In this document: positions 1-64,000 of the stretch, one piece after another | How positions within the stretch are numbered: position 1 is the stretch's first letter | How the letters are laid out: every line of letters begins with the position of its first letter | Source of the DNA: Vulcanimicrobiota bacterium | GTDB lineage: Bacteria > Vulcanimicrobiota > JAJTBE01 | Length of the DNA: 64,000 nucleotides | Direction of reading: 5' to 3' | Assembly (NCBI GenBank): GCA_021107945.1 | Contig: JAIORV010000068.1 | Span: forward strand, 1,222 to 65,221 | Position numbers and translations under genes: made by a program | The notes under the pieces: generated by a model | What the model saw: only the letters and a program-made list of their open reading frames with translations | Database searches by the model: none | Told to the model about the DNA's origin: nothing

Positions 1-217
1 AATTAACTAAGAACGAATTCGGGAAAAGACATCTCACCCGCAGAAAAATGAGAATTCTTTTTGACAGAAGACAATATGGAATAATTATCAGTAAAGAAGA
101 AAGAGATAAAAGAGAAGAAGCAAAATAAAGACAAATGGGATATTCCACCCTCCCGGAACCAAAAACCTTTTAGCTAAAAGCTAAAAGGTTTGTATTTATC
201 ATTTTAATTTTAAAATT

Positions 218-724
218 CTACATCATTGTTGACGTATCGATATACATTTCCTCGAGTTTTCTCCTGTTTTCCCGGTTTACTTTCATTGCCTTGTTAATGC
301 TCTCATTGCCCTCATCAACCAATTGTAATCCATATTCTATATGTTCAGGATCCTCATCTTCCAGGTATAACATCATATGAGCGATTCCTTCGTTATAAAG
401 GGCGATTCCGTTAAACCCCACTTCCAACTCCTCCGCGAAGTCGTCGTAGGCTTCTTCAGGGATCTCGATTTCTCTGATTTCCTGCTCTTTCTTAGCTAAA
501 ACCTGAGAAATACTTTCCAGGAATTCCCCATATTCTTCCACCGTCCATTCCCCATTCAGCACCAGATCTCCAGCCTCTTTCAACTGATAATACCTCTCCA
601 TTACAGTCTCGGAAAGTTTCGGTGACTGGGTAGCGGCAGGTATATTGGGAAGAACCGCCTGGCAATTTACACAATATTTTTTATTCTCCTGATTCTGAGC
701 ACCGCAACGTGTACAAACTTTCAA
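218..724 (-). CDS. hypothetical protein with N-terminal zinc-ribbon (CxxC-x10-CxxC), acidic C-terminal half
   Basis: 168-aa ORF; GGAGG 7 nt upstream of ATG; MKVCTRCGAQNQENKKYCVNCQ zinc-ribbon motif; no other recognisable domain. Confidence 0.5.
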   Translation of the reverse strand: MKVCTRCGAQNQENKKYCVNCQAVLPNIPAATQSPKLSETVMERYYQLKEAGDLVLNGEWTVEEYGEFLESISQVLAKKEQEIREIEIPEEAYDDFAEELEVGFNGIALYNEGIAHMMLYLEDEDPEHIEYGLQLVDEGNESINKAMKVNRENRRKLEEMYIDTSTMM

Positions 725-912
725 GGAATAAACCTCCCTTCATTCTCTACCTTGAGGGAACCACAAAATTCAAGTTAAAACTTTTATTCTCTATAAAGGA
801 AATGTTCTCCTTCTAACAAAAAACATTATTACATCTTTTCCCATGGAGAAGTAATTGTTCCGTTATACATAAAGTTCAATTATAATATAAATGGAAGTGA
901 GGAGAATATAAA

Positions 913-1695
913 TTGAAATTTCATGCAACAATATTAATTCTCGTTTTAATTCTGATTAACATGATTCCAACACAGGCTCCTGCCCAGGACGGCAGGAGAA
1001 TTATTGACAGCCTTTATATGTCGTCGGGGAGACTTCCCATAAATGATCTGGTGGCCGACGTGGAGGTATTTGCTCCCCTGGAGAAGCAGAAGGGAGCGAC
1101 CTCACTTTCACTGGCATCAAAGGATAAGGTGGTATTTAAGAAGCCTAATAAACTCAAGCTGGATATAATCATAAATGATCCCGGTGGAGCGCTGGACGGC
1201 AAGCAGATGACAATCATCCGCGATGGTGTACAATGCTGGCAATATGTGTCGGCGGGGCAATATCCGGTAAAGAAGAAGCCCGATGAACCGAGTCCCACTC
1301 TTAACCTGCCGCCCAACATACAGGTATATCCGCAGGACGCCAATAATATTTACACTGTGATCGGCAAGGAGAAAATCAGCAAAATAAATACCACAAAAGT
1401 TAAGATTGACGATAAGGGAACGGGGGAAATCACAATTATATGGGTTGACACGAAGAGATGGGTTCCCGTAAAGATGGAGAAGAAAGTGCCTGACCCCAAA
1501 GGAAAAGGATCTCCGATAACAAAAACGGTTAATTACCGGGAATTCAGACAGCTCAAGGATGGCAGATGGTTCCCCTTCGTACTGGAAGTCAAGGTGAACG
1601 GAAAAACCAACAGAGTCGTAGTTTACAAAGCTCTTTCCATAAATGTGGGAGTTGAGGATCACCTGTTCGAGCCTATGAAAAAATTCATAAAATAA
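913..1695 (+). CDS. secreted hypothetical protein (signal peptide; Lys-rich; possibly LolA-like fold)
   Basis: 260-aa ORF with TTG start preceded by GGAAGTGAGGAG; N-terminal hydrophobic signal MKFHATILILVLILINMIPTQAPAQ; the antisense ORF 1117..1728 has no features and is judged spurious. Confidence 0.5.
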   Translation: MKFHATILILVLILINMIPTQAPAQDGRRIIDSLYMSSGRLPINDLVADVEVFAPLEKQKGATSLSLASKDKVVFKKPNKLKLDIIINDPGGALDGKQMTIIRDGVQCWQYVSAGQYPVKKKPDEPSPTLNLPPNIQVYPQDANNIYTVIGKEKISKINTTKVKIDDKGTGEITIIWVDTKRWVPVKMEKKVPDPKGKGSPITKTVNYREFRQLKDGRWFPFVLEVKVNGKTNRVVVYKALSINVGVEDHLFEPMKKFIK

Positions 1696-2321
1696 GGCAT
1701 CTTCCTTGTTTGTTAAATGATTGGACAAAGTTATGAATTAGATGAAATGAAGAATTCAGGAATAATGGAATATGCAGTTTAAAGTTTTATGAAGATGAGG
1801 TCTGGGGAATAATTCTCGCCATGCCCGTCCGAATAATAATCAACGGTTATTTTCGAGTTCTCCCCTGTCTTTACCGTATCATTCTCTCTCAATTCCATCA
1901 TCAATCCCACCTTTACGGGTTTTGTGGGGTTGGATGAGGGGAAAGGGGAAAGGGGAGGTGGGAAACGAGATCTATTATCCGTCATCCATTATCCGAATCC
2001 CTCTGTGGTCTTTGTGGTGAAAAATATACGTACATTATGCACCATTCGTTTATCGGGACGAGGACGTCCCTCCTACAGTTATGAACTCTGCTATCCGAGC
2101 TTTATTGGCTGTTACAGACCATATTCCAACAAATTCATAAATACCCTCCAGGCTTATTCTTGCCCTTGTTTTTTTTATAATCCTACCCTCCAACAGAACG
2201 GGAATAAAAAAATAGGAAGATAGAGTTTTAAAGGATATCGATAGTAAATATAAAATAAACGAGGCCAGTGTAAAAAAAATATATCCCCTTTGAGAACTTT
2301 AATGGGTAAAAGTATATTTGC

Positions 2322-5300
2322 ATGAATAGACATTATTTATTGGAGAGTATGATGTTAAGTAAAGAGATGGTATCAAGCAAAGAGAATTCCACTAATCATA
2401 GTGAACTGGAGCATATCCCCAAAATTCTACATGTCGATGATGATCTAGGCTTTCTGAAGTTATTTTCAAGCATGTTCGGCAAGCAATTTAATATCTCATC
2501 GGTTGCGTCCGGGACTGAAGCTCTTGACATATTAAAAATAGAAGAATTTGACGCTGTTTTAACCGATTATGAGATGCCGGGCATGAACGGATTGGAACTT
2601 TTAAAAGGGATAAAAAAAGAATACTCTGATCTTCCTGTCATTTTTTATACCGGCCAGGGTAATGAAGATGTAGCAAGGGAAGCTTTTGTGAACGGCGTGA
2701 CCGATTATTTCACAAAATACAGCTATTCTCTTGTCCATAATGAGAAACTCAGGAATTCTATTAAAAATGCAATTGAAAAGAAAAAAGTTGGAGATGCCCT
2801 TGCCAGGAGTCAGGAAACGCTGAGGGAAATGTTCGAAAACATGAGCAGTGCCGTGGCAATATATGAAGCCGTTGATGACTGTAACGATTTTATATTTGTT
2901 AATTTCAACAGGACAGGAGAAAAGATAGAAAATGTCCGAAGAGAGGATTTGATCGGGAAAAGACTCAAGGATGTTTTTCCTGCCGTGGAGGAATTCGGAT
3001 TGTTTCCGGTTTTAAAGAGAGTATGGGAAACAGGTGAGCCTGAAAGATTTCCACTTGCTCTATATCAGGATGAAAGGACAGAAGGATGGAGAGATAATTT
3101 CGTATTCAAGCTTTCAACGGGTGAGGTTGTAGCGATATATGATGATGTGACGGAAAAAAAGAACGCGGAGTTTCGAATTAAACATCTTAACAGGGTCTTA
3201 AAAGCAATCAGAAACGTGAACCAGTTAGTTGTAAGAGAAAAAGACAAGGAAAAACTCCTTCAGGGCGTTTGTGACAATCTTATTGAAACAATGGGTTATG
3301 TAAGTGCCTGGATAGCTATTATTGATAAAGAAGGAAGTTTCTTAACGGCAAAAGAAGCGGGAGTCGGAGAAGAATTTGCCAAGTTTTATGAGAGATTGGA
3401 GAAGAATGATTACCCTGAATGCATTAAAATTGCCTGGAGGGAGGTAGGGGTGATTTCATACACGGGGGAAGAAATATTAGATATGGATTGTCCTCTTAAA
3501 GATGTTTATATAGGAAATTCAGGAATGACAACGCGAGTTGAACACTTTGGACGAATTTTTGGATTTTTATCAATTATAGTTCCAAGAAATATCATTATTA
3601 ACGAAGAAGAAAAATCGCTGTTTTACGAAGTTGCGGGTGATATTGCATACGCCCTTGACAGTCTTGAAATTAAAGAGGAAAGGAATGGTCATTGGAAATC
3701 TCTGAAGGAAAAGTCACTACAGTTTATTGAAAGAGGAAAAGAGCTGAATTGTCTTTACAAAATATCCAGATTTATAGAAAAAAAGGATGTTTCAGGTGTT
3801 TCAGTAGATCAGATGCTTCAGGGTATTGTCGGGTTGATACCACCGGGATTTCATCACCCGGAAATCACTGTGGCGAGGTTTGTTGTTAACGGTATAGAGT
3901 TTATGACGAAAGGTTTTGTAAAAACTCCATGGTTGGTCAAATCGGATCTATTTGTCGATGGTAATATAATTGGAGCTTTGGAAGTTTATTACACAGAAAA
4001 GATTTCCGATATTTACGAAGATCCGTTTCTTCCGGAAGAAAAAATGTTAATAAATGCAATAACCGAGAGAATGGGGAGGGTTATAAAACGTAAAAGAACG
4101 GAAAAATTATTAAAGAGAGAGCATGCTGTTTTGAGCAATATCATAGAAACAAGTCCCGCCGGGGTCTCGACGGTGGATAAAGACGGCAATTTTACATTTG
4201 CAAACACAAAGGCGGAAGAAATATTAAAATTGGAGAGAGATGAAATCAACAAAAGAAAGTATAACGATCCGAAATGGCATATTACTGACTTTGAGGGGAA
4301 GTTTTTTCCGGATGTTATGCTGCCTTTCAACATTGTAAAGAGAACCCTGAAGCCTGTTTATAATGTGCACCACGCGATTGAAGCAGAGCATAGTGAAAGA
4401 GTGCTTCTGTCTATTAGCTCCTCTCCCCTTTTTGATGAAAACGGGAATTTTGACGGTATGGTATCAACGATTGAAGATATAACCCAAAAAATTAGAATGG
4501 AGAAAGAGCTATTAAACATGGAGAAGCTTGAATCGATTGGAGTTCTTGCGGGTGGAATCGCACATGATTTCAATAATGTTCTCACTTCAATAATCGGAAA
4601 TATATCACTTGCAAAAATTAACCTCGAACCTGATGAGGAAGCTTTTGAAGCATTGACGGATGCAGAAAAATCATCCGATCAGGCAAGAAAGCTTACAAAG
4701 CAAATATTGACATTCGCAAAAGGCGGAGTACCGGTTAAAAAGACTGTATTTATTGAAGATTTTATCAGGAATACAGTTCAATTCTCCATGAGAGAATCAA
4801 ATGTGGCGGTTGAATTCAACTTTGAAGATGAATTATGGACTGTTGAAATTGATGAAGATCAGATGGCAAGAGCGCTATACAATATAGTAATAAATGCACA
4901 ACAGGCCACTCCCGGCGGTGGAGTAATAAAAGTTAAAGTACAGAATGCTATTCTTAACGAAACTGAAGTCACTACTTTGAAGAAGGGGAAATATGTAAAG
5001 GTATCCGTGCTCGACCAGGGATCGGGCATTCCGGAAAAAAATATCAATAAAGTTTTCGACCCATTTTTCAGTACAAAAGAAATTGGAAGAGGAATGGGAC
5101 TTACAACGGCATACTCGATCATTAAAAAGCATGAAGGCGATATTGTAGTAGATTCAGACGGTAAATCCCGGACGGAAGTTATCTTCTATATTCCGGCATT
5201 ATTAAAGAAAGAAAAGATTAATGTACATACTATTGCTGAGCCAGTTCCCGTTAATGGGAGAATCCTTGTTGTTGATGATGAAAGAATAGTGAGAAAAGTT

Positions 5301-5642
5301 GCCACAAAAATACTTGAAAAGATTGGATACAATGCCGAATCTGCGAAAAACGCGGAGGAAGGGATTGACATGTATCTGGATGCAATGCAAGCCGGGCGAA
5401 AATTTGACATTGTTATTATGGATCTGACAATGCCCGGGGGAATGGACGGCACGGAAGCAACAGGAAAAATATTAGAGATTGATCCGTCTGCGAAAATTAT
5501 TGTCTCAAGTGGATATTCAACTGACCCCATGATGGTGGAATATGGGAATTATGGATTTTGCTCTTTCCTGACAAAACCATATTCTGTTAAAGATATAAAG
5601 GAGACTATCTCCGGAGTTCTGAAAGACGGAGCTGAATCCTGA
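2322..5642 (+). CDS. hybrid sensor histidine kinase / response regulator with PAS and GAF sensory domains (REC-PAS-GAF-PAS-HisKA-HATPase-REC)
   Basis: 1106 aa; N-terminal receiver (ILHVDDD...DAVLTDYEMPGMNG); H-box HDFNNVLTSIIG; HATPase G-boxes (DQGSGIP, GRGMGL); C-terminal receiver (ILVVDDE...DIVIMDLTMPGGMDG); candidate promoter TTGAGA-17-TATATT at ~2250-2290. Confidence 0.85.
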   Translation: MNRHYLLESMMLSKEMVSSKENSTNHSELEHIPKILHVDDDLGFLKLFSSMFGKQFNISSVASGTEALDILKIEEFDAVLTDYEMPGMNGLELLKGIKKEYSDLPVIFYTGQGNEDVAREAFVNGVTDYFTKYSYSLVHNEKLRNSIKNAIEKKKVGDALARSQETLREMFENMSSAVAIYEAVDDCNDFIFVNFNRTGEKIENVRREDLIGKRLKDVFPAVEEFGLFPVLKRVWETGEPERFPLALYQDERTEGWRDNFVFKLSTGEVVAIYDDVTEKKNAEFRIKHLNRVLKAIRNVNQLVVREKDKEKLLQGVCDNLIETMGYVSAWIAIIDKEGSFLTAKEAGVGEEFAKFYERLEKNDYPECIKIAWREVGVISYTGEEILDMDCPLKDVYIGNSGMTTRVEHFGRIFGFLSIIVPRNIIINEEEKSLFYEVAGDIAYALDSLEIKEERNGHWKSLKEKSLQFIERGKELNCLYKISRFIEKKDVSGVSVDQMLQGIVGLIPPGFHHPEITVARFVVNGIEFMTKGFVKTPWLVKSDLFVDGNIIGALEVYYTEKISDIYEDPFLPEEKMLINAITERMGRVIKRKRTEKLLKREHAVLSNIIETSPAGVSTVDKDGNFTFANTKAEEILKLERDEINKRKYNDPKWHITDFEGKFFPDVMLPFNIVKRTLKPVYNVHHAIEAEHSERVLLSISSSPLFDENGNFDGMVSTIEDITQKIRMEKELLNMEKLESIGVLAGGIAHDFNNVLTSIIGNISLAKINLEPDEEAFEALTDAEKSSDQARKLTKQILTFAKGGVPVKKTVFIEDFIRNTVQFSMRESNVAVEFNFEDELWTVEIDEDQMARALYNIVINAQQATPGGGVIKVKVQNAILNETEVTTLKKGKYVKVSVLDQGSGIPEKNINKVFDPFFSTKEIGRGMGLTTAYSIIKKHEGDIVVDSDGKSRTEVIFYIPALLKKEKINVHTIAEPVPVNGRILVVDDERIVRKVATKILEKIGYNAESAKNAEEGIDMYLDAMQAGRKFDIVIMDLTMPGGMDGTEATGKILEIDPSAKIIVSSGYSTDPMMVEYGNYGFCSFLTKPYSVKDIKETISGVLKDGAES

Positions 5643-5643
5643 T

Positions 5644-6423
5644 TTATATTTTCAGCAATTCTCCAGCCTTTACCGCCCTATATATGTCAGAGTTCTTTCC
5701 CTTCATATATATTGCTTCTGTCGGACAAAGAGAAATACATCTCATACATTGCTGACATTTACCGAGAAATTCCGGATAATCATTCATCTCGATATTTCCA
5801 ATGGGACAGAGCTTTATACATATGTTGCATTGCTTACATTTATCTCTGTCAACCTGAAATTTCTTTCCCATTTTTGCAAAGAAATTCCATGCAAAGCCGC
5901 TGCGGGAAACTGAGCAAATCAAATCAGAGAAAAAGCTCTGACTTTTCCATTCCGCCTGACCGTCGATAAGACTCTTTGCATATTCCCGAGCTTCTTTCAG
6001 CCCCCCGGATATTAGTTCTTTGTTTTTAGTTTCGTTTATTTCACCGGGAAACCAGTTGCCGGGCATCTTGATTTCCTTCGAACCGATTGTTTTATATCCG
6101 CGTTTTTGAAGAAGCTTTTTCATCGGACCCACTAATCCACCGGATATTTGAGCAAGTGTATCAACCATAAAAATCTCGGTGCCTTGAGCATCCGGTAACT
6201 TCTCGAAAAAATCCCATATAAACTTGTATGTTGACTGGGCGGCCACAGGAAAACCTATCCCTATGGTGTGACTTGAATCAAAATCCTCCGGGTTTACATT
6301 TTCAATACGGAAAAGATTGACTTCCATTCCCTCTTCTTTGAATAAGTCTGCCATTTCTTTGACCACAAGATATGTATTCCCACTCCCCGAGAAAAAGTAA
6401 AAATCGATTGTTTTGATACTCAT
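5644..6423 (-). CDS. flavodoxin-like domain fused to 2x[4Fe-4S] ferredoxin domain protein
   Basis: Track ORF extends to 6438, but GGAGGA lies 6 nt upstream of the internal ATG (MSIKTIDFYFFSGSGNTY, typical flavodoxin start); C-terminal CKQCNICIKLCP and CQQCMRCISLCP cluster motifs. Confidence 0.75.
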   Translation of the reverse strand: MSIKTIDFYFFSGSGNTYLVVKEMADLFKEEGMEVNLFRIENVNPEDFDSSHTIGIGFPVAAQSTYKFIWDFFEKLPDAQGTEIFMVDTLAQISGGLVGPMKKLLQKRGYKTIGSKEIKMPGNWFPGEINETKNKELISGGLKEAREYAKSLIDGQAEWKSQSFFSDLICSVSRSGFAWNFFAKMGKKFQVDRDKCKQCNICIKLCPIGNIEMNDYPEFLGKCQQCMRCISLCPTEAIYMKGKNSDIYRAVKAGELLKI

Positions 6424-7001
6424 AATTATCCTCCGCATCCCTTGTTTTTCATCTGTTCAGTCAGGGTAGCCGAGGGTAGATATCCCCGGCGCAATTCTAA
6501 TCTAAAGAAATTCAAGATGTATGAATGAATACCTTTTCATAAAAAAGCTGTAATATCCGTTTATCGGGATGGGGACATCCCTCCTTTATGGGAAAGGGGA
6601 AAGGGGAGGTGGGAAAGGGGAGGTGGGAAACGAGATCCATTATCCGTCATCCATTTTCCATTATCCGTTTATCGTTATCCGTTTATCGTTATCCGTTTAT
6701 CGTTATCCGTTTATCGGGACGAGGACGTCCCTCCTACAGCTCCGCTCCCCGCTCCGCATAACCCTCTGTGATCTCTGTGTCTTCTGTGGTGAAAAAACAT
6801 ACATCCTGTAGTATCCGTTTATCGGGATGGGGACATCCCTCCTTTATGGGAAAGGGGAAAGGGGAAAGGGGAGGTGGGAAACGAGAGGCGGGAAGCGGGT
6901 CATCCGTTCTCCCCTTTGTGGTCTTTGCGGTGAAAAAAAATGTTATCAAAGATTAGGTCATGTTAGCACAATTCAACACACCACAGCAACATTACACCTA
7001 T

Positions 7002-7030
7002 TTGACATTAATGACAATATATGATACAAT
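7002..7030 (+). promoter_or_regulatory. sigma70-like promoter TTGACA-17 nt-TACAAT
   Basis: TTGACA at 7002-7007, 17-nt spacer, TACAAT at 7025-7030; predicted TSS ~7037. Supports the downstream ATG at 7070 (AAGGAGG SD) as the true start of the ATPase gene. Confidence 0.45.
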
Positions 7031-7069
7031 TTGATATAGATGAATCATTATGACAAGGAGGGCGCACCC

Positions 7070-8629
7070 ATGAGCAATACTCCGGAAACCCGAACCGACA
7101 CCATGAATACATGGGAACTACAACAGACCACACTGACGGGAAGCGAAATTCATCACAGGGAAGAAGCGGAGATCATCGGAATCAAAGAAGTAACCGATAT
7201 CCTGGGAATCTCACGATCTACTCTCTATCGCTGGATGAAAGACGGAAGAGTTACCGGCAAAAAACTCGGAGGTCAATGGCGATTCTACAGGGATGATGTC
7301 TATAGGCTTCTCAGCGCTCCGCACCGGGAGCAGGGCGAAATCGTGGAGAAAAGCTTTGAAAAGGCAATCGAAACATACCGACAACTATTTAAATCGATTA
7401 AAATTGATGATGAAAAAATTCTTGAATTGACTCCCGTCGCACCTGACGAAGAGGACAGAGAAGAAAGCTCCCGCAGCCCGGTCTCCGAGCTATTTGATTT
7501 GATCCTTATAAGAGCTGTCATGGAAGAGGCCTCGGACATTCATATTGATCCTTACGGGAATTCAATCCGTATCCGGCACAGGGATATGGGAACACTTTAT
7601 AATATCTGCCTCCTCCCCGAGGAGTTAAATCCTTTGCTTGCTATACATATAAAGAAAGTGGCGGGATGCGAGCATGACCTGAATCGTGTTCCCCAGAACG
7701 GCAAATTTACCCGCCGGATCGGAGAAAGGGAAGTGATCTTCCGGGCAAACTTTTTTCCATGCATTGAAGGGGAGGCAATTGAATTGAGAATATTGGATAA
7801 AAACATTGCCATACCGCCGGTGACGGAGCTGGGGTTGAATCCCGCCGATGCTGAAAAACTATCCGATGCCATTCACGCAAAATCAGGACTTATCATAGTT
7901 ACCGGACCCACCGGGAGTGGAAAGACTACGGCATTATACTCGTGTCTCCAGGAAATCAATACGGAGGGAAAAAATATTCTCACGGTGGAAGATCCCGTTG
8001 AAATATCATTCAAGGGAATAACTCAATCACAAGTGCTCCCCGACAGAGGATACACTTTTGCTAAAGCTATACGGGCAATGTTCAGGCATGATCCCGATGT
8101 CATAATGGTGGGAGAAATAAGAGATCTGGACATAATGAGATTTCTTCTACAGGCATCCATCACGGGCCATCTTGCCTTCACCGCACTGCATGCCCCGGAT
8201 ACGGTTTCGGCAATTAAGCGACTTCTGGATCTGGGCGTTGAGCCTTTTCTTGTAAATGACTCCGTTTCTCTTATTATTTCAGGTCGTATTGTCAGGAGGA
8301 TCTGCCGTCATTGCAAAGAAGAAGTTGCAGCCGACCCCGAACTTATAAAGAAGATGGCTTTCCCACTTTCATTCATCAAGAATTCCACATATCGGGGCAG
8401 GGGATGTAATTTTTGCCACGGGAAGGGCTACAAGGGAATGACTGCAATATATGAGGTGTTATCACTTACCGATGAGGTAAAACATCTCATTGACCGGAAC
8501 GCCCCCATATCTGAGATTCGAAAAGCGGCCCTTGAAGCGGGGATGAATACCATGAGAAGCGAGGCAAAAAGAAAGGTAAAGGAAGGAATCACTACACTGG
8601 AAGAGATATACAAAGTGCTTTATAACTAA
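7070..8629 (+). CDS. GspE/PilB-family type II secretion / type IV pilus ATPase with N-terminal excisionase/MerR-type HTH
   Basis: Walker A VTGPTGSGKTT; Asp box/Walker B region VGEIRD; His box; tetracysteine CRHC...CNFCHGKG; N-terminal ITDILGISRSTLYRWMKDGRVTGKKLGGQWRF is an HTH_17-like DNA-binding motif. Start moved from 7040 to 7070 because of AAGGAGGG 8 nt upstream. Confidence 0.8.
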   Translation: MSNTPETRTDTMNTWELQQTTLTGSEIHHREEAEIIGIKEVTDILGISRSTLYRWMKDGRVTGKKLGGQWRFYRDDVYRLLSAPHREQGEIVEKSFEKAIETYRQLFKSIKIDDEKILELTPVAPDEEDREESSRSPVSELFDLILIRAVMEEASDIHIDPYGNSIRIRHRDMGTLYNICLLPEELNPLLAIHIKKVAGCEHDLNRVPQNGKFTRRIGEREVIFRANFFPCIEGEAIELRILDKNIAIPPVTELGLNPADAEKLSDAIHAKSGLIIVTGPTGSGKTTALYSCLQEINTEGKNILTVEDPVEISFKGITQSQVLPDRGYTFAKAIRAMFRHDPDVIMVGEIRDLDIMRFLLQASITGHLAFTALHAPDTVSAIKRLLDLGVEPFLVNDSVSLIISGRIVRRICRHCKEEVAADPELIKKMAFPLSFIKNSTYRGRGCNFCHGKGYKGMTAIYEVLSLTDEVKHLIDRNAPISEIRKAALEAGMNTMRSEAKRKVKEGITTLEEIYKVLYN

Positions 8630-8642
8630 TAGGAGGATATAT

Positions 8643-9995
8643 ATGGAAATCAATCCTTTGCAAAGCAAAAACATCAAAATAAAAGGACGGTCAACTCCCG
8701 CAACAAGTAAACCGCCGGGTTTTGGCAGAGATTCCGTTCAGATATCAGGGAACAGGGAAATGAACCTGGTTTCAGGCGAAAAATTAAAGAAGCTTTTTGC
8801 TCCCACCCGGGCCACATGGACTCATGAATGGGACAAGAAACCACACCGCAAAAGCTTTCTCCTGTCAAAAGATGGAAATCTCTATACCGGGGATTATAAA
8901 GAGCTCTATTGCCTGGATCGGAAAACAGGTAAGGTAAAATGGAAAAAGAAATTTGAAAGGGAGCTTGATTCTTTCCCGGGTGTTGTGGGGATTGATAACA
9001 CTCTTTATGTCTGTACAACCGATTCCCATATAAGAGCTATCGATCCAAAAAACGGTAATGAGAAGTGGAGTTTTGATATGAAAGTCCGCGGAGGCACGCC
9101 TAAAATCGGCCCCGACGGAAGTCTTTATGCTCAGTATAAAGATGATCTTTGCATTCTCAAACCAAACGGCAGGAAAAAGTGGACTTACAGGATCAACGAG
9201 TACATGCAAAGAGTGGTGGAAATTGACGGTAACGGCGCATCTTACGTTGCAACCAAAGACAAAGGCGTGTTTGCTTTCTCACCGCGCGGGAAGAAGCTCT
9301 GGAATCATCCCGGAAAATCAGTTTTCACAGGGGATGACGATGTCTATGTCGCTGGGGAGAATAGCGTTTTACGGGTTGATCCCAAGACAGGCAATGAGTT
9401 GTGGGAAAAAAATGTGGGAGAGTATTGGGTTGGACGTTCGAAGTGCGGGAAGGTTGTATTACATAGATACGGAAGAATTACCTGCCTGGACAGGGATAAC
9501 GGAAACACTATCTGGAAAAATGAGACAAACGGCAGTCATTATGTAAGATATCTGAGCGATGAGGGTGTGGCCATAGTAGGATCCGACGAGGGTGAGATAT
9601 ATGCTTTGGATCCCGGGAATGGAAACAGAATATGGACCCACAAGTGCAGGGCGGAAGCGCAATATGGAAACGCCTGTTTGAGAGAAGACGGGATTTTATT
9701 TATAAGTGACAATAAAACAATATATGGTCTTGATATTAAAACGGGAAATTCAAAGTTTAGTTATTCGCCCGGCGGGGATATAGAGCAATTCGATATGGAC
9801 GAGGGGAAAGAATCCCTTATTATCGAGGAGAAAGATACATTTAATATTCAGTTGGTTGAATGCAAATCCGTCGATGAAACGGCAAGAGAGATTATGGATG
9901 ACTCCGGCAAGAGCGACGATACGGTTAAAAAGATAGATAAAGGAGAAAAGTTTGTTGACATAGGCGGTGTAAGATTGCCCATTCAGGGGACTTGA
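8643..9995 (+). CDS. PQQ-like beta-propeller repeat protein (BamB/YVTN-like), no signal peptide detected
   Basis: 450 aa; repeated motifs of the form lY..t.D..l.alD..tG...W (e.g. LYVCTTDSHIRAIDPKNGNEKW, IYALDPGNGNRIW); TAGGAGGATATATATG SD; 14-nt gap after the upstream ATPase gene. Confidence 0.7.
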   Translation: MEINPLQSKNIKIKGRSTPATSKPPGFGRDSVQISGNREMNLVSGEKLKKLFAPTRATWTHEWDKKPHRKSFLLSKDGNLYTGDYKELYCLDRKTGKVKWKKKFERELDSFPGVVGIDNTLYVCTTDSHIRAIDPKNGNEKWSFDMKVRGGTPKIGPDGSLYAQYKDDLCILKPNGRKKWTYRINEYMQRVVEIDGNGASYVATKDKGVFAFSPRGKKLWNHPGKSVFTGDDDVYVAGENSVLRVDPKTGNELWEKNVGEYWVGRSKCGKVVLHRYGRITCLDRDNGNTIWKNETNGSHYVRYLSDEGVAIVGSDEGEIYALDPGNGNRIWTHKCRAEAQYGNACLREDGILFISDNKTIYGLDIKTGNSKFSYSPGGDIEQFDMDEGKESLIIEEKDTFNIQLVECKSVDETAREIMDDSGKSDDTVKKIDKGEKFVDIGGVRLPIQGT

Positions 9996-10718
9996 GCTTG
10001 CCTGCCTGAGCAATAAACTATTCACCGCAAATGTCCCTCCTATAAATTTAGAGGCGGGAGGTGAGAGGCGGGAGGTGAGAAGCGGGGAGCGGGATCTGTT
10101 CTGCACCATCTGCCATCATTCATTTTCTTCGTATCTTCGTGATAAAAAAATCTCTGTGGTCTCTGCGATCTCTGCGGTGAAAAAATACGTACATCCTGCA
10201 CTATCCGTTTATCAGGATGGGGACATCCCTCCTGTATGGGAAAGGGGAGGTGGGAAACGAGATCCATTATCCGTCATCCATTTTCCATTATCCGTTTATC
10301 GGGACGAGGACGTCCCTCCTACAGATTCGGGCTGCATTATCCGTTTTCCGAATTCCTCTGTGGTCTTTGCGGTAAAAAACACGTTGGATGGGGACATCCC
10401 TCCTGCAAACGCGAGAAAGGCCTTCCGAAATGACATTCGCTTACGTCCCAATCATTAAATTGTGAAAAAAATCCTTTAAACGGGAAGGTATTTGTGATGT
10501 TGTAAAGAAAGAAAAAGCGATTTTAATTGCCATAATTTCCAGATGGAACCCAGGATATAAAATTCCCAGGGAAATGGCAAGCGATTTGGGGTATGTATAT
10601 TGAAGGTACGGGCTGAAAAACCATGCCGGCATTGTCGGTTCCTAAATTTTTGGATTATGAGAAGTAGCCGAATCTATATCAAGGGTCAATACCCAAAATT
10701 TCTAATAAGAACCAGGGG

Positions 10719-10830
10719 AGTCCGGGAATATTCCCGACTACCCTTTTTTAATTGAGAATCATTGAATATGGTATTTTGCAATAATGTAACTATTCAGTCC
10801 AGGTAGTCCGGGGAAATTATCCCTTGCTAC
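10719..10830 (+). promoter_or_regulatory. pair of ~20-bp near-palindromic motifs (AGTCCGGGRAAWATTMTCCC) upstream of the kor-hdr cluster
   Basis: AGTCCGGGAATATTCCCGACT at 10719-10739 (core CGGGAATATTCCCG is a perfect 14-bp palindrome) and GTAGTCCGGGGAAATTATCCC at 10803-10823, about 85 bp apart and 40-150 bp upstream of korD. Confidence 0.35.
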
Positions 10831-10887
10831 TTAAGAAATGGAGATCTGGACGGTTATAATTAAATGGGCGATCAGGGGTGTATAAAT

Positions 10888-11193
10888 ATGGAAAGCAAGT
10901 ATAAGTATATCGGGCAGAAAATCAATGTCAAGCAGAAGAAGTGGAAGACCCAACATCAGTTTGTCAGAATTATCAAGGATCGATGTAAGGGATGCAATCT
11001 GTGTATTGAATTTTGCCCCGAAGGGATACTTGAAGTATCGGAGGAGTTTAACGCCAAGGGTTATCATCCTCCCCGGATTCGAGAGTCGTTTAAAAGGGGA
11101 TATGATGACCGGGCTTGCATAGGGTGTGAATATTGCGCCCTGATATGTCCCGAGTTCGCTATCTACACGGTACCCGAGGAGGAGACAGCGTGA
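10888..11193 (+). CDS. korD: 2-oxoacid:ferredoxin oxidoreductase delta subunit (2x[4Fe-4S] ferredoxin)
   Basis: CKGCNLCIEFCP and CIGCEYCALICP motifs; start is either 10864 (track) or 10888 (GGGGTG 7 nt upstream); stop TGA overlaps the korA GTG start (GTGA). Confidence 0.75.
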   Translation: MESKYKYIGQKINVKQKKWKTQHQFVRIIKDRCKGCNLCIEFCPEGILEVSEEFNAKGYHPPRIRESFKRGYDDRACIGCEYCALICPEFAIYTVPEEETA

Positions 11194-12350
11194 CCACACA
11201 GACACTCAGCGGTGAATTTTTCATGGCAGGTAATGCGGCGGCGGCAGAAGGTGCAATTGCCGCAGGATGCAGGTTCTTTGGCGGATACCCTATCACTCCA
11301 TCCACCGAGCTGGCGGAGAGAATGTCCCGACGACTTCCACAAATAGGGGGAGTTTTCATCCAGATGGAAGACGAGATAGCATCTATGGCCGCTATTTTAG
11401 GAGCTTCATGGGCGGGCAAAAAAAGTATGACCGCAACATCAGGCCCCGGTATATCATTGATGATGGAGAACATAGGACTCGGGGTGATTACCGAGACTCC
11501 CTGCGTGATAGTCAACGTGCAAAGAGGAGGCCCCTCAACGGGACTTCCAACTCTCGTGGGACAGCAGGACGTAATGCAGGCAAGATGGGGATCTCATGGA
11601 GACTACGAAATAATAGCCCTTGCTCCGGGATCTGTTCAGGAATGCTTCGATGTTGTCATAAAAGCATTTAACTTTGCCGAGCAATACAGGACGCCGGTTA
11701 TTGTCCTGATGGATGAATGTACTTCGCATATGTGGGAGAAGGTTGTAATCCCACCTCCCGAAGAAATTGAGAGAATCAACAGGAAAACTCCCGACGGGCC
11801 GCCTCCAGAGGGCGAAGATTTCTATCCGTATCGCTGTACCGACGGCACGATGATTCCCCCCATGCCAAAAGCGGGGGACGGATACAGGATGCATATTACA
11901 GGATTGACCCACGACGAGAAGGGATATCCGAAGATAAACGCGGCTACCCAGGATAAGCTTGTGAGAAGACTTTGCGACAAGATAAGGAAAAATGCCGACG
12001 ATATTGTGATAACCGAGGATTATATGCTTGATGACGCAGAAATCGTGATTGTCGCATTTGGAACCGTGTCCCGCTCGGCAAAAAGTGCGGTCAGAATCGC
12101 GCGAAAAAAGGGACTCAAAGTGGGACTTCTCAAACTTGTAACAATATGGCCCTTTGCGGAAAAGAAGATAAAAGAGCTTGCCGAGAGAGTAAAGCTCTTT
12201 GTTGTAGCGGAGATAAATTACGGACAGATCGTCAATGAAGTGGAAAGATGCGTTGCAGGAAAAGCGGAAGTCAGGTTGTCGTCAAAACTCGGCGGCGAAC
12301 TTCATCATCCGGAAGAAATCCTGAGCGCTATACCGGAGGTGGTTGTATGA
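11190..12350 (+). CDS. korA: 2-oxoglutarate/2-oxoacid:ferredoxin oxidoreductase alpha subunit
   Basis: In-frame GTG at 11190 preceded by GAGGAGGAG and overlapping the korD stop; N-terminus TTQTLSGEFFMAGNAAAAEGAIAAGCRFFGGYPITPSTE is typical KorA/PorA; the track ORF start at 11133 would overprint korD. Confidence 0.85.
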   Translation: MTTQTLSGEFFMAGNAAAAEGAIAAGCRFFGGYPITPSTELAERMSRRLPQIGGVFIQMEDEIASMAAILGASWAGKKSMTATSGPGISLMMENIGLGVITETPCVIVNVQRGGPSTGLPTLVGQQDVMQARWGSHGDYEIIALAPGSVQECFDVVIKAFNFAEQYRTPVIVLMDECTSHMWEKVVIPPPEEIERINRKTPDGPPPEGEDFYPYRCTDGTMIPPMPKAGDGYRMHITGLTHDEKGYPKINAATQDKLVRRLCDKIRKNADDIVITEDYMLDDAEIVIVAFGTVSRSAKSAVRIARKKGLKVGLLKLVTIWPFAEKKIKELAERVKLFVVAEINYGQIVNEVERCVAGKAEVRLSSKLGGELHHPEEILSAIPEVVV

Positions 12351-13246
12351 TTTCTGATACACCGGAAATTACCCGGATTACACCGGCAATGGAGACAACA
12401 CAGGAGTTGCTCGAATCCCATCCCCTTGATCGGTTTTTGAGGGGCGACCGGATGCCCCACATATGGTGTCCCGGCTGTGGCGCGGGCAATGTTATGGCTG
12501 CATATATCAACGCTATCAAGAACCTGGAAATTGAACTTAACAGGCATGTAGTCGTTTCCGGGATAGGATGCACGGGGAGGATCGCCGGTTATATCAACCT
12601 GGACTCGTATCATACAACCCATGGCAGGGCGATACCTTTCGCTACGGGAATGAAAGTTGCAAACCCAGATCTTATTGTAACGGTGATAAGCGGTGACGGT
12701 GATCTTTTCGCCATAGGCGGAAATCATTTTCTCCACGCGGCAAGAAGAAACGTTAACCTGCTTGTTATTTGCGTAAACAATTACATATATGGAATGACGG
12801 GAGGTCAGCTTGCTCCCACAACACCCCTTGACAACATTACAACAACATCGCCCTTCGGAAACTATGAGCATCCGTTCAACCTTCCATATCTTGCAATGGC
12901 AAGCGGGGCGGCCTATGTGGCAAGGTGGACCACGATACACCTGAGAAGGTTGACAAAATCAATAGAGAAGGCGACGATGAAACCCGGATTTTCATTCATA
13001 GAGGTACTGTCCCCCTGTCCCACGGGATATGGCAAGCTTAACAAGAAAGGCGACGCTCTGGACGTTGCCCGGTTTTTCCAGGAAAAAAGTGTGATTAAAC
13101 ATGGATCGAATCCCTTTGACGCAGGCGTACGAGAAGGCAAGGAAATCATCCTGGGTGAGTTTATCAACAGGGATGACAGACCCTCATTTCTTGAATACCA
13201 GCGAAGAATGGAAGAGAGAGTGGTGGGAAAAAATGCAAATAAGTGA
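12347..13246 (+). CDS. korB: 2-oxoacid:ferredoxin oxidoreductase beta subunit (TPP-binding)
   Basis: ATG at 12347 with GGAGGTGG SD, overlapping the korA stop (ATGA); IWCPGCGAG cluster-binding motif; TPP-binding region GDGDLFAIGGNH. Confidence 0.85.
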   Translation: MISDTPEITRITPAMETTQELLESHPLDRFLRGDRMPHIWCPGCGAGNVMAAYINAIKNLEIELNRHVVVSGIGCTGRIAGYINLDSYHTTHGRAIPFATGMKVANPDLIVTVISGDGDLFAIGGNHFLHAARRNVNLLVICVNNYIYGMTGGQLAPTTPLDNITTTSPFGNYEHPFNLPYLAMASGAAYVARWTTIHLRRLTKSIEKATMKPGFSFIEVLSPCPTGYGKLNKKGDALDVARFFQEKSVIKHGSNPFDAGVREGKEIILGEFINRDDRPSFLEYQRRMEERVVGKNANK

Positions 13247-13811
13247 TGATAACAGGAGAGAAATAAGGGTTGCAGGATTCGGAGGACAGGGAATTGTCCT
13301 GTCGGCGGTTATCCTGGGCAAGGCGGCTTCCATTTATATGGGAAAAAAGGCGGCGGTAATGCAAAGTTACGGGCCGGAATCCCGCGGAGGTGCATGTAGC
13401 GGAGCGATCGTCATTGACGAGGAGACGGTGGATTATCCATACGCCACAAGACCCGATGTATTGCTTTTCCTGTCGCAGGAAGCCTATGCAAAGTATCGCA
13501 AGACGCTTAAAAAGGGTGGATTGATGATTGTCGAAGAAGACCTGGTGGAGCTTGCAGGCGATGACGGGGATGCAATCATATACAAGGTCCCGGCCACAAG
13601 GATGGCGGAAAACCTGGGGAAGAAGATTGTTGCAAACATTATTATGCTTGGCGCCCTGGTGGGAATCTCCGACATAATCACATTTTCTGCAATAAAACAG
13701 TCAGTACTTTCCATGGTTCCCCCAAAAACATTAAAAATCAATCAAGAAGCCGTGGAGCAGGGCTATGAATATGGCAATAAAATAAAGAAGGCTGTGGAGG
13801 TATCCACATGA
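13233..13811 (+). CDS. korG: 2-oxoacid:ferredoxin oxidoreductase gamma subunit
   Basis: ATG at 13233 (MQISDDNRREIRVAGFGGQGIVLSAVILG, the gamma-subunit GxGGQG motif); 14-nt overlap with korB; its stop overlaps the hdrA ATG at 13808 (ATGA). Confidence 0.8.
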   Translation: MQISDDNRREIRVAGFGGQGIVLSAVILGKAASIYMGKKAAVMQSYGPESRGGACSGAIVIDEETVDYPYATRPDVLLFLSQEAYAKYRKTLKKGGLMIVEEDLVELAGDDGDAIIYKVPATRMAENLGKKIVANIIMLGALVGISDIITFSAIKQSVLSMVPPKTLKINQEAVEQGYEYGNKIKKAVEVST

Positions 13812-15763
13812 AACGTATCGGAGTATTTGTATGTCACTGCGGAATAAATATCGCGGGGACACTTGATATCAACAAGATTATACACAGGATAAGCAATTAT
13901 CCTGGAGTGGCGCATGCCGAGCATTATGAATATATGTGCTCTGACCCGGGACAGAATATTGTCAGAGATACCATCAAGGATCAATACCTTGACGGCATAG
14001 TGGTCGCGGCTTGCTCGCCTACCCTTCATGAAACAACATTCAGAAACGCCGCAAAGGATGCGGATATGAATCCGTACATGGTCGAAATCGCCAACATCAG
14101 GGAGTATTGCTCCTGGGTGCACAGGGATAGGCCGGAAGATGCGACGGAAAAGGCCATCAGGATTATCAGAACGGCGGTTGAGAAAGTAAGACGGAATGAA
14201 TCTCTTTACCCCGTAAAAATCCCGGTTTTTCATAAATGCCTCGTGATCGGCGCAGGAATCAGCGGAATCCAGGCGGCGCTTGATGTCGCAAATGCCGGGT
14301 TTGAAGTGATCCTTGTGGAAAAAAGTCCGACTATCGGCGGGAGGATGGCACAGCTATCGGAAACATTCCCGACGCTTGACTGCAGTCAGTGTATCCTGAC
14401 GCCCAAGATGGTGGAGGTTTCAAGACACCCCAAAATCAGGTTGATGGCATATAGTGAAGTAAAAGAGGTTACAGGCTCAATCGGCAATTTCCATGTCAAA
14501 ATCCTGAAAAAACCCACATACGTTGATACCGATAAATGCAACCTGTGTGGAGAATGCGTCAATGTCTGTCCCATCATCATTCCCAGCGAGTTCGACAGGG
14601 GAATGAGCATGCGAAAAGCGATATATATGCCGTTCCCGCAGGCGGTACCGTCAACTTACTGCCTCGATGAAGCGAACTGTCTCGGTCTTAATCCTCTTCG
14701 TTGCAGTAAGTGCCAGGATGTTTGCGAACCCGGAGCTATTAACTATGATATGAAGCCTGAGATTATCGAGGAGGATGTGGGAGCGATTATCGTTGCCACC
14801 GGGTATGACCTATACCATAAAGAAGCTTTAACCGAGTATGGGCTGGGAATATACGAGGATGTCATAGACGGTCTTCAGTTCGAAAGACTTCTTTCTGCAT
14901 CCGGCCCCACATCGGGAGAGATACATCGCCCGTCCGACGGTGAGGTGCCAAAGGATGTAGTATTCATCCAATGCGCCGGCTCAAGGGATGAGAAGCATAA
15001 CCCGTACTGCTCGAAGGTATGCTGTATGTACACGGCAAAGCATGCGATGTTATACAAGCATCGAGTACCCGACGGCCAGGCATATATATTCTATATCGAT
15101 ATAAGGAGCGCGGGCAAGGATTACGAGGAGTTTGTCCAGAGGGCGATGGAAGAAGATCGGATCCTCTACCTGCGCGGAAAAGTCTCGAAAGTTTTCAAGG
15201 AAGGCGAAAAGTTGGTGGTCTGGGGCGTTGACACATTAACAGGTCAGAAAGTGGAAGTTCTTGCCGACCTGGTTGTCCTTGCAACTGCAATAGTTCCCAG
15301 AGCGGCAACGCCGGAGATTGTTAACAAGCTGAAAATAGCCGCCGACGGGAATGGTTTCCTGAAGGAAGCCCACCCGAAGCTCAGACCGGTGGAAAGCTTG
15401 ACATCGGGGATATTTCTGGCGGGAGCGGCACAGAGTCCCAAAGACATACCCGATGCCGTGTCCCAGGGAAGCGGATCCGCCTCGAAAGCTATAGGAATCC
15501 TGTCGCAGAAGAAGCTCCAGCATGATCCCACAATAACCGATGTGGAGGAGATAGCCTGCGGTGGTTGCGGAATCTGTATCTCGGTCTGCCCATACACTGC
15601 CCTGAGCATGGATGACAGACGAAATGTTGTCCTTGTTAATGATGTTCTCTGCGAAGGATGCGGAACTTGTGCCGCCGCCTGTCCCAGTGGCGCCGCCGAG
15701 TTGAGGAATTATACTAACCGGCAGGTCAGGGAAATGATATGCGCCGCTTTGAGTAAGGTATGA
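13808..15763 (+). CDS. hdrA: heterodisulfide reductase subunit A-like flavoprotein (FAD, multiple [4Fe-4S])
   Basis: 651 aa; N-terminal VFVCHCGINIAG Cys motif; FAD-binding GAGISG; ferredoxin-type CNLCGECVNVCP, CGGCGICISVCP, CEGCGTCAAACP; length and architecture typical of HdrA. Confidence 0.9.
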   Translation: MKRIGVFVCHCGINIAGTLDINKIIHRISNYPGVAHAEHYEYMCSDPGQNIVRDTIKDQYLDGIVVAACSPTLHETTFRNAAKDADMNPYMVEIANIREYCSWVHRDRPEDATEKAIRIIRTAVEKVRRNESLYPVKIPVFHKCLVIGAGISGIQAALDVANAGFEVILVEKSPTIGGRMAQLSETFPTLDCSQCILTPKMVEVSRHPKIRLMAYSEVKEVTGSIGNFHVKILKKPTYVDTDKCNLCGECVNVCPIIIPSEFDRGMSMRKAIYMPFPQAVPSTYCLDEANCLGLNPLRCSKCQDVCEPGAINYDMKPEIIEEDVGAIIVATGYDLYHKEALTEYGLGIYEDVIDGLQFERLLSASGPTSGEIHRPSDGEVPKDVVFIQCAGSRDEKHNPYCSKVCCMYTAKHAMLYKHRVPDGQAYIFYIDIRSAGKDYEEFVQRAMEEDRILYLRGKVSKVFKEGEKLVVWGVDTLTGQKVEVLADLVVLATAIVPRAATPEIVNKLKIAADGNGFLKEAHPKLRPVESLTSGIFLAGAAQSPKDIPDAVSQGSGSASKAIGILSQKKLQHDPTITDVEEIACGGCGICISVCPYTALSMDDRRNVVLVNDVLCEGCGTCAAACPSGAAELRNYTNRQVREMICAALSKV

Positions 15764-15770
15764 AAATTAA

Positions 15771-15796
15771 ACGCGGAGGACGCAGAGGACGCAGAG
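15771..15796 (+). repeat. 3-unit heptad array (CGCGGAG-GA-CGCAGAG-GA-CGCAGAG) abutting the start codon of the GxxExxY gene
   Basis: Read directly: acgcggaggacgcagaggacgcagagATG. Its inverted partner is at 16190-16226. Confidence 0.8.
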
Positions 15797-16234
15797 ATGA
15801 ATAAGGCGGAGATGATCAATAAAATAACCGGGAAAATTATCGGCGTGGCAATTGATGTTCACAGGGTGCTGGGACCCGGATTGCTGGAGTCTGCTTACGA
15901 AGCCTGTATGGTGTTCGATCTTATAGAAGCCGGTTTGAAGGTGGAACAGCAAAAACCTCTGCCGGTTATCTATAAAAATGAAAAACTTGATTGCGGATAT
16001 AGACTGGATTTACTTGTTGAAGATGAGGTGATTGTCGAAATAAAATCTGTTGAGAAAGTATTACCCATACATAAATCTCAGTTATTATCTTATTTAAGGC
16101 TTTCAGATAAAAAGGTCGGATTATTAATAAATTTCAATGTAATAATCCTTAAAGATGGAATTTCAAGGATAGTAAATAATTTTCAAGACTCTGCGGTCTC
16201 CGCGATCTCCGCGTTGAAAAAAGAAGGTGAATGA
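15797..16234 (+). CDS. GxxExxY-family protein (PD-(D/E)XK nuclease superfamily, PDDEXK_3-like)
   Basis: 145 aa; motif GVAIDVHRVLGPGLLESAYEACM contains G-x-x-E-x-x-Y; downstream D...E.K-like acidic/Lys residues (LLVEDEVIVEIKSVEK); inserted between hdrA and mvhD; its stop overlaps the mvhD ATG (ATGA). Confidence 0.8.
   Translation: MNKAEMINKITGKIIGVAIDVHRVLGPGLLESAYEACMVFDLIEAGLKVEQQKPLPVIYKNEKLDCGYRLDLLVEDEVIVEIKSVEKVLPIHKSQLLSYLRLSDKKVGLLINFNVIILKDGISRIVNNFQDSAVSAISALKKEGE
16190..16226 (+). repeat. 3-unit heptad array in inverted orientation (CTCTGCG-GT-CTCCGCG-AT-CTCCGCG-TTGAAAAAA), inside the last 12 codons of the GxxExxY gene
   Basis: Reverse complement is TTTTTTCAA-CGCGGAG-AT-CGCGGAG-AC-CGCAGAG, matching the 15771-15796 array unit for unit. 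Confidence 0.8.
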
Positions 16235-16671
16235 TGAAACCGAGTGATAATGGATTTGAGCCAAGAATAGTGGCTTTTTTATGCAAGTGGTGCGCCGGCG
16301 CCGGAGCGGATCTTGCCGGTGTCAGCAGGCTCCAATATGCCCCGAACGCAGTACCCATCATGTTTAACTGCACGGGCAGGCTGGATCCCACATTTGTCCT
16401 GAAGGCATTTACTCAGGGAGCCGACGGTGTTTTCATCGGGGGCTGCCATCCAGGTGATTGTCATTATCTCACAGGTAATTATAATGCCCTCAAAAGGGTA
16501 ATTCTTTTAGAAAAAGTCCTGGTGCAATTTGGAATCAACCCAAGACGCCTTCGCCTGGAATGGGTTTCCGCTTCCGAGGGAAACAAGTTTGCCCGGGTGA
16601 TGAATGAGTTTTCCGCTGAAATAAAGAAGCTGGGTCCCCTTGAAAAACTGGAGGTGTCCCGATGCGAATAA
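16231..16671 (+). CDS. mvhD: methyl-viologen-reducing hydrogenase delta subunit-like protein
   Basis: 146 aa; IVAFLCKWCAGAGADLAG...NCTGRLDP...GGCHPGDCHY, the MvhD/FlpD signature Cys pattern. Confidence 0.85.
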   Translation: MMKPSDNGFEPRIVAFLCKWCAGAGADLAGVSRLQYAPNAVPIMFNCTGRLDPTFVLKAFTQGADGVFIGGCHPGDCHYLTGNYNALKRVILLEKVLVQFGINPRRLRLEWVSASEGNKFARVMNEFSAEIKKLGPLEKLEVSRCE

Positions 16672-17069
16672 TACTGAAGGGAAGCAAGGTCAAGAGCAAA
16701 CTTACCGAGAAAGTGGAAAAAATCAGCGGGCAGAATATATTTGCCTGTTACCAGTGTGGAAAATGTTCGGCCGGATGCCCCATGATCGACTCTATGGATT
16801 ATATGCCGAATCAAGCGATGAAATTGCTGCAAATGGGAGCAGCGGAAGAGATTATCAATTCGAAAACAATGTGGATGTGCGCCTCGTGCCATACATGCTC
16901 GGTGCGATGCCCCCGCGACATCGATCTCTCCGCTGTTATGGAGGCATTAAGACTTATATATCTCAGAACAAATGTCAACAAAGTGGAGCCTTCGCAGATT
17001 CCCGAGGAAGAGTTGAAGGATCTCCCACAGATTGCACTTGTTTGCAATTTTCGGAAGATGACCAGATAA
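16662..17069 (+). CDS. hdrC: heterodisulfide reductase subunit C-like (2x[4Fe-4S])
   Basis: 135 aa; CYQCGKCSAGCP and CASCHTCSVRCP; GGAGGTG SD; 10-nt overlap with mvhD. Confidence 0.8.
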   Translation: MRIILKGSKVKSKLTEKVEKISGQNIFACYQCGKCSAGCPMIDSMDYMPNQAMKLLQMGAAEEIINSKTMWMCASCHTCSVRCPRDIDLSAVMEALRLIYLRTNVNKVEPSQIPEEELKDLPQIALVCNFRKMTR

Positions 17070-17074
17070 CGGAA

Positions 17075-17165
17075 AATGGATAATGGATAATGGAAGATGG
17101 AACTGTAGGAGGGACGTCCCCGTCCCGATGAACGGATAACGGATAACGGAGGACGGATCCAACCT
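17075..17165 (+). repeat. intercistronic composite repeat (GGATAAYGG units plus reverse-complemented GGGACG palindrome module) between hdrC and hdrB
   Basis: ggaaaatggataatggataatggaagatggaactgtaggagggacgtccccgtcccgatgaacggataacggataacggaggacgg; same family as the elements at 2047-2078, 6706-6740, 18841-18882, 37441-37492 and 62918-62975. Confidence 0.75.
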
Positions 17166-17195
17166 CCCTATTCTATATTTAGGTGGACAATTTAT

Positions 17196-18071
17196 ATGAA
17201 ATACGCATATTACCCCGGATGTACATTGAAAAGTTATGCTGACAACCTGGAGTCATCGGTATTGGCTGTGGCGGAAAAGCTGGGTATTCAAATGGAGGAG
17301 TTACCCCACTGGACATGCTGCGGCACTGTTTTCTCACAGGCTGATGACGACCTGGTTCACCAGATAGCTCCACTTCGAATTTTACTTGATGCGCAGAAAG
17401 TTGGCGCCAAAAAACTTCTGGTGGTCTGCTCCATGTGTTACAACACCCTGAAGCAGGCTTCCCTGTTGTTTGAGAAAAAGCCTGACAAACTGGAGACGCT
17501 TAACCTTTTCCTCGATGATGAGGATGACTACCTTGGTGAAGTTGAGGTTGTTCATTTTCTACAAGTTTTGAGGGATGAGGTCGGGATTGAAGAAATTGCA
17601 AAACAGGTGGTAAGGCCATTGACAGGGCTCAATGTCGCCCCTTACTACGGATGTCTTCTTCTCAGACCCCAGGAGGTTGCGTTTGATGAGCCGGAGCGTC
17701 CCACGGTAATTGAGGAGATCCTTGTCGCACTGGGAGCGGAAGCGATAATGGATCCTCTGAAAGTGGAGTGCTGTGGTTCATACCAGACGGTTAACAACAA
17801 GGAAATAATAGCGGACCGTACACGCACCATAATCAACTCCGCACGGTCCAGGGGAGCAGAGATGATAGCCCTTGACTGTCCCCTGTGTGACTTCAACCTT
17901 GATTTCCGACAAAAGGAATCGGAGAAGAAATACACGGATTTCTTTACCATGCCCATCCTGTATTACACGCAGTTGATGGCGCTGGCAATGGGAATTAATG
18001 GGGATATTTATGGGTTTGATAAGCATTATGTTGATCCAAGACCACTTCTCAAGGAGTATGAATTGATATGA
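17196..18071 (+). CDS. hdrB: heterodisulfide reductase subunit B-like (two CCG domains)
   Basis: 291 aa; N-terminal YYPGCTL...WTCCG; second domain YYGCLL...ECCGS; AGGTGG SD; its stop overlaps the next ATG (ATGA). Confidence 0.85.
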   Translation: MKYAYYPGCTLKSYADNLESSVLAVAEKLGIQMEELPHWTCCGTVFSQADDDLVHQIAPLRILLDAQKVGAKKLLVVCSMCYNTLKQASLLFEKKPDKLETLNLFLDDEDDYLGEVEVVHFLQVLRDEVGIEEIAKQVVRPLTGLNVAPYYGCLLLRPQEVAFDEPERPTVIEEILVALGAEAIMDPLKVECCGSYQTVNNKEIIADRTRTIINSARSRGAEMIALDCPLCDFNLDFRQKESEKKYTDFFTMPILYYTQLMALAMGINGDIYGFDKHYVDPRPLLKEYELI

Positions 18072-18814
18072 AAATAATGGAAAAGAATTCGTCAGCAACG
18101 GAAAAAGAAATGAAGGAGAAAAAACCGGCGGAGGTTGAGCAGGCTTTCATAAGTGTTTATATCATGGGGAAAGAACACAGGGTCCCCTTTGGGTTGACAA
18201 TAATGAAAGCGATGGAATATGCCGGTTATCGTTTTGTACGTGGAGCCGGTTGCAGAGCGGGCTTTTGCGGAGCGTGTGCTACTATTTACAGGATGAAGGG
18301 CGATTACAAGCTCGAGACCGCCCTTGCCTGTCAAACCACTGCACTGGACGGGATGTATCTCACCCAGATACCTTTCATGCCTGCAAACAAGTCTGTTTAT
18401 GACATTGAAAAGCTCAATCCGGACATTAACTCGATTCTTCATCTTTATCCCGAAATAGCGCGTTGCGTGAGCTGTAATATGTGCACGCGCTCCTGCCCTC
18501 AGGATCTTGAGGTTATGGATTACATTCAGGCCGCTCTGCGGGGCGACACAGAAGAAGCCGCCAGGCTTTCATTCGACTGCATACAATGCGGACTTTGCAC
18601 TGTGCGCTGTATGGCTGAAATTTCTCATTACCACGTGGGGCAGCTCGCTCGCAGATTGTATGGCAAATATTATTCCCCCACTCCCCGGCATCTTACAGAA
18701 AGGCTCGAGGAGATGGATGAGGGAAAATATGATGAGGCAATGGACGAGCTTGTTGTTATGGATAAGGAAAACTTGAAGAAAAAATACTGGAAACGTGATA
18801 TGGAAGTTAAATAA
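18068..18814 (+). CDS. succinate dehydrogenase/fumarate reductase iron-sulfur subunit-like protein ([2Fe-2S] plus 2x[4Fe-4S] motifs)
   Basis: 248 aa; CRAGFCGAC (plant-type 2Fe-2S), CVSCNMCTRSCP, CIQCGLCTVRC; AAGGAGTATGA SD. Confidence 0.8.
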   Translation: MKIMEKNSSATEKEMKEKKPAEVEQAFISVYIMGKEHRVPFGLTIMKAMEYAGYRFVRGAGCRAGFCGACATIYRMKGDYKLETALACQTTALDGMYLTQIPFMPANKSVYDIEKLNPDINSILHLYPEIARCVSCNMCTRSCPQDLEVMDYIQAALRGDTEEAARLSFDCIQCGLCTVRCMAEISHYHVGQLARRLYGKYYSPTPRHLTERLEEMDEGKYDEAMDELVVMDKENLKKKYWKRDMEVK

Positions 18815-18819
18815 CGGAC

Positions 18820-18950
18820 AACGGAAGCCAGAGGCCGGATCTGTAGGAGGGACGTCCCCGTCCCGATAATCGGTTATCGGAAATTGCAGCTCAAACCTTT
18901 AGGTTTGCCGCTTCTGCTCTGCGGACTCTGCGTTAAATAAAAAAATCGAA
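18820..18950 (+). repeat. intercistronic composite repeat (palindrome module plus heptads CTCTGCG-GA-CTCTGCG-TTAAATAAAAAAA) between the sdhB-like and sdhA-like genes
   Basis: ctgtaggagggacgtccccgtcccgataatcggttatcgg ... cttctgctctgcggactctgcgttaaataaaaaaa. Confidence 0.75.
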
Positions 18951-18978
18951 TCCTTATGAATATGAAGAGGAGAACAAT

Positions 18979-20625
18979 ATGGAAATCATCGACGGTTACC
19001 CCGACTTTATGATGGAATCAATTAAGAAGGTTGAAAGAACCCGTAAATCCCGCATCGGCAGAAACCTTCCCAGGATGTCTTCAGATCAGCGAGAAGTCAT
19101 ATTAAGTAAATTTCATCCCGATTATAAGGAGCATGAAAAGAAGAAGCTTCAAATCGGTCCCAACAAGGGATATCGCATGCCCCTCGAAATGATATCACTC
19201 CTGGAAGCGGAGCCTTTCCTTGATACGAGCAAGGTTGATTTATCCCGCGTGGATTATGATGTTGATGTCCTGATTATTGGGGGCGGAGGGGGAGGAACTG
19301 TCGCATCCATATGGGCGAATATGTCCGGTGTACCCGCCGACAGGATCCTCATCAGCACAAAGCTTCGCCACGGCGACAGCAACTCCATGATGGCACAGGG
19401 CGGAATCCAGGCGGCGGATGGCCCCATTGACAACCCGCCGATTCATTACCTGGATATTATCGGCGGAGGCCATTTCGCCAATAAGCCCAAACTCGCAAGA
19501 ATTCTTGCCATGCAGGCGCCAAAGATTATCAAATGGCACGAGTCCCTGGGCGTGATGTACGACAAGGATAAAGAAGGTAACTTCGTCGAGAGACCGGGAG
19601 GCGGAACTTCTCGCAAGAGAATGCACTCATCCAAGGATTATACAGGAATGGAGATCCTCCGGGTCGTCCGTGATGAGTCCATAAACAGGAAGATTCCCGT
19701 GCTTGAATTTTCACCCGCAATCGAGCTTTTAAAGGACGATATGGGACAGGTAGCCGGCGCAATACTGATGAACCTTGAGACGAACCAGTACTATATTGTG
19801 AAAGCCAAGGTGGTCATAATGGCCACAGGCGGATGGGGAAGATTACATATACAGAATTTCGCCACGACAAATCATTACGGAGCAACGGCGGACGGACTGG
19901 TAATGGCATACCATGTCGGCGCCAAACTCAGAGACCTCGATTCCGTCCAGTATCATCCCACAGGAGCAGCGTACCCGGAGCAGATAGTGGGACTCCTGAT
20001 CACCGAGAAAGTCAGAACGATGGGCGCGCAACCGGTGAATATGAATGGCGAGCTTTTCGTAAATCCACTGGAGCCAAGGGATGTGGAGGCGTCAGCGTTC
20101 ATCAGGGAGTGTTACGAGAGGGAAATGGGAATCACCACACCCACAGGCATGACCGGAGTATGGCTTGACTCGCCAATGATCGATATTGTCCAGGGTGAAG
20201 GCACGATCCATGCCAACCTGGATGCCATGTACAGGATGTTCCAGCGATTCGGGATAGATATGACAAAGCATCCCATGCTGGTTTTCCCGACGCTTCATTA
20301 CCAAAACGGCGGAGTAGAGATAAATGAGCATTGCCAGACATCTGTGAAAGGCCTTTTCGCCGCTGGAGAAGTTACCGGAGGAGTCCACGGCAAAAACAGG
20401 CTTATGGGAAATTCCCTCCTGGATTACAATGTATTCGGTAAGATTGCGGGAATAAATGTGGCAGAGTATATCAAGAATGTGAAGATCGGCAAGCTTACCC
20501 TCGATCATGTAGATAAATACAGAAATATCCTGAGGGATGCCAATATTAAATCAAAAGTCAAAGCCCCCATGATCCTGCCGGAATATCGCGAAGAGAACCT
20601 CATGAAAAGAACGATAAAGGTATAG
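18979..20625 (+). CDS. FAD-binding succinate dehydrogenase/fumarate reductase flavoprotein-like subunit with ~95-aa N-terminal extension
   Basis: 548 aa; dinucleotide motif VLIIGGGGGGTVAS at residue ~97; MAQGGIQAA (FAD-binding_2 signature); active-site-region HY..ATADG / QYHPTGAAY; GAAGAGGAGAACAATATG SD. Confidence 0.8.
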   Translation: MEIIDGYPDFMMESIKKVERTRKSRIGRNLPRMSSDQREVILSKFHPDYKEHEKKKLQIGPNKGYRMPLEMISLLEAEPFLDTSKVDLSRVDYDVDVLIIGGGGGGTVASIWANMSGVPADRILISTKLRHGDSNSMMAQGGIQAADGPIDNPPIHYLDIIGGGHFANKPKLARILAMQAPKIIKWHESLGVMYDKDKEGNFVERPGGGTSRKRMHSSKDYTGMEILRVVRDESINRKIPVLEFSPAIELLKDDMGQVAGAILMNLETNQYYIVKAKVVIMATGGWGRLHIQNFATTNHYGATADGLVMAYHVGAKLRDLDSVQYHPTGAAYPEQIVGLLITEKVRTMGAQPVNMNGELFVNPLEPRDVEASAFIRECYEREMGITTPTGMTGVWLDSPMIDIVQGEGTIHANLDAMYRMFQRFGIDMTKHPMLVFPTLHYQNGGVEINEHCQTSVKGLFAAGEVTGGVHGKNRLMGNSLLDYNVFGKIAGINVAEYIKNVKIGKLTLDHVDKYRNILRDANIKSKVKAPMILPEYREENLMKRTIKV

Positions 20626-20687
20626 TAAACCGCCTCTTGGGCTGTTTTATAAATATTAACCCGGATAAAACTTTTGAATTAACCACA

Positions 20688-20720
20688 GAAGCCTGCCCTG
20701 AAAGTTTCAAGGCAGGCTTT
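20688..20720. terminator. hairpin AGCCTGCC-CTGAAAGTTTCAAG-GGCAGGCT followed by AGATTTTATT; possibly bidirectional
   Basis: 8-bp GC-rich stem read directly; U-rich tracts on both sides. Confidence 0.4.
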
Positions 20721-20743
20721 AGATTTTATTACATTCAACGTAG

Positions 20744-20770
20744 CGCGGGTCTTTAGACCCGCCTTTTTTT
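20744..20770 (+). terminator. rho-independent terminator GCGGGTC-TTTA-GACCCGC-TTTTTTTT
   Basis: Perfect 7-bp GC stem, 4-nt loop, T8 run; lies in the convergent gap between the sdhA-like gene (+) and glyQS (-). Confidence 0.7.
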
Positions 20771-20797
20771 TATACTCGATAAAAACAAAATCAGCAA

Positions 20798-22141
20798 TTA
20801 CAGTTCCAGCAGGTTCTTCAGTTTCCCTTTCAACTCCTCGATGGGAATCCTTTCCTGCACCAGGGTGTCCCTGAACCTGACTGTCACGGCATTATCCTCA
20901 ATTGTGTCAAAATCCACGGTTATACAGAAGGGCGTTCCAACCTCGTCCTGTCTGCGGTATCTCTTGCCGATTGAGCCTTTGATGTCATAATCGGTATAGA
21001 AATCTTTCCTGAGATCCTTGTATATCTTTTCCGCGATCTCCGGAAGGGGTTCCTTTTTAGAGAGCGGTAAGACCGCCGCTTTTATCGGAGCAAGCTTGTT
21101 GCTGAAGCGAAGAACTGTTCTCACGTCTATCCCGCCTTTTGCCGTGGGGGTTTCGTCCTCGTCGTAAGCGTCAACCAGGAATGCCAGAGCGGAGCGATCA
21201 ACACCGGCTGAAGGTTCGATTACAAAAGGTGCTATATGCTCTTTTCTTTCCTCGTCGAAGAATTTCATATCCTTTCCGCTGTCCTTCTCGTGTGCTTTCA
21301 GGTCGTAATCGGTCCTGTTGGCTATGCCCTCAAGCTCCGACCATCCCCAGGGGAATTCATATTCAACGTCGTAGCAGGACAGGGCGTAATGAGCAAGCTC
21401 ATCATCCTCGTGTCGCCGGAGTCTCAGTTTTTCTTTTTTGATTCCCAGATCCGCATACCACTTCATGCGAGTCTCGAGCCATTTTTGATGGCATTCTTCC
21501 GACTGCTCCGGGTATGTGAAATATTCCAATTCCATCATCTCGAACTCCCTTGTGCGGAAAGTGAATTTGCCCGGCGTAATCTCGTTTCTGAATGCCTTGC
21601 CTATCTGTGCAATTCCAAAGGGGAGTTTCTTTCTTGATACCGTCTGAACATTCTTAAAATTGACAAATATTCCCTGAGCCGTCTCGGGGCGCAGATGGAC
21701 CACCGATGATGTATCCTCAACCGCTCCCATAAATGTCTTGAACATCAGATTGAAAAGCCTGGCGTCTGTAAGTTCGCCTCCGCATTCGGGGCACTTGTCG
21801 CCCTCGACGTGATCCGCCCTGAATCTGAGCTTACATTCCTTACAGTCAACCATTGGGTCGGTGAAGCTTTCCACATGCCCCGATGCCACCCAGACCTGCG
21901 GGTGCATCAAAATGGAGGAGTCGAGTCCCACAACATCATCCCTCTCCTGGACATTTGATTTCCACCAGGAGTTTTTAACGTTATTTTTCAACAGCACTCC
22001 CATGGGACCGTAATCATAACAGGAATTTAACCCGCCATATATTTCTGATGATTGAAATATAAAACCTCTCCTCTTACAGAGGGAGACAATTTTCTCCATC
22101 CTTTCCCGCCCGGGAGTCACTTTCTTTTTTACTTTAGACAT
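20798..22141 (-). CDS. glyQS: glycine--tRNA ligase, alpha2 (archaeal/eukaryote-like) type
   Basis: 447 aa; class II synthetase motifs (FRNEITPGKFTFRTREFEMMELEYF motif 2 region; GIANRTDYDL); Zn-ribbon-like CKECKLRF...CPECGG insertion; anticodon-binding C-terminus. Confidence 0.9.
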   Translation of the reverse strand: MSKVKKKVTPGRERMEKIVSLCKRRGFIFQSSEIYGGLNSCYDYGPMGVLLKNNVKNSWWKSNVQERDDVVGLDSSILMHPQVWVASGHVESFTDPMVDCKECKLRFRADHVEGDKCPECGGELTDARLFNLMFKTFMGAVEDTSSVVHLRPETAQGIFVNFKNVQTVSRKKLPFGIAQIGKAFRNEITPGKFTFRTREFEMMELEYFTYPEQSEECHQKWLETRMKWYADLGIKKEKLRLRRHEDDELAHYALSCYDVEYEFPWGWSELEGIANRTDYDLKAHEKDSGKDMKFFDEERKEHIAPFVIEPSAGVDRSALAFLVDAYDEDETPTAKGGIDVRTVLRFSNKLAPIKAAVLPLSKKEPLPEIAEKIYKDLRKDFYTDYDIKGSIGKRYRRQDEVGTPFCITVDFDTIEDNAVTVRFRDTLVQERIPIEELKGKLKNLLEL

Positions 22142-22450
22142 ATATTAATACCTCCAAATTTGAATGTTTTATATCTTGATTTATCCGGTTGGATATTGCC
22201 ATAATCTTTACTCTATATGATAAAGTTGTTTTTTTCTTCTTTTTCATATCAAAACCTTTTTTTACCACTCATCATAGGAGAAGTTTCCAGCACCTGTATT
22301 CGTAGAAATGCCACTTATAGAGGTGGGTTAGTCTGCCTTTATTCAAATAAATGCTCTGTGAATTCTGTGGTGAATGGTCGCCATAATTCCTCTTTACAGT
22401 CCATTTTTCTCATAGTCCTCACAATATATACTATAAGTGTTTTCATAAAA

Positions 22451-24766
22451 TCACTGATTACATGATTTAATAAACTCATAGATTTTCTCAGTCAGGTCTT
22501 TTGATTCATCAGTCATATTGTCATAAGTTATGAATTCAATGGCTTTCTTGCAGAAATCAGACTTCTCTTTTAATGTTCCCGAATCGGTAGCATATTTATA
22601 TTCTCCTTTTTTTCTGGTAGTTTTTATATTGCTATCAATGAATCTACCCAGAGGTTCTGTTTTATAGCTTTCATTCCAACTCTCTTCAAAATCCTTCAAT
22701 ATTATCCCAGTACCATCTTCATTTTTAAAGGCTTTAAGCGCTTTTATTATAACTTGAGATGATAATAAGTTCTCTATTTCTCTGACCTTAAGACAATAAT
22801 AATTGTCATTCAAGTTTTTCTTGAGTTCTTCTTTTCTTTCAAGTTTAGAGTTTCCATCCTCATCAGTTATGAGCAGAATATCCCTGCTAATTCGGTCATA
22901 GCTAATTGGATTTTCCTCTTTATTCAAAAATGACCAATGTGTAATATTACTACCAGCATACTCAATGAAAGAAAAATGTGTATCTTCTTTGTAAGTTTTT
23001 TCTTTCTTTTTTTCCTTTTGCTTTTGATATTCCTCGAAGTATTTCCTTATATATAACCTGTCGGTAATACCTTCCACCCAAATTGTACAATTTGACAGAA
23101 ATACCGAGGAACTTCTGACTCCCAATTGTCTAAGCACCACATCATCTCCCGTTGAGACGACTTCTATAGCGAAATTCTCAACAGATCGGTTTTCAACTTT
23201 ATTACTATCTACCGGCGACATCGAATATATAGAAATATTGTCATAATCAAAAGTCAGATCCAAAAAATGATTCGAATGTGTTGTAATAAAAAATTGATGA
23301 TTAAATCCTTCGCTTAGCATGATATCAATAAGTTTTCTTTGATATCCTGGATGAATATACATTTCTGGTTCTTCAATAAAGAACCAACAAGATTTGTCGC
23401 GATGCTTGAACATTGGAAAAGTCAGAATTATAATTGATTGCATCCCGTCCCCTAAGTCATAAATTCTTCTATCAGGAAGATCTCCAATTTTCACGTTAAG
23501 CACATCACTATCCATCCTGGGTATAAGTACAACTGGCTTATCAAATATATTCTTGCCAAGAAATTCCTCGAATTCTCTGATTATCTCCCTTTCTTTTTGT
23601 TCGCCCAATAGCATATCTCTTATTTCATCATAAAATCCCAAACCTGTAATTATATCAACACCACTTCTTGCAATTTCATCTTTGAATATTGCTTCAATCA
23701 AAAGTCGACCAAATTTTCTCTGTCCTTGTTTATTCAAATTTCCAGGAACCTTTTTATGAAGCCTTAAAGTTTCTCCTTTTAGCCTAATTTCGGAAAAATC
23801 GGTATTATTGTAAATATTATGCAAAGTTTCATTCATTCTATGAATAATTTTTTCCTTTTGATTATTGGAGAGAAAAATATAATCTGAGCATTCTTCTATC
23901 GTATTTTTTATAATGGGGTTGTTTTCAGTAAGAACTTCCCACAATCTGCGATGAGCAGAAGAGTTGTGTTCCCTCACCTTATTAATAAAGCCCGACCAAT
24001 CCAAAATATCATCTACTTGAAAATCTGAAGGCATGTCCTTGAAATAATCATTTCTTGTCCTATTGAGGTATACATCCTCTTTAATCTCACGGTATTTTCC
24101 TCTATTTATTCCTATATTTAATAATTCTTTGACTTCCGGATGTAAAATATCCTCAAGAGATACTTTGAAACCACGAAGTCCCCTAAGGGTGGGTATATAT
24201 ATTTTCTTATAGAGGTTATAGTTATCCTGATATTCAGATAATCTATCAAAGAATTTACTTCCCATATTTTCGAGATATTCTATCCATTGGCCACTTGTAA
24301 TTTCTATCGGATTGCCATTAGCGAGGAACAAAGAATTACAATTCTCATATTTTCTCAAATCTCTTAATAGGGATGCCAACTGTATGATTTCAAAGAGCCT
24401 CGTCCGTGCAATAGCCATTTTTCTTGGCACCAACCAAAACTCATCTTGTGCAATATAAGCAGCCCCCAACTGTAAGGGATTTTTCCCTTGAGCCGGACTC
24501 TTTCTATTCGCGAAATCGTAAAAGTAACTTTTAAATTCATTAATATCCCTTATTAACTGCTTTTGAGTCTCTTCTCCATATTCCGTCTTGTACTTATCGT
24601 TATTGGCAATCTTTCTTAACAATCTGCTTTTGCCTGAATTATTTGGCCCAACAAATATATTTATTCTTGATAATTTCTCTATTGATCTTAATGGAGAATA
24701 GTTTCCTTTTTCTAATCTATGGAATTCTGTAAGATTGAATGTTTCTGTTAATAGATTATCGACCAT
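22451..24766 (-). CDS. OLD-family-like ATPase-Toprim nuclease (ABC/AAA_15-type ATPase plus C-terminal Toprim); candidate anti-phage defence protein
   Basis: 771 aa; Walker A INIFVGPNNSGKS; Q-loop/signature-like LGDGMQS; Walker B WFFIEEPEMYIHP; H-loop FITTHSNHF; C-terminal Toprim-like IWVEGITD (conserved Glu) and ILLITDEDGN (DxD); lone gene flanked by repeats. Confidence 0.7.
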   Translation of the reverse strand: MVDNLLTETFNLTEFHRLEKGNYSPLRSIEKLSRINIFVGPNNSGKSRLLRKIANNDKYKTEYGEETQKQLIRDINEFKSYFYDFANRKSPAQGKNPLQLGAAYIAQDEFWLVPRKMAIARTRLFEIIQLASLLRDLRKYENCNSLFLANGNPIEITSGQWIEYLENMGSKFFDRLSEYQDNYNLYKKIYIPTLRGLRGFKVSLEDILHPEVKELLNIGINRGKYREIKEDVYLNRTRNDYFKDMPSDFQVDDILDWSGFINKVREHNSSAHRRLWEVLTENNPIIKNTIEECSDYIFLSNNQKEKIIHRMNETLHNIYNNTDFSEIRLKGETLRLHKKVPGNLNKQGQRKFGRLLIEAIFKDEIARSGVDIITGLGFYDEIRDMLLGEQKEREIIREFEEFLGKNIFDKPVVLIPRMDSDVLNVKIGDLPDRRIYDLGDGMQSIIILTFPMFKHRDKSCWFFIEEPEMYIHPGYQRKLIDIMLSEGFNHQFFITTHSNHFLDLTFDYDNISIYSMSPVDSNKVENRSVENFAIEVVSTGDDVVLRQLGVRSSSVFLSNCTIWVEGITDRLYIRKYFEEYQKQKEKKKEKTYKEDTHFSFIEYAGSNITHWSFLNKEENPISYDRISRDILLITDEDGNSKLERKEELKKNLNDNYYCLKVREIENLLSSQVIIKALKAFKNEDGTGIILKDFEESWNESYKTEPLGRFIDSNIKTTRKKGEYKYATDSGTLKEKSDFCKKAIEFITYDNMTDESKDLTEKIYEFIKSCNQ

Positions 24767-24848
24767 GTAATTTACCCTCCAAGAAATCCTATGGAATTTT
24801 AATATTACTACAGGAATTACGCATTTCCAAGAAAGAAATGTGCGAAAC

Positions 24849-25175
24849 TGTCATCCTGAGCGAAATACGATTTTTACCTTTTCTTAATAAACCCTGGCAA
24901 GAATGAGTTTTACTTGCCTCCGATGTCTTCCACAGCGAAGGATCTCTTCCCCGGGAGTCTCCTTAAAAATAATCCTCATTCTAATTGAGATTTGCTCCTT
25001 ATATACCATTGGGGTCGAGATTCTTCGCTATGTAAATCCTCGAATATAAGAGAATCCCATCTTTGAGAAAGTCATTGGATTAAAGTAATTCTTTCTTGTA
25101 TCGCTCAGAATGACAATTTGGATGCCTTCATTTAATAAGAAAGCCCATGCTCAGAATGACAATTGCGTAAGTCCA
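24849..25175 (+). repeat. interspersed ~330-bp repeat, copy 1 (contains GTCATYCTGAGCG / CGCTCAGAATGAC and GAGATTCTTCGC sub-motifs)
   Basis: About 75% identity over ~330 bp to 43600-43962, in the same orientation (e.g. ttacttgcctccgatgtcttccacagcgaaggatctc versus ttacttacttccgatgtcttccacagcgaaggatctc). Confidence 0.75.
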
Positions 25176-25319
25176 ATTATTAATGACTCCGTGTTCTTCG
25201 TGTCTTCGTGGTAATTATCAGCTATCCGACTTTTGACCTCCATTTTCTGGCCTCCGTAATCCATATTCCTTTATCTTTTTTCCCTATACGTGGTCTTTGC
25301 GATGAATAGACACTTGCCT

Positions 25320-26192
25320 TTATGGGGTTATATTGATCCTCACCGTCTTCTTGCCCATTGCAATAATCTCGTAGCCTACATCTGAAGAGGCATCCCATGT
25401 GAACTTTTCCGGGAGGAACCCATAAACCGTTATATCAACCGCTCCCGTGGTTTTGAATATCGCCGCCGGCACATATATATCACGGTCTGTCGTGGTTTTG
25501 CCTGTTATGAATGTGTATATCGAAAGGGGATCCGCCCAGTTCAAGCTTCGAAAATCATCGGAGCTCCATGCCACGGGGATAATACCCTCTTCAGTGGCCT
25601 CGACATATTCCACAACAACAAAGTACCTGTAATCGCCGTTGTCGGATGACCATTTTATCTGAAAGGATCTACCGGCCTCGATTTCATCGCCTTCCTCCGG
25701 GCTATCGATTCTTATCTCGTTTGGATATTCGAAATCGTTCGTCATTGTGTTGAATTCGTCATCATTTACAAATGTATAAAGTCCGGTGGGGCTTTCCGGC
25801 GCGTTGGACCCGGAAAAATCACGGTAAAACCTGATCTGCAAGGGATTGTAGAGAGTATGGTTTGATATCCCGGAAGCCTGGTTTACCTGAACACCGTAAA
25901 AATAATCCTCAACTCTTGCGTTGAATGAGAATGGTGACATCTCGTAATTTCTCTCGCCGGGAGGGGCGACCTCGTAATCACCGGTCAATTCGTTATTTGA
26001 AGCCACGCCGCATCTGACACTCTCATCGGATTGTACAATAACAAGGTTGTAAAAATCGGATATGGGTGTATCCGTGGGTGTGGGGTCGGAGCTTGAGCCG
26101 CCGCCACCACCACCGCCACATCCCAACATACATGCAAATGCGAATAAAGACATAACTAAAACTATAGAGACTATGTAAAATATTTTTTTCAT
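25320..26192 (-). CDS. hypothetical lipoprotein (lipobox MLGC followed by Gly/Ser linker)
   Basis: 290 aa; signal peptide MKKIFYIVSIVLVMSLFAFACMLGC then GGGGGGGSSSDPTPTD low-complexity linker. Confidence 0.6.
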   Translation of the reverse strand: MKKIFYIVSIVLVMSLFAFACMLGCGGGGGGGSSSDPTPTDTPISDFYNLVIVQSDESVRCGVASNNELTGDYEVAPPGERNYEMSPFSFNARVEDYFYGVQVNQASGISNHTLYNPLQIRFYRDFSGSNAPESPTGLYTFVNDDEFNTMTNDFEYPNEIRIDSPEEGDEIEAGRSFQIKWSSDNGDYRYFVVVEYVEATEEGIIPVAWSSDDFRSLNWADPLSIYTFITGKTTTDRDIYVPAAIFKTTGAVDITVYGFLPEKFTWDASSDVGYEIIAMGKKTVRINITP

Positions 26193-26312
26193 TAGAAATC
26201 CACCTCCGTGAAGTTCTTTTCTAAATAAGGAATAAAAATCCCTTCAAATGGGGAAATTAGGAATTTAGCCTCTAAGGAAATTAGGAAATAAGGAGAACGG
26301 AAAGCGGAGGTA

Positions 26313-26510
26313 TTTTTCACCACGGAGCCACGGAGGGCACGAAGATTTTTTTTACTCCGTGTTCTTCGTGACTTCGTGGTGGATTGCGGAGTACGGAAAT
26401 GTTTTTTCACCACAGAGGACGCAGAGGACACAGAGGACGCAGAGGTTTCCCGGATAATGGAAGATGGAGAACGGATTACGGATCCCACTTCCCACTTCCC
26501 ATTTCCCTAA
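26313..26510. repeat. cluster of three heptad arrays plus a C-rich (G-quadruplex complement) module
   Basis: ttttcaccacggagccacggagggcacgaag / ctccgtgttcttcgtgacttcgtggtgg / ttttttcaccacagaggacgcagaggacacagaggacgcagagg / ggataatggaagatggagaacggattacggatcccacttcccacttcccatttccc. Confidence 0.8.
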
Positions 26511-26602
26511 ATTGATACAGGTAATAATTAGAAAAAGGGGGATTGAGGGCATAGAAAAAGAACAATGTAAAGTTGAAAACATTATTCGCGGGAGATGATT
26601 TT

Positions 26603-27874
26603 ATGAACCGTACAAGGACAATCCTGACATTGCTTGCAGTAGCGATATTTTCTCTTATTGTAATTGGCACATCTTTCAGTGCTCCGGTGATTCAATTCGA
26701 TAACTATGAGCGATCCACATGGGATATAGGAGACATGGAATGTATTGCGGTTGTTGATATGGTGGGGCACAATCCCGGTATCGGCGAAGACGTCTCCGAC
26801 CTGATTGCTGAGAGGATCAAACAGCATAAATTCCTCAGGGTGCTTGATCGAAAAAAGACAAACCAAACTCTTGAATCGGCGGGGATACATATCCACGGGA
26901 TACCCGATATCAGGCAGGCAAAAAGAATATGCGAAGCTCTTAATGTTGACGGTGTGATATACGGCTCAATGGACGGCAATTTCACAACGAGCAGGAGATA
27001 CAGGAGAAATTACCGGTATTATTACAACAACGATGACAACAGGAGGAGAAGGCGCCGGGTCGATTACGAGGTTCCATACATAAACAGATCGGGATTCGCA
27101 AGGTTGAAGCTCTTCCTGTATTCCAGGGATAAAGATAAGATAATCGGAGAGATGGAGAATAAGAAGTCGTTTTCGAAGGATTACGATCTGTATTACGGCG
27201 ATTATTATCAGTCGAATTATCCTTCCGACAGCCGGATGCTGATGGATCTTGTTGATGCTATCGTAAAAAAGGCGGTTTATAAATTTACTCCCCATTTTGT
27301 AAGGCGCAGGAGAGAATTATCCAACAAGAACAATTCCGGCACAAAACTTGCCATGGAGACGAAATGGGAAGAAGCTGTCGTGATATGGAAAAAACAATTA
27401 CAGGAAAACCCCGGGGATTTCACCGCTTTGAAAAACCTCGGAATTTATAACGAGATGGAAGGAAACACAACCAGGGCAATCGATTGTTACATGCGCGCTC
27501 GCAAGATAAAGCCTGGTGACAAAAAACTCGTAATATATTTAGGTCAGGCAAGGAATGCCGATCTCACCGGGAAGCCCTTGAAAGCGATTAAAGTTGCCGA
27601 CGAGAAAAACCTGGTGAAGATAGCGAAAATCGAGAGTAACGAGAGGGTATTTATCCTTGGCGGCGAGGAAAAAGGAATAAAGACCGGAGACGAGTTTCCT
27701 ATCGTCAGAAAGATTCCGGTTTTTAATGATGATGTAATAAAGATCGTGGGACGAGCCTATTGCCGCATCGGCACATTGAAGATAAACAAGGTCTTCGAGG
27801 GCGCAAGCATGGGAACAATTACCGATGTGGCGAAGGATTATAAGATTGAAGTAGGAGATAGCGTGGTTAAGTAG
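26603..27874 (+). CDS. secreted protein with CsgG/LpoB-like N-terminal region, Arg-rich low-complexity segment and a TPR-like segment
   Basis: Start moved from 26573 to 26603 (GGGAG SD); signal/TM TILTLLAVAIFSLIVIGTSFSA; TPR-like WEEAVVIWKKQLQENPGDFTALKNLGIYNEMEGNTTRAIDCYMRARKIKP. Confidence 0.5.
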   Translation: MNRTRTILTLLAVAIFSLIVIGTSFSAPVIQFDNYERSTWDIGDMECIAVVDMVGHNPGIGEDVSDLIAERIKQHKFLRVLDRKKTNQTLESAGIHIHGIPDIRQAKRICEALNVDGVIYGSMDGNFTTSRRYRRNYRYYYNNDDNRRRRRRVDYEVPYINRSGFARLKLFLYSRDKDKIIGEMENKKSFSKDYDLYYGDYYQSNYPSDSRMLMDLVDAIVKKAVYKFTPHFVRRRRELSNKNNSGTKLAMETKWEEAVVIWKKQLQENPGDFTALKNLGIYNEMEGNTTRAIDCYMRARKIKPGDKKLVIYLGQARNADLTGKPLKAIKVADEKNLVKIAKIESNERVFILGGEEKGIKTGDEFPIVRKIPVFNDDVIKIVGRAYCRIGTLKINKVFEGASMGTITDVAKDYKIEVGDSVVK

Positions 27875-27903
27875 GAAAATGGATAGTGGAGGATTGAAGA
27901 CGT

Positions 27904-27974
27904 TTTTTACCACGGAGCCACGGAGTGCACGAAGAATTATAAAAACCTCCGTGTTCTTTGTGACTTCGTGGTGG
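27904..27974. repeat. inverted pair of heptad arrays forming a long imperfect hairpin (ACCACGGAG-CCACGGAG-TGCACGAAG / 13-nt loop / CTCCGTG-TTCTTTGTG-ACTTCGTGG)
   Basis: Read directly; T-run lies 5' of the hairpin, not 3', so it is not a canonical intrinsic terminator. Confidence 0.7.
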
Positions 27975-28032
27975 AGGTCGAATCCCGCTTCCCTTTTCCC
28001 GCTTCCCGTCTCCCCGAAACGGAGGAATAATA

Positions 28033-29865
28033 TTGAATAAGCATAAATTCATCGGAATTATCGGAGGTCTTTTAATAATGGCAATATTTATAGCTTCAAC
28101 CAATCTGTCGGCGGATGCAGAAAAAATCAAGGGGAAAGATGACAAAAAATCTGAGCCCCTTTATGTCACATTTATATGGAATCAACACCAACCTATGTAC
28201 AAGGATCCATACACCGGCACATACAACCTCCCCTGGGTCAGGCTTCACGGGGTTAAGTCATATTACCCGATGGTCGCATATCTTGATGATTACGAAAATA
28301 TCAAGGGAGTTTTCAACCTGACTCCGTCGCTTCTCGAGCAAATTCTGGATTACAGGAATGGGATGAGAGACAGTTATTTTCTCATCTCGGAAAAGTCGCC
28401 GGAGAAGCTCACAAAAGAAGATAAGGAGTTTATCCTGAAGAACTTTTTTGTATATCCAAAAATGGCAAGAATTGGGAAACAGCCCGCTTTCAAAAGGCTC
28501 CGGCAGTTAAAGGGGAAATCGAAAAAAGGGATGGAGGAACTCACCGATAACGACTGGCGGGACATTCAGCTTCTTCATAACTTCGCATGGATAAACCCCG
28601 TTTTAAGGGACGGTGATAAAAAGCTGATTGCGATAACGGAAAAACCGGGGAATTATACGGAAAAAGAAAAGAAATATGTTCTTGATTATCACATAAAGAT
28701 AATGAACAAAATCATTTCCGCCCATAAAAATATGCAGAAGAAGCACAAGGCGGAAATAATCACAACACCATATTACCACCCGATTTTGCCCCTTCTTATT
28801 GATAATTATGTCGCCCGACGATGTAGGCCGGGAATGAAGCTCCCCAAAACTCATTTTCAACATCCGGAAGACGCTCTGTATCACGTGAAAAAGGCATTGA
28901 AACAGTACAAAGAGCTTTATGGAAGGAACACCACGGGCATGTGGCCGGCGGAACAGGCCGTTAGCCAGGAGATAGTTCCCATTCTTAGCGGCGAGAAGAT
29001 AAAATGGATCGTAACCGACGAATCCATCCTCAGCAAATCCCTGAACAAGAAGCTCCGTGAGGATTCACAAGAAGTTGAGAAAAAGAAACAACAAGATGAG
29101 ATATATGTAACGGGAAACGCAAGCGACAACCTGACTTACCCCGATTTATTATATCGCCCGTGGCAGGTTAATACTCCCAAGGGCGGCCTTGTGGTCTTTT
29201 TCAGGGATCAGTTCCTGTCGGACAAGGTAGGATTCGCATATTCCAACGACGGCGGAGAAAAAGGCGCCAAAGACCTGATAGCTCGACTTGATGGGATAAA
29301 AGCTTCGTTGAAAGGGAAGAAGGGTCCTTTTATCGTTACAATCGCTCTGGATGGCGAAAACTGCTGGGAGAATTATCCCGATGACTCCAGAACCTTTTTT
29401 AAGACACTTTATGGACAGCTTGACAAACGGCAGGATATTGTCCTCACAACCCCCCGTGATTTCCTCGAAATATTGAAAAAAAAGAAGGAGCATATTCCTT
29501 CTCTCAAAACTCTTGCCACCGGGTCGTGGAATGGCGGAAACCTTGATCGCTGGATTGGTTCGCCCTCGAAAAACAAAGCCTGGGATTATCTTTATAAGGT
29601 GAGGGAAGATCTGGTGAAGAACCTGGGGAAAGCAAAGAATGACAAAAAAAGAGATGCCGCGTGGGAGTCCCTATATACTGCTGAGGGGAGCGATTATGCC
29701 TGGTGGTTCGACTCAATGGGCTATTACTCCGCAAAGCATTTTGACGAGCTTTACCGTCTGCATCTTCGAAATGTGTATCTGAATCTCGGAATAAAATCCC
29801 CGGGATATTTGAATAAGATGATCATAAAGAAGAAAAAAGGCGGAAGGATGAAGGTGACGGATTAA
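28033..29865 (+). CDS. secreted glycoside hydrolase family 57-like protein (alpha-glucan-active)
   Basis: 610 aa; TTG start with GGAGGAA SD; signal peptide; FIWNQHQP and TPYYHPILPLLID resemble GH57 conserved regions; assignment by motif memory only. Confidence 0.6.
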   Translation: MNKHKFIGIIGGLLIMAIFIASTNLSADAEKIKGKDDKKSEPLYVTFIWNQHQPMYKDPYTGTYNLPWVRLHGVKSYYPMVAYLDDYENIKGVFNLTPSLLEQILDYRNGMRDSYFLISEKSPEKLTKEDKEFILKNFFVYPKMARIGKQPAFKRLRQLKGKSKKGMEELTDNDWRDIQLLHNFAWINPVLRDGDKKLIAITEKPGNYTEKEKKYVLDYHIKIMNKIISAHKNMQKKHKAEIITTPYYHPILPLLIDNYVARRCRPGMKLPKTHFQHPEDALYHVKKALKQYKELYGRNTTGMWPAEQAVSQEIVPILSGEKIKWIVTDESILSKSLNKKLREDSQEVEKKKQQDEIYVTGNASDNLTYPDLLYRPWQVNTPKGGLVVFFRDQFLSDKVGFAYSNDGGEKGAKDLIARLDGIKASLKGKKGPFIVTIALDGENCWENYPDDSRTFFKTLYGQLDKRQDIVLTTPRDFLEILKKKKEHIPSLKTLATGSWNGGNLDRWIGSPSKNKAWDYLYKVREDLVKNLGKAKNDKKRDAAWESLYTAEGSDYAWWFDSMGYYSAKHFDELYRLHLRNVYLNLGIKSPGYLNKMIIKKKKGGRMKVTD

Positions 29866-29995
29866 GCGAAGTATAGTTTATTCACCGCAGAGAGCGCAGA
29901 GGACAAGTAGAGAAACAAAAGACACCCATATTTTTGGGTGCCTTTTATTTTTTTGAATGGAAATATATTTTATAGACCCGGATTGGTGATTCAGG

Positions 29996-31384
29996 TCACT
30001 GGACCTTGCCATCGGGCTTTTTTTCTAACGGTTTACCTTTGATCTCGGGCAATTTTTCTAACGGTTTACCTTCGCCACCGGGCTTTTTTTCCAACGGTTT
30101 ACCTTTGATCTCGGGCAATTTTTCGAACTGTTTTCCTTCGCCACCGGGCATTTTTTTAAACTGTTTACCTTCGCCACCGGGCATCTTTTCGAACGGTTTT
30201 CCTTCGCCACCGGGCATCTTTTCGAACTGTTTTCCTTTACCACCGGGCATTTTTTCGAACGGCTTTCCTTCCACCGGGGTTGTTAACGGGGGAAGCATCT
30301 GCGTATTACTGCCTGGTGGGGGCATAGAATTACTACCACCTTGATTCATACCTTCTTGTGGCGAAACCATGGGGCGTTTCTGATAGAATTTTATGTCCTT
30401 GATTACGACGCCGGCAACATTTTTCTGCGGTATTTTCCCGGCATGGGCATTCTTCTTTATAACACTAAATAATTGTTGGGCAACGCCCCCCCAATCAGCT
30501 TCAACATTGGCTTTTAAGATACCTCCCTTTATAATAAAAGGTATGGTCATAAGTTCGTCACCAAATGAAACCATGCTGACATCTTTCATATTTAGCTCAT
30601 CAAGAACTTTATAAACATCAAGTTGTGCCACTTCACTCATAACAACAATGCCTTTAACATCCCGGTATTTTTTCAAGATACTCCCAATTTTTTTATATAG
30701 CATACGCTTCTCTTTATTTATAGAAAGCATTCTTCCGGGGTCGAGGCTCAACTTTTCTCCTGCTTTGATTTCACATACCGCTACAAGGTTTAGTTTTTTG
30801 TCTTTCTTTACTATTTTTTTGAAATTCTTTGCCATCTTCTGATTTAATGGAACCTCATCATGGATTACAAGTACCTTCGCCCCCTTGCCAAGCTTTTTTG
30901 CAAGGTAATCCTCCACTGCTTTAGCCAAATTGCTATAATCAACAACTAAAGTATAAGTCGAATTCTTCTGGATGGAGGTTCTGGAAATAACGAAAACGGG
31001 AACATTGACAGACTTAGTAACATTTATGCATTCTTCCATCTGTTCTGGCGGTAAATCAACCAGACAAATGGCATCGATACCTATATCGACGAGCTGATGG
31101 ATAATTCTCCCGGAACCCATACCCCCTTCTTTTCCCAGGTATATATCAATAATCGCTACATCGGCGTTACTCAATGCAAAATCGCTTATCCTATTCTTTA
31201 AAGTCTGAGGGGAATCAAACGAATAGATCATGGCCACCTTTACTTTCCCCTGCTTAGAAGTGGGGTCCGAAGTTGATTTTTTTGGATCGGTAACATTCCC
31301 TTTCTGTGGTTGACATGAAGTTAAAACCAAAATGAAAAATACTGCCAGTATGACGCAAATAGAAGTTGAATGCCTCTTAAACAC
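29996..31384 (-). CDS. lipoprotein with periplasmic-binding-protein-like (sugar-binding/LacI-type) domain and C-terminal 12-aa tandem repeats (GKPFEKMPGGEG)x~9
   Basis: 462 aa; lipobox LTSC; PBP-like core; 36-bp DNA tandem repeats at 30000-30295. Confidence 0.65.
   Translation of the reverse strand: MFKRHSTSICVILAVFFILVLTSCQPQKGNVTDPKKSTSDPTSKQGKVKVAMIYSFDSPQTLKNRISDFALSNADVAIIDIYLGKEGGMGSGRIIHQLVDIGIDAICLVDLPPEQMEECINVTKSVNVPVFVISRTSIQKNSTYTLVVDYSNLAKAVEDYLAKKLGKGAKVLVIHDEVPLNQKMAKNFKKIVKKDKKLNLVAVCEIKAGEKLSLDPGRMLSINKEKRMLYKKIGSILKKYRDVKGIVVMSEVAQLDVYKVLDELNMKDVSMVSFGDELMTIPFIIKGGILKANVEADWGGVAQQLFSVIKKNAHAGKIPQKNVAGVVIKDIKFYQKRPMVSPQEGMNQGGSNSMPPPGSNTQMLPPLTTPVEGKPFEKMPGGKGKQFEKMPGGEGKPFEKMPGGEGKQFKKMPGGEGKQFEKLPEIKGKPLEKKPGGEGKPLEKLPEIKGKPLEKKPDGKVQ
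30000..30295. repeat. intragenic 36-bp tandem repeat (~8-9 copies) encoding a GKPFEKMPGGEG-type repeat
   Basis: ggtttacctttgatctcgggcaatttttctaac / ggtttaccttcgccaccgggctttttttccaac ... periodic 36-mers with point variants. Confidence 0.85.
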
Positions 31385-31570
31385 TGATATACCTCCTATA
31401 TAAAAATAAAGTATTGCTCTTGAAATGCTTGGGGTGCTCTTGAAATATTTAGACTGCTGATATATAATAATATTACAGCATGATTTACTCTATTTGTCAA
31501 GTGAAAGACACCTTCTTACAGTGAGGTAGACGGGGCTATTCACTGGCGGATTGGTTATCGTTTTTTATAT

Positions 31571-34144
31571 ATGGGGTGTAGCTTGAACAAACAAATAAAC
31601 AAAGCGGTTAGAGCCGAAGGAATTGCGGAAAAGACAAAAACTGTCTTTAAGAAAGTGCTTCGCGAGTTCAGGCCTTTTCATTCCTTATTTTCTATTGTGC
31701 TTTATGCAATTTTTGCATTAATCTATACTTTTCCGCTTATCCTTAATATGAACACCGTCGTCGTAGGGAATAAATACGGGGAGATGTGGAGTCATCTGTG
31801 GGGATTTGAATGGGTGAAAACTCAATATTTTGCGACCGGTACTTTTCCCCTGCAAACAACATATCTGAATTATCCTTACGGTGGAAGTCTTTTTTTTATT
31901 GATCCCATTGGGGCATTGTTCTCCATACCCCTGCAAATGGTGATGTCTGTTCAGGCGGCATATAACACACTAATTCTTCTCAATCTTGTATTTGGAGCGT
32001 ATGCGGCATACTTGCTTGCAAATTATATCCTGAAAAGCAGGGCATCTGCATTTTACTCCGGTGTTGTATTTTCATTTTCTTCGTTTATACTTTCATACAT
32101 ATCCACGGGAACTTCGGAAATTTTCAACATTGGATGGATACCCCTTTTTATATATTTCTTTATGAGAAGCCTGTTTGAAAACAGCTACAAGTATGCGTTC
32201 TACTGCGGCGTGTCCCTCTTTATGACAGTTTTTGTAAATTTCTATTATGCTATGTTTAGCGCTCTTTTTGCAAGTTTTATATTTTTCTACTTTTTATATG
32301 AAAGGTTAAAGAAGAATGACCTTGTCGGCGGTAATACACTCAAAATAAATTACCACTTTTCCAGAATTCTCTATTCTATAAAAAAAAGAATCAAAGGATT
32401 CATTCTCTCAAAGAGAAAACCTCGAATCTCTTTGACTGTCCAATCCGAGCAAAATAGTTCTTTGAATGTTAAGAAATCTCACAAATCAGGACATATACAT
32501 AAAACAAGGGAATTGTTATCAGGTTTTATTGATCGATTCTACAAAAGCACGGAAGAAATTCACATTAAAACAAGAAAGCTTATCCCTGTCGTTTTATTCA
32601 TTATCTGCCTTGTGGGGTTATTTATATTATATCTGTTATTACCAACCGCCTCATTTTCGCTGATATTACCGCTTGGCGTCATATCCTCTTTTATGCTGGT
32701 AGCCGGCTTTGCGTTTACCTTGATGGAATTAAAATACAAGAGAAAGTCGGAAGCGGACGGTGGCTTCAAAGAAAAGATATCCACAATTGCAGGTTTTGCA
32801 ATCCAATCTGCCCCTGCACTATTAGCGATTCTATCATTCATTAACATTCTCTGCCTGATTCGATTCTACCCATACATGAGTGGTTATTATTCAGCTAATT
32901 TCCTCTTCATAAATTTCGCGATTTCATTCCTTTTGCTTGCCGGCTTATGGACTTATTTAGTTTACATCCAATCTAATCTGCACAATAATGCCGATAGAAT
33001 TATCAAAACCAAAGCTTACAAGGAAAGTGAGAAAACTATTGGTAGGTTGAAAGTCTTCGCCGGAGAAATCACAAGAAAAACGATCCCGCTTATGATTTTT
33101 ATCGGACTTATCGCTCTTATTTTTGTTCTTCCTTACCTATACGTATTTAATGCTTCGCTGAAGGCTCACGATTCAATCATTCTAAGAACTTCCCTGAAAA
33201 GTGTCCTCCCAAAGCAACTTATGAATGAAATCCTTATGGGGGATAATTCGACTCCCCTTCTGGATTATGTCCAAATTGGGAAGAGGAATCTACTTAGAAG
33301 GTACTATGCTCATTTCTACAACCTCATAACAAGTTCATCATATATCGGAATTCTCACCCTGTTTTTCTGCCTTTATGCATTTATTAGAGGAAGACGACAA
33401 AGGTTCTTCTGGCTCTGGGCCGTATGTGGATTTCTATTCCTCATATTGTCAATGGGACCGTTTTTCAGCATAACAAGGGAAATAAATATGAAGAAACCTT
33501 TCTTTTTGTATATGTTTTTCTATTACTTCTTTCCATTCTTTCACAGAATAACAATACCAACACGTCTCACCCTTTGCACCTTGCTCAGTCTCGGAATTTT
33601 GTCCGGCTTTGGAATCAAATATTTGACTCGGGGTCTGTCCAACATCGGCAGAAATATTTCGGTGATTATCTTTTCGCTCTTTGCCTTGATTGAAATTATG
33701 CTCCTCTCACCTGCTCCATTTCCCGTTGAATTATGCAAGCTGGACGTTCCTCCATTTTACCGGCAAATCGCAGAAGACAAAGAATTTTATGGGATTATTG
33801 AATCTCCAATCAAGAAATTCAAGGGAGGATTATATTATCAATTAATTCATAAAAAGGGAATTATTCTGTCCGTAAGTGATACCACCCCCAAGATCCTTCA
33901 AAAGAATCTCTTCTTATTATATCTATACAATATCGAAGGTGGATTGCCCGCACCTCCGGATGTTTTTTCTGAAAAGAGACTTAGAAAATCATTCCATGAA
34001 TTGCAAAAACTTCGTGTAAAATATATTGTGGTACACAACACCTACCTCGGAAACCGGGCGGAAGTTGTCAATACATATTTACACTATTTTGCAGGAGAAC
34101 CCATTATATCCGGGCAAGGCGTCTTCATTTACCGTATATATTGA
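31571..34144 (+). CDS. large polytopic membrane protein (YfhO/GT-C-like, >15 predicted TM helices)
   Basis: 857 aa, highly hydrophobic with periodic TM segments; no soluble catalytic motif recognised; start uncertain. Confidence 0.55.
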   Translation: MGCSLNKQINKAVRAEGIAEKTKTVFKKVLREFRPFHSLFSIVLYAIFALIYTFPLILNMNTVVVGNKYGEMWSHLWGFEWVKTQYFATGTFPLQTTYLNYPYGGSLFFIDPIGALFSIPLQMVMSVQAAYNTLILLNLVFGAYAAYLLANYILKSRASAFYSGVVFSFSSFILSYISTGTSEIFNIGWIPLFIYFFMRSLFENSYKYAFYCGVSLFMTVFVNFYYAMFSALFASFIFFYFLYERLKKNDLVGGNTLKINYHFSRILYSIKKRIKGFILSKRKPRISLTVQSEQNSSLNVKKSHKSGHIHKTRELLSGFIDRFYKSTEEIHIKTRKLIPVVLFIICLVGLFILYLLLPTASFSLILPLGVISSFMLVAGFAFTLMELKYKRKSEADGGFKEKISTIAGFAIQSAPALLAILSFINILCLIRFYPYMSGYYSANFLFINFAISFLLLAGLWTYLVYIQSNLHNNADRIIKTKAYKESEKTIGRLKVFAGEITRKTIPLMIFIGLIALIFVLPYLYVFNASLKAHDSIILRTSLKSVLPKQLMNEILMGDNSTPLLDYVQIGKRNLLRRYYAHFYNLITSSSYIGILTLFFCLYAFIRGRRQRFFWLWAVCGFLFLILSMGPFFSITREINMKKPFFLYMFFYYFFPFFHRITIPTRLTLCTLLSLGILSGFGIKYLTRGLSNIGRNISVIIFSLFALIEIMLLSPAPFPVELCKLDVPPFYRQIAEDKEFYGIIESPIKKFKGGLYYQLIHKKGIILSVSDTTPKILQKNLFLLYLYNIEGGLPAPPDVFSEKRLRKSFHELQKLRVKYIVVHNTYLGNRAEVVNTYLHYFAGEPIISGQGVFIYRIY

Positions 34145-34172
34145 ACAATACAATTGAGGAAGGAATACTATC

Positions 34173-35303
34173 GTGCAACGAATTTATGAGACAATCAGAT
34201 TTGCTGTTAAAGAAATGCAATCTATAATCAGCCGCACGTATCTGAGCGCACGGTCTTTTCTGTTAAAGACTACAAATAGATTCTTTCCCGGGCAAAGTAA
34301 AATCGTGTTTGCCCTCATCCTGATTCTGATTTTATTACAAATTTATCTCATAGCCATAAGAAATCCGGCAAAAATGGTATCAGATGAATTGGAGCAATGT
34401 GAAATTGTCTATCAGGGATTCAGGAAGATTGACGCGGCAATCACTCTTTACCCCAAGATGACATTCAATAACAGGGAAGAAAGAATCGAATTAGAGCGCA
34501 GGATTCCCCTGGCGAGGATTTCAGATAAAATGCACCCCGGTTTTTCCGGGAATTATAATTCAGCCCAACCATCTGAGAAACCACATATGGAAATTAATAA
34601 TAGGTTCGATTTAGCCGACAGTGGCAAAGACCTGTCAGCTTCTTTGCTTTGCTCCCTGGATAAATCAAGATATAGTTTGGAGTCAATTCTTAAAGATCTG
34701 GGGTGTCTTTCATATTTTGTCGAGATACTGCGAAAATCCGACAATCTTTCTCTCACCCCTGAACAGAGCGAAAAATTTAAAAAGATCACAAAGATTCAAA
34801 GAACAATAACTGAAAATGTCCCGGTTATTCGAAATGTTATCATGCAAACACTCTGGGAGCGTCAGTTGAAACAGATTTACATCTATATGAGCACAGAAGG
34901 AATTGTCGAGGATAAATCTACTCTTCCACCAATTGAAGAATCTATGAAAATTGCACTCGAATCAATACAAAATCCAGAAGCCTACCGTAAGACCACTCAG
35001 GGCAGAAAACGTGACGGAAAGGCTTTGGATGGGCTTAATAAAAAAATACTTTCGAACAAATATAACCTTCATAGATGGAAAACATCCGAGTTGGTCTGGG
35101 GAATAACAAAACTCCAGAAGAAACCTAAACAGAGCCTTAATCAAGTACAGGCAAAAACCATTGAATCTATCCTGAAAGAATTGGAGGTTCTTTCATCTAA
35201 AACCAATGAGGTCAATTCACTCAGGAAGGGGCTCTTCACAGTACAGCAAAAGCGATACCTGAAGAAATACATTATCGACAACATATCGGCCAAAAAGAAT
35301 TGA
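34173..35303 (+). CDS. hypothetical protein with one N-proximal TM helix
   Basis: 376 aa; GTG start with GAGGAAGGAA SD; TM IVFALILILILLQIYLIAI. Confidence 0.5.
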   Translation: MQRIYETIRFAVKEMQSIISRTYLSARSFLLKTTNRFFPGQSKIVFALILILILLQIYLIAIRNPAKMVSDELEQCEIVYQGFRKIDAAITLYPKMTFNNREERIELERRIPLARISDKMHPGFSGNYNSAQPSEKPHMEINNRFDLADSGKDLSASLLCSLDKSRYSLESILKDLGCLSYFVEILRKSDNLSLTPEQSEKFKKITKIQRTITENVPVIRNVIMQTLWERQLKQIYIYMSTEGIVEDKSTLPPIEESMKIALESIQNPEAYRKTTQGRKRDGKALDGLNKKILSNKYNLHRWKTSELVWGITKLQKKPKQSLNQVQAKTIESILKELEVLSSKTNEVNSLRKGLFTVQQKRYLKKYIIDNISAKKN

Positions 35304-35424
35304 GGAATCAAGAGTGGAGTAAGGAGAAGAGACTATCGAACAAGTGGTTTTTCACCGCAGAGATCGTGGAGTTCGCAGAGGATAACCGGAATTTTGAGGT
35401 TTTTCGATACCCTCAGAAGAGGGT

Positions 35425-35520
35425 TCAAATTTCCATCTTCCATCTTCCATCTTCTATCTTCTATCTTCCATCTTCTATCTTCTATCTTCTATCTTCTTTC
35501 TTCCATCTTCTATCTTCCCA
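35425..35520. repeat. heptamer microsatellite (ATCTTCY)n, ~13 copies
   Basis: catcttccatcttctatcttctatcttccatcttctatcttctatcttctatcttctttcttccatcttctatcttccc; related to GGAAGATGGA modules in the composite repeats. Confidence 0.85.
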
Positions 35521-37126
35521 CTTTTATCGGTATGTTTATCTCGAATAGCCTGTGAAACGGGAAAGAGATGGGACCGATCCGGATTATTGCTTTCTTTTCA
35601 TATTTATTGCCGGGAATGTTTGCCGTGAACTGAAATACAATTCGCTCTCCCGGCGTTTTACCTATTTCACCGGGATCGAGGGGGATATAGTTTATTTTGC
35701 CGGAGCCCGGAATATTGCTTGCCCCACTTTCCGCTCCGGGTTCTCCTTCTTTTAAAACCCTATATTTAATCCCCAGATCATTTAAATTCTCCATAATTTT
35801 TTTGTTTGTAAGATCAAGAGCTTTTTTCTCTTCGTCAATACTCATCCTGTGATAGCTATATGCAGGTATCCCTGTCTTTCCCGGAAGTTTGAGGTGGATC
35901 CCGTCAAGGTATATAAAGTCCGTTATCATTCTCTCGTATAAAAATGCAATTTTCTCCTTGTTCGCTTTCCTGTCGGGGCAATACAGGGAGGCGCATCCTT
36001 CGCAAAGCGCAGTGCCGAGGGTGTTTGTGCCCATTCCCCAGTTTGCATAACCGGAAAGCCTGTTGAACATTCCTCTTTTGTACAATGCCCTGAAGAATTC
36101 CGCCTGCTGCTTGCGATTCGACAGGTCTCCCACCGTGACAGGCTTTTCTTTTAGCAGATTTTCTATTCTGTCTAAAAAATCATCAATCGATTTTTCCCCT
36201 GACAGGTGATTCACTGCAAGAATAAGGTCGGCTTTTTCAGGTTCATAGACAACATCCGCGCCGATTGAATCGACCATATCCAGAGCGACGGACATTATGG
36301 GGGTTGCACTGTAATGATCAATCTTCATCCTGGATGAGGTTATATCCCGATATTCGATATAGACTTTCAGTCTTTTTTTCCTTTTCTCATTCAGGAACCG
36401 GGTAAAAAGAACCATCGCCGATTCATCAATTCCAAGGCGGATCCTGTCAACATCCGAGATGAGGACTTTTTTTCCGATGCCGGCTCTCTTAATATAATCC
36501 TTCATCTTCACGATTTCCCTGACCTGATTGGATATATCTGTAACATCGTCGCCGGAGACGCTGAGGAAGTCTATGACGCCCTCCTTCACATATTCCAGCA
36601 ACTTCATGTTTGCGGACATATTACGTTGCCTGTGCTGAGCTTCTTTCCGGGGGATGCTTGTGAACACTAGGATTTTGAGTTGAGGGTATTTTTTTCTTAT
36701 TATCTTGATGAGGGCTACTGAGTTTAAAGCCTGCCTCGTTGAAACTGAGCTTTTTCTTGATTCCAGAAGTCCTCCATAGATGAGGGAATCGGCGGATATA
36801 ATCAGTAGCTTACAATCATCGTCAAGGTTGTGTTTGAGCCAGAACCAGACATTCCATTGCTTTTTGAATGCGTCCTCATATTTGCTGATGTTTCCCATAA
36901 TCTCACGGGGAGGCACGACGGGATCCCATCCGCATATTTTCGCGATATATTGAACATATTCATATGTCTGATTTCGGCTGTCCAGTGGGATTATTACAAC
37001 CTTTTTGGAATTGGATTGAGCCGGGAAAGAGGATGTCGTCAGAAATGAAATTAATATGAGTGTGAAAAAGAATATTAAAAAGACACGCTTTGTTCGGAAT
37101 ATTGAATTATTATTTGTTTTATTCAT
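35510..37126 (-). CDS. secreted hypothetical protein (possibly DUF4127-like)
   Basis: Track ORF runs to 37237, but the first 37 codons overlie the three-hairpin repeat element 37172-37300. The internal Met (MNKTNNNSIFRTKRVFLIFFFTLILISFL, signal peptide) is the likely start; no strong SD, so the start is uncertain. Confidence 0.55.
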   Translation of the reverse strand: MNKTNNNSIFRTKRVFLIFFFTLILISFLTTSSFPAQSNSKKVVIIPLDSRNQTYEYVQYIAKICGWDPVVPPREIMGNISKYEDAFKKQWNVWFWLKHNLDDDCKLLIISADSLIYGGLLESRKSSVSTRQALNSVALIKIIRKKYPQLKILVFTSIPRKEAQHRQRNMSANMKLLEYVKEGVIDFLSVSGDDVTDISNQVREIVKMKDYIKRAGIGKKVLISDVDRIRLGIDESAMVLFTRFLNEKRKKRLKVYIEYRDITSSRMKIDHYSATPIMSVALDMVDSIGADVVYEPEKADLILAVNHLSGEKSIDDFLDRIENLLKEKPVTVGDLSNRKQQAEFFRALYKRGMFNRLSGYANWGMGTNTLGTALCEGCASLYCPDRKANKEKIAFLYERMITDFIYLDGIHLKLPGKTGIPAYSYHRMSIDEEKKALDLTNKKIMENLNDLGIKYRVLKEGEPGAESGASNIPGSGKINYIPLDPGEIGKTPGERIVFQFTANIPGNKYEKKAIIRIGPISFPFHRLFEINIPIKVGR

Positions 37127-37171
37127 AAGATACAGTCCTGGTGTAATCTGTAATCCGCCCTCCGTTTTCCT

Positions 37172-37300
37172 TCCCGGAAAGACGCTGAAGCGTCTAAAGG
37201 TTTGTATGATAGGCGCGGGGAGTGGGATTCCTTCCATCCCCCCGGATAAATCCGGGGGTTAATCTAATGAGAGGTTTAAAAACCTCTGACCCCGACCTGA
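37172..37300 (+). repeat. ~120-nt three-hairpin element, copy 1 (GACGCTGAAGCGTC / CCCCGGATAAATCCGGGG / GAGGTTTAAAAACCTC)
   Basis: Near-identical core to 53427-53545: ccccggataaatccgggggttaatct[a/c]atg[a/g]gaggtttaaaaacctc. Confidence 0.75.
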
Positions 37301-37357
37301 GAGTATCGAAAAACCTCAAAATATCTTTTATTGGTGGTCAGTATTTAACCGGTAGAG

Positions 37358-37492
37358 ATCACAGAGGACACAGAGGACACAGAGATATTAATATTTCCCC
37401 CCCGATTATCTTCCGCGAACTCTGCGTTAAAAAAACACTTCCGCCTTCCGTCACCATTATCGGGACGGGGACGTCCCTCCTACAGTTCTGAC
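37358..37492 (+). repeat. composite repeat: heptads (CACAGAG-GA)x3, CTCTGCGTTAAAAAAA, palindrome module ATTATCGGGACGGGGACGTCCCTCCTACAG
   Basis: Read directly. Confidence 0.8.
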
Positions 37493-37613
37493 CTCCGACC
37501 TCCGGCATCCGTGTCTGTTATCCTTTTCCTCATTTCCTAATTTCCTTAGAGGTAGAATTCCTCATCTCCTTATCTTCCTGTATTCCTTATCCCGGATCCC
37601 GGCCTCCGTTTTC

Positions 37614-38240
37614 CTAGTATTTAAACTCCTCTTCCTCTTGTCTCTTTTTATCCTCTTTTTCTCTCCTGTAGATGAAAAGGAATGCGATAGCTCCCAGGAT
37701 AATAACGATTATGAGAACCGCCAGTCCGACTACATATATGAACGGCAGTACAGTTGATTCCGCCATGAATTCCCTGCTCGAAAACGGACTTTCCCATTTT
37801 GAGTAGTTGCAGTAACTATAATCGGCGTTAGTTTTCGTGATCCATCCCGGCATAATCGCTTCTATCTTGCGTGTCTCCACATTATGCGGGAAACGGTTTT
37901 GGTGGCGGAAGACCCATTTTCCGCTGATTTTCTTCAGTGAAAAATTGTCCTTTTGCAGGAGCTTTCTTTTTATAATCATGCACTTCTGATTTCCTGATCT
38001 CTCCTGCGTAATCTCGGCGTTCCTGTATTCCGATTTCAATTTCTCCATTGCGCTGTTAAAGTCTTTTTTGGCATCCTCATTGGCAGGGAAAACCCTGTAT
38101 GTCTCCAGCGATCCACCGTCATCATAAAAAATATACTTGATATTAACATACCATTTCCCCTGCTTGCATGAAGACAAAGTAAACAGCAGTAATAATATCA
38201 CAGGAAAAATCAATAACTTGTTTACATGTACCTTCCTCAA
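37614..38240 (-). CDS. hypothetical lipoprotein with C-terminal TM anchor and charged tail
   Basis: 208 aa; lipobox LSSC; C-terminal TM LPFIYVVGLAVLIIVIILGAIAFLFIY. Confidence 0.5.
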   Translation of the reverse strand: MRKVHVNKLLIFPVILLLLFTLSSCKQGKWYVNIKYIFYDDGGSLETYRVFPANEDAKKDFNSAMEKLKSEYRNAEITQERSGNQKCMIIKRKLLQKDNFSLKKISGKWVFRHQNRFPHNVETRKIEAIMPGWITKTNADYSYCNYSKWESPFSSREFMAESTVLPFIYVVGLAVLIIVIILGAIAFLFIYRREKEDKKRQEEEEFKY

Positions 38241-38276
38241 GACATATAATCCCTTCGTAATTATTCAGACCCATCA

Positions 38277-38333
38277 CTGTAGGAGAGGCTTCCAGCCTCG
38301 ATTTTCGTGGCAAGATGCCACTCCTACAACTGA
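38277..38333. ncRNA. ~57-nt structured element (outer stem TGTAGGAG/CTCCTACA enclosing hairpins GAGGCT-TCC-AGCCTC and GTGGCA-AGA-TGCCAC), copy 1
   Basis: A second copy at 57283-57337 carries compensatory substitutions in two stems; a degenerate third copy lies at ~43100-43133. Confidence 0.45.
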
Positions 38334-38347
38334 ATATTTTAAAATAA

Positions 38348-40585
38348 TTATATCCATCGTTTGAATATATTAAGTTTCATTATGAAGTCATAATATTTCT
38401 GTGTGATTGGGGAACCGGTGAGTATGGGGAAGAAGAATATCAAAAACGCGATAAGGCCAATGCAGTAAATCACTATGGACACCTTCCCCAGCCTTGAATC
38501 CCGCAGATCGTCCAGGGTCTCGGTCAGGGCAAGAGCCATGAACGGGACGCAGGGAAGCATGTAATAGAAGAAACCTCCCTTGAAATGGAGTCCGCCGTGA
38601 AATGAGAAAGACGAGAGCCAGAAGAGATAGAGTGGTAAGTATCCGCAGAGTATGAAAATGACATTGCGCTCCCTGTCCTTGAACGAGCGGAAGAACATAT
38701 CGAAGAGTACGGGGATAAAACTCCACCAGAAAAGCAAGCTTCCTATTGCGACGATTCCATATATCAAAGCTCCCTTTTTCTCATATTCATACCAGATGGG
38801 TCTTCGCACAATAGGCCACTCCCACATCTGGGAGAGGTACGGGTGCTCAAATTTTTGCTTATAGTGAAAATCGAATGTTCTGCGATAAAGCATTCTTTCC
38901 CATTTTACCTTGTCGGGACTTCTCTTGATTTCAGCAGGGAACAGCGCCTCAATCAGCCGCCGGTTGACCTTGTGTTTTTCTACTGTGGAAATATTAGCAT
39001 AACCTTTTTTCAGGTATTCTCCTGCATCTCCGCCTAAATTTATCCCTGCAGACACTTCCGGTGAATAAAACTCACGATGATTGACAATCTTGTTGAAATT
39101 TTCCAGTATCTTATTCTGCCTTGCTTCCTCCACCTTTTCCTTTAACTTGTAGGAAGTAACAAACTCCTGGTTGTCCCTGTCAAGGAGAGTCCATATTTTC
39201 TGCCTTCCAGCTCCCTGGTTATTTTTGATAGTTGTCAGGAATTTGGACCAGTCGGATACATCGCTGGGGCCGAAATATGATGTATCTTTCATCATAAGTG
39301 GGAGATGAGATAATACAAATGTGCCTGTGAAAACAATGATAAATATGAGAGATAGGATACCCATTCGCTTCCAGGGAAGTTTAAAGAAACCGTCCAGGTA
39401 TTCCCATGCTCGTTTTTTTGGAATCGATGATATAAATGTAAGAACCGCGTGGGCATATCCGAGTACGATACATCCAAGAATAAACGAGCTTGATATTGTG
39501 AGAACCTGGAAAAGCATTATCTTGTTGCTCATGTGGAGTTGGAGGACCTGGGATATCAGTGGTTTCACACCGAAATATACACCGGTGAATGTTGCGGAGA
39601 GAAGTATGATCCGCCACCATCCCACTTTTTCATCCTTCTTGTAATCTATAAATATCAGAGCGCCGATTGCGACAAGTTTGTATATCCAGCATAAGGCAAA
39701 TATACCCTTGCCGGCGGGAAAATATCCCACGAGGGCGATAATTACAATGTCAAGCAGGGGGATGCCGGGAAAAATATACAGAGGTGGAAATTTTATTTCT
39801 TTCTTCGAGGGCTCACCCGTCTTCAGGAACATCATAATGAAGACATAAAGGAAAACGCCTCCCACTCCTGCAAGTGCGCTCAGCTTTACCGAGAACGCCA
39901 ATCCCAGGAAAAGCGAACTCAATATAGCATATTTGTAAGTAATGAAAAATGACTTAATTATATCTATGAGAGAAGATTTCTCTGCTTTTTTCTTGCCGGA
40001 TTTCTTCTCGATTTCTTCGGGTTTCTCTTTGAGATATTGTTCTATATATAAATATGCAAAATAATAACCTATCAAAATAAACGCGGCAATATAAATATCA
40101 AGAGTGGCAATCCTGCTCTGTGCAATATGTAGAAACTCTATAGACAGGAGGGATGCCGACATAATCGCACCAAACCTGCTCTTGAACATGGCAAGTCCCA
40201 GAAGGTACATTATGATAATCATGATAAGCCCGAATGCAACTGAGCCGGCGCGCCATCCCACAGGCTTGTCGCCCATGCATTTCATAAAAGCTGCCATTAC
40301 ATATTTCGCCATGGGTGGGTGTATGTCGTTCCGGTCTATTTTGCCAGGCTCAAGAATGTCTCTCGCCGCCGGTACATAATGCGTTTCGTCGAAATAGACT
40401 TTCGTGGGATATGACAGTCCATAAATACGAATCCAGAGCGAAACAAGAAGAATTACAGTCAAAATGACAACATCAATCCAGCCAAACCTTGTGCTTCCGG
40501 ATTTTTCTTTCTTTTCGATTTTATTCTTCTCGATTTTGTCCCCGGAGGGATCATTTTCTTTTTGTTTCTTGCTTTTCTTTCCCAT
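38348..40585 (-). CDS. GT39/PMT-like phospholipid-carrier-dependent glycosyltransferase (polytopic membrane protein)
   Basis: 745 aa; first periplasmic loop motif YFDETHYVPAARD (DE motif of the GT-C/PMT family); many TM helices; Lys-rich N-terminus. Confidence 0.7.
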   Translation of the reverse strand: MGKKSKKQKENDPSGDKIEKNKIEKKEKSGSTRFGWIDVVILTVILLVSLWIRIYGLSYPTKVYFDETHYVPAARDILEPGKIDRNDIHPPMAKYVMAAFMKCMGDKPVGWRAGSVAFGLIMIIIMYLLGLAMFKSRFGAIMSASLLSIEFLHIAQSRIATLDIYIAAFILIGYYFAYLYIEQYLKEKPEEIEKKSGKKKAEKSSLIDIIKSFFITYKYAILSSLFLGLAFSVKLSALAGVGGVFLYVFIMMFLKTGEPSKKEIKFPPLYIFPGIPLLDIVIIALVGYFPAGKGIFALCWIYKLVAIGALIFIDYKKDEKVGWWRIILLSATFTGVYFGVKPLISQVLQLHMSNKIMLFQVLTISSSFILGCIVLGYAHAVLTFISSIPKKRAWEYLDGFFKLPWKRMGILSLIFIIVFTGTFVLSHLPLMMKDTSYFGPSDVSDWSKFLTTIKNNQGAGRQKIWTLLDRDNQEFVTSYKLKEKVEEARQNKILENFNKIVNHREFYSPEVSAGINLGGDAGEYLKKGYANISTVEKHKVNRRLIEALFPAEIKRSPDKVKWERMLYRRTFDFHYKQKFEHPYLSQMWEWPIVRRPIWYEYEKKGALIYGIVAIGSLLFWWSFIPVLFDMFFRSFKDRERNVIFILCGYLPLYLFWLSSFSFHGGLHFKGGFFYYMLPCVPFMALALTETLDDLRDSRLGKVSIVIYCIGLIAFLIFFFPILTGSPITQKYYDFIMKLNIFKRWI

Positions 40586-40745
40586 TTTTCCTCATTTAAC
40601 GGTCCAACACCTTATTATTAGCTCTTTTAATTCTACACAATAACAAAATAACCTATTAATCATTAAATTTATTTGGATTATTCTGCTTATGTAGCTTCCG
40701 GAAAACCCTATGAAAATTTTCATGTGAGATTTTATATTCAAAGCC

Positions 40746-40780
40746 CTTGACAAAACATCATGAAAGCGTGATATATGATG
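40746..40780 (+). promoter_or_regulatory. sigma70-like promoter TTGACA-17-GATATA upstream of the 40869 gene
   Basis: ttgacaaaacatcatgaaagcgtgatatat read directly. Confidence 0.35.
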
Positions 40781-40868
40781 AGAGAAAGAATAGTTATTGC
40801 CTCAGGGGATAAAATCCCTGACGGTCAGTTTTGAGGTATAAGAAGTGAGATTATTTTAAGGAGGATAT

Positions 40869-41798
40869 TTGATGAATATGTTCGGTGGAAGTTTCATGAT
40901 GATGAATATGGGTAATTCACGAGTTCCCTCAATGCGGAAATTTTTCGATGTGAACGTTGTTCCGCAATTCTGGGCTCCCCCGGCGCAGATAGGTTCTGTT
41001 CCATCTAGTGTGGAAAGTGGAATGATTGACCCCAATTCCATAGTCCCGGGACTGGGATTTGGCGCCAATAATGTCCCTGCACCTCCCACAATGGAAGATA
41101 CAATGGCTCTTATGGGAATGTACCAGAACCAGCAAGCAAACGAGGGGCAGTATTTCAACCATATGTATAATGATGTGCTGGCCAAAAAGGAAGAGGTATT
41201 CAAGGAAAATCACTACAAGTTTGACGAGGATGGCAGTCCGGTTCTAAATGAGGAAACCGGCAAGCCCGAGGTGTTCGAGGGATCAGAGGATGCATTTGGC
41301 AAATTCCAGAGACACCAATGGGAGCAAGGTGTTGCACAGGAAATGGGAGAAAAGCATCAAGAGGAGTTCATGAATTTCGAGAGAACAGCTAACAAGATTC
41401 TGTTGAGTCAAGACAATAAGCCCAGTTCCATGTTCGACATTCAGGCCAGACAGAATAGAAACGAGCAGATCGAAAGTCTTCAGAAACAGGAGCACCAGCT
41501 ACTGGTGTCCCAGAAACAGGAGTACTTGCAAGAAATAGCGGGACACCTGCCCAATCCCGATTCCGAGGGAGAAACGATAGGGCAATACATCGATCAGGGC
41601 TTTCAGGATTATTCTTTGATGACGGAGCAATCTGAAACCGATATAACTACCAGTGATGCAGGACAGGTATTCCAGGATTATTTCGACGCAGTCGGTGACT
41701 TTCTTGCTCAGCAACAACAAATATGGGATGCGTACGGCATGGAATCATTTGATCCCAATGCAATGAAAAACTTTGCCAAGGGACAGAAACTTGTCTGA
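40869..41798 (+). CDS. hypothetical Gln/Met-rich low-complexity protein
   Basis: 309 aa; AAGGAGGATATTTGATG SD; followed by an A-run/T-run hairpin at ~41808-41850 in a convergent gap. Confidence 0.55.
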   Translation: MMNMFGGSFMMMNMGNSRVPSMRKFFDVNVVPQFWAPPAQIGSVPSSVESGMIDPNSIVPGLGFGANNVPAPPTMEDTMALMGMYQNQQANEGQYFNHMYNDVLAKKEEVFKENHYKFDEDGSPVLNEETGKPEVFEGSEDAFGKFQRHQWEQGVAQEMGEKHQEEFMNFERTANKILLSQDNKPSSMFDIQARQNRNEQIESLQKQEHQLLVSQKQEYLQEIAGHLPNPDSEGETIGQYIDQGFQDYSLMTEQSETDITTSDAGQVFQDYFDAVGDFLAQQQQIWDAYGMESFDPNAMKNFAKGQKLV

Positions 41799-41854
41799 GG
41801 CAAATATTTAATTATAAAAAAAAAGACGGCGGGTTTTACCACTCGTCGTTTTTT

Positions 41855-42937
41855 TTATGATTTTTTTTGCTTCTCCGCAAGGAAATGGAATAAGAAAAGC
41901 GCAGCCATAGTGCTTGTAATATCATTATGATCCGCCACGGGATTCAGGTTGATAATATCCAGATATACAGCCATCTTGAACTTGGAGAGTTGCTTTGCTA
42001 TGGAGATGACACATTCAGGGCTGAATCCTCCCGGCAGTGGGAATGAAGTTCCCGGCATCATACACCCGTCACATACATCCATATCGAATGTGATAATCGT
42101 TCCCTCACTCATGTTATTCGCCTGGTTGAGAGCCTGGAAAAGTTCTTTTTTTATATTTTTTATCTTGTCCTGAGAGTGTAACTGGATAATGTCATTATAA
42201 TATGTATGCATCTTGCTTTCCCGGGCGAAACGGGCATAATGCGGCGATATTGTCTCCTTGCGCAGGCCGAAATGCACAACATTTTCCATGTTGAAAAGAT
42301 CCGGAAAATCGTCCATTATTCTAAACATCGAGGATGCGCTGATGAATTTTCCCGGCACGTCATGGAAGTTGAGGTGAGCATCAAATGACAGCAGTCCCAG
42401 CCTGTTGTAAACGCCTGATTCTTTTATGCCTTTTGCACCGGCATATGTTACATCATTTCCACCGCCAATCACAATGGGAAAGACATTCAACTTGATAAGA
42501 CAGGATATTACCTCCACCATCCGGGTGTGAATATCCTGGAGATCAGCATCAAGGTCAATCTTGATATTACCCAGGTCAATAATCATATCACGGGGTTTTT
42601 CAAAATGATTCGAGAGACTGTAGAATGGTTTTCTGAAACCGTATGGGCCGTCCCTGACACCATGTTTTCCACCCATGTTGCGAATACCGATGTCCTGGGG
42701 AAACCCGATAATTGCAAAATCGAATTTCGAAAGATCCAGATCATCACCATTCCAAAAATGGGTTATGTTGCCCATGCACTCGTCTTGAGAGTCGAATTGC
42801 CTGAACACCTCTTCCTGCCTTGTTAAATCAACATTCTTACGGATTATATCAAGATAGCTCAAATCCATTACATTACTCCGTTTCATACCATCGTATTGAA
42901 TTTTATTTTCCACTTGAATATCTGCTATAACGATCAT
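41855..42937 (-). CDS. arginase/agmatinase/formiminoglutamase-family ureohydrolase
   Basis: 360 aa; binuclear Mn-site motifs IVIGGGNDVTY, LSFDAHLNFHD, FDMDVCDG; the true start may be the internal Met at 42868 (GGAG SD). Confidence 0.8.
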   Translation of the reverse strand: MIVIADIQVENKIQYDGMKRSNVMDLSYLDIIRKNVDLTRQEEVFRQFDSQDECMGNITHFWNGDDLDLSKFDFAIIGFPQDIGIRNMGGKHGVRDGPYGFRKPFYSLSNHFEKPRDMIIDLGNIKIDLDADLQDIHTRMVEVISCLIKLNVFPIVIGGGNDVTYAGAKGIKESGVYNRLGLLSFDAHLNFHDVPGKFISASSMFRIMDDFPDLFNMENVVHFGLRKETISPHYARFARESKMHTYYNDIIQLHSQDKIKNIKKELFQALNQANNMSEGTIITFDMDVCDGCMMPGTSFPLPGGFSPECVISIAKQLSKFKMAVYLDIINLNPVADHNDITSTMAALFLFHFLAEKQKKS

Positions 42938-43423
42938 GTGAATCCCTTTTAATAAATTTAACTATTCACCAAAGATGACCTGGGGAGCACATAGCTTTAA
43001 ATAAGCTTAATGCGTCAGAATCCTGACCATGATAAATCAATATAGAGCCTTAAGATAGCCGCCCTCCCGACCAACCTGAAGCGGTGTAAAATCGAGAGTC
43101 ACGAACATCGAGGCTGTCAGCTTCTCCTACAAATAGTTCTTTGAATAGTTCTTTATTTAATAATATAATTTTAAGAGGTATAAATCAATTGTCCTTTGGA
43201 CTTATAAAAAACATTATTACGGTATTTTGACCTACGCCTTGGCGTTACCCGCCTATATTTAATTTGACACCACTGGTATTTACAAACCTGTCGCCATATG
43301 TGATCTTCAACAAAAACGCCAATGTTTTCTAAACAAGATAAAACTCCGCCTAATGCGGAAAATGAATTGGGTGCACATGTTTCCTGTCAAAAATATTTAT
43401 TACTATTCGGATCCCACCATCAT

Positions 43424-43962
43424 GTCATTTCTTCACGAAGCTTTCCCTCGATCGGAGCGAAGTATCTCCCGTAAGAGAGTCGCCCACGCTGTCATTCCTT
43501 CACGGAGCCTGCCCTCGAGCGGAGCGAAGGGTTCAAGGACAGGCTCTGAGCGGAAAAAGATCATCTTACTTTATTCGATCAATCCCGGTAAGAATGTATT
43601 TTACTTACTTCCGATGTCTTCCACAGCGAAGGATCTCCTCTCCCGGGTTCTTCTCACAACAATCATTCTTATTAATACTTGCTCCTCCATGCCACGGGGG
43701 TTGAGATTCTTCGCTGTGTTAATCCTCGTAGATCAAGGTAATCCCGTCTTTGAGAAAATCATAGAAGTAAAGTTATTCTCTCGTGATCCGCTCAGAATGA
43801 CATGCTCAAGTCTTTCTTGATCCGCTCAGAAGGACAAGAAGCCTTGGGAGACTGAATAATTACGCCTGAACCTTTGACAAAAAGTAAATGCACCCAAATG
43901 AATTATTAAAACGGCTTGGTTAAGAGATTCTTCGCGGGCGCTCAGAATGACAATGCGTAAGT
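43424..43962 (+). repeat. interspersed repeat, copy 2 (extended; includes two tandem ~60-bp GTCATTYCTTCACGRAGC...CGGAGCGAAG sub-repeats)
   Basis: Aligns with 24849-25175; the track ORF 43353..43820 across it is judged spurious because the two copies are not conserved in a common reading frame. Confidence 0.75.
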
Positions 43963-44108
43963 CCTGATCTATATTGTATTATGGGAGACAGTTTTAAAAA
44001 AAATGCCAACCCTGAAGTTGGCAATAAAATATCATAATTCAGTTAAAAAACATTAAATAGTCATTTTATCAGTTTTTCCTGATATATTTCAAGAATATTG
44101 GTTTTATC

Positions 44109-45794
44109 CTACTTGTTGGCTTCATAGACTTTTTTGCCGCCAATCCAGGTTGACATAACCCTGGGAAAATCTTTATCAAGCTTATCCGGCTCAATGGAGA
44201 AAAAGTCCTTTTCATAGACTACCATGTCGGCTTTGCATCCGCGATAAAGAACGCCCAAGTCTTTCATGCTTGTTGCTAAAGAACTGCCAAGAGAAAGACC
44301 GCTGATAATATCCTTTTTTTCTAAAGGTTGATGAATGGCAGGTTTATTGCCTCCAGTTTCGGCAACTTTCATAATAGCAGCCGGCGCAGCATATGCCAAA
44401 GGCGAAACGCTGAAATCAGTACTTATGCCCACCGGAATTTCATTTTTAAAAAGTTTTTTTATCTGATAAGACTGGTTGCTATGTTTCCCATAATAATAAT
44501 CAACACCTTTTTCCACTTCCCAGAAAGCGGGCTGGACTGTTACAATTACATGCCCGTTAAACTTTTTAATTCTTGCAATCTGCTCGTCAGTAATGAAAGC
44601 AACATGCGCCAGAACATGTTTCCCTTTTATGCTTCCCTTCTTGGCCACAACCTTATCAAGAGCATCAAGCACCACTTCCACAGCCATATCGCCTTGAGTA
44701 TGATAATGCATATTCAATCCCAAATCTTCGGCCCTTGCAATAATCCTGTTGATGTTTTTCTGTGGACCTGCTTGATCATTGTTTGATACTTCCATGAGTC
44801 CATGATTATTCTGTTGGTTTTTCCAACTGGTCCACGCCTGCCCTCCGGCAAATGCTCCGTCAATAAAAATCTTACAACCATAAAATTTGACCATATCGGT
44901 ATCTTTACCAACATATTTTAAAGCGTCATCTACATCGTCAAGGTTGTAAATTGTATAGCAGTAGTTGACGCGCACAGGAAGGATGCCTTCTTTTTCCATG
45001 TCATAAAAAACTTCAGGTTTCATAAGCCTGCATCCGGGAAGTCCCATAAGATCGACAACAGATGTGTATCCAATAGATGCCCACAATTTCAGCATTTTCT
45101 CCGTTCCAATCTTTACATCTTTGTTATCAATCATACTCATAATTTTATTTCCCGGAATGCTCATCGCAGACTCTCTAAGCATACCGGTAGGCTTTCCATC
45201 TTCTATTATAATTTTTCCACCATAGGGCACTGGGGTTGACTTTGATATATTACAAAGTTTCATGGTAGCGCTATTGATTATTGAGTTATGCCCTAAATAA
45301 TCCACTATAAAGAGTGGTCGGTTCCCCGTTGCCCTGTCAACTTTTACAAGATCTTCTATCGACCATTTGTCATAATCTTTTAAGGAAAAGCCAACACCTA
45401 TCAAGATAGAGCCTTCCGGAACCGTTTTCGCCTTTTTGGCCAACACCAACGCTATGGCATCAACATTATTACAGTTCTGGAGATCTACACCGATATTAAA
45501 GAATGTACCTGCCTCCATTAAATGAACGTGGGAATCAATGAAACCTGGATAAGCTGTCCCTTTGGCAAGATCAACAATTTCAGCATCTTTGAATTTGACC
45601 GGGTCTACGTTATAGGCTTGAACTGTCCCATCCTTTACAAGAAGATTCTTGACAGTTGTCTTTGTGTCAATATATATTGTGCCATTGGTAAAAAGTTTAA
45701 AGGAACTATTTTGAGCTACAGCCGTACCAGTCAAAATACACAAACAGATTGTCGTTAATGTTAAATAAAAAAGAAAACCTTGTGCATATTTCAT
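44109..45794 (-). CDS. secreted metal-dependent amidohydrolase (Amidohydro_3-like)
   Basis: Start moved from 45902 to 45794 (GGGAGGA 5 nt upstream of ATG; the N-terminus MKYAQGFLFYLTLTTICLCILTGTAVAQ is a signal peptide); HxH motif GFIDSHVHLMEAG; later metal-ligand residues (HYHTQGD). Confidence 0.75.
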   Translation of the reverse strand: MKYAQGFLFYLTLTTICLCILTGTAVAQNSSFKLFTNGTIYIDTKTTVKNLLVKDGTVQAYNVDPVKFKDAEIVDLAKGTAYPGFIDSHVHLMEAGTFFNIGVDLQNCNNVDAIALVLAKKAKTVPEGSILIGVGFSLKDYDKWSIEDLVKVDRATGNRPLFIVDYLGHNSIINSATMKLCNISKSTPVPYGGKIIIEDGKPTGMLRESAMSIPGNKIMSMIDNKDVKIGTEKMLKLWASIGYTSVVDLMGLPGCRLMKPEVFYDMEKEGILPVRVNYCYTIYNLDDVDDALKYVGKDTDMVKFYGCKIFIDGAFAGGQAWTSWKNQQNNHGLMEVSNNDQAGPQKNINRIIARAEDLGLNMHYHTQGDMAVEVVLDALDKVVAKKGSIKGKHVLAHVAFITDEQIARIKKFNGHVIVTVQPAFWEVEKGVDYYYGKHSNQSYQIKKLFKNEIPVGISTDFSVSPLAYAAPAAIMKVAETGGNKPAIHQPLEKKDIISGLSLGSSLATSMKDLGVLYRGCKADMVVYEKDFFSIEPDKLDKDFPRVMSTWIGGKKVYEANK

Positions 45795-46149
45795 AAAATC
45801 CTCCCTACAAAATTGTATTTCCTTTTCAGAACTATAATTTGGGAGGGCGAAGCCCATCCCAATATAAATCCCCCCTTTCGCTGACCAGTTGCGTTTTTTC
45901 ATGTCCTTACTTCCATCTACATGATAATTCCCCCTGCCTGAGGAGGTTTACTCTACACTTGCAAATACCCAAATACATACAGGGTCATGGTTAACATTGT
46001 CTTGAGAAACAATGAAAATATTTTTATTTGAATCAATTAAGCCTTTAATATCCCAAGCATCAAAATAATTTGTTAATTTATCTTTTAGTAAATACAATAG
46101 CTTCAAAAGCCCTGTATTGCACAATATTCAATTTTTCCTGGTTGCGGGA

Positions 46150-46225
46150 CAGACTATAAAAACCCGCGCCACGTGATGTAGATATAATTATTTTGCGGGT
46201 TTGAAAACCCGCGCTACGTGGTGGG
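46150..46225. promoter_or_regulatory. direct repeat of GAAAACCCGCGCYACGTGRTG (two copies, each containing the CACGTG palindrome) plus a GCGGGTTT-GAAA-ACCCGC hairpin
   Basis: tataaaaacccgcgccacgtgatg ... ttttgcgggtttgaaaacccgcgctacgtggtg; lies between oadB (stop 46247) and the amidohydrolase start (45794). Confidence 0.35.
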
Positions 46226-46246
46226 AGATAACAAAAAGAAGCTCCG

Positions 46247-47386
46247 CTAATGTACTACCAATTTCCCCAAAGTTGAGAGCAATATTCCTGCCGCTATTGC
46301 CGAGCCTATGACTCCTGCCACATTCGGTCCCATTGCATGCATCAGGAGGTAATTGTCGGGATCTTCCTGATTACCCACCATCTGCGCCACGCGTGCGGAG
46401 TCCGGTACTGCCGAAACACCTGCGGCACCTATGAGGGGATTGATTTTTTCTTTCAAAAAGAGGTTCATAAATTTGGCGAATAGAACTCCGCCTGCGGTTG
46501 CAATGGCAAATGAAAGCGCGCCCAGGGCGAATATTTTAAGAGAATCGCCCGTAAGAAAAACATCAGCCTGTGTGCTTGCTCCCACTGCAATACCGAGAAG
46601 AATTGTTATTATATCAATCAGTGAAGTTCTGGCAGTATTCGCCAGCCTCTCCGTAACCCCGGACTCTTTAAGAAGGTTTCCGAAGAAGAGCATTCCCAGG
46701 AGTGGAAGTGATGCCGGAGCTATAAATGTGCACACAAGGAATGCAATAATTGGAAATACAATTTTTTCTATTTTTGAAACCGCTCTTGGTGGTTTCATCC
46801 TTATTCTTCGCTCTTCAGGAGTTGTGAGGAGCTTCATGATGGGTGGTTGAATTACCGGAACAAGTGCCATATATGAATATGCCGCTATTGCAATCGCTCC
46901 TATCAATTGTGGGGCAAGTTTTGAGGCGAGAAATATTGCTGTTGGTCCGTCCGCCCCGCCGATAATACCTATTGACCCGGCTTGCGCCGGAGTGAACCCC
47001 AGGAAAAGTGCGCCTGTAAAGGTGATAAATATACCCACCTGAGCGGCCGCCCCCAGCAGAAGTAATTTCGGGTTCGATATGAGCGAAGAGAAATCAGTCA
47101 TTGCGCCGATTCCAAGGAATATCAGAGGGGGATATATTCCCTTGACGACACCGAAATATATATAGTTCATCACGCTTCCGGTCTCATATACTCCTATCTG
47201 TGTTCCATATAAAATCGGGATGTTTCCGATAAGGATTCCGAATCCAATGGGAACAAGAAGCAGTGGCTCGTAATGTTTGGCGATTGCGATGTATATAAAA
47301 AGCAATCCCACCAGTATCATAATTATATGCTTATATGTTACCAGGTAGAAACCTGTGGAATGATAGAATTGTTGGAGTAATTCCAA
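46247..47386 (-). CDS. Na+-translocating decarboxylase beta subunit (OadB/MmdB/GcdB family)
   Basis: 379 aa polytopic membrane protein; strongly conserved family-typical segments ([62 protein letters not shown]). Confidence 0.85.
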
Positions 47387-47389
47387 TTT

Positions 47390-47830
47390 CTATGCCTCCT
47401 GTCCGATTTTCAACAATTGTGCTCCTTCAAGCACACTGTCACCGGGCTTTATATATACTTCAAGTACCTTACCGTCAGTCGGGGTCTGTATATCATTCTC
47501 CATTTTCATCGCTTCCATTTTCAACACAAACTGACCGACCTTAATCAGGTCTCCCTCTTTCACATTGACCTCAAGTATGACACCGGGAAGAGGAGCCTTG
47601 ATTGTTTTGAAGCCATGCTCCTTGCCCGGAGCTTTGGTGACCCTGGGTCTTGAAATCGATTCGTGAACCACGCTTTTTCGAACGAGTTTGGGAGTCTTTT
47701 GCTTGAATAGCTGCTCGATGTTTACAGTATATTCCGTACCGTTAACATCCACAACCGCTTCTTCCTCGGTTATTTTTTCTAAGTGCACGTTATAATCGTT
47801 TCCGTTAATTACAAATTGATACTGGTACAT
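47390..47830 (-). CDS. biotin carboxyl carrier protein subunit of the decarboxylase
   Basis: Start moved to the internal Met MYQYQ (AGGAGGA SD 5 nt upstream); biotinylation motif EAMKMEN; the upstream track extension overlies a G-tract repeat. Confidence 0.8.
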   Translation of the reverse strand: MYQYQFVINGNDYNVHLEKITEEEAVVDVNGTEYTVNIEQLFKQKTPKLVRKSVVHESISRPRVTKAPGKEHGFKTIKAPLPGVILEVNVKEGDLIKVGQFVLKMEAMKMENDIQTPTDGKVLEVYIKPGDSVLEGAQLLKIGQEA

Positions 47831-47935
47831 AATTCCTCCTATATGGGAAAGGGGAAAGGGGACATGGGAAACGGGATCCGACCTCCGACTCACGGATCCC
47901 GCTTCTCGTCTCTCACCTCTCGCCTCCATTCTATG

Positions 47936-48385
47936 TCATCTGTTCTTCATTTGTCTGACCTTGCCGCTCAACGCCCAGGGAGAAAGCCGTCTTAATGTCG
48001 ATCCGAATGTGATTTTCTGTCGCTGTTCATCCATATGAAGTCGGTGATACAGAATCAAGGCGGTACAGATAGCCGCCGCCTCCTCACCGGTTATTCTCTT
48101 TCCTTCTTTATCCCTGATTATCTCTTCTTTGCCGTTATCTTTTCTCCACAGTCCAGATACTTTTTTCAACATACGCCTGCCCATATTAATAACTTTCTCC
48201 AGAAAAAAAAGAACAAAAAACAGAACAATCAGTCCGGAAAAAACCACCGACATTCCTATTATGGAAAGCGTGGGACCTTGTCCATCAATGATGTTTTGAA
48301 TCCCGGATTTATTGGATTGATCTGCGGCCTGCGCCAAAATTGACAATATATTCGTTAGATGAATGAATGACATTCCGTTCACCAT
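47936..48385 (-). CDS. OadG-like small membrane subunit of the Na+-pumping decarboxylase (gamma/delta)
   Basis: 149 aa; single N-terminal TM LSIIGMSVVFSGLIVLFFVLFFL; Ala-rich C-terminal stretch EEAAAICTALILY typical of OadG/MmdD. Confidence 0.55.
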   Translation of the reverse strand: MVNGMSFIHLTNILSILAQAADQSNKSGIQNIIDGQGPTLSIIGMSVVFSGLIVLFFVLFFLEKVINMGRRMLKKVSGLWRKDNGKEEIIRDKEGKRITGEEAAAICTALILYHRLHMDEQRQKITFGSTLRRLSPWALSGKVRQMKNR

Positions 48386-48412
48386 ATTTCTAATTTTTTA
48401 CTATTTTAAATA

Positions 48413-49969
48413 CTATAAAGGGATATTTCCATGTTTTCTGGGAGGATTTGTATCCTTCTTGGTGGCTAACATCTCAAGCCCCCGAATTATCCTGAACCGG
48501 GTTCTCCGCGGCTCGATGACATCATCGACAAATCCTCTCTCGGCGGCGACATACGGGTTGGCAAACCTTTCCTTGTAATCTGTCTCCAACTCGCATACTC
48601 TTTTGTCCCTGTCCTCGCGCTCCAATTCTTTCAATTCCTTGCCGTATATGATTTCCACGGCTCCTTTCGGTCCCATGACGGCAATCTCGGCTGTGGGCCA
48701 GGCATAATTCAGATCACCGCGAATATGCTTCGAGGACATGACGCAGTATGCACCACCGTAGGCCTTGCGAGTGATGATTGTGATCTTTGGCACAGTCGCC
48801 TCGGCAAAAGCATATAAAAGTTTTGCCCCGTTCCTGATTATACCTCCGAATTCCTGAACCGTCCCGGGCATGAAACCCGGTACGTCTTCAAGAGTTATGA
48901 TAGGTATGTTGAAGCAATCGCAGAAGCGCACGAATCTGGCTCCTTTTATTGAAGCATTTATATCCAGCACTCCCGCAAGGTATCGAGGCTGGTTTGCAAC
49001 CATACCCACAGGCTTCCCGTTAAAACGGGCGAATCCCACAATGATATTGGGAGCATATAGCCTGTGAACTTCTAAAAACTCACCGTCATCAACCAGCATC
49101 TGAATTACATCATGCATATCATAGGGCTTATTAGGATTATCGGGAATTATCTCGTTTAAAGAGTCTTCCATCCTGTCCACCGGGTCGTTGCAAATAGTTG
49201 CAGGGGGATCTTCCATATTATTCGAGGGCATGTAAGAAAGAAGCTTCCTTAGCAACATCAATGCTTCTTCCTCATTCTCAGCAAGGAAATGTGATACACC
49301 GGAATGAGTACAGTGTATCATGGAGCCTCCCAGCTCTTCATTTGTAACGATCTCGTTCGTAACCGTCTTCACAACTTTTGGTCCGGTAACGAACATATAA
49401 CTGATATCCTTGGTCATAATTGTAAAATCGGTAATAGCCGGGGAATAAACGGCTCCACCGGCGCAGGGTCCCATAATAGCGCTTATCTGGGGTACAACCC
49501 CGGAATACTTAACGTTACGAAGAAAAATATCCGCATATCCCGCCAGGCTGTCAACACCTTCCTGAATCCTTGCGCCTCCCGAATCGTTCAGCCCTATAAC
49601 CGGAACACCCATCTTGGCCGCCATATCCATGATCTTGCATATTTTCTCCGAGAAAGCTTTTGACAGGGATCCCCCAAAAACTGTGAAGTCTTGTGAGAAT
49701 ACCATAACAAGACGTCCGTCTATTGTGCCATAACCTGTTATGACACCGTCCGACGGTATTTTTCTGTCAGCCAGTCCAAAGTCAACACAGCGGTGAGTTA
49801 CAAACATGTCAAACTCCTCGAAACTGTCCTGGTCAAGCAACATTTCAATTCGCTCACGTGCAATGAATTTGCCCTTTTTGTGCTGAGAATCAATCCTCCT
49901 TTGACCACCACCTATCTTGGCCTTTTCTCTCAACTGACTTAATTTTAAAAGTTTGGATTCCAGACTCAT
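48413..49969 (-). CDS. methylmalonyl-CoA decarboxylase alpha / propionyl-CoA carboxylase beta-type carboxyltransferase
   Basis: 518 aa; two crotonase-like halves with conserved [13 protein letters not shown] and GAYCVMS segments; GGAGGG SD. Confidence 0.9.
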
Positions 49970-50011
49970 CCGGTTCCCTCCTGGATTAACTAATTTGAAA
50001 AGACAATAAAT

Positions 50012-50036
50012 AAACGACCTATTAATCGGGTCGTTT
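50012..50036 (-). terminator. hairpin AACGACC-CGATTAATAG-GGTCGTT followed (on the minus strand) by TATTTATTGTCTTTTC
   Basis: Read directly; downstream of the minus-strand GGDEF gene and its repeat block. Confidence 0.45.
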
Positions 50037-50134
50037 AATTTTACGACAGGGATTTGTTATTGATTTAGTTCACAAATCCTTCTGTTTTTCTCTCTTAATG
50101 TAAAAAAAATTGTATTCGCCATATTCAACATAGA

Positions 50135-50290
50135 AATCACGGAGGCCGCGGAGGATAACCGGAGGAAAAATATTGATATCTCTGAGGTAGATGGAAGTGG
50201 GAAATGGGAAGTGGGAAATAACTGGGATTTTAAGCTTTTTCGACACCCTCACATCCCGTCTCCCGCCTCTCGCCTCCCGTTTCCCGCTTC
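50135..50290. repeat. composite repeat: heptads ATCACGGAG-GC-CGCGGAG-GATAACCGGAGG and a C-rich complement of the G-tract module
   Basis: gatggaagtgggaaatgggaagtgggaaataactggg ... cccgtctcccgcctctcgcctcccgtttcccgcttctcgtc. Confidence 0.75.
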
Positions 50291-50297
50291 TCGTCTA

Positions 50298-51203
50298 TCA
50301 TATATATACCCTGTCCCTGCCATGAGATTTGCACATATACATCAACTCATCTGCCCTTTTTAACAGCGAATCGATTGTGTCTTCTTTCCGGGCTATAACA
50401 GCGCCTATAGAGGATGTCACGTTTATTATATTTCCTTCATAATCAAACCCGGACTCTCTCACAAGGCTCCATAGCCTGTTACCGACCGCCTCAAGTTGAT
50501 CTTTCTCGCTGACAAACGGGGCAAGCACAAGAAATTCCTCTCCGCCCCACCTTCCAACCATATCATAACCCCTGACGGCATGAGTCATAGTATTTGCAAC
50601 CATTTTCAGAACCCTGTCCCCGATAGCATGCCCATATTTATCATTTACTTTTTTAAAATTATCAATGTCCAGATAGCATACCCCAAAAGAAATAAGGTGT
50701 CTTCTTAACGCGCTTAATGCCTCTTGCAATCTGAACTCAACCATACGCCGGTTCGGAAGCAGAGTAAGATGATCAATAAATGCTATTTTCTTGAGTTCTT
50801 CCATTTTCTCGACAATTCCCTTTTGCTCGGAGTTGTCGCTGAATATTTCCACCGCGCCGAGAATCTCGTTGTTTTCATCCTCAACAGGGACAACTTTAAC
50901 AAGCAGGGGAATTCTGTGACCTTCCTTGTGTTTTCCATAAAGTCTGCATGACACTGACGCTCTGGTTTCAATCGCTTGTTTAAGTGGGCAGTAACCGTTG
51001 CAAACCTCTCTTCCCCGGTCGTCAATATGAACAAGCACTTCGTCGCGACAACGCTTGCCGATGATTTCATCCGCCTTATAACCGGTTATCTTTTCCGCAC
51101 CCTTGTTCCAGTACCAGATTTTGCAATTCATATCAACAAAAAAAACACCGTCATAAATATTTTTTAAAAGAAGACTTTTAAAATGGTCGCCTTTGTTTAT
51201 CAT
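50298..51203 (-). CDS. PAS-domain diguanylate cyclase (GGDEF)
   Basis: Start moved to the internal Met MINKGDH (AGGGGGA SD); PAS core; active site RWGGEEF; I-site-like RKED. Confidence 0.8.
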   Translation of the reverse strand: MINKGDHFKSLLLKNIYDGVFFVDMNCKIWYWNKGAEKITGYKADEIIGKRCRDEVLVHIDDRGREVCNGYCPLKQAIETRASVSCRLYGKHKEGHRIPLLVKVVPVEDENNEILGAVEIFSDNSEQKGIVEKMEELKKIAFIDHLTLLPNRRMVEFRLQEALSALRRHLISFGVCYLDIDNFKKVNDKYGHAIGDRVLKMVANTMTHAVRGYDMVGRWGGEEFLVLAPFVSEKDQLEAVGNRLWSLVRESGFDYEGNIINVTSSIGAVIARKEDTIDSLLKRADELMYMCKSHGRDRVYI

Positions 51204-51647
51204 TGCTTGCTTCCCCCTGTTCATGAAGAATCCATTAAAAAGGCAATACTTTCAATTTATATTATACCCTTTTCATGCATATTATTTCCCTTCCCACTTC
51301 TGATAAAATCCATTTCCTTTTCTCTATAGCAGGTACCAATTCGCCTGAGCTGTTTTTAAACTATGATGGTAATAAATGAGCGAATCGAAGATGATGCAGG
51401 GGACTAGTTAAAACCACAGAGGACACCCTGAAACAACCCCGCCCTGAAACAAGTTCAGTGTAGGCGGACAGGGTTCAGGGCAGGTACAGAGAATTCTCTG
51501 ATTTATCTCAGTGCTCTCTGTGTTCTCTGTGGTAAAAAAAACATAGGGGCTGAGCAGTATCGACTTTTAAAACACGACCTAATAAAATAAAGAAGAAAAC
51601 TTGTTTTTTAGCAGGAATTCAAACATACGGAAATAATTATCTGAAAC

Positions 51648-52805
51648 ATGAATATCGGAATTTTTACAAATGCATATAAACCAATTATTTCAGGGGTAGT
51701 CAATTCGATAGACCTGATAAAATCAGGACTGGAAGCCCGCGGACACCGGGTTTTTATATTTGCCCCGCGATACAAAGGATATCATGACAAAGAGAAGGAC
51801 GTTCACAGGTTCTTTTCGGTGAATCTGACCAACAGGGTTGACTTCCCCGTTGCGATACCATATTCTTTCAGGCTTTTTAAGCTCATTCCAAACCTGAAGC
51901 TTGATATCATTCATACACACCACCCGTTCATACTGGGAGAGGTTGGCGTAAATTTCGCAAAAAAACTTAAAATCCCGCTTGTTTATACATTCCATACACA
52001 ATTCGAGCAATACTCCCACTATATACCGTTTAACCAGGATATTGTAAGGAAAGTTACCCGATTTTCAGTGATAAAGTATGCGCAGAAATGCAACCTTATT
52101 ATATGTCCCAGCACAACCATTTTATCATTGCTTGATAATTACGGGATAACATCTCCCATAGAAATGATTCCCAATGCCATAGATATATCTGCCTTCGATC
52201 ATCCGGATGCGGAGCCTGTGAGGAAAAAATACGGACTTACACAAAAGGATAAGCTCCTGATTTATGTGGGCAGGATTGGACTGGAGAAAAACCTCGGTTT
52301 TATGCTCAAAGCATTCAAGAAAGCAAGAGAGCGTGTTCCCAATGTAAAACTGATGATCGTCGGTGAGGGGGCAGAGCTTGATTCCCTCAAAGATCTTGCC
52401 GTGAACCTGAAGATCGACGATGACGTAATCTTCCCCGGGAGGGTCGAATACAGCGATATCCCATCATATTACGGCGCGGGATATGCGTTCATAATGACAT
52501 CCACAACCGAGGTGAAGCCCCTCGCCCTCCTGGAGGCTATGGCCTCCGGACTTCCGGTCGTTGCAATATCAGCCGCAGGCTCTTCCGACACAATCACCCC
52601 CGATTTCGATGGACTCCTCACGGATCACGATATGGATAACTATGTGAATGCCCTTCTGAAACTCCTTGAAGACAAGGATTACAGGGATAAGTTGAGTTCA
52701 GGAGCGAAAACGACATCGAAAAAATACTCCATGCTCCAGACCTCTGAAAGACTGGAAAAACTTTTTATGCGAGTAATAGAGGAAAACAGGCAGGTAGCTG
52801 TATGA
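51648..52805 (+). CDS. GT4-family glycosyltransferase
   Basis: 385 aa; N-terminal MNIGIFTNAYKPIISGV; C-terminal EX7E-like region PLALLEAMASGLPVVA. Confidence 0.8.
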   Translation: MNIGIFTNAYKPIISGVVNSIDLIKSGLEARGHRVFIFAPRYKGYHDKEKDVHRFFSVNLTNRVDFPVAIPYSFRLFKLIPNLKLDIIHTHHPFILGEVGVNFAKKLKIPLVYTFHTQFEQYSHYIPFNQDIVRKVTRFSVIKYAQKCNLIICPSTTILSLLDNYGITSPIEMIPNAIDISAFDHPDAEPVRKKYGLTQKDKLLIYVGRIGLEKNLGFMLKAFKKARERVPNVKLMIVGEGAELDSLKDLAVNLKIDDDVIFPGRVEYSDIPSYYGAGYAFIMTSTTEVKPLALLEAMASGLPVVAISAAGSSDTITPDFDGLLTDHDMDNYVNALLKLLEDKDYRDKLSSGAKTTSKKYSMLQTSERLEKLFMRVIEENRQVAV

Positions 52806-53332
52806 GGTTGGAAAAAGGACGTGTTCAGGTATATACAGGAGATGGAAAGGGTAAAACCACCGCCGCCCTTGGGCTTGCGATAAGAGCGGCGGGGCATGGA
52901 CTGAAAATAAAGATAATACAGTTCATGAAGGGCAGGTTCGATTACGGTGAGATTGCCGCGATGAAGCGATTCCCGGAAATTTCCATGCATCAATTCGGGA
53001 GGGTGGATCTTGTATATAAGGGGAAAGAGAAAGAGATTGACTATCAGCAGGCGCAGTCAGCATTAAAAATGGCGATGGATTCACTTCATGATCCCGATCT
53101 GGATATATTGATACTTGATGAAATAAATGTCGCTATTCATTTCGACCTTATAAATACGGAAAGCTTGCTCGATCTTCTGAATAATAGGCCGAAGAATATG
53201 GAGATAATTATCACAGGCAGAAAAGCCCCCGAAGAAATTATAGAAAGAGCGGATCTGGTGACAAGAATGGAATCGGTGAAGCATTATTATGATACGATAA
53301 ACCTGGAAGCACGCAAGGGGATTGAATACTGA
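52802..53332 (+). CDS. cobO: cob(I)yrinic acid a,c-diamide / cob(I)alamin adenosyltransferase
   Basis: 176 aa; P-loop VYTGDGKGKTTAALG; conserved ILDEINVA; ATGA overlap with the GT4 gene. Confidence 0.85.
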   Translation: MRLEKGRVQVYTGDGKGKTTAALGLAIRAAGHGLKIKIIQFMKGRFDYGEIAAMKRFPEISMHQFGRVDLVYKGKEKEIDYQQAQSALKMAMDSLHDPDLDILILDEINVAIHFDLINTESLLDLLNNRPKNMEIIITGRKAPEEIIERADLVTRMESVKHYYDTINLEARKGIEY

Positions 53333-53426
53333 GAGAGATAACGACTTTTTTTTTACCACGAAGTCACGAAGGACACGTAAAGAAAAAAGAGAGAAGAAAT
53401 TGGAAGATGGAAATCCGTCACTCGTC

Positions 53427-53545
53427 CCGGGAAGACGCTGAAACGCCTGAAGCAGTGGGGGTTGTGTGCATTCTCTTCTTCCCCGGATAAATCCGGGGGT
53501 TAATCTCATGGGAGGTTTAAAAACCTCCGCTACCCGACCTCCAGC
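53427..53545 (+). repeat. three-hairpin element, copy 2
   Basis: cccgggaagacgctgaaacgcctgaagc ... ccccggataaatccgggggttaatctcatgggaggtttaaaaacctccgctacccgacctcc; matches 37172-37300. Confidence 0.75.
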
Positions 53546-53625
53546 ATCCGTCCTCCATTACCCTCTGTGCCTGCGCTGAACTTGTTTCAGTGTCCTCTGT
53601 GGTAAAAATTTTAACGGTGAAAAAG

Positions 53626-55989
53626 TTAAGCCCTTCGCAAGATTCCCGTTTTGACCAGTATAAAATAAATAATCCACAGGATAACCGCCGTTCCTTCCAG
53701 GGCGGCAAGGAAGAAGCTGCATCCGGCTATTCCCAGTAACGGGACAAAGAAAGCTCCGATCAAAATCGCTCCAATACATCCTCCAAAATGATCTGCACTG
53801 TCTGTGAACGCCGCCGCTCTGCCGACTTCCGATCCCCACTCTTCCATTAGATACGCCGCCAGCGGAAAAATATGTCCCGAAAGCACTCCCACAATCATCA
53901 CTATAAGGAAAAAAAGAAACTGGTAAGAAGAGGGAAGTTTGCCCAGGAATCCCAGGATAAACGGAAGAGATAAGCCAAGAATGACGATAAGAATCAAAAC
54001 GCCCATAAAGAGCGGCATTACGGAGTCTCCCCCGGATTGCGGAATATTATCAACTTCCTCTTTCAGATCTTTTATTTTCTTCTTTATAATGCGATGAACC
54101 GAGCTTCCACCGAGAAAAAGCCCCAGCATAAAGAGCGCGATGAGGAAGCCTATCTTTTCGAAAAGGTATCCGTATAGACTCTGGTATGAATAACTCAGTA
54201 AAACTGTGAATCCCATGGCACATAATCCTGTTGCAAAAACCGAGAAAAGAGAGCAAAATTTAGCAGATCTTGCTTTACCGGGTCGAATAATTAATGAGCT
54301 TAATAAATATAAAACCACAATTGCAATCAGAATGGATATCCAGAAAACAGTCCCCTTTTTTTCCATAAAGGATATTACTCCCGCAAGCCTGGAACTTGAG
54401 TATTTATCCCATAATTTGAGATTATGGAGGTAAGCTACGGGAGATAGATCAGTATTTATGCGGCCTTTTATATTCTCCCGGTATATTTGCTTTTTGAATT
54501 TCACTCTCTCGGGCTCGTAGATAGTTTCAAATATATAAGGGGTGAAAACTGTGTCGGAAATATTCCTCTCCTGGAATCTTTTGAATAGCACATTATAATC
54601 ATCGCTTGAGGCGGATTTGTCAAACGATGCAAAGAAATGGGTGTGTGTTCCCGGGGACATTGATATATAAGGGAATACTTTATTAACAGTCCTGTAAATC
54701 GTTGTATTGTAATCCGCTATCTGGCTTCCTTTTCCCAGAAAATTCTCCGAGGATGTGATATTAAGCGCAACAACCGCCCCGGGTTTCATTATTCTCAAAA
54801 TCTCCTGAAAAAATTCCAGTGTATAATATCTGTTTATAAATGCCGTTGAGGGATCCGGCATATTAAGAAAAATAAGATCATATTTATTTTTGGTGTTTTT
54901 CACAAAAAGTCTTCCGTCAGAAACGGCATGCTTTACTCTCGGGTTTTGCAGTATCTTTTTCTCTTTCTTTGATAAAACAGGCTCCATCATTTCATAAAGG
55001 GAAGGATCCAGATATACCATGGTGACCGATTCCACGGGCTGTTTCAATGTTTCCTTGATAAATCCCGGTGTTACCTCTCCGATTATGAGAATATTTTTGG
55101 GGGACGGATGTTGTGTGAGTATATGATGCGCCGCCGTTGCATCATCATATTCCACAGGAAACGAAAATCCATAGATCCCGTTAAAAAAGACGTTGTACTG
55201 ATCTTCCTGTTTCGTAAGTGCAAGATTCTGGTATGGAGAATCCCGGCTGTCAAGCAGGGGCATATCTTTTATAAGGGTTCTCCATCTTGCAAGAAGGGTT
55301 GTTCTGTCAATGTATGAGGCGGCAAATGGAGAAATAAGAGTAAAGAATAATACAAGAAAAATAGCTGCTCTTTTAATTTTACCAGCGTGAGACCTTGCCA
55401 AAATATGGTATGCGAAAATGACTCCCGAGAAAAGAATCAATATCAGCGAAGCAATAAACGGCGTTGAGAGAAAACGAATCAATAGGAAACTGAAAACCAC
55501 CCCGCCGGTGAGGGAGCCTAGAGATTCGGATATATATATCCTTGCAACGGCGGTCTTATCTCCAAGTATCCTGCATCCGACAGGGAATGTAAGCCCGATC
55601 AGAAAACCCGGTGGGAAGATGGCAATGAGGGAGATCCATACCATTGAAAGAAACGGCATAAACTGTCCGTACGGCGTGCCGGATAACGCTCTGCTCATTC
55701 TGATGAATGGTATGAGGGCGATTGGCAGGATGGAAAAAATGAAGGTGAGATTTAGAAAAAGTCTGTTATAATCCCTGATGCGATCTGCAATAAGAGGATA
55801 TACTATCGCCCCCGCCGTTATTGCGATCAGCCAGAAGAACAGTATGACCCCGAGTATAAGTTCATTGCCGTAGAAAATCACCAGGAACTCACGAAATAAT
55901 ATCGATTGACATATTGTCGAAGAGAGTCCCATGAGGAAGAATATCATCAATACCAGGATATGCTTTTTTAATGTTTCTTTATTCATCAA
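53626..55989 (-). CDS. membrane-embedded spermidine/spermine-synthase-like protein (MFS-like TM bundle plus aminopropyltransferase domain plus C-terminal TM segments)
   Basis: 787 aa; central domain ILIIGEVTPGFIKE ... YDLIFLNMPDP ... GAVVALN matches the spermidine synthase fold; flanked by ~12 TM helices. Confidence 0.7.
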   Translation of the reverse strand: MMNKETLKKHILVLMIFFLMGLSSTICQSILFREFLVIFYGNELILGVILFFWLIAITAGAIVYPLIADRIRDYNRLFLNLTFIFSILPIALIPFIRMSRALSGTPYGQFMPFLSMVWISLIAIFPPGFLIGLTFPVGCRILGDKTAVARIYISESLGSLTGGVVFSFLLIRFLSTPFIASLILILFSGVIFAYHILARSHAGKIKRAAIFLVLFFTLISPFAASYIDRTTLLARWRTLIKDMPLLDSRDSPYQNLALTKQEDQYNVFFNGIYGFSFPVEYDDATAAHHILTQHPSPKNILIIGEVTPGFIKETLKQPVESVTMVYLDPSLYEMMEPVLSKKEKKILQNPRVKHAVSDGRLFVKNTKNKYDLIFLNMPDPSTAFINRYYTLEFFQEILRIMKPGAVVALNITSSENFLGKGSQIADYNTTIYRTVNKVFPYISMSPGTHTHFFASFDKSASSDDYNVLFKRFQERNISDTVFTPYIFETIYEPERVKFKKQIYRENIKGRINTDLSPVAYLHNLKLWDKYSSSRLAGVISFMEKKGTVFWISILIAIVVLYLLSSLIIRPGKARSAKFCSLFSVFATGLCAMGFTVLLSYSYQSLYGYLFEKIGFLIALFMLGLFLGGSSVHRIIKKKIKDLKEEVDNIPQSGGDSVMPLFMGVLILIVILGLSLPFILGFLGKLPSSYQFLFFLIVMIVGVLSGHIFPLAAYLMEEWGSEVGRAAAFTDSADHFGGCIGAILIGAFFVPLLGIAGCSFFLAALEGTAVILWIIYFILVKTGILRRA

Positions 55990-56011
55990 TTAATTCAACT
56001 TGCTCAATAAA

Positions 56012-56794
56012 CTACATCCCTCTCACCTTAATGTCAAAATTATACATCTTCATCTGTTTGCCAATATAATCATCATCATCCGTCAGAGCAACAATCTCTA
56101 TCCCGGTTTTTTTAGATTTTTCAAATAACAATTTACTGTTCCTGAGATTGACCTGGTTTATCTCACCATCGCCAATTTTCGGGAAAACCTTTTCCAGTAA
56201 TGAAAAGTCCTCCGATGTAAACGGACCTTTAATCTTTATGGAGTCAAAATGATCTACACCATTGACATTCTTGCTGTTGGGTTTCGGACCGGTCCTTAGC
56301 ATATTCCACATCATCGTGTCATATTGAATCCAGCGAATCCACAGGGGCAGGTCTTCTATTATTGGCAGGTCAAGGTATCTCAGGGGCATTGATTTTTTAT
56401 TGCGTTTCACCCCGTAGTATTCTCGATAGGGTTCTTTCACATACACTTTATTTTGACATAAGGTCTTGTATATGACATCCAGATCTTTCACCCTCAAAAA
56501 AAGCATGACAACTCCACGAACACCGCCTTTGTTCCATTGATTCACACAATCGGGACATTCATCAGAAGCACCTCCCAAAAGGCGAAGCATTTCGAAATAA
56601 GAACGCCCTACGAAGGGAGTTATTGTTTTGAAATTCTTCCCTTCTTTCCCGGAATTAAGACTCACCGGAAAACCTGATTTCTCGAATTCTTTCTTGATTT
56701 TTTCGAAAATATATTCAGAATCATCAACCAGTGCAACAAGATGATCTATTTCACTTGAAAGAACAGGATTAATCAATATAAAAAACCTCCCCAA
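56012..56794 (-). CDS. hypothetical protein
   Basis: 260-aa ORF with good codon periodicity; no motif recognised. Confidence 0.45.
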   Translation of the reverse strand: MGRFFILINPVLSSEIDHLVALVDDSEYIFEKIKKEFEKSGFPVSLNSGKEGKNFKTITPFVGRSYFEMLRLLGGASDECPDCVNQWNKGGVRGVVMLFLRVKDLDVIYKTLCQNKVYVKEPYREYYGVKRNKKSMPLRYLDLPIIEDLPLWIRWIQYDTMMWNMLRTGPKPNSKNVNGVDHFDSIKIKGPFTSEDFSLLEKVFPKIGDGEINQVNLRNSKLLFEKSKKTGIEIVALTDDDDYIGKQMKMYNFDIKVRGM

Positions 56795-57282
56795 TTATAA
56801 ATACAAACTTAAAATTCAACATGGGTAGTATTTAATGAAACCTGGAATCAATCCTTCAAAAGCCCAGGTCAGTAGTGTCCTTTGTCCAATCTTTCCGCAA
56901 ACAAAAAGGATACCTTATTTTATCAAGGTCAGCAAACCCAAAACCACTCTTTTACTTGGACAACATTGACTTTTTCTATTTACTTTTCAGATTTAACGCC
57001 CGTATCCTTATGTGTCTTTAATATATTTTTTTTCCTGGGGCTTATCAAAGACGTCTTTCCCAGTTCAGGCCTTTTTTCGTTTACGGCAACATCTTTCTCC
57101 AGATCCGATTTTTCAAAAAATAAATAGAAAAATACAAGGAGACCAAATAGAAAGAGCATGCTAATTAAGAAGAAAAACATTATCACTTTCACCATTTCAC
57201 CCTTCTATTTCTTTTTATACCCATTGTCAGAGGAAATAACCATTTCATGAAAAATTTATTTATATCTATTCAGACCTCCCAC

Positions 57283-57337
57283 AGCAGGAGAGCCTTCCAG
57301 GCTCGATTTTCGTGGCAGGATGCCACTCCTGCAAACA
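57283..57337. ncRNA. structured element, copy 2 (outer stem GCAGGAG/CTCCTGC; hairpins GAGCCT-TCC-AGGCTC and GTGGCA-GGA-TGCCAC)
   Basis: Compensatory changes relative to the copy at 38277-38333 preserve both helices. Confidence 0.45.
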
Positions 57338-57520
57338 ATACCACTAAATTAAGGCAGGAGTGACGCATCTTTAAAGCGGAATGGCATGAGAACATCGATA
57401 AAACCCATAGGGCATCTCACATTGTTATTATAATCCAGCGCCAAAACCCACATCACCCATGTGTTGACTCACTAATTCATGGGCATTGCCTATGGGAGGG
57501 ATTTCCCAACCCCGATAAAT

Positions 57521-57947
57521 TAGTGTCTGTCCCTAATTAACAAAATGGCGTCTGTCCCTGTCCCTATTAGTGAATTAATTAGGGACAGACACCAATTATT
57601 TTCCCCTCCGGATATGCCCACAGGTTTTGGGTAATATGATGTATAATGGGAAAAACCTATCGTTGCAATCCTTGTAATTCTTGTTAATAAAAATAGTGTC
57701 TGTCCCTAATTAACAAAATGGCGTCTGTCCCTGTCCCTATTAGTGAATTAATTAGGGACAGACACCAATTATTTTCCCCTCCGGATATGCCCACAGGTTT
57801 TGGGTAATATGATGTATAATGGGAAAAACCTATCGTCGCAATCCCTGCAATTCTTGTTAACAAAAATAGTGTCTGTCCCTAATTAACAAAATGGTGTCTG
57901 TCCCTGTCCCTGTCCCTGTTAATGAATTTATTAGGGACAGACACCAA
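57521..57947 (+). repeat. 173-bp tandem array, 2.5 units. Each unit has a perfect 18-bp inverted repeat GTGTCTGTCCCTAATTAA ... TTAATTAGGGACAGACAC (34-nt spacer carrying a third half-site) followed by an extended -10 element TGTATAAT
   Basis: Units start at 57521, 57694 and 57867; inter-unit segments ~97% identical; TGnTATAAT at 57640-57647 and 57813-57820. Confidence 0.85.
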
Positions 57948-58133
57948 TAGGGGGAACTGAACATTTACCTTCGAATTGGGTGTAAGATAAATATATGAAA
58001 ATACTTTTTGCAAGGAAGGATAAACGCGTACCTCTTAAAGAATAAAACTGCCTGTTGATTCTGTAAAACATATAATTCTATAATTCGGAAGTATTTAATA
58101 ACACTTTTAAAACCGCACCTGGAGAAAAATGTA

Positions 58134-58835
58134 ATGCAAAAGAATGCAATCGCAATATTGACTGTTATTTTCTATGTTTTTATTGGAGCAGGGCTTTCAT
58201 ACTCCGAGGCGGCACGAACAATCACAGATCGCAGCGACCCTTATTCCCCCAAGAGTTATGCAAATATCGACTTTGTAAAAAAATTCAATCAGGCAATACC
58301 GGGACTTGAAAATTTAGGTGAAAAAATAGATCAGGCACTTTTATACAGTGATGTAAAAATGCTGACGGAGTCCGCCGCTGTGTTGGGATATTGCGAGAAG
58401 CAATGGGAAGTAAAATCTTCCGGGATTACGGCGGACAAACTCATGGACATCGCCGGACAAATAGCGGATTACAGAAAATCACCCGATGAGTTGAAGGCTG
58501 TAATCAATACATACAATGAAAGATCCATTTCCGTCTATAACCCTGAGAAAGCAAAAAAATACGAAACAATTCTGCAAAATCTGAAAACCCATCCTGCCGG
58601 ACAAAATCAATGCGGCACGTTGTTTGTTCGTAACAATACCGGTAAAAACAACATACTGATATATGTGAATAAAATATATTTTGGCACTGTAAGGGCAGGC
58701 AGAAGTGTTAAGTTCAGTAATATTCCCACGGGTAAAATAGATCTATCGGCAAATGATGGGAAACATAGAAAATGGGGACCGAGAAAAGTATATTTATCAC
58801 GCAACATAATTTTTCGATGGGAATTGTATCTTTAA
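58134..58835 (+). CDS. secreted hypothetical protein
   Basis: 233 aa; signal peptide MQKNAIAILTVIFYVFIGAGLSYS. Confidence 0.5.
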   Translation: MQKNAIAILTVIFYVFIGAGLSYSEAARTITDRSDPYSPKSYANIDFVKKFNQAIPGLENLGEKIDQALLYSDVKMLTESAAVLGYCEKQWEVKSSGITADKLMDIAGQIADYRKSPDELKAVINTYNERSISVYNPEKAKKYETILQNLKTHPAGQNQCGTLFVRNNTGKNNILIYVNKIYFGTVRAGRSVKFSNIPTGKIDLSANDGKHRKWGPRKVYLSRNIIFRWELYL

Positions 58836-58857
58836 ATCAAGAGGGCGTGACGCAGGC

Positions 58858-59301
58858 TTGATAATTGAACTTTCCAAAAATGCAAAGAGATGTATCCGCA
58901 GGGCGAAAGACATAGCTGTTTCCCTGGGGCATTCCAGTCTGGATTCGGGACATTTGCTCCTGGGTATATTAACAGATGCCGCCACAAAAGCATACATAGT
59001 AATGGAAAGTATCGGTATTCAACGCTATGATGTGGAAAAAGAACTAAAATCTCTGAGGCCGCCGATAGGTCAGCTTATCGAAGAACCGGAGATTTCAGAA
59101 GATCTAAAAAATGCGATTGAAATCGCATCCGATATATTAAAGAGAACTAATGAACAAGAAATATCACCAGAGTTGCTAATTGTTTCCACATTATTAAGGG
59201 GTAATTCCCCATCCAATAAAATAATAAAAAACATGGAATACGATCCCGGGTTAATAATCCGGGAAATGGGGATTCCATTGGGCGAAAACCCGGTTTTCTG
59301 A
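58858..59301 (+). CDS. Clp N-terminal (Clp_N/ClpR) repeat domain protein
   Basis: 147 aa; TTG start; two Clp_N-like repeats (LSKNAKRCIRRAKDIAVSLGHSSLDSGHLLLGIL ...). Confidence 0.55.
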   Translation: MIIELSKNAKRCIRRAKDIAVSLGHSSLDSGHLLLGILTDAATKAYIVMESIGIQRYDVEKELKSLRPPIGQLIEEPEISEDLKNAIEIASDILKRTNEQEISPELLIVSTLLRGNSPSNKIIKNMEYDPGLIIREMGIPLGENPVF

Positions 59302-59466
59302 TCCCCGGAAGTATCGTTGAATGCTGAATTTGCAGGGGATATTGTTTTTTTACTCCGCCCGGAATTACCTCTTTTTATATTGAAGGGCATATTCCATTGG
59401 AATAGAACAATAAAAAAGGAATATCTGTTATAGTGTAGTATATACACAAACAATAATTCACAGGGA

Positions 59467-60384
59467 GTGATTTGTATTTCCTTCTCTTATGAAGTAAGAG
59501 ATGAAATGGCCAAAGGCCTTCCCGAGAAGACATGTTGCAGAGAAACCATGTTGGCTTCAATCTTATTATTCGGAAGGCACTTTCCAGATGTCGGGCATAT
59601 TCAAATAGTACAGACACCATTTCCCAAAGTTGCAAGACTTACTTATAAATTGGTCAAGCAGGTATCTGACTCACAGGTTTTATGGGAGCAGGCTCAGGAA
59701 AAATGCCTCCAAAAAAGAAAGATATACAGGATTCTGATCCCCGAGACTGAATCAATGAATGATTTCCTTTCAAGATGGGGGTTTGATGGAAATTTTAATA
59801 AAAACAATTTGCGCAAAGCATGCTGTAAAAGAGCATTTCTCAAGGGAGCATTCCTGGGATCCGGATCCGTTAGTGATCCAAGAGCATATTACCATTTTGA
59901 GATAATATCCCCATCAAAGGATCTCTCCCGCATTCTGGTGAGGATCTTAAAAAGGATGGAAATTGAAGGGAAAATCACCACTCGAAGAAATCAATGGCTG
60001 GTTTATGTCAAGCGGGCGGATGATATCTCCAATATACTCAATATTCTGGGAGCATACAGGGGACTGCTTGAATTTGAGGAAGTCAGGGCAATCAAAGAGA
60101 CTAAAGAAGAAATACACCGCAGAGTGAATTGCGAAACCGCCAACCTGGACAAGACGGGCAAGGCGGCGGTAAGACAATTAATTAACATTCGATATTTAAA
60201 TGAGAAGGGAGTACTCGAGAAGTTACCTAAAGGACTCAGGGAAATTGCCGATCTCAGGATAAGATTCCAGGAAGCTAACTTGAGAGAATTGGGGGAAAGA
60301 CTTTCGCCTCCAATATCAAAGTCTTCTGTCAACAGCAGGTTCAGGAGACTGGAAGCACTGGCGGCAAAACTCAGAAAAGAATAA
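59467..60384 (+). CDS. whiA: DNA-binding protein WhiA
   Basis: 305 aa; N-terminal SFSYEVRDEMA...CCRETMLASIL, LAGLIDADG-like middle, C-terminal HTH (LRELGERLSPPISKSSVNSRFRRL); conserved synteny upstream of gap-pgk; GTG start uncertain. Confidence 0.8.
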   Translation: MICISFSYEVRDEMAKGLPEKTCCRETMLASILLFGRHFPDVGHIQIVQTPFPKVARLTYKLVKQVSDSQVLWEQAQEKCLQKRKIYRILIPETESMNDFLSRWGFDGNFNKNNLRKACCKRAFLKGAFLGSGSVSDPRAYYHFEIISPSKDLSRILVRILKRMEIEGKITTRRNQWLVYVKRADDISNILNILGAYRGLLEFEEVRAIKETKEEIHRRVNCETANLDKTGKAAVRQLINIRYLNEKGVLEKLPKGLREIADLRIRFQEANLRELGERLSPPISKSSVNSRFRRLEALAAKLRKE

Positions 60385-60417
60385 TATATTTATTAAAAAA
60401 CACAAGGAGGAATAATA

Positions 60418-61431
60418 ATGAAGGTAGGAATTAATGGATTCGGAAGAATTGGAAGATTATTTTTAAGAGCGGTTCTGCACTCAAAACCCGATTTCGAAGT
60501 AGTGGCAATCAATGATATCGGCAAGCCGGAAACGATGGTTCACCTGTTCAAACACGATTCCACATACGGAGGCTTCCCCGGCAAGGTCAAACTTGAGGGC
60601 GACACGATGGTGGTTGACGGCCGTAAGATCAAGATGCTCTGTGAGAGAAATCCAGAGAATCTCCCCTGGAAAGAGATGGGCGTGGATATGGTTCTCGAAT
60701 CAACAGGATTATTCAGAACCAGGGAAGAGGCTGAAAAACATATAAAGGCCGGAGCGAAAAAAGTCATTATCAGCGCACCGGGAAAAGGCGGCGGGATAAG
60801 AACAATCGTACTGGGAGTCAATGAGAAAGATTTTAATCCCGATACGGACACCGTGGTCTCAAATGCATCTTGCACAACCAATTGCCTTGCGCCGGTGGCA
60901 AAGGTAATCAACGATAATTTCAAGATTGTAAATGCATTGATGACAACAATACACTCATATACAAACGACCAGAAAATCCTGGATCTGCCCCATCCGGATC
61001 TCAGAAGAGCAAGGGCCGCAGGACTCAACATCATCCCAACAACAACCGGAGCGGCAAAAGCTACAACAACAGTCATCCCCGACTTGAAAGGCAAATTTGA
61101 CGGAATGGCAATCAGGGTTCCAACACCCACAGTTTCACTGGTGGACATGGTAGTGCTGGTAGAGAAAGAAGTTACCGCGGAGGAAGTTAAATCTGCTCTG
61201 ACCAAGGCTGCTGAGGGAGAACTCAAGGGATTGCTCGAAGTAACCAATGAGCCTCTCGTTTCGATGGACTTCAAGGGAAATCCGGCTTCGTCAATTGTCG
61301 ATCTGGGCTGTGTATATGTCAACGGCAGACTGATCAAGATACTTTCATGGTACGACAATGAGTGGGGATACTCCCAGAGACTGGTTGACCTGATGGAGTA
61401 TATGCTCAAAAAAGTACACGCAAACGCATAG
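60418..61431 (+). CDS. gap: glyceraldehyde-3-phosphate dehydrogenase, type I
   Basis: 337 aa; INGFGRIGR; active site [10 protein letters not shown]; AAGGAGGAATAATAATG SD. Confidence 0.95.
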
Positions 61432-61538
61432 TTTTCGAGTTGATAAATAAAACGTAACTATTGGACATCTTTGTTTTTCAAAGTAAAGCAAGCTGTTTCC
61501 AATAAGTAATGTCGTTTTTATTGGAATATTAATAAAAC

Positions 61539-61612
61539 CGCAAAGAAGCAAAGAACACAAAGAAAATTATTTTTAAACCTTTGTGGTCTTTGCGGTCTTT
61601 GCGGTAAAAAAA
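61539..61612. repeat. inverted heptad arrays forming a long hairpin (CCGCAAAG-AAGCAAAG-AACACAAAG / 16-nt loop / CTTTGTG-GTCTTTGCG-GTCTTTGCGG-TAAAAAAA)
   Basis: Read directly between gap and pgk. Confidence 0.75.
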
Positions 61613-61661
61613 TGTTATCTGCGGTGAATAGTAATGAGAATTTTAAGGGGAGGTAATAACT

Positions 61662-62864
61662 GTGAACAAAGCTACAGTAAGGGATATTGACGTTAACGGC
61701 AAGAGGGTCCTGATGCGCGTCGATTTCAACGTGCCCGTCAAAAACGGAGTTGTAACCGACGACACAAGGATACAGGCCGCTCTTCCCACGATTAAATATA
61801 TTCTCAATCATAACGCAAAGCTTATTCTCATGTCCCACAGGGGAAGACCCAAGGGAAAGGTGATCCCTGAAATGAATATGGACCCCGTGGCAAAAAGACT
61901 TGAGGAGGTTCTTGGAAAGCCTGTCACAAAGCTCAATGAATGTGTCGGCGAAGAAGTAAAGAAAAAAGTAATGGCTATGAAACCCGGGGATGTTATTTTG
62001 TTGGAGAACACACGGTTTTATCCCGGCGAGAAGAAAAATGACCCGGAATTTGCAAAAAAGCTGGCAAGCCTCGGGGAGGTCTATGTCAATGATGCGTTCG
62101 GCACAGCTCACAGGGCGCATGCCTCAACGGTGGGTGTCACGGAATATATCCCCGTCTGTGTGTCCGGATTCCTCATTGAGAAGGAATTAAAAGAACTGGG
62201 AAAGATGCTCACAAATCCGGAGAAGCCCTTCTATGCAATTCTGGGAGGTGCAAAGGTAAAGGACAAAATCGGCGTGATAGATAATCTGGCAAATATATGC
62301 GACGGAATTCTTATAGGCGGTGGAATGGCGTTTACATTCCTCAAAGCTGAAGGGTATGAAATCGGCAAATCACTCCTGGATCCGAATCTTGATCGTGTAA
62401 AGAAAATAATGAAAACGCTGTCGGAAAAGGGAGTCATTCTCGCATTGCCCGTTGATGTGGTTGTAACAGATGACCCAAAGGGCGAAGGCACATCAAAAAC
62501 AGTTGACGCCGACAAGATACCTGCGGATATGATGGGTGTTGATATCGGTCCGAAAACCATAGAGAAATTTTCCAGTCTGATTTCAATGGCAAAGACAATT
62601 TTCTGGAACGGCCCCATGGGCATATTCGAGGTGAATGAATTTGCAACCGGCACAAAAGCGGTAGCGCAGGCTGTCGCCAAGATGAACGGAGTTTCCGTAA
62701 TAGGCGGAGGGGACTCGGTAGCGGCGGTAAAAGAAGCCGGGCTGTCAGATAAAATGACTCATATCTCAACAGGCGGCGGAGCGTCTCTGGAGTTTATTGA
62801 AGGCAAGGAATTACCAGGCATAGCGGCGCTGACGGATAAGGAGAAATTACCGATAGTGATGTGA
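61662..62864 (+). CDS. pgk: phosphoglycerate kinase
   Basis: 400 aa; GTG start with GGGGAGGT SD; [24 protein letters not shown] motifs. Confidence 0.95.
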
Positions 62865-62871
62865 GAGACTT

Positions 62872-63068
62872 CTTTTCACCACAGAGGCCGCAGAGGTATT
62901 CGGGGAATGGAACCCTGATCTGTAGGAGGGACGTCCTCGTCCCGATAAACGGATACGCAGGACGGATGTTTTATTTCACCGCAGAGATCACTGAAATAAA
63001 TTCAGGGCAGGCTCAGAGCACGGAGTTTTTTGATTTAAATTCTTCGTGTCCTTCTCGTCTTCGTGGTT
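62872..63068. repeat. composite repeat cluster (heptads TTTTCACC-ACAGAGG-CCGCAGAGG; reverse-complemented palindrome module; TTTCACCGCAGAGATCAC; TTCTTCGTG-TCCTTCTCG-TCTTCGTGG)
   Basis: Read directly, in the convergent gap after pgk. Confidence 0.75.
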
Positions 63069-63073
63069 TAACC

Positions 63074-63916
63074 TCAAGAATATTCTGTTTCATCCAGCGA
63101 CAAGATCAACTGATATCCCGGGTCCGAGAGTATCCTGGTTTTTATTTTTCCTACTCTGCAGCCAGGCAACAGCTTCTTTATGGTTTCTTTTTCATCGGGT
63201 TTTCTCGGTGGTGAAAGCTTGAATGTCAGGATAACATTATCTCCGCTTTTTTTGCCTTCGACAATCATTGTATCTTTGTTCCTGGCGCACTTGATTATAT
63301 TGTGGAAAATTTCAAACAAAATGATTTTCACATTCCTGGAATCCAGTGGAAATTTCTTCTCCAGCAATTCTTCGTCAAATTCCTTTACCAATACAAGACT
63401 TTTGCGCTGAAACTTTATATCAAACACATCGATAATCCATCCAACCATTTTCGAGATACTGCAGTCTTTGAGGTTGTGATTTCGCGATTCTAAAAAGCTC
63501 TGAATTAGCTCCTCAAGCCCCTCAAGTCTTTTAAGGGCAATTTTACCGTCTTCCCCTACGCTTTCCGAGAATTCTTTTGTGAGATCCATTTCGCTCGAAT
63601 TGTTACCGAAAGCTTCACTGAATCCCACCATGGATACCAGCGGGGAACGAATATCGTGAATCAAATCCGGCAGAACCTTCAACACAAAGCCTCTTTGCTC
63701 CTCAAACTGTTCAATTCGTTCTTTCAGATTGCTCAGCCTTTCTGCAAATTCAAAACCGGACTCCCCGATTCTTGATAGAAAATCAAACCCTTTAAAATAA
63801 TTTGTCGAATCGACTCTGCTTGCCTCCGCCATGTAATTTGGTTTGCTCCTGGCAGGACTTTTTTTATCAAATTTTTTAGAATTTTCCGGTGATTTACACA
63901 TAATAAAACTCCTCAT
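63074..63916 (-). CDS. soluble histidine-kinase-like protein (HisKA H-box plus degenerate HATPase)
   Basis: 280 aa; LIHDIRSPLVSMVGFSE H-box; the C-terminal half has weak GHKL similarity; start uncertain. Confidence 0.55.
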   Translation of the reverse strand: MRSFIMCKSPENSKKFDKKSPARSKPNYMAEASRVDSTNYFKGFDFLSRIGESGFEFAERLSNLKERIEQFEEQRGFVLKVLPDLIHDIRSPLVSMVGFSEAFGNNSSEMDLTKEFSESVGEDGKIALKRLEGLEELIQSFLESRNHNLKDCSISKMVGWIIDVFDIKFQRKSLVLVKEFDEELLEKKFPLDSRNVKIILFEIFHNIIKCARNKDTMIVEGKKSGDNVILTFKLSPPRKPDEKETIKKLLPGCRVGKIKTRILSDPGYQLILSLDETEYS

Positions 63917-64000
63917 ACAAATAAATATAAGGCCTCAAAGAGCCAAGTGGGAGGGATTTTAATTGAATCTATTTTGAATCTATTCCGGTATTGCCAAAAA

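Follow-up and report, generated by a model that had tools for sequence, protein, structure and literature searches.

The GxxExxY nuclease gene located between hdrA and mvhD of an energy-metabolism operon in the analyzed window (the whole 64-kb stretch of DNA from a Vulcanimicrobiota bacterium) is apparently carried by a self-contained, selfish cassette that most resembles the intervening sequences (IVSs) of rRNA genes. Our reading as a whole, held with moderate confidence, is that this hdrA|mvhD cassette is one of a class of small, selfish heptamer-array cassettes found across phyla. The members of such a class would share one design, in which inverted tandem-heptamer arrays form a long stem whose loop contains an ORF of 120-140 aa (GxxExxY or S23p), and its characterized representatives would be the ORF-bearing IVSs of 23S rRNA.

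The locus is organized as follows (positions are those of the window).

13808-15763, + strand: hdrA-like gene (context), with Pfam Fer4/Pyr_redox_2/FAD_oxidored matches and orthologues in the relatives L033-L037
15764-15771, + strand: degenerate left cap AAATTAAA (canonical form TTTTTCAC)
15772-15796, + strand: left terminal array CGCGGAG GA CGCAGAG GA CGCAGAG, 3 x (heptad + 2 nt), abutting the ATG
15797-16234, + strand: GxxExxY / PDDEXK_3 gene, 145 aa, with PF13366 and TIGR04256 profile matches
16189-16213, - strand: right terminal array (inverted), CTCTGCG GT CTCCGCG AT CTCCGCG on the + strand, inside the 3' end of the ORF
16214-16222, - strand: right cap TTGAAAAAA (canonical GTGAAAAA)
16223-16236, + strand: host junction, with the mvhD ribosome-binding site GAAGGTGA and the start ATGATG, overlapping the stop of the cassette ORF

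The profile matches and coordinates bear out the original prediction of a GxxExxY nuclease gene between hdrA and mvhD with inverted heptad arrays on either side. The kor genes lie farther upstream of the hdrA-like gene, and the downstream ORF (16231..16671) was identified as FlpD/MvhD (E=6e-51). The cassette (15764-16222, ~460 bp) is composed of a cap, an array of 3 x 9 nt, the ATG and ORF, an inverted array of the same length and a second cap. It starts 1 nt after the hdrA stop codon and exactly fills the space between this codon and the mvhD ribosome-binding site. The hdrA stop is not the TAA but the TGA a few bases downstream of it, at 15761-15763, and therefore 33 nt separate this TGA from the nuclease ATG, one fewer than the 34 nt first reported. 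The nuclease stop codon (TGA, 16232-16234) does overlap an ATG (16231-16233) as ATGA, as had been noted; however, the second ATG, at 16234, is probably the real mvhD start, judging by its match to the start of the L033 orthologue.

The two arrays had been described as matching unit for unit. This is limited to the heptads (20 of 21 positions identical between the left array and the reverse complement of the right one), since the spacers match at 0 of 4 positions. The proposed common cap is degenerate on the left side of the cassette, while the canonical TTTCAC is kept at the equivalent position of the orthologous site in L033 (AATTTCAC). Single heptad units are not palindromic and a hairpin can form only between the two arrays, which pair with each other in the MFE RNA structure (z=-5.3). 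On the sense strand, arm mismatches of the G.U type numbered 9 in cassettes and 29 in hairpins, and those of the A.C type 9 and 34, respectively (a low-power test); given this lack of bias and the non-complementary 2-nt spacers, there is no positive sign of selected RNA pairing. The GAGGA of the left array, 7 nt upstream of the ATG, is a possible Shine-Dalgarno sequence. Promoter and terminator signals within the cassette were at chance level and none was detected that separates the gene from the operon, which supports the predicted expression with the operon. No Rfam family reached the gathering threshold in the window (only chance-level matches at 15700-16300), and rRNA genes were found neither in the window nor beside 40 related loci.

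The GxxExxY family is very abundant, with many thousands of database members. The ORF 15797-16234 encodes a genuine GxxExxY/PDDEXK_3 protein, matching PF13366 PDDEXK_3 with E=7.4e-42 (142.8 bits, cut-off 22) and TIGR04256 GxxExxY with E=5.2e-44 (149.3 bits, cut-off 35); PDDEXK_3 was its only Pfam match, and no transposase family was matched. A PDB sequence search with the 145-aa protein gave no match, and a fold search was therefore needed, which assigned residues 1-130 to a Cas4/RecB-like minimal nuclease with a restriction-endonuclease-like fold. Residues G28-E31-Y34, D71, E81, K83 and Q95xxxY99, comprising the GxxExxY motif and the catalytic D..ExK, are invariant in 24 homologues; the active site is intact and strong purifying selection acts on the nuclease. 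The right array and cap encode residues 131-145, for which disorder is predicted. Unlike Cas4 and RecB-family nucleases, the protein is small (~125 aa), lacks an Fe-S cluster domain, is encoded outside a CRISPR locus and carries the GxxExxY motif in an N-terminal helix. PADLOC and PHROGs returned only weak Cas4 or endonuclease matches (E 6e-4 to 8e-3), with no defence-system membership. A tblastn search of the 64-kb window with 120 homologues detected no second GxxExxY copy or remnant, and the window contains no S23p gene. We know of no activity for any GxxExxY protein, which counts against the selfish-cassette explanation, as does the published listing of the family as 'Unknown' (PMC3424549). 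In the literature, no paper was found that ties GxxExxY / PF13366 to repeats or mobility.

The heptad is dispersed throughout the window. CGCRGAG was observed 31 times (6.4 expected), and arrays of at least two strict units with a 9-nt period 12 times (0.02 expected). With a looser definition (a C[AG][CT][AG][AG]AG unit, or one unit adjoining a cap), 25 sites were obtained compared with 0.4 in shuffles, and 24 of them are intergenic, though ~84% of the window is coding. Besides the cassette's own arrays, the count was 23 sites, short of the 'more than 25' originally claimed. They include the following.

2001-2022, - strand: solo array with cap
6764-6796, - strand: solo array with cap
6914-6935, - strand: solo array with cap, CTTTGTG/CTTTGCG variant
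10152-10182, - strand: 3-unit array with cap
10356-10377, - strand: array with cap
18917-18932, - strand: 2-unit array, within the same hdr operon region as the cassette
25187-25210, - strand: array, CTCCGTG/CTTCGTG variant
26315-26378, no strand: ORF-less hairpin of cap and CACGGAG array, 10-nt loop and inverted array
26405-26444, + strand: 4-unit array with TTTCAC cap
27905-27970, no strand: ORF-less hairpin, CACGGAG/CACGAAG variant
29880-29901, + strand: capped 2-unit array
35350-35380, + strand: capped 3-unit array
37360-37435, no strand: ORF-less pair of 3-unit CACAGAG array, ~30-nt spacer, and inverted unit(s) with TTAAAAAAA cap
50138-50153, + strand: 2-unit array
51516-51537, - strand: 2-unit array with cap
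53351-53372, + strand: capped array, CACGAAG variant
53592-53607, - strand: single unit with cap
61579-61609, - strand: 3-unit array with cap, CTTTGCG variant
62874-62895, + strand: capped 2-unit array
62974-62989, + strand: cap with single unit

The predicted tie between GxxExxY genes and inverted dispersed heptad arrays holds across phyla. The array bracket is a family-wide property of these genes: in a comparison of 26 GxxExxY genes from many phyla with 187 control ORFs, the flanking inverted-repeat score of 21 genes (81%) exceeded the 95th percentile of the controls (Mann-Whitney p=1.2e-13). Homologues from Brocadia, Jettenia, Deltaproteobacteria and Aminicenantes (66-78% identity) end in ..DSLRTLRPLR*, in ..DSAVSAISAVK* or without any such tail. 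These C-termini represent one array in different reading frames, and the arrays are therefore conserved as nucleotides, not codons; they persist despite saturated synonymous sites. Convergent array pairs show a bimodal distribution of spacings, with 70 pairs below 250 nt and 11 pairs at 350-500 nt, the latter being GxxExxY cassettes (10 recognized by HMM, and the eleventh, L007, through tblastn together with its synteny to L006). Of 124 capped arrays in an unbiased sample of metagenomes, 3 carried an ORF, in each case GxxExxY. The only other candidate cargo of CGCAGAG arrays, the RibD_C gene of L053, proved to be a normal host gene with an independent hairpin on either side. Both neighbours are co-directional with the gene at 14 of 23 loci and both are opposite at 2, and none of the GxxExxY loci examined lies inside an rRNA gene. 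Proteins of 70-78% identity were found across phyla, and a WOR-3 genome contains near-identical 560-nt cassettes with sharp ends at several different loci, a sign of recent spread in multiple copies.

Arrays and ORF occur as a unit, with different cargoes accompanied by different repeat units at one host junction. This was observed at the cusB|cusA junction of the anammox bacteria Brocadia, Jettenia and Kuenenia, where three cassette types with three different repeat units were found.

GxxExxY, with CGCAGAG arrays
Distant GxxExxY, with CACAGAT arrays
PF05635 23S_rRNA_IVP / S23p four-helix bundle (non-nuclease), with AGGATGA arrays

The type present does not track CusB similarity. Between B. 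sinica and B. pituitae, dS was 0.28 for the cassette, whereas cusB gave 1.09 and cusA 1.13 (Fisher p=9e-11), and these cassettes are thus ~4x younger than their flanks; their dN/dS of 0.08 indicates purifying selection. Inverted heptamer arrays likewise flank 4 of 6 S23p genes on cyanobacterial plasmids. Furthermore, near-identical units surround both cargo families, CACAGAT flanking GxxExxY in Brocadia and GACAGAT flanking S23p in the Coxiella IVS (PMC4990558), and therefore the arrays are not specifically tied to the GxxExxY nuclease. Since a non-nuclease cargo occupies the same architecture, the cassette itself does not have to encode the mobility function.

The closest known kind of element is the 23S rRNA IVS of Coxiella burnetii and Leptospira (S23p / PF05635). 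The Coxiella IVS (428 nt) carries an S23p ORF with 2-3 tandem GACAGAT heptamers directly upstream of its start, and is cut by RNase III at the first repeat (PMC4990558). Both elements are ~430-460 nt long, with terminal inverted repeats forming a stem and a small ORF in the loop, and both have tandem heptamers directly before the ORF (GACAGAT x2-3 in Coxiella, CGCAGAG x3 here). They also share location in a transcribed region in sense orientation, sporadic distribution, horizontal transfer and common short ORF-less versions, and an S23p cassette uses the same Brocadia junction as the GxxExxY cassettes. However, the site occupied here is the hdrA|mvhD junction of an mRNA operon, not helix 25 or 45 of 23S rRNA, 2 nt separate neighbouring heptads (giving a period of 9 instead of 7), and the cargo is a PF13366 PD-(D/E)XK nuclease under purifying selection, whereas the Coxiella S23p is decaying. 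Excision by RNase III has been shown for IVSs; for the present cassette it is suggested by the predicted stem.

Following this model, the cassette would have arrived between hdrA and mvhD in an ancestor shared by the window genome and L033. It would be co-transcribed with the operon, the left array supplying the Shine-Dalgarno sequence of the ORF. In the transcript, the arrays would pair to form an interrupted stem of ~25 bp around the ORF, a likely substrate of RNase III as in rRNA IVSs. The least supported step is the last, in which the Cas4-like nuclease would act on DNA in a homing-like manner, cleaving array pairs or junctions that are unoccupied or lack an ORF and so helping its own cassette to persist or spread. 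Besides the L033 allele and the non-nuclease cargo, the points against the model are the unbiased arm mismatches, the failure to establish a target-site duplication, the lack of rRNA genes among the GxxExxY loci examined, and the single gene copy in the 64-kb window.

Free-standing homing genes include seg/mob of T4-like phages, and PD-(D/E)XK homing enzymes such as I-Ssp6803I are known. The cassettes resemble them in that a small nuclease gene lies between conserved genes, its presence or absence varying among relatives. A homing cycle would fit several observations: repeated use of a single site, copies that have degenerated (L164, L170) and, at the Brocadia locus, a gene younger than its flanks. 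Homing genes, however, lack terminal inverted arrays and target one cognate site, not many junctions in one genome. A broader version of the proposal, tentative and in our judgement rather doubtful, regards GxxExxY proteins as the mobility or maintenance enzymes of pan-bacterial heptamer-array hairpins, including 23S rRNA IVSs, the cyanobacterial STRR and the Geobacter sites. The nuclease would cut the hairpins or vacant junctions, and its cassette would thereby be copied into operon junctions in a homing-like way, while S23p cassettes and ORF-less hairpins would be passengers or relics.

The original prediction drew a parallel with REP elements and their RAYT transposases. Applied strictly, this would make the GxxExxY nuclease a dedicated enzyme that recognizes, cleaves and spreads the arrays, with ORF-less pairs as REPIN-like non-autonomous clients, an explanation that we find unlikely. 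Part of the parallel stands: a dispersed intergenic repeat lies in inverted copies on both sides of a gene for a nucleic-acid enzyme, empty sites exist, and gene-less hairpin doublets are far commoner. ORF-less versions (array, short spacer, inverted array) exceed ORF-bearing ones ~20:1 and fill the intergenic regions of the window genome. The intact active site, the low dN/dS and the fact that GxxExxY is the only cargo seen among CGCAGAG-type arrays agree with this explanation, as does the Geomobilimonas gene, which is flanked by CGGAAAA/CGGATAA arrays of its own genome, with ORF-less arrays of these units nearby. Moreover, a rough NJ tree shows a broad correlation between protein clade and type of repeat unit, but strict co-evolution was rejected, as unit switches are nested inside protein clades (L010, L011). 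The parallel fails in other respects. RAYTs are single-copy, vertically inherited HUH Y1 transposases, whereas the enzyme here is Cas4-like and its genes are multi-copy and horizontally exchanged. REP units are imperfect palindromes of 20-40 nt, in contrast to tandem, non-palindromic heptads. The same design holds the non-enzyme S23p, even at the same junction, and the near-identical CACAGAT and GACAGAT units (PMC4990558) are shared by the two cargo families. The GxxExxY protein may recognize, cleave or mobilize the heptads, as originally hypothesized; a candidate substrate in the REP/RAYT-like reading is (CGCAGAGNN)n in single-stranded, double-stranded or hairpin form.

Comparison of orthologous loci confirmed that hdrA|mvhD sites without the cassette exist. 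The junction is empty in more distant relatives (L034, L035-37), in which the hdrA stop is followed after 26-66 nt by the mvhD ATG, without arrays. Neither other, heptad-free GxxExxY copies in the same genome (covered here by the 64-kb window) nor the gene with conserved flanks in repeat-free relatives, the two observations named beforehand as contrary evidence, were encountered. In L033, the closest relative (82% nucleotide identity in the flanks), the same arrays enclose 150 nt of unrelated filler. Degeneration of a GxxExxY gene was rejected as the source of the filler (local alignment score 16 vs 18.4 +/- 2.6 for shuffled sequences; no protein match). From the sequence of this allele, entry of the gene into, or its loss from, a pre-existing array pair would fit at least as well as movement of the whole cassette.

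The L033 allele favours an explanation in which the host already possessed the array hairpins, as elements equivalent to STRR or REP (transcript stabilizers, terminators or protein-binding sites) and homing-type GxxExxY or S23p genes invade their loops, using the arrays as target or homology arms. The spacers of ORF-less hairpins are not conserved and the flanks of each gene match the repeat family of its own host genome, in keeping with such invasion. ORF-free STRR hairpins at operon junctions have long been known (PMC2670836), and paired tandem-repeat sites without ORFs occur in Geobacter (PMC2700814). We nevertheless judge this explanation improbable. At cusB|cusA in Brocadia, a separate repeat unit accompanies every type of cargo, so that arrays and cargo are exchanged jointly rather than independently. 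Even in distant phyla, the ATG directly follows the last left unit, and the first right unit directly follows the conserved ..NNFPDS end. Homology arms of 25 nt with mismatched spacers would be marginal for recombination. The absence of any functional link, with the nuclease gene merely lying between two host regulatory sites of a global regulator or IHF, is already disfavoured and highly improbable: the G. metallireducens genome paper does interpret paired tandem 7-9-nt sites, including TCTCCGTS[Y], as such putative sites (PMC2700814), but against this stand the bracket in 81% of GxxExxY genes across phyla (p=1e-13), the bimodal pair spacing with GxxExxY as sole recurrent cargo, array positions that differ between relatives, and the occurrence of the same heptad in different phyla, more than any one host regulator would account for.

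Returning to the selfish-cassette reading, the cyanobacterial STRR and the paired sites of G. metallireducens share with the present arrays tandem 7-9-nt units, location in intergenic regions and at operon junctions, and hairpin-capable inverted pairs at variable distance (PMC2700814; PMC2670836). Geobacter class 2, TCTCCGTS[Y], includes the CTCCGTG variant of the window (PMC2700814). Those reports, in contrast, concern ORF-less elements only, make no link to GxxExxY or S23p, and read the elements as regulator sites or transcript stabilizers. MITEs and TIR transposons are comparable in their terminal inverted repeats, excess of ORF-less derivatives and near-identical multi-copy cassettes (as in WOR-3). 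The cassettes differ from them in having no DDE or other known transposase, no conserved internal sequence in ORF-less copies, and termini made of tandem 7-nt-unit arrays. No consistent target-site duplication was found at the WOR-3 or hdr junctions, where the empty sites are too diverged for base-by-base alignment.

The evidence would bring 23S rRNA IVSs, S23p ORFs, the GxxExxY family and STRR-type hairpins into one architectural class, which bears on the origin and mobility of IVSs, questions since ~1990, and on the function of S23p, GxxExxY and STRR. Cassettes of this kind colonize ordinary operon junctions in at least 10 phyla, different cassettes replace each other at one junction, and the nuclease cargo is renewed horizontally despite strong purifying selection. 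The Brocadia cusB|cusA and hdrA|mvhD junctions offer concrete systems, with a candidate enzyme and candidate substrates, e.g. (CGCAGAGGA)3. For annotation, many C-terminal tails and N-terminal extensions of GxxExxY proteins in databases are translated repeat arrays, and intergenic 'SAVSAV' or 'LRPLR' mini-ORFs are array artefacts.

The cassette (15764-16222) lies between hdrA and mvhD, with the kor genes located upstream:

13808-15763: HdrA-type gene, the upstream neighbour, ending in a TGA at 15761-15763
15797-16234, forward strand: GxxExxY nuclease gene, 145 aa
16231 or 16234 to 16671: FlpD/MvhD gene (profile match), the downstream neighbour

In profile searches, the nuclease ORF matched PF13366 PDDEXK_3 (E=7.4e-42) and TIGR04256 (E=5.2e-44). 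The left array, CGCGGAG-GA-CGCAGAG-GA-CGCAGAG, occupies the 25 nt directly 5' of its ATG, and the right array, CTCTGCG-GT-CTCCGCG-AT-CTCCGCG-TTGAAAAAA, contains its 3' end; between the two, 20 of 21 heptad positions and 0 of 4 spacer positions are complementary. The original prediction had described this sequence correctly, barring small corrections to the hdrA stop, now placed at the TGA listed, and to the start of mvhD, which is probably the second ATG at 16234, matching the orthologue start. Its figure of more than 25 other heptad sites was close to the 23 counted in the window. The repeat is far above chance there: the strict heptad occurs 31 times (6.4 expected) and arrays of at least two units with a 9-nt period 12 times (0.02 expected). 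With a looser unit definition, 25 array sites were found (0.4 expected), 24 of them intergenic, although ~84% of the window codes.

An AlphaFold model with an alignment of 24 homologues as input gave a confident structure for residues 1-130 of the nuclease (mean pLDDT 82.8), while residues 131-145, coded by the array and cap, were disordered. The low dN/dS among Brocadia and Jettenia copies (0.06-0.08) marks the protein as functional, the intact nuclease being under purifying selection. No experimental function of GxxExxY or PDDEXK_3 proteins has been published, and a 2012 superfamily survey entered PDDEXK_3 as 'Unknown ... multiple transfers' (PMC3424549). The nearest homologues of the window's gene are found in anammox Planctomycetes and Deltaproteobacteria; these affinities fit horizontal spread of the cassette and are not evidence on the host.

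The array bracket is a property of the GxxExxY family. The observation behind the original prediction was real and more general than had been recognized. Most of 29 GxxExxY loci from GTDB genomes (Nitrospinota, Cloacimonadota, Verrucomicrobia, Planctomycetes, Acidobacteriota, Bacteroidota, WOR-3 and Geobacterales) share a layout in which a cap and tandem units end at or near the ATG, and inverted units with a cap begin where the conserved ..NNFPDS ends. In 21 of 26 GxxExxY genes, the best inverted repeat between the gene flanks scored above the 95th percentile for control ORFs taken from these loci (n=187; Mann-Whitney p=1.2e-13). The CGCAGAG/CACAGAG unit is common to many of these loci; others have the same layout with CTTGGCG, CCACCAG, CAAAGAG, TACGAAT or CGGAAAA. 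Database homologues (66-78% identity) end in DSLRTLRPLR or DSAVSAISAVK, each followed by the stop, or stop at NNFP, and these varied tails come from one DNA array that is translated in either of two frames or not at all. It follows that the flanking array is conserved at the nucleotide level; it is also retained between copies with saturated synonymous sites.

The elements seem to be designed so that the downstream cistron is still translated. Cassettes were co-oriented with both neighbours in 14 of 23 loci and opposite to both in 2, and the left cap usually begins 0-5 nt past the upstream stop codon. A single WOR-3 genome carries near-identical 560-nt cassettes with sharp ends at different loci, whose right end provides AGGAGG 5-9 nt ahead of the downstream host ATG. 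A host ATG was also seen 2-25 nt past the right ends at L024, L027-L029 and L032 (comparison loci) and in the window (16223-16230). In three of five WOR-3 cassettes (L028, L029, L032; ~position 3290), an 18-nt perfect palindrome, ATCCGTTAGCTAACGGAT, lies within the GxxExxY ORF and introduces a TAG stop; it resembles a very small insertion element acquired secondarily. Just 5' of the cassette in L020, an Acidobacteria gp4 contig, there is a SAM_alpha riboswitch match (2817-2892; 39.2 bits, gathering score 36), an odd host for a family described from Alphaproteobacteria.

MvhD homologues led to three orthologous kor-hdr loci. In L034 and L035-37 (MvhD 78% and 81% identical to the window's), the hdrA stop is followed after 26-66 nt by the mvhD ATG with no arrays, i.e., the site is empty. 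The closest relative, L033 (MvhD 91%; 82% nucleotide identity across the operon), carries at exactly the same place TGA-AATTTCAC-CGCAGAG-GA-CGCAGAG-AA-CTCAGAG ... CTTTGTG-GT-CTTTGCG-GTAAAATAAA, which suggests that the arrays entered this junction in the common ancestor of L033 and the window's genome. The ~150 nt enclosed by the L033 arrays do not resemble the GxxExxY gene (score 16 vs 18.4 +/- 2.6 for shuffles). L033 may have lost the ORF and gained other sequence in its place; alternatively, the window's lineage may have acquired the ORF within an array pair that was already there.

At the cusB-cusA junction, the Brocadia sinica homologue P0013 begins 33 nt past the stop of cusB, and the right cap is followed after 2 nt by the ATG of cusA. 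Three cassette types occupy this junction:

Type 1: TTCAC-(CGCAGAG)3 arrays; GxxExxY of the same clade as the window's; B. sinica, B. pituitae and Jettenia
Type 2: GAAAC-(CACAGAT)n arrays; a distant GxxExxY clade; three other genomes (L164, frameshifted; L168/169, intact; L170, half-replaced by another palindromic insert)
Type 3: period-7 AGGATGA arrays; a 124-aa PF05635 23S_rRNA_IVP gene; L165/166

The arrays differ with the cargo they enclose, evidence that array and ORF together make up the unit. The cassette type does not track CusB similarity: CusB of B. sinica and CusB of L164 share 90% identity, yet L164 carries type 2. In a comparison of B. sinica with B. pituitae, dS is 0.28 in the cassette, against 1.09 in cusB and 1.13 in cusA (Fisher p=9e-11), which indicates that the cassette was renewed horizontally at this site once the hosts had diverged. 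In L170 (Kuenenia-labelled), the insert replacing the 5' half of the gene (4230-4430) is bounded by GGTTCAGGTTTGCAACCTGAACC-type palindromes.

ORF-less derivatives are in excess. A scan of metagenome contigs for TTTCAC-CGCAGAG-NN-CGCAGAG gave at least 120 stretches; among the matches listed, a GxxExxY gene lay downstream of 3 of 124 capped arrays, about 50 had an inverted array with a GTGAAA cap within 8-230 nt, and the remainder were solo. Distances between convergent arrays, taken across all loci, have a bimodal distribution (70 pairs below 250 nt, none at 250-350 nt, 11 at 350-500 nt), and 10 of the 11 long pairs enclose GxxExxY by HMM, the eleventh (L007) by a tblastn match and synteny with L006. 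The sole other 'cargo', RibD_C, was rejected as an ordinary host gene located between two separate hairpins. The spacers of ORF-less elements lack conservation and are often palindromic themselves or made of other short tandem units; the window's intergenic regions resemble these elements. ORF-less elements of this sort already appear, unexplained, in two earlier reports. In Geobacter metallireducens, paired sites with tandem repeats of 7-9 nt carry an annotation as putative IHF or global-regulator sites; their class 2, TCTCCGTS[Y], includes the CTCCGTG variant of the heptad (PMC2700814). STRR heptamer hairpins occur at cyanobacterial operon junctions, e.g., hupS-hupL (PMC2670836).

The closest known kind of element is the ORF-bearing intervening sequence (IVS) of 23S rRNA, whose S23p ORF is of the same four-helix-bundle family as the gene in type 3 cassettes. 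The Coxiella IVS, a 428-nt 'selfish genetic element' cut by RNase III at the first repeat (PMC4990558), has the architecture of the window's cassette, heptamers included, and its unit is one base from the type 2 unit. As cited there, Ralph and McClelland (1993) proposed the IVS ORF as a mobility component. On cyanobacterial plasmids, 4 of 6 S23p genes lie between inverted heptamer arrays (GGGTGTA, GCAGGGA, GGGAAAA, G-rich). The window's cassette is a variant of the IVS whose cargo is a nuclease, whose period is 9 nt and whose host site is in an mRNA. In the searchable literature we found no description of a GxxExxY-heptamer array link, of an architecture common to GxxExxY and S23p cassettes, or of a succession of cassettes at operon junctions; all three appear undescribed.

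We lean towards a selfish cassette of the IVS type. It would be co-transcribed with the operon, since no terminator was found between the genes around it and promoter-like matches were at chance level, and GAGGA within the left array, 7 nt 5' of the ATG, may act as a Shine-Dalgarno sequence. Both arrays would pair in the transcript (they do in the predicted MFE fold, z=-5.3), RNase III would then cleave the stem as in an IVS, and the nuclease, through a putative action on the arrays, may keep or spread the cassette at the DNA level. In the arm mismatches, a signature of RNA pairing was sought and not seen (A.C was as frequent as G.U on the sense strand), and the 2-nt spacers of opposing arms never pair; the RNA step therefore rests on analogy. 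The original prediction, that the nuclease recognises, cleaves or mobilises the repeats as in REP/RAYT systems, is one of several candidate mechanisms. Its strict form is doubtful: the layout agrees, but enzyme class, unit structure and inheritance do not, and cargo without a nuclease has the same design. The rRNA intervening sequence is the better comparator. A landing-pad model is less likely again, and the absence of any functional link between arrays and nuclease is hardly credible.

Other repeats were seen in the window. Besides the heptads, a second module dispersed between genes is the near-palindrome CTGTAGGAGGGACGTCCCCGTCCCGATAA (2050, 6711, 10296, 17103, 18840, 37457, 62919); it usually adjoins heptad or GGATAA-type arrays and is also present in L033. 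The same intergenic regions hold further short tandem-unit families:

GGGAAAGGGGAGGT: 1925-1981, 6576-6897, 10042-10273, 47831-47887, 50178-50234
TTATCCGTTTATCG: 6649-6730
TCCATCTTCTATCT: 35424-35535
GGATAATGGATAACGGA: 17072-17158

CGGATAA-type arrays of the window resemble those around the GxxExxY gene of Geomobilimonas (L025), so the genome may hold other cassette subfamilies beyond the window. A 173-nt unit, each copy with a palindrome GTGTCTGTCCCTAATTAA..TTAATTAGGGACAGACAC, is present in three tandem copies (57517-57948) within a long intergenic gap (57127-58134). A 33-nt unit in at least 8 tandem copies (29942-30304) lies within an ORF on the reverse strand (29996..31384) and encodes an 11-residue protein repeat. 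Two-copy repeats of 68 nt (87% identity; 38262-38329 and 57267-57334) and 91 nt (78% identity; 24878-24968 and 43569-43659) were also found.

Follow-up and report, generated by a model that had tools for sequence, protein, structure and literature searches.

To our knowledge, the single-gene (Class 1) proteins are the least understood class of the OLD family, with in vivo data available for P2 Old, Vc OLD, and YbjD alone. Class 1 members such as P2 Old, Thermus scotoductus OLD (Ts OLD), Vibrio cholerae OLD (Vc OLD), and Escherichia coli YbjD combine an N-terminal ABC ATPase, interrupted by helical insertions, with a C-terminal Toprim and helical catalytic region that carries conserved E, DxD, ExE-type, and Lys residues, and they are encoded in prophages, plasmids, and islets. 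Proteins of this class provide defence by themselves (PMC12392090, PMC12445682, PMC13261556). [quoted passage not shown] An archaeal OLD class, Cran1 (Class 5), has a housekeeping role in the cell cycle (PMC12796447), so that an OLD architecture by itself is no proof of defence. The protein described here shares the single-gene layout, the domain order, the Toprim Glu and DxD residues, and the mobile carriage of Class 1 OLD proteins, and has candidate ExE-type and Lys residues in its helical region. It differs from them in its sequence (about 23% identity to P2 Old), in its size (771 aa as opposed to 528–586 aa), in motifs of its own, and in an additional helical insertion of 125 aa.

A standalone gene between a lipoprotein gene and glyQS

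The window (the whole 64,000-nucleotide stretch of DNA that was analysed) contains the 771-aa ORF of the original prediction in intact form (Table 1), and a protein of identical sequence exists at NCBI (P0001, titled ‘AAA family ATPase [Ca. Eremiobacteraeota]’). The ribosome-binding site read from the sequence precedes the ATG by 9 nt, and promoter and terminator scans of the locus returned nothing above shuffled expectation. The GC content of the gene is 0.31–0.35 (about 33%) compared to about 0.46 in the flanks, 13 points under the host level. The slot that it occupies is bounded downstream by glyQS, in the same orientation as the OLD gene, and upstream by a lipoprotein gene. The 310-bp and 554-bp flanks of the OLD gene contain no convincing small ORF, a scan of ORFs found no helicase or reverse-transcriptase gene in the slot or among its neighbours, and no Rfam family, retron or other, was matched over the whole window. 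The gene was correctly described as lacking a partner helicase, and this standalone context, with no adjacent gajB, excludes Gabija. Matches of the protein to the GajA profile cover only part of it and do not exceed a weak 65 bits.

Table 1. Features of the OLD-family locus, with positions counted from the first letter of the window
Feature	Position	Strand	Basis or remark
AT-rich 3' flank of the islet	22142..22450	.	Extends to the start codon of glyQS; free of repeat blocks and credible ORFs
Standalone OLD-family protein (ABC ATPase and Toprim nuclease), 771 aa	22451..24766	-	Intact ORF, stop codon counted
OLD-type Toprim and helical catalytic region, aa 505–771	22454..23254	-	AF2 model, invariant residues
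ABC-type ATPase region, aa 1–503	23257..24766	-	Invariant alignment columns; AAA_15 match over aa 31–501; Foldseek
Lineage-specific helical insertion, aa 243–368	23663..24040	-	Between RTRNDYF and the ITGLGFY block of the ATPase
5' leader of the OLD gene	24767..24848	-	GGAGG ribosome-binding site; weak sigma-70-like TTGGAA-17-TAATAT (8/12, under the scan threshold)
MITE-like interspersed element, 14-nt terminal inverted repeats	24849..25115	.	Between the OLD gene and the lipoprotein gene
Remaining slot up to the lipoprotein stop codon	25116..25319	.	Solo terminal-repeat unit 25148–25161; degenerate heptad-like stretch 25190–25286

An intact ABC ATPase and OLD-type catalytic domain

The ATPase head is intact, of the ABC type, and interrupted by helical regions. 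All of the motifs originally quoted for an ABC/AAA_15-type ATPase and a Toprim domain are present and occupy invariant columns of the family. Those of the ATPase are a Walker A (GPNNSGKS, aa 40–47), FFIEEPEMYIHP spanning the Walker B/D-loop (aa 462–473, with the Walker B core FFIEEPE at 462–468), and an H-loop (FITTHS, aa 493–498, core TTHS at 495–498); together with a signature-like motif (LGDGMQS, aa 438–444), the Walker A, Walker B, and H-loop are invariant among relatives in alignments of 25 and 100 sequences. A helical region of variable sequence covers about aa 60–185, and YIPTLRGLR follows at aa 190–198. Pfam AAA_21 (5e-17) and AAA_15 (1.2e-14) both match above their cut-offs, and an NCBIfam search of the protein returned PtuA and MADS3 alone, both far below threshold. 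Confidence in the full-length AF2 model is low (pLDDT 66, falling below 50 in the insertion), and the Foldseek matches of this model comprise the retron-Eco8 OLD, PtuA, SMC/Rad50 heads, GajA, and TsOLD.

The OLD-type Toprim and helical catalytic domain is also intact. The Toprim motifs are VEGITD (aa 564–569) and ITDEDGN (aa 633–639), and in the alignment of catalytic residues E565 and D635-x-D637 are invariant across 25 and 100 relatives, as are all seven members of a proposed two-metal set (E565, D569, D635, D637, E663, E665, and K735). The catalytic residues of Bp OLD are E400, E404, D455, D457, T506, E508, and K562 (PMC6755086), and in a comparison of the sequences the proposed metal-site residues agree with this set in both order and spacing. 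By the same match, D569, E663/E665, and K735 are candidate helical-domain counterparts of Bp OLD E404, T506/E508, and K562, respectively. An AF2 model restricted to aa 505–771 reached a pLDDT of 82 and a pTM of 0.77, and each of its five best PDB matches is an OLD C-terminal region, with those of Class 2 proteins being the top fold matches.

Profile comparison connects the protein to Class 1 members. Alignment of the family profile to P2 Old with hhalign starts at the signature motif and continues through the Toprim to the C-terminus (probability 97.1, E = 6.7e-11), and a PDB profile search identified the Class 1 Ts OLD as the closest solved sequence (E = 1.3e-10). The Pfam OLD-like_TOPRIM family (PF20469) matches the protein below threshold (18.7 vs 23.2 bits), and the Toprim model had no significant match in a BFVD fold search. 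The OLD-type ATPase-Toprim architecture proposed for this gene is upheld by the alignment to P2 Old, the AAA_21 and AAA_15 matches, and the C-terminal model.

A widespread clade outside current profiles

Homologues (E ≤ 1e-30) form a clade of at least 1200 clusters at 50% identity, with a median length of 625 aa. Its members occur in Bacillus, Paenibacillus, Clostridioides, Methanosarcina, MAGs, prophages, and plasmids, with a patchy distribution over Firmicutes, archaea, and MAGs, and share invariant motifs of their own (YIPTLRGLR, NITHWSF, and CxWVEGITD). The clade gene lies between cI and int in P2/186-like prophages, after the lysis cassette in a Clostridioides prophage, and elsewhere on Bacillus plasmids or adjoining a resolvase, integrase, or portal gene. 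PHROGs matches are to families of unknown function alone (phrog_4747 at 2e-22). The PADLOC profile search did return matches of this protein to Old, AriA, AriAB, GajA, and NsnB, but none is strong and full-length, and the same holds for each of 25 clade members. The PADLOC ‘Old’ model itself does not capture the clade (44 bits for this protein).

The best single PADLOC match is to an AriAB fusion model (8.4e-20, 69 bits), with AriA models comparable, and the Toprim-only segment matches a second AriAB model (5.7e-5). Combined with the order of ATPase then Toprim in one chain, as in merged PARIS, these matches could point to a fused AriA-AriB system, as had been suggested for this gene, in which the ATPase would sense anti-restriction proteins of phages, such as Ocr, and free or activate a DUF4435-type Toprim that cuts tRNA-Lys. 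However, the AriAB match spans just profile positions 335–537 of 694 and does not stand above GajA (65 bits), while the AriA match (67 bits) is confined to positions 220–304 of 304. The scores of family members against AriA, NsnB, Old, AriAB, and GajA fall in a similar weak range, and the best AriA/AriAB score (1.2e-26) reflects generic similarity of the ABC core. On the Toprim-only segment GajA is the best PADLOC match (8e-8) and outscores AriAB, and in the PDB profile search AriA appears at E of about 1e-5, behind Ts OLD. The Toprim type differs as well, with DUF4435 matched by none of the 25 members (E ≤ 0.1) and OLD-like_TOPRIM weakly by 16, and the fold search yields OLD, retron OLD, and GajA, with no AriB chain in the top 50. 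The PARIS-like assignment is therefore not retained, and we regard it as improbable.

The best full-length fold match is the retron-Eco8 OLD effector (Class 3; E = 2.7e-8), a protein of similar size (about 740 aa; 743 aa) and overall fold, and one relative in a Vibrio prophage bears the annotation of a retron I-B ATPase-Toprim model and overlaps the DUF3427 gene that follows it, a neighbour that recurs at a second family locus. With a structured MITE-like element located just upstream of the OLD gene, these observations raise the possibility of a multi-gene system with a distant or missed partner, be it a Class 3 retron, a Gabija-type helicase, or a small adaptor. The low TM-scores (0.18) indicate that the Eco8 match reflects the shared OLD fold alone, and a retron reading was dropped because no reverse-transcriptase ORF and no Rfam match to an msr-msd or other RNA occur near the gene. 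The 22 family loci examined are standalone, with no conserved neighbour, no GajB/UvrD-like helicase gene, and no conserved small upstream ORF, two closely related prophages excepted. As for the upstream element, it belongs to an interspersed repeat whose second copy, at a distance of 18.7 kb, adjoins unrelated genes. A missing partner thus merits little credence, and a single-protein OLD nuclease of Class 1, by its standalone context, is the preferred reading.

The slot as a probable variable defence site

The islet had been described as flanked by repeats on both sides. On the upstream side this is accurate with respect to the interspersed repeat and the heptad-like stretch, although the repeat is about 265 bp in length rather than about 330 bp. 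Its second copy (43546–43802) is about 80% identical, and the element has a fold z-score of about -5 on both strands. The downstream heptad block was not recovered, with TRF and a repeat finder reporting nothing in 22142–22451, where a single TTATCCG unit is visible. Flanking direct repeats of the islet, of the att or target-site-duplication type, were sought both in the window and in its relative L086, and the matches were at chance level only.

L086 is the sole relative with the same flanks. In this colinear genome homology resumes exactly at the glyQS ATG (window 22141) and at window 25332, and the slot between holds a homologue of PifA (PADLOC 7e-89), the abortive-infection KAP NTPase of the F plasmid. 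The PifA homologue resembles the OLD gene in its slot, orientation, low GC, and single-gene layout, but belongs to an unrelated family, a KAP P-loop NTPase without a Toprim. Besides L086, three more relatives lack such a gene next to glyQS, and none of the five related glyQS loci inspected in total carries the OLD gene. A contig encoding a 92%-identical GlyRS stops 165 bp upstream of glyQS, so that the slot is not visible in it, and a GlyRS search of genome contigs gave a best relative of just 66% identity, uninformative on synteny. The lipoprotein and its alignment found no relatives among metagenome contigs, and lipoprotein homologues of 61–65% identity sit in unrelated contexts, which provided no added examples of the slot. 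The prediction that the islet lacks conserved synteny is borne out, and the PifA homologue identifies the lipoprotein-glyQS slot as a variable defence hotspot, an argument made from one colinear relative.

These comparisons also bear on whether the protein could be a housekeeping or chromosome-maintenance ATPase-nickase, akin to RecF/SbcC or the archaeal Cran1. Weak SMC_N matches occur in this protein and in 11 of the 25 clade members (Pfam), SMC and Rad50 heads are among the fold matches, Cran1 sets a precedent for a cell-cycle function of an OLD-type protein, and the gene adjoins the essential glyQS in the same orientation. Against such a role are the GC content so far under the host level, the absence of the gene from the five related glyQS loci with PifA in the colinear one, the patchy, prophage- and plasmid-borne distribution of the family in Firmicutes, archaea, and MAGs, and the intact nuclease residues of the Toprim, which together make a housekeeping function very improbable.

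A lineage-specific helical insertion

The length of 771 aa is a consequence of an insertion of about 125 aa (aa 243–368) in a clade typically of about 625 aa. The protein is indeed larger than classical Class 1 OLD proteins, but its size stems from this lineage-specific insertion and does not define a new architecture for the family at large. The insertion is missing in 23 of 25 aligned relatives, and similarity to it is detectable in P0002 alone (E = 0.005), a protein with 42% identity over its full length, making it common to just one other known protein cluster. It is predicted to be helical at a pLDDT below 50, and no self-similarity was found that would indicate an internal duplication as its source. 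The most likely role of the insertion is that of an enlarged module for oligomerisation or sensing.

Proposed function and implications

The most probable interpretation, held with good confidence, is that the gene encodes a horizontally acquired, single-protein OLD-family anti-phage nuclease, of Class 1 by its standalone context, residing in a variable defence slot. Low GC, the PifA homologue in the L086 slot, and the absence of the gene beside glyQS in three further relatives indicate horizontal acquisition and a defence context, and the mobile settings of clade members and their standalone loci point to the same context. The predicted defence role is thus assigned from homology, context, and patchy distribution.

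Under this interpretation, the protein may assemble as a homo-oligomer through its helical insertions and be auto-inhibited in uninfected cells. A phage-derived cue would act on the ABC heads by altering their ATP-bound or hydrolysis state, and the changed state would license the Toprim site for two-metal cleavage of nucleic acid, with E565, D569, D635, D637, E663, and E665 as putative metal ligands and K735 stabilising the transition state. Cleavage would stop phage replication, possibly at the expense of the cell. By analogy, the candidate substrate is either DNA, which would be nicked or degraded as by Vc OLD, Ts OLD, and Bp OLD, or tRNA, as for P2 Old and PARIS AriB, with DNA slightly preferred.

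A bolder proposal, which we consider rather unlikely, is that the clade of about 625 aa constitutes a functionally distinct and widespread single-gene OLD defence family missed by current profiles, and that the 771–814-aa sub-lineage of this protein and P0002 carries a new helical sensor/oligomerisation module conferring a trigger or substrate specificity of its own, unlike those of P2 Old, Vc OLD, GajA, or PARIS.

The gene is probably a genuine defence gene of a fairly ordinary kind, apart from its unusual additional insertion, and its locus represents a defence slot of an Eremiobacterota-like lineage that is uncultured. One genome has OLD and another PifA at an identical position between two core genes, providing a small, clean case of hotspot turnover. 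The clade to which the protein belongs spans Firmicutes, archaea, and uncultured phyla without a strong PADLOC model and is a sensible subject for characterisation, for which the Bacillus orthologues would be the easiest route.

Domain architecture and catalytic residues

The OLD gene of the window (Table) encodes an ATPase-Toprim nuclease that is a true, standalone member of the OLD family, assigned to Class 1 by its context, with a GGAGG ribosome-binding site read in the sequence 9 nt 5' of its ATG. An NCBI protein on an 81-kb contig (P0001) matches the product at 100%. Pfam profiles for AAA_21 (5e-17) and AAA_15 (aa 31-501, 1.2e-14) scored over threshold, while the OLD-like Toprim PF20469 (aa 556-611) reached 18.7 bits, below its cut-off of 23.2. 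Aligning 25 and then 100 relatives showed invariant residues in Walker A (G40, N42, S44-G45-K46-S47), Walker B (E465 and E466 inside FFIEEPE), the H-loop (H497-S498) and a signature-like LGDGMQS (G439 and G441, with L438, D440 and Q443 nearly so). The Toprim and helical invariants are E565 and D569 (VEGITD), D635 and D637 (ITDED), E663, E665 and N666 (REIEN) and K735. Matched by sequence pattern and not by structural superposition, these candidate catalytic residues share the order, with comparable spacing, of the Burkholderia OLD catalytic set (E400, E404, D455, D457, T506, E508, K562; PMC6755086), from which we infer that the two-metal active site is intact. The ABC ATPase and the OLD-type Toprim/helical domain are both intact.

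Coordinates of the features discussed (window positions unless another locus is named)
Feature	Position	Strand	Remarks
OLD gene	22451..24766	-	Unbroken 771-codon ORF
Downstream flank of OLD gene	22142-22450		310 bp, ends at glyQS start
Upstream flank of OLD gene	24767-25319		554 bp, ends at stop of 290-aa lipoprotein gene
MITE-like element, copy 1	24849-25115		265 bp, upstream of OLD gene
MITE-like element, copy 2	43546-43802		~80% identical to copy 1
Solo terminal-repeat units of MITE-like element	25148, 43823, 43939
Degenerate heptad-like stretch	25190-25286		Upstream side of OLD gene
Composite repeats	1925-2100, 6576-6760, 10042-10380, 17065-17160, 18813-18886, 26252-26507, 35410-35535, 37456-37591, 47831-47915, 50178-50293, 62880-62960		Intergenic
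DUF6340/FlgT_C/TPR gene	26573-27874		433 aa, between lipoprotein gene and GH57
33-nt tandem repeat	30003-30278		8.5 copies, inside ORF 29996..31384 (-)
173-bp tandem repeat	57517-57948		2.5 copies, 94-97% identity
Cargo gene of L086	5746-7893	As OLD gene	Single, 715 aa, GC 0.29-0.35
Region with family member, Clostridioides sp. JAGWCY010000001.1 (L128)	3554-8004		Prophage end, directly after XhlA/holin/amidase lysis cassette
Region with family member, Vibrio phage 10N.286.45.F8_PE002 (L084)	4377-7585		36% identity, between cI and int
Region with family member, Vibrio prophage (L097)	7295-8239		36% identity, between cI and int

Relation to characterised OLD proteins

The OLD-family architecture put forward in the original prediction is borne out by comparison with phage P2 Old (from NC_001895), to which the family profile aligned with an hhalign probability of 97.1 (E=6.7e-11; query 433-761 on Old 258-572) across the signature motif, Walker B, H-loop, Toprim Glu and C-terminal helices. 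Among PDB sequences, the top profile match was the Class 1 Thermus scotoductus (Ts) OLD (6p74, E=1.3e-10), followed by PtuA, AriA, GajA and retron ATPases. The full-length AF2 model was mediocre (pLDDT 66, and <50 over most of aa 90-157 and 244-367), and its top Foldseek matches (retron-Eco8 OLD, retron I-A PtuA, SMC heads, GajA and Ts OLD) all had low TM-scores. The 100-sequence alignment gave a good model of aa 505-771 alone (pLDDT 82, pTM 0.77). Its top five PDB matches were all OLD C-terminal (Toprim and helical) crystal structures of Xanthomonas and Burkholderia proteins (probability 1.00, E=2.5e-4 to 1e-3, TM 0.42/0.52), and Eco8 OLD, GajA, Ts OLD and the retron-Eco2 Toprim came next among the OLD-type matches.

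The protein had also been likened to fused PARIS proteins, and AriAB was the highest of the PADLOC scores listed here (69 bits). The PADLOC matches were numerous, all weak and partial (AriA 67 bits, GajA 65, NsnB 55, AbiLi 49, Old 44), and no meaningful NCBIfam match was found. With the Toprim segment only, GajA (8e-8) scored better than AriAB (5.7e-5), no AriB chain occurred among the best 50 fold matches of the aa 505-771 model, and DUF4435 was matched by 0/25 sampled family members, so the PARIS fusion was rejected. In the same sample PF20469 was matched weakly by 16/25, and none had a strong full-length PADLOC match (best, AriA at 1.2e-26).

Family membership and the helical insertion

The protein belongs to a large clade: 1207 family proteins were recovered at E<=1e-30 (phmmer against 1.84 billion cluster representatives), with a median length of 625 aa among 255 members retrieved. 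The members with a named source belong to the Bacillus cereus group, Paenibacillus, Clostridioides, Halobacillus and Methanosarcina, and are annotated as "AAA family ATPase", "ATP-dependent nuclease" or "predicted ATP-dependent endonuclease of OLD family". A typical member shares 45-50% identity with the query over aa 362-771 and ~32% over the N-terminal lobe. The unusual length of the query mainly reflects a rare helical insertion (aa 243-368), with a smaller one near aa 200-228. The larger insertion is common only to an 814-aa relative (P0002, 42% identity full-length), which was the sole BLAST match to the insertion alone (E=0.005); BLAST detected no self-similarity of the insertion within the query.

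A variable slot between the lipoprotein gene and glyQS

The OLD gene has a GC content of 0.31-0.36, compared to 0.43-0.50 in the neighbouring glyQS and lipoprotein genes. Relatives of the window's GlyRS were found at 80-92% identity, and the best long contig, L086 (JGI 3300033141, Ga0366833_1001368; GlyRS 89% identical), is colinear with the window through a periplasmic binding protein, GH57, the 290-aa lipoprotein (82% aa identity), a cargo gene and glyQS. Nucleotide homology ends at window position 25332 and restarts at 22141; therefore the whole interval between both core genes differs. The L086 cargo is a near-full-length homologue of PifA, a KAP NTPase (PADLOC 7.1e-89, profile positions 6-702 of 720). 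In three remoter relatives (GlyRS 80-85%) the OLD gene is missing and an alcohol dehydrogenase gene precedes glyQS, and the contig with the 92%-identical GlyRS stops 165 bp upstream of glyQS. Because the L086 slot holds the PifA homologue and these three relatives lack the OLD gene, the gene is not conserved in synteny, in keeping with the original prediction. In the one comparison available, window against L086, this interval acts as a hotspot for defence genes. No att-like or target-site-duplication repeats surround the cargo in the window or L086, and the cargo may plausibly be exchanged by recombination within the core genes on either side. Near the slot there is a second indel: L086 lacks the DUF6340/FlgT_C/TPR gene and has ~780 bp with a 69-aa ORF instead.

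Of the repeats predicted on both sides of the gene, those upstream were recovered as a 265-bp element and a heptad-like stretch, but no repeat block was detected downstream in 22142-22450. The 265-bp element is a MITE-like interspersed repeat, not an islet boundary. Its two copies adjoin unrelated genes, its ends are 14-nt terminal inverted repeats (CGCTCAGGATGACA and CGCTCAGAATGACA), and it contains internal palindromes and folds much more strongly than its shuffled versions (z ~ -5 on both strands). The 'heptad blocks' described previously are composite repeats found window-wide, in which arrays of 7/14-nt units (GGGAAAG, ATCCATT, TTATCCG, TTCCATC) surround a palindromic core, TTATCGGGACGrGGACGTCCCTCCTACAG, in both orientations. 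Elsewhere, the 33-nt repeat encodes an 11-residue KPFEKMPGGEG-like unit at the C-terminal end of a protein homologous to periplasmic binding proteins, and the 173-bp repeat has internal inverted repeats around TAGGGACAGACAC.

Genomic settings of the family

The gene was predicted to stand alone, and this held: the two flanks contain no credible ORF, and across 22 family loci neither a conserved neighbouring gene family nor a conserved small upstream ORF was found. Gabija was rejected on the standalone gene and the lack of a conserved neighbour family, and a retron association on the empty flanks and the absence of Rfam RNA family matches across the whole window, which also has no tRNA genes. 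Settings include a Bacillus chromosome (resolvase nearby), another Eremiobacteraeota MAG (phage portal genes), Methanosarcina (integrase), a Bacillus tropicus plasmid (amid restriction, SocA and DUF4365 genes) and a capsule locus, and ~16 IMG/VR viral contigs carry near-full-length or long matches. The Clostridioides member occupies a typical moron position. In P2/186-like Vibrio prophages the family gene has the CI repressor (8 loci) on one side and the integrase (5 loci) on the other, a lysogenic-operon cargo position; two of the Vibrio prophage loci have an overlapping DUF3427 gene after the family member, which may be a sub-clade-specific partner. Such contexts are what one would expect for a mobile defence gene that stands alone, and they fit Class 1 OLD as defined by context (PMC10568477, PMC12392090).

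Implications for function

By analogy with the family literature, the protein would form a homo-oligomer via its helical insertions, and ATP binding or hydrolysis would regulate the Toprim domain; Ts OLD has a dimerisation domain, and P2 Old needs ATPase and Toprim residues alike in vivo (PMC10568477). The Toprim would cut DNA or tRNA by two-metal cleavage. Vc OLD introduces nicks into DNA and prevents ICP1 from replicating (PMC12392090), and P2 Old cleaves the anticodon stems of tRNA once ATP has been hydrolysed (PMC12445682). For this standalone, horizontally acquired gene in a variable, defence-type slot, the outcome would be abortive infection or a replication block.

Follow-up and report, generated by a model that had tools for sequence, protein, structure and literature searches.

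A structured intergenic element of an uncultivated bacterium as a probable inverted dimer of GTAG-tagged REP units

Genomic Location and Organization of the Element

The window, that is, the whole 64-kb stretch of DNA that was analysed, harbours two intact copies of a small structured element and a third, degenerate one, together with a weak related unit near the second copy:

38263–38335, unstranded: copy 1, full element, filling most of a 107-nt spacer
38279–38307, plus strand: left REP unit of copy 1, 45.7 bits (model R1)
38299–38327, minus strand: right REP unit of copy 1, 43.0 bits
43094–43135, minus strand: copy 3, degenerate single unit, 36.5 bits
57268–57332, unstranded: copy 2, halves of 39.9 and 41.7 bits
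57487–57526, plus strand: weak degenerate family-I unit, about 150 nt from copy 2, 20.4 bits (E 0.028)

The spacer of copy 1 is flanked by two co-directional minus-strand genes, 38348–40585 and 37614–38240; the element begins 12 nt past the stop codon of the former and the full element stops 22 nt short of the TTG start of the latter. It comprises ATTCAG, an 8-nt spacer, two GTAG hairpin units arranged as an inverted dimer, a 1-nt spacer and the inverted CTGAAT that forms the right border (38330–38335), with the outer helix at 38278–38284/38322–38328, hairpin 1 at 38285–38299, the linker at 38300–38306 and hairpin 2 at 38307–38321. The left unit contains GTAG-GA, the stem GAGGCT, the loop TCC, the return stem AGCCTC and then GATTTTCG, and the right unit, read on the minus strand, contains GTAG-GA, the stem GTGGCA, the loop TCT, the return stem TGCCAC and then GAAAATCG, a near-palindromic linker being common to both.

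Copy 2 lies in a 938-nt region flanked by the divergent genes 56980–57195 (minus) and 58134–58835 (plus), and likewise consists of ATTCAG, a spacer and an inverted dimer, with GCAG at both heads, stems GAGCCT/AGGCTC and GTGGCA/TGCCAC, the outer helix at 57284–57289/57327–57332, hairpin 1 at 57290–57304, hairpin 2 at 57312–57326 and no CTGAAT at its right end. The weak unit nearby reads GGGAG-GGATT-TCCC-AACCC-CGATAAAT. The sequences of copies 1 and 2 given in the initial annotation were borne out, and a 31-nt degenerate pattern spanning both matches at those two places only (0 expected); the repeat is longer than had been claimed and begins at ATTCAG (38263 and 57268). The degenerate third copy described earlier does exist, upstream of an arginase-family gene (41855–42937, minus), as a single hairpin unit rather than a whole element: it reads TGTAGGAG-AAGCT-GAC-AGCCT-CGATGTTCG, with one A.C mismatch, and continues into the debris of a partial second tail (CTCGATTTTAC).

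Covariation and Folding of Copies 1 and 2

The 51-nt cores of copies 1 and 2 differ at six positions, four of which make up two compensated pairs, as had been annotated: one in the outer helix, where T-A becomes C-G, and one in hairpin 1, where C-G replaces G-C. The remaining two differences fall in loop 2 and in the terminal outer pair, which is abolished. Two or more compensated pairs arose by chance in 0.12% of trials when six random substitutions were simulated (p about 0.001). Against shuffled sequences, the plus strand folded as RNA gave z-scores of −6.6 (copy 1) and −4.0 (copy 2), and DNA folding gave −4.9 and −4.0, respectively. The sense strand of copy 1 folds as RNA at −34.3 kcal/mol (z −5.5), while copy 2 on its sense (minus) strand folds no better than its shuffles (z −0.9). 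The two-hairpin form first drawn for copy 1 is not its minimum-energy fold, which is one long imperfect rod; the two-hairpin form is forced only in copy 2.

A Dispersed Family of GTAG Hairpin Units

Both copies display the same layout on either strand, namely G(T/C)AG-GA, G N5, TCC/TCT, N5 C and GA(T/A)...CG. Across the window the module, on either strand, consists of GTAG-GA, a hairpin with a 6-bp stem and a TCC/TCT loop, and GA(T/A), and it was found about 18 times, every time in intergenic DNA. The layout of the dimer halves is shared by the window's 7 A1 and 4 A2 monomers, and the four halves of copies 1 and 2 score 40–46 bits with a covariance model made from the modules. Each half belongs to an abundant intergenic hairpin-repeat family of this genome, and the 17 family-I units and 3 family-II units of the window all lie between genes. 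The members outside the copies described above are as follows:

2042–2081, minus strand: family-I monomer, A1, 46.7 bits
6553–6592, minus strand: family-I monomer, A2, 38 bits
6703–6742, minus strand: family-I monomer, A1, 47.2 bits
6811–6850, minus strand: family-I monomer, A2, 36.6 bits
10201–10240, minus strand: family-I monomer, A2, with a G.T closing pair, 34.9 bits
10288–10327, minus strand: family-I monomer, A1, 47.4 bits
10372–10411, minus strand: family-I monomer with a GCAG head, 27.7 bits
17100–17139, plus strand: family-I monomer, A1, 47.4 bits, 17 nt past the stop of 16640–17083
18838–18877, plus strand: family-I monomer, A1, 49.7 bits, 24 nt past the stop of 18068–18814
20740–20770, plus strand: GTAG family II, GTAGC-GCGGGTC-TTTA-GACCCGC, then a T-run
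37449–37488, minus strand: family-I monomer, A1, 46.5 bits, in the next spacer downstream of the 208-aa gene
starts at 46217 and 53533, minus strand: further copies of GTAG family II
62917–62956, plus strand: family-I monomer, A1, 47.3 bits, with convergent genes on either side

The monomer at 2042–2081 reads CTGTAGGAG-GGACG-TCCY-CGTCC-CGATAA; the stem of the one at 6553–6592, AAAGGAG-GGATG-TCCC-CATCC-CGATAAACGG, is compensated relative to A1, and the one at 10372–10411 reads TTGCAGGAG-GGATG-TCCC-CATCC. TGTAGGAG occurs 10 times in the window against 1.0 expected, and there are 18 perfect hairpins with a GTAG head, compared with 4.2 in shuffles. For the unit hairpin, covariation was assessed on 14 module copies representing five different perfectly complementary stems, in which pairing stood at 94%, four of the six pairs exhibited double changes and 21 cells were compensated. 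The covariation score was 0.723 against 0.248 in shuffles, none of 500 shuffles scoring as high; sliding the partners gave no more than 0.154. These values support structural constraint on the hairpins across the repeat family, whether as RNA or as DNA.

Orthologous Sites and Further Dimers

Among relatives, an orthologous site may hold the dimer, a single unit or neither. In one relative (L039, 81% amino acid identity) the site of copy 1 is a 36-nt spacer without the element, against 107 nt here and close to 107 minus 73, and the 20 nt preceding the start codon are conserved; a second relative (L040, 87%) carries a single REP at this site, GTAGGAG-AGGCA-AGA-TGCCT-CGATTT. A third (L041, 79%) conserves an ortholog of the 71-aa ORF and its proximal upstream DNA, and lacks the dimer at the site of copy 2. 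The 71-aa ORF, being conserved in a relative, is probably a real gene. A fourth copy was observed in the same genome (L047, 934–1015), in the murE-murF spacer, with hairpin 1 intact and the right head altered; the murE-murF spacer of a relative holds a single unit with a GCAAGAG head. In a relative with 60% amino acid identity there are six tandem 63-nt units, each reading GTAGGAG-TGGTC-TCT-GACCA-C. The dimer subtype amounts to 3 dimers and 1 degenerate unit in about 100 kb.

Individual copies decay through uncompensated stem mutations. Such changes, named in the initial annotation as the observation that would overturn its claim of a selected RNA, were found in copy 4, whose hairpin 2 contains three of them while loops and linker stay unchanged, and in a dimer of L039 (1331–1410), which has four broken pairs and two G.U pairs. 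The DNA fold z-scores fall to −2.4 and −1.3 in the decayed dimers, and once all four dimers are taken together, the three-helix structure as a whole ceases to stand out by its covariation, 32 of 500 shuffles scoring as high.

Comparison with Known Repeat Systems

GTAG-tagged REPs, as published (PMC3733652), have stems of 6–13 bp and sub-families with complementary stem changes, frequently form inverted dimers, heterodimers included, and are intergenic, mostly just after ORFs. The present units resemble GTAG-1 and GTAG-2 in the unpaired 5' GTAG/GYAG tag followed by a GA dinucleotide, the 6-bp stem with a 3–4-nt loop, the conserved GAT/GAA after the stem, the sub-families defined by complementary stem changes, the intergenic location, and the occurrence as singletons, 'HH' dimers with tags outside, heterodimers and tandem clusters. 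They differ in stem and loop sequences, which match none of the families that could be compared, in the host, which belongs to an uncultivated lineage labelled Candidatus Eremiobacteraeota and has 42% G+C, in the 7-nt dimer spacer common to both tails, and in the embedding of monomers in heptamer and 9-mer arrays.

The REPINs of Pseudomonas fluorescens SBW25 likewise consist of two inverted REPs that can fold as one hairpin in single-stranded DNA or RNA, commonly undergo compensatory hairpin changes, leave decayed copies and singlets as remnants and form tandem clusters that take in flanking sequence; unlike the present element they measure 71–110 nt, contain a longer spacer, reach hundreds of copies in a genome and adjoin an identified RAYT (Bertels & Rainey 2011, PMC3116915). 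A further difference is that copy 2 favours two hairpins in a Y shape rather than one rod. In E. coli REP/BIME, too, a 5' GTAG directly precedes an imperfect hairpin, REPs pair in alternating orientation, and the crystallised REP begins GTAGGA (Messing et al. 2012, PMC3479197), but the stems, at 10 bp with a bulge, exceed the present ones in length, defined linker motifs lie between BIME partners, and protein binding is demonstrated there and only inferred here. The single-stranded DNA bound by RAYT comprises the hairpin together with the 5' GTAG, and the subterminal hairpins of IS200/IS605, also short, imperfect and adjacent to a guide tetranucleotide, are recognised in single-stranded DNA by an HUH/Y1 transposase (PMC3479197); those hairpins flank a transposase gene, once per IS end, whereas no ORF lies between the hairpins of the present element.

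Interpretation of the Element

Each half is the same dispersed module, and the finding is therefore probably an inverted dimer of two GTAG-tagged REPs, equivalent to a REPIN or small BIME (probability about 0.78); in the terms of Di Nocera et al. 2013 (PMC3733652) it is an 'HH heterodimer'. The GTAG heads point outward, the tails share the near-palindromic linker (CGATTTTCG), short inverted ends ATTCAG...CTGAAT bound the dimer, and the 'outer helix' follows automatically because the two heads are inverted. The element is thus an ordinary selfish or structural repeat and no regulator of neighbouring genes. By analogy with known REP/RAYT systems, the units would fold as hairpins in single-stranded DNA, where a REP-associated tyrosine (HUH/Y1) transposase would recognise hairpin and 5' GTAG and copy or move the dimer; propagation would be limited to versions whose stems still pair, so that young copies from different sub-lineages would differ by compensated pairs and old ones drift. 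Mobilisation by a RAYT transposase is a presumption of the same kind. No RAYT/Y1 transposase gene was found among the ORFs of the window or among the Pfam-annotated genes of about 40 kb of flanking same-genome sequence. As a local side effect, copy 1, lying 12 nt past a stop codon within a co-directional gene pair, would if transcribed give the upstream mRNA a stable 3' or intercistronic stem-loop (about −31 to −34 kcal/mol as RNA), by which that mRNA might be stabilised or in part terminated.

The selected structure claimed initially holds as a constraint on the hairpin family, and fails as a leader RNA acting in cis, or an independent sRNA, that controls the small membrane or lipoprotein genes downstream, a highly improbable reading. 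The gene positions on which it was based are correct: the two copies, both intact, precede small membrane-protein ORFs of the same strand, by 37 nt for copy 1 (TTG at 38240) and 88 nt for copy 2 (ATG at 57195). The stable folds, the two compensated pairs and the conservation of the 71-aa ORF would also suit it. Against this, the orthologous genes of relatives lack the element despite conserved proximal upstream DNA, the two downstream proteins are unrelated to each other, other copies adjoin murF and the arginase-family gene, additional copies carry uncompensated stem changes, and the sense strand of copy 2 folds poorly. Neither copy gave a match in Rfam, and no promoter and terminator pair bracketing the element was found. 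With the element dispersed, missing at orthologous sites and uncompensated in its stems elsewhere, this explanation is largely refuted, and nothing indicates that copy 1 regulates the downstream small membrane genes.

A REP-derived element could alternatively be kept for an RNA-level role, persisting by its benefit rather than by ongoing transposition and protecting the upstream mRNA from 3' exonucleases or attenuating read-through. The position of copy 1 just past a stop codon within a co-directional gene pair, its sense-strand fold at −34.3 kcal/mol, the position of the A1 monomers at 17100 and 18838 (17–24 nt past stop codons), that of copy 4 between murE and murF, and the published account (PMC3733652) by which REPs sit mostly just downstream of ORFs and may act as RNA hairpins all point this way. 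Such a role is nevertheless unlikely, as copies 2 and 3 are flanked by divergent genes, so that no upstream mRNA ends at them, the sense strand has no U-run after the structure, old copies decay freely and relatives lack the element at the same sites. Very unlikely is a single undescribed composite of GTAG hairpins, heptamer arrays and 9-mer 'TTTTTCACCGCAGAGG' modules, spread or maintained by a PD-(D/E)XK (PDDEXK_3, 'GxxExxY') nuclease instead of RAYT, a family for which we know of no mechanistic precedent for such spreading. A PDDEXK_3 ORF (15797–16234) is bracketed by inverted 9-mer arrays of about 30 nt, the 9-mer module occurs at least 12 times without the ORF, usually less than 100 nt from an A-type GTAG hairpin, and the same layout recurs in relatives; yet copies 1, 2 and 4 stand apart from 9-mer and heptamer arrays and carry ATTCAG/CTGAAT ends of their own, and GTAG plus hairpin is the specific signature of RAYT substrates (PMC3479197).

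Several observations count against the reading as REPs. Heptamer and 9-mer arrays surround the A-type monomers, an arrangement that to our knowledge is no described REP feature. Copies 2 and 3, two of the four sites, have divergent genes on either side, a setting in which REPs are usually under-represented. The heads of copy 2 are GCAG, not GTAG; GYAG degeneracy has been described for some REP families, and base changes in GTAG impair cleavage by the E. coli RAYT.

GTAG Hairpin Units and Their Inverted Dimers

The window holds 10 occurrences of the octamer TGTAGGAG, where 1.0 is expected, and listing the sequence after each one exposed a shared module, G(T/C)AG-GA, G N5, TCC(N) or TCT, N5 C and GA(T/A)(A/T)3 CG, with two monomer subtypes, A1 (stem GGGACG/CGTCCC, 7 copies) and A2 (stem GGGATG/CATCC(C), 4 copies). 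The same module was observed in copy 1, as GTAGGAG-AGGCT-TCC-AGCCT-CGATTTTCG on the plus strand and as GTAGGAG-TGGCA-TCT-TGCCA-CGAAAATCG on the minus strand, and copy 2 harbors the modules of copy 1 with GCAG heads and the stem GAGCCT/AGGCTC. Because the module is present twice, once per strand, the element is an inverted dimer, the tails of both units overlapping in a near-palindromic linker, and the outer helix described in the initial annotation corresponds to just the two inverted heads. The dimers and other GTAG hairpins that the text needs are as follows.

38263-38335, both strands: copy 1, inverted dimer; outer helix 38278-38284/38322-38328, hairpin 1 at 38285-38299, linker GATTTTC, hairpin 2 at 38307-38321
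57268-57332, both strands: copy 2, inverted dimer; layout of copy 1, at 57284-57332
43094-43135, minus strand: copy 3, single unit
L047 (flanking locus, same genome) 934-1015: copy 4, inverted dimer in the murE-murF spacer, full ATTCAA...CTGAAT ends
L039 (locus of an 81% relative) 1331-1410: full-length, decayed dimer upstream of an arginase-family gene
20740, 46217 and 53533: family II, GTAGC-GCGGGTC-TTYA-GACCCGC, from the GTAG-hairpin scan of the window

The two sequences first reported for copies 1 and 2 were both found in the window exactly as given, and a 31-nt degenerate pattern covering them matched just these two sites in the window, where none is expected. Their similarity continues to the left as far as ATTCAG (38263 and 57268), beyond the limits originally drawn, and an inverted CTGAAT at 38330-38335 closes copy 1. 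The degenerate third copy of the initial annotation is present as copy 3, but it consists of just one unit, which has an A.C mismatch, and debris. With a covariance model from 14 modules, the four halves of copies 1 and 2 score 40–46 bits and the monomers 35–50 bits, and the window contains 18 perfect hairpins with a GTAG head, where shuffles give 4.2; the copies belong to a dispersed GTAG-hairpin family.

The sequence-level REP features of palindrome, tag, extragenic location and stem sub-families were all found. The units are short palindromes of ~29 nt (within 20–40 bp), whose stem is perfect over 6 bp and whose loop has 3–4 nt. The GTAG head is carried by both halves of copy 1, by copy 3 and by all 7 A1 units, and GCAG by both halves of copy 2 and the unit at 10403, in agreement with the tag when GYAG and GTRG are allowed; the A2 heads are degenerate (AAAG/ACAG). 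Units of family I, the family of the A1 and A2 monomers, number 17 in the 64 kb window, with further units in 40 kb of same-genome flanks, and the family members are all intergenic, between ORFs backed by Pfam or synteny. Sub-families are distinguished by the stems GGGACG, GGGATG, GAGGCT, GAGCCT, GTGGCA, GAGGCA and GTGGTC, all of them matched by exact complements, in the window and relatives, and two inverted REPs foldable as one structure make up copies 1, 2 and 4 and the L039 dimer. By its sequence, the element is a REP dimer (REPIN-like), here from an uncultivated lineage that has been little studied. As for family II, the copy at 20740-20780 (loop TTTA) is followed by a run of 8 T, and since it lies between convergent genes and has this T run, it looks like a working intrinsic terminator with a GTAG tag.

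Covariation and Folding

The 51-nt cores of copies 1 and 2 differ at six positions: two compensated pairs account for four of them, loop 2 for a fifth, and the sixth abolishes the terminal outer pair. Of 200,000 simulations with six random substitutions each, 0.12% produced at least two compensated pairs, so the compensation first noticed between these copies is real and not chance. Across the 14 aligned modules, 94% of the 6-bp stem is paired, with both-sided changes at 4 of 6 stem pairs and 21 compensated cells, and covariation scores 0.723, compared with 0.248 for shuffled alignments (0/500 as high) and at most 0.154 with partners slid. This family-level covariation bears out the original view that the hairpins are structurally constrained. 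The constraint is a property of the dispersed repeat family, not of a locus-specific RNA. In the alignment of the four dimers, the two pairs seen between copies 1 and 2 are alone compensated (3 cells) against 8 unpaired cells, 32 of 500 shuffles give a covariation as high, and compensation does not predominate among the stem changes across all copies. The informative G.U pairs, two in copy 4 (outer helix, read on the plus strand) and two in the decayed L039 dimer, are too few to split RNA-level from DNA-level selection.

The minimum-energy fold of copy 1 is one imperfect rod, not two hairpins, because its two hairpins are nearly complementary to one another, and the two-hairpin form is forced in copy 2 only. 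Fold z-scores of copies 1 and 2 range from -4 to -6.6, and the sense strand of copy 2 does not fold above shuffles (z -0.9). As ssDNA, copies 1 and 2 have z-scores of -4.9 and -4.0, and the other two dimers -2.4 and -1.3.

Further Dimers and Their Decay

Copy 4 came to light on sequence flanking the window, taken from a different assembly (ENA ERZ26872897) of this organism. Its hairpin 1 is intact and of the GAGCCT type, its hairpin 2 carries three uncompensated substitutions, its right head is mutated to GCAA, and its loops and linker are unchanged. The L039 dimer, which shares its intergenic neighbourhood with copy 3, displays four broken pairs besides its two G.U pairs. Only four dimers of the copy 1/2 subtype were found, two intact and two decayed, and individual copies decay neutrally; unpaired stem changes in further copies, the pattern that the initial annotation had set against its own reading, are thus present in copy 4 and the L039 dimer. 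One unit occupies a relative's murE-murF spacer, with the GCAAGAG head of copy 4's decayed half, and because this unusual head is common to both sites, it suggests an old insertion that drifted in both lineages.

Tandem clustering was also observed, as L043 14811-15185, in a 60% aa relative with a 7.6-Mb genome, contains six tandem 63-nt units, each with GTAGGAG-TGGTC-TCT-GACCA-C. Such a REP cluster superficially mimics a CRISPR array with its six regularly spaced hairpins; that reading was rejected because the entire 63-nt unit repeats (91% identity), with no unique spacers.

Orthologous Sites in Relatives

Presence/absence polymorphism was observed at orthologous sites. At the site of copy 1, the JGI relative at L039 (PMT-like protein 81% identical) keeps the gene order PMT, 208-aa gene, DUF4127 and the 20 nt ahead of the start codon (GAAGGGATTATAT.T.TTG), and its PMT-to-208-aa spacer is 36 nt with the element absent. 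The same spacer in the window is 107 nt, and copy 1 looks like a clean insertion because these 107 nt equal the 73-nt element plus 34 nt. The closer relative at L040 (87%) has a single REP there, GTAGGAG-AGGCA-AGA-TGCCT-CGATTT, with the same ATTCAG-N8 lead before it; an origin by simple deletion from the window dimer was rejected, since this REP ends in the tail CGATTT rather than in the second head. At the site of copy 2, the relative at L041 (79%) still has the small ORF, at 67 aa, together with ~40 nt immediately upstream of it; it has a different repeat module, and the dimer is absent.

Regulatory RNA and Terminator Readings

The initial annotation took the element for a candidate cis-regulatory RNA or sRNA, just upstream of small membrane or lipoprotein genes, and it was right that the stems are constrained. 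Beyond this the reading is not supported, as the element is absent at the orthologous L039 and L041 sites with the genes conserved, and what is kept upstream of these genes in both relatives is the proximal sequence, the element not being conserved at that position. [quoted passage not shown] The Rfam comparison proposed at the outset returned 0 matches at gathering thresholds over the whole window, and at permissive thresholds the best match had E=1 and 16 bits against an 84-bit threshold. No sigma-70-like promoter plus terminator pair was found around copy 1 or copy 2. The sole match to the terminator consensus, hairpin 1 plus GATTTTCG, lies on the plus strand, antisense to the neighbouring genes, and an intrinsic terminator was rejected because the sense (minus) strand has no U-run.

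That two small hairpin copies differ by compensatory changes does not on its own indicate a regulatory RNA, and caution is needed, since REP/REPIN repeats give the identical covariation signature because only foldable copies propagate. For the REP dimers described here, the units would have been propagated as ssDNA hairpins by a putative RAYT-type HUH transposase; propagation would filter for foldable copies, and such filtering may leave young copies from separate sub-lineages differing by compensated pairs. Incidental RNA effects are conceivable, such as those of the stable stem-loop 12 nt after the PMT stop codon.

Comparison with Known REP Systems

GTAG-tagged REPs are palindromes of 20–40 bp, one end of which carries an unpaired GTAG or, in some cases, GYAG; most stems measure 6–9 bp, loops are short, and sub-families have complementary stem changes; their inverted dimers are frequent ('HH', with the GTAG ends outside) and include heterodimers of units with different stems, their tandem clusters include flanking DNA, and they lie mainly between unidirectional or convergent ORFs, near the upstream stop codon (Di Nocera et al., PMC3733652). 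In the GTAG-1/2 families a dinucleotide separates tag and stem, and a 3-nt motif follows the stem (PMC3733652), and the units here share this tag-dinucleotide-stem-motif plan (GTAG-GA-stem...stem-GAT). The REPIN, a doublet of inverted REPs, is the unit that replicates; compensatory changes are frequent across its hairpin, and singlets are decayed remnants (Bertels and Rainey, PMC3116915). The RAYT transposase binds the hairpin and the 5' GTAG in single-stranded DNA, and the E. coli substrate starts with GTAGGA (Messing et al., PMC3479197), the tag and dinucleotide (GTAG-GA) also seen in the units here.

GTAG-tagged REPs, with inverted dimers and tandem clusters, are now documented in this lineage, which is a place to seek the RAYT and the link of the hairpins to the heptamer and 9-mer arrays. 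Recognition of the family accounts for much of the genome's unusually long intergenic spacers and guards against false ncRNA and small-ORF calls over the repeats.

Searches for Further Copies and for a RAYT

GTDB representative genomes, a set that does not include the source genome, were searched with the pattern AGGAG N6 TTCCA N6 GATTTTCG, and the 36 loci returned were all chance matches or an unrelated conserved Streptomyces gene, the closing helix being present in none. In the JGI metagenomes, a pattern fitting all three window copies matched only a 2.5-kb contig with the same locus from the same organism; two scans of IMG/VR viral contigs (dimer type; A1/A2 type) gave no matches, and exact look-up of the 208-aa protein returned only a 951-nt Logan contig. 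RAYT genes are normally single-copy and typically have copies of their own REPs on both sides, and no Y1_Tnp/RAYT match was found among the window ORFs or the Pfam lists of ~40 kb of flanks (~100 kb in total).

Associated Repeats and the Nuclease Cassette

A PDDEXK_3 ('GxxExxY', PF13366) nuclease ORF at 15797-16234 (region 15766-16234) lies between an hdrA-like gene and mvhD. Imperfect inverted repeats of ~30 nt, built from 9-mers, enclose it, with AACGCGGAGGACGCAGAGGACGCAGAG at one flank and CTCTGCGGTCTCCGCGATCTCCGCGTT at the opposite flank; ORF and flanks together look like a small inserted cassette. The 9-mer module TTTTTCACC(R)CAGAG..CGCAGAGG has at least 12 ORF-less intergenic copies in the window, usually within ~100 nt of an A-type GTAG hairpin, and these may be solo ends of PDDEXK_3 cassettes. 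Long degenerate heptamer arrays (GGANNNC, CGGATAA or GGGAAAG types), often with 14-nt periodicity, start right after stop codons and abut GTAG hairpins, and occur also in the orthologous spacer of the 81%-aa relative.

ORF-less 9-mer modules, window: 2000-2024, 6771-6797, 6912-6940, 10152-10185, 10354-10379, 26402-26445, 29877-29902, 35348-35390, 37353-37393, 51507-51540, 61579-61612, 62873-62896, 62969-62990
Heptamer arrays, window: 6596-6720, 17057-17100, 35424-35535, 47831-47927
Heptamer array, L039: 7540-7690

It seems highly improbable that the GTAG hairpins, heptamer arrays and 'TTTTTCACCGCAGAGG' 9-mers form a lineage-typical composite system in which a nuclease rather than a RAYT spreads or processes the elements and intact dimers are also recruited as RNA structures. 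If the PDDEXK_3 nuclease did so, it would represent a new kind of repeat-nuclease partnership, and the association of the monomeric hairpins with the heptamer arrays and the PDDEXK_3-flanking 9-mers is the sole part that may be worth further work.

The dcw spacers murE-murF, murF-mraY and mraY-murD measure 414, 367 and 446 nt here (L050, a flanking locus of the same genome, 11486-15097) and 196, 105 and 12 nt in a 78%-aa relative (L052 1788-4557), an intergenic expansion that we attribute to repeats. In the murF-mraY spacer (L050 13358-13420), an A-type GTAG hairpin carries a small hairpin, CCCTGAAACAAGTTCAGGG, in its loop, one mini-repeat being nested by insertion within another. At L052 1790-1870, a perfect 13-nt direct repeat, ATTGAAATTTCAC, on both sides of the lone murE-murF REP unit resembles a target duplication, which is not expected from RAYT/IS200-type transposition.

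Two further tandem repeats were observed in the window. A 173-nt unit, with an internal inverted repeat GTGTCTGTCCCTAATTAA / TTAATTAGGGACAGACAC and no Rfam match, is present three times in tandem at 57517-57911 (96–98% identical), in the 938-nt divergent intergenic region that also holds copy 2. Eight tandem 33-nt (11-codon) repeats at 29942-30304 lie inside and just upstream of the end of ORF 29996-31384 (minus strand), whose product is periplasmic-binding-protein-like.

Follow-up and report, generated by a model that had tools for sequence, protein, structure and literature searches.

A 173-bp tandem array in the window, the 64-kb stretch of DNA that was analysed here, is in all likelihood a cluster of non-autonomous REP/REPIN-like mobile repeats, most likely a known kind of bacterial junk or commensal DNA rather than a new regulatory device. 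The basic sequence appears to be an arm of ~18-25 nt, TTAATTAGGGACAGACAC(Y)AWTT, which in other bacteria bounds, in inverted orientation, a single-copy gene for a RAYT-like Y1 (HUH) transposase. In the window, two putative units devoid of such a gene, each consisting of a left arm, a 103-nt linker and a right arm, alternate with a segment of 34-40 nt that contains a further degenerate arm. An earlier note on this DNA had offered three options, namely tandem sRNA genes, an operator array or a MITE satellite, and it is the last of these that is favoured here, albeit in the form of a REP-like family flanking RAYT-type Y1 transposase genes.

The array is wholly intergenic, and its tandem organisation from equivalent units with inverted arms is as the earlier note described it, Tandem Repeats Finder (TRF) giving 94% matches at the 173-bp period over 2.5 copies, with the same units and arms recovered by the repeat search (Table 1). 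It contains six outer arms, three inner arm-like copies and two linkers in the reading order R / L-linker-R / L-linker-R / L, such that the orientation of the six 18-nt arms alternates along the sequence, with GTGTCTGTCCCTAATTAA beginning at 57523, 57696 and 57869 and its reverse complement at 57575, 57748 and 57927. All nine occurrences of the sequence GTCTGTCCCT in the 64-kb window, where 0.07 would be expected, fall within the array. The arms lie as inverted pairs capable of hairpin formation, and the predicted arm-pair hairpins fold at ~-30 kcal/mol with z = -6.4 to -7.0. The segments of 34-40 nt that separate the arm-linker-arm blocks hold a further degenerate arm (TGGCGTCTGTCCCT...).

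Some details of the earlier description required adjustment. The proposed three copies of paired 18-nt arms around a 34-nt spacer are perfect in copies 1 and 2, but copy 3 has a spacer of 40 nt with an extra TGTCCC and a right arm matching at 17/18 positions (TTTATTAG...); in the inner arm of this last copy a (CTGTCC)n microsatellite is expanded (TRF period 6 at 57898-57919). Likewise, AATTATTTT follows the inverted repeat in copies 1 and 2 as had been stated, but not in copy 3, where CAATAGGGGG comes next. The linkers, for which a length of 97 nt had been given, measure 103 nt and are indeed near-identical, differing from each other at 4 of the 103 positions, and both contain the extended -10-like box TGTATAAT that had been recognised in them. 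The dismissal of a CRISPR was correct, since both types of inter-arm segment are themselves repeats and there are no unique spacers.

Table 1. Features of the tandem array and of its downstream context (positions in the window)
Feature	Position	Strand	Basis and remarks
Whole tandem array	57517..57948	.	173-bp period, 2.5 units (Tandem Repeats Finder, repeat search)
Arm R1, GTGTCTGTCCCTAATTAA	57523..57540	+	'right-end' type; outward reading GACAC-TAATTT; typed against RAYT flanks
Inner degenerate arm copy 1, TGGCGTCTGTCCCT+GTCCCT	57546..57565	+	inverted repeats I14, I16; alternative pairing partner for arm L1
Arm L1, TTAATTAGGGACAGACAC	57575..57592	+	'left-end' type; followed by CAATTATTTTCC, as upstream of the L106 RAYT gene
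Putative miniature unit 1 (arm L1, 103-nt linker, arm R2)	57575..57713	+	compared with the RAYT flanks of L106, L124, L126, L131 and L132
TGTATAAT, extended -10-like box, linker 1	57640..57647	+	sequence; without -35 partner
Arm R2, GTGTCTGTCCCTAATTAA	57696..57713	+	AAAAATA directly before
Inner degenerate arm copy 2	57719..57738	+	sequence, repeat search
Arm L2, TTAATTAGGGACAGACAC	57748..57765	+	sequence, repeat search
Putative miniature unit 2 (arm L2, linker 2, arm R3)	57748..57886	+	linker 2 differs from linker 1 at 4/103 positions
TGTATAAT box, linker 2	57813..57820	+	sequence
Arm R3, GTGTCTGTCCCTAATTAA	57869..57886	+	sequence, repeat search
Inner arm copy 3, TGGTGTCTGTCCCT with two extra GTCCCT	57892..57917	+	perfect 14-nt inverted repeat with arm L3 (I18)
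Arm L3, TTTATTAGGGACAGACAC (17/18)	57927..57944	+	followed by CAATAGGGGG, without T-run
Downstream 233-aa gene	58134..58835	+	first of a same-strand run continuing with Clp_N, whiA, gap, pgk; context only
Best sigma-70-like promoter for the downstream gene, TTGATT-18-TATAAT	58055..58084	+	outside and downstream of the array; context, not part of the element

One question then is whether the arms occur outside the array. A scan of species-representative genomes with the pattern GTCTGTCCCT-N20-50-AGGGACAGAC returned 86 stretches (L004-L089) from many phyla, including Treponema and other spirochaetes, Prevotella, Caulobacter, Terriglobia, Lentibacillus, Pseudomonadales and others, and several of these genomes hold multiple copies or tandem arrays. 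The recurrence of a 10-mer across phyla was judged against chance by the composition of its flanks and by RAYT adjacency. The complementarity of the arms runs past the 10-mer in almost all 86 stretches, and the 10-mer is preceded by G in 72% and by C in 2.5% of the genome-scan loci, which together argue for real repeat families with a common core and not for chance. The exact 18-mer arm (TTAATTAGGGACAGACAC or its reverse complement) is present in 31 unrelated metagenome stretches ranging in GC content from 28 to 59%, with one to three copies on each contig. The position just outside the 18-mer pattern is a pyrimidine in 47/47 distinct arms and is followed by A-W-T-T, and we therefore regard the metagenome arms as homologous rather than coincidental. 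They are typically arranged as TTAA-TTAGGGACAGACAC-(17 to 80 nt, variable)-GTGTCTGTCCCTAA-TTAA, often only a few bases away from a start codon; 9 of the 31 metagenome loci have them in short units with divergent arms, TTAGGGACAGACAC-N17-80-GTGTCTGTCCCTAA, abutting gene starts or a tRNA gene, and the interiors of the units are wholly different from locus to locus. The earlier note had taken dispersal of the same inverted repeat with target-site duplications, together with a lack of transcripts, as the mark of a MITE without a regulatory role. The repeat is dispersed across genomes; within its own genome, the array apart, no further copy of the arm was found in the 64-kb window and 10 kb beyond (~74 kb).

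With respect to tRNA genes, the TTAA of the arm is followed at once by the first base of the tRNA at two of the loci (L111 4112-4260 and L121), and at a third (L126 3086-3200) the right arm of the RAYT is followed by tRNA-like sequence. The arm also resembles the promoters of phages K11 and SP6. A promoter for a phage-type RNA polymerase was rejected on the grounds that the arms are inverted pairs, flank a transposase and abut the tRNA 5' end, and that no viral contig matched the arm.

The identity of the family is indicated by what the arms enclose in other genomes. At locus L106 inverted arms surround a 228-aa ORF, which matches the Pfam family Y1_Tnp (PF01797, IS200-like) at 5e-16 with 59 bits against a cut-off of 23, and which among NCBIfam models scores highest with NF047646 ('REP-associated tyrosine transposase'), reaching 76.4 bits where the cut-off is 80, the IS200 model giving 27.9 bits. 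The protein contains an HUH motif (PNHVHF; HVH) and a C-terminal Tyr helix (RYVENNP), and its matches among PDB structures, IS200 TnpA (2ec2) and E. coli TnpA-REP (4er8), are both weak and distant. It has more than 7,800 homologues at E < 1e-10, the named ones belonging to Omnitrophota, Scalindua, Auribacterota, Syntrophales and others. Further contigs (L124, L126, L131, L132, L128 and L130) were picked by protein similarity to L106 alone. In all four of those encoding proteins of 62-78% identity (L124, L126, L131 and L132), inverted GGGACAGACAC arms lie on both sides of the RAYT-like gene, the left arm ending ~15-45 nt short of the start codon and the right arm lying at the stop codon or a few nucleotides past it, whereas the homologues of 53-55% identity (L128 and L130) have TAGGGACAGCGCC arms instead. 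Over the range of 62-100% identity the exact arms thus flank 5/5 RAYT-like genes.

The same association emerges from the genome scan. Searches by tblastn with the L106 protein detected RAYT-like ORFs adjoining GTCTGTCCC repeats in 9 of the 86 genome loci (spirochaetes, Prevotella and others), and NF047646 is the best match in 9/10 RAYT-like ORFs at 61-79 bits, under its 80-bit cut-off, as compared with 20-28 bits for the IS200 model; a fragment of 110 aa at L084 reaches only 26 bits with NF047646. When the ORFs of the 86 genome loci (L004-L089) were clustered all against all, the RAYT-like family formed the third-largest cluster, and no recurrent neighbour family appeared beyond it and common housekeeping proteins. 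The gene order leuS-RAYT-comEA-comEC is found at L124, L131 and L132, and at L106, where the contig ends just past the RAYT, on the leuS side only; the RAYT-like proteins of these four loci are 75-100% identical, and this fixed position fits the vertical inheritance of a putatively domesticated transposase. An exception to the single copy is the Spirochaetes GWB1_27_13 genome with at least four RAYT-like copies. No RAYT gene of the array's own genome was found in the window or 10 kb beyond (~74 kb), and none was recognisable among the best 120 of the more than 7,800 homologues or among the named cluster members.

Upstream of the RAYT-like gene of L106 (3800-3860) the outer end of the arm is stuttered, reading TAATTAG, TAATTAGG, TAATTAGGGG and TAATTAGGAC before the full TAATTAGGGACAGACACC, as though this end had been copied in part several times. 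Similar stutters, TGTCCCTAATTAA, are present at L107.

The two blocks of the window correspond to the RAYT-bearing unit both in polarity and at their edges. The arm upstream of a RAYT always continues ...GACACCAAT, and the downstream arm, read outward, always ...GACACTATTT. The window linkers are bounded on the left by ...GACACCAATTATTTTCC and on the right by AAAAATAGTGTC..., the sequence upstream of the L106 RAYT is ...GACACCAATTTTATTTTCC, and the left edge of the window units, CAATTATTTTCC, matches CAATTTTATTTTCC of L106. Miniature unit 1 has the L-to-R polarity of the RAYT-bearing unit, with TTAA as the outermost four bases of each arm. Given this agreement of polarity and edge sequences (57575-57713 and 57748-57886), the two arm-linker-arm units look, as far as can be judged by sequence comparison, like RAYT units minus the gene, that is, like RAYT-less miniatures. 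Their mobilisation would presumably have depended on a RAYT in the source organism, the arms forming hairpins in single-stranded DNA that a tyrosine transposase would bind, cut and rejoin, an analogy drawn from work on the E. coli TnpA-REP and the IS200/IS605 transposases (PMC3479197). The suggestion in the earlier note that the array offers binding sites for an unknown protein would accordingly be retained only insofar as the arms are presumably recognised by a transposase; no support was found for a regulator dedicated to the downstream gene.

The presence of TTAA on both sides of many units, together with arms that act as terminal inverted repeats around variable interiors, is also what a classical TIR-type MITE would produce, if it duplicated a TTAA target and were moved by a DDE transposase, the Y1/RAYT association being coincidental. 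We consider this highly improbable, because TTAA is palindromic and itself part of the conserved arm, and so is indistinguishable from a target duplication, while the RAYT-flanking arms often lack it. Furthermore, a DDE transposase was never found between the arms, exact arms occur at all five RAYT-like genes in the range of 62-100% identity, and no other recurrent neighbour family came out of the ORF clustering of the 86 genome loci. On the same RAYT association we dropped Tn3-type ends and piggyBac-like TTAA ends as well as a CsrA-type GGA sponge RNA and a WhiA GACAC operator.

The genomic context of the array likewise bears on its interpretation. It sits in an intergenic region of 939 bp, from which the genes on either side diverge: on the minus-strand side a 71-aa ORF, a 260-aa ORF and a spermidine-synthase-like protein, and on the plus-strand side a 233-aa protein, a Clp_N protein, WhiA, GAPDH and PGK. 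The 233-aa protein matched no Pfam family, and its NCBI annotation is that of a MAG labelled Candidatus Eremiobacteraeota; its ATG lies 186 bp from the end of the array by our measurement, close to the 190 bp given previously. In a second assembly of the same species (L001) the intergenic region is identical save that exactly one 173-bp unit is absent, so that the comparison of unit copy number between assemblies, which the earlier note had proposed, did disclose a difference, for which collapse during short-read assembly could also be the cause. Two Logan contigs end at the last module of the array, as repeats would make expected. In the nearest relative found (L090/L091), whose neighbouring protein is 79% identical and whose gene order is kept, the intergenic region is 305 bp long and has no array; the sequence is conserved again from ~170 bp before the ATG onwards, in L090 over the region from ~57966 to the ATG. 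A relative at 70% likewise had no array in the 300 bp of sequence at hand. From the absence of the array in the nearest relative and the difference of one unit between assemblies it follows that the array is lineage-specific and apparently unstable in copy number, and as such it fits poorly with a conserved regulatory device.

The simplest history would be that a miniature element, or adjacent elements, landed in the divergent intergenic region, and that the repeated arms then allowed unequal recombination or slippage during replication, by which the block was amplified in tandem with a 173-bp period. Amplification of this sort subsequent to insertion would explain why the array varies in copy number and why it is absent from the nearest relative. 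In practical terms, the array would probably serve as a VNTR marker between strains of the source organism and is a cause of assembly breaks.

Several peculiarities of the surrounding sequence may be recorded here. At the equivalent intergenic place in L090 (4455-4470) there is a solitary TCTGTCCCT, which by its sequence may be a decayed single arm, in which case the site may have hosted an element before or may be a preferred target. The ~230 nt directly to the left of the array (57268-57500) are likewise missing from L090; within the window they include a terminator-like hairpin (57290-57304) with GATTTTCG directly after it and, near 57424-57433, a TTATTATAAT box. The stretch may have arisen by a second insertion or may encode a small transcript missing from the annotation. 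Further away on the minus strand (53626-55989) is encoded a 787-aa protein in which the spermidine/spermine synthase domain occupies only the middle (residues 287-446), the protein being exceptionally long for the family. In L090 an extra DUF7309/DUF6930 gene lies between the spermidine/spermine synthase-domain gene and a 257-aa gene.

The comparison with relatives is also pertinent to the notion of an operator array, in which the direct and inverted GTCTGTCCCT half-sites would be bound by a cellular transcription factor controlling the 58134-Clp_N-whiA operon or the divergent gene. WhiA itself would be one candidate, since the WhiA motif of Streptomyces is GACAC, a sequence that can be read within every arm, and nine half-sites are concentrated in 430 bp between divergent genes ~1.5 kb upstream of whiA. 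However, the relatives keep the operon but are without the array, and the conserved promoter region begins downstream of it. Again, the spacing of the arms at other loci, which ranges from 17 to ~100 nt, is a misfit for a dimeric operator, and identical arms are found at transposase genes and at unrelated genes in taxa many of which would not be expected to encode WhiA. Control by such a factor is thus very unlikely, and we found no evidence for the array as a regulator of the neighbouring genes; a dedicated regulatory role is probably absent.

The other regulatory option, that of tandem sRNA genes, supposes that TGTATAAT starts a transcript of ~125 nt which runs through the next hairpin and ends at the CAATTATTTT tract, yielding two near-identical sRNAs. 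This appears quite unlikely to us, even though the box is found in both linkers and the predicted transcript forms a strong hairpin (-34 kcal/mol, z = -5.2) with a U-rich tract after it. The box is without a -35 partner, a scan for promoters gave no complete sigma-70 site within the linkers, and the terminator scan called none of the hairpins of the array, the third of which lacks the U-tract. Moreover, the box is conserved only through duplication of the unit, the nearest relatives are without the array, and the arms of the hairpins are common to transposase flanks and to unrelated loci elsewhere, where the interiors are wholly different. There was no match to any Rfam family: with Rfam 15, the window gave zero matches at the gathering threshold, the best one below it being to a model of a plant miRNA that scored 27 bits where 84 are required, and a scan of 18 related loci at the gathering threshold gave nothing at the repeats. 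The cyanobacterial NsiR1 arrays of tandem sRNAs are similar in that each unit combines a -10-like box with a hairpin preceding a U-tract, but the window array differs from them in lacking both conservation among relatives and a match in Rfam, and in having arms in common with transposase flanks. An intrinsic terminator, consisting of a GC-rich stem, a loop of 3-8 nt and a T-run, was considered and rejected, as none was called in the array, where the loops are 21-40 nt long. A search of the literature by sequence string retrieved eukaryotic primers only.

A near-consensus sigma-70 promoter is situated between the left arm and the start codon of the RAYT-like genes of L128 (2440-2500) and L130 (2440-2500), with TTGACA-17-TAGAAT in L128. 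The unit thus has a promoter of its own, and the TGTATAAT of the window linker could be what is left of a promoter of this kind. An origin as a REP-type element could coexist with sRNA genes if the element had been exapted. A rather unlikely elaboration, in two separate parts, is accordingly that each TGTATAAT of exapted REP units drives an RNA of ~125 nt to the next arm hairpin, so constituting a young sRNA family of variable copy number, and that the TAGGGACAG core may mark a deep RAYT clade. This core is common to the flanks of the RAYT-like genes of Omnitrophota-type bacteria, spirochaetes and Prevotella, and also to similar repeats of Caulobacter and Terriglobia near which no RAYT was detected. 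Such a clade, if it were real, would have a DNA recognition sequence that is nearly fixed across phyla, unlike the known REPs, which are lineage-specific.

The preferred reading, that of a REP/REPIN-type cluster, can be set against the systems already described. Enterobacterial BIMEs consist of alternately oriented REPs with recurrent linker motifs, undergo tandem expansion and vary in copy number, and the window array is like them in all these respects. It is unlike them in its spacing, the linkers of BIMEs being shorter than 40 nt and some of them containing IHF sites, whereas one of the alternating spacers of the array is 103 nt long and contains the -10-like box. In P. fluorescens SBW25 ordered tandem clusters of REPINs including their flanks are reported as the commonest higher-order arrangement, with up to 4 REPINs and more than 700 bp (PMC3116915), and the repetition of a 173-bp element with its flanks 2.5 times as one unit is of the same kind. 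With the REP/REPIN-RAYT systems of E. coli and P. fluorescens SBW25 the family has in common short, extragenic, hairpin-forming inverted repeats, the occurrence of the same sequence in inverted orientation around a single-copy Y1 transposase gene (for the window family, in other genomes) and the location of the RAYT gene in a conserved neighbourhood, here leuS-RAYT-comEA-comEC at four loci; RAYTs in general are single-copy, REPIN-flanked and conserved in their placement (PMC5581495).

The differences are nonetheless substantial. The REPs of enterobacteria and Pseudomonas have a GTAG head and an imperfect palindrome, while the window arm has TTAG/ATAG as its head and is not self-complementary; among the relatives of the window family the GTAG head occurs only in Prevotella, and self-palindromic arms in Caulobacter and Prevotella. 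The loops and interiors of the window family are long, 17-103 nt, in contrast to those of REP/REPIN elements. Points that count against a REP assignment are thus that the 18-nt arm is not itself palindromic and bears the head TTAG/ATAG instead of GTAG, that the array lies between divergent genes whereas many REPs are located at 3' ends, that the RAYT-like proteins score 61-79 bits, just below the NCBIfam cut-off of 80, and that a high copy number in the same genome is a hallmark of REPs, the array being the sole cluster in ~74 kb, in which no RAYT gene was found either. The IS200/IS605 elements and their miniature derivatives (PATEs) are comparable in belonging to the Y1_Tnp fold family with HUH motif and Tyr helix and in the existence of short non-autonomous derivatives. 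Unlike the window family, however, IS200/IS605 elements are without terminal inverted repeats and have their own subterminal hairpin at each end, and the RAYT-like proteins score only 20-28 bits with the IS200 NCBIfam model.

For annotation, the analysis removes a false lead, in that the putative operator or sRNA array most likely consists of transposase-dependent repeats and should be annotated neither as a regulatory RNA nor as an operator. It also documents a REP-like family in little-studied uncultured lineages, namely the MAG labelled Eremiobacteraeota, Omnitrophota, Scalindua, Auribacterota and Syntrophales. The unusual architecture, with non-palindromic arms and long interiors, and the GGGACAG core near RAYT-like genes in several phyla could aid the study of substrate recognition by RAYTs.

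Tandem arrays built on the GTCTGTCCC core are also seen elsewhere: in Prevotella dentasini (L067 830-1335; 218-bp period, 3 copies), in another Prevotella (L018 6791-7002; 147 bp), in a Pseudomonadales MAG (L007 3632-3754; 65 bp) and at two intergenic sites of a Terriglobia MAG (L071 30-200 and 1290-1550; units of ~87 nt). In Caulobacter (L026, L043, L044, L061, L062 and L065) there is a REPIN-like family in which two self-palindromic REPs (GGGACTGACACC-NNN-GGTGTCTGTCCC) stand ~37 nt apart; these elements lie directly after stop codons and have their core in common with the window arms.
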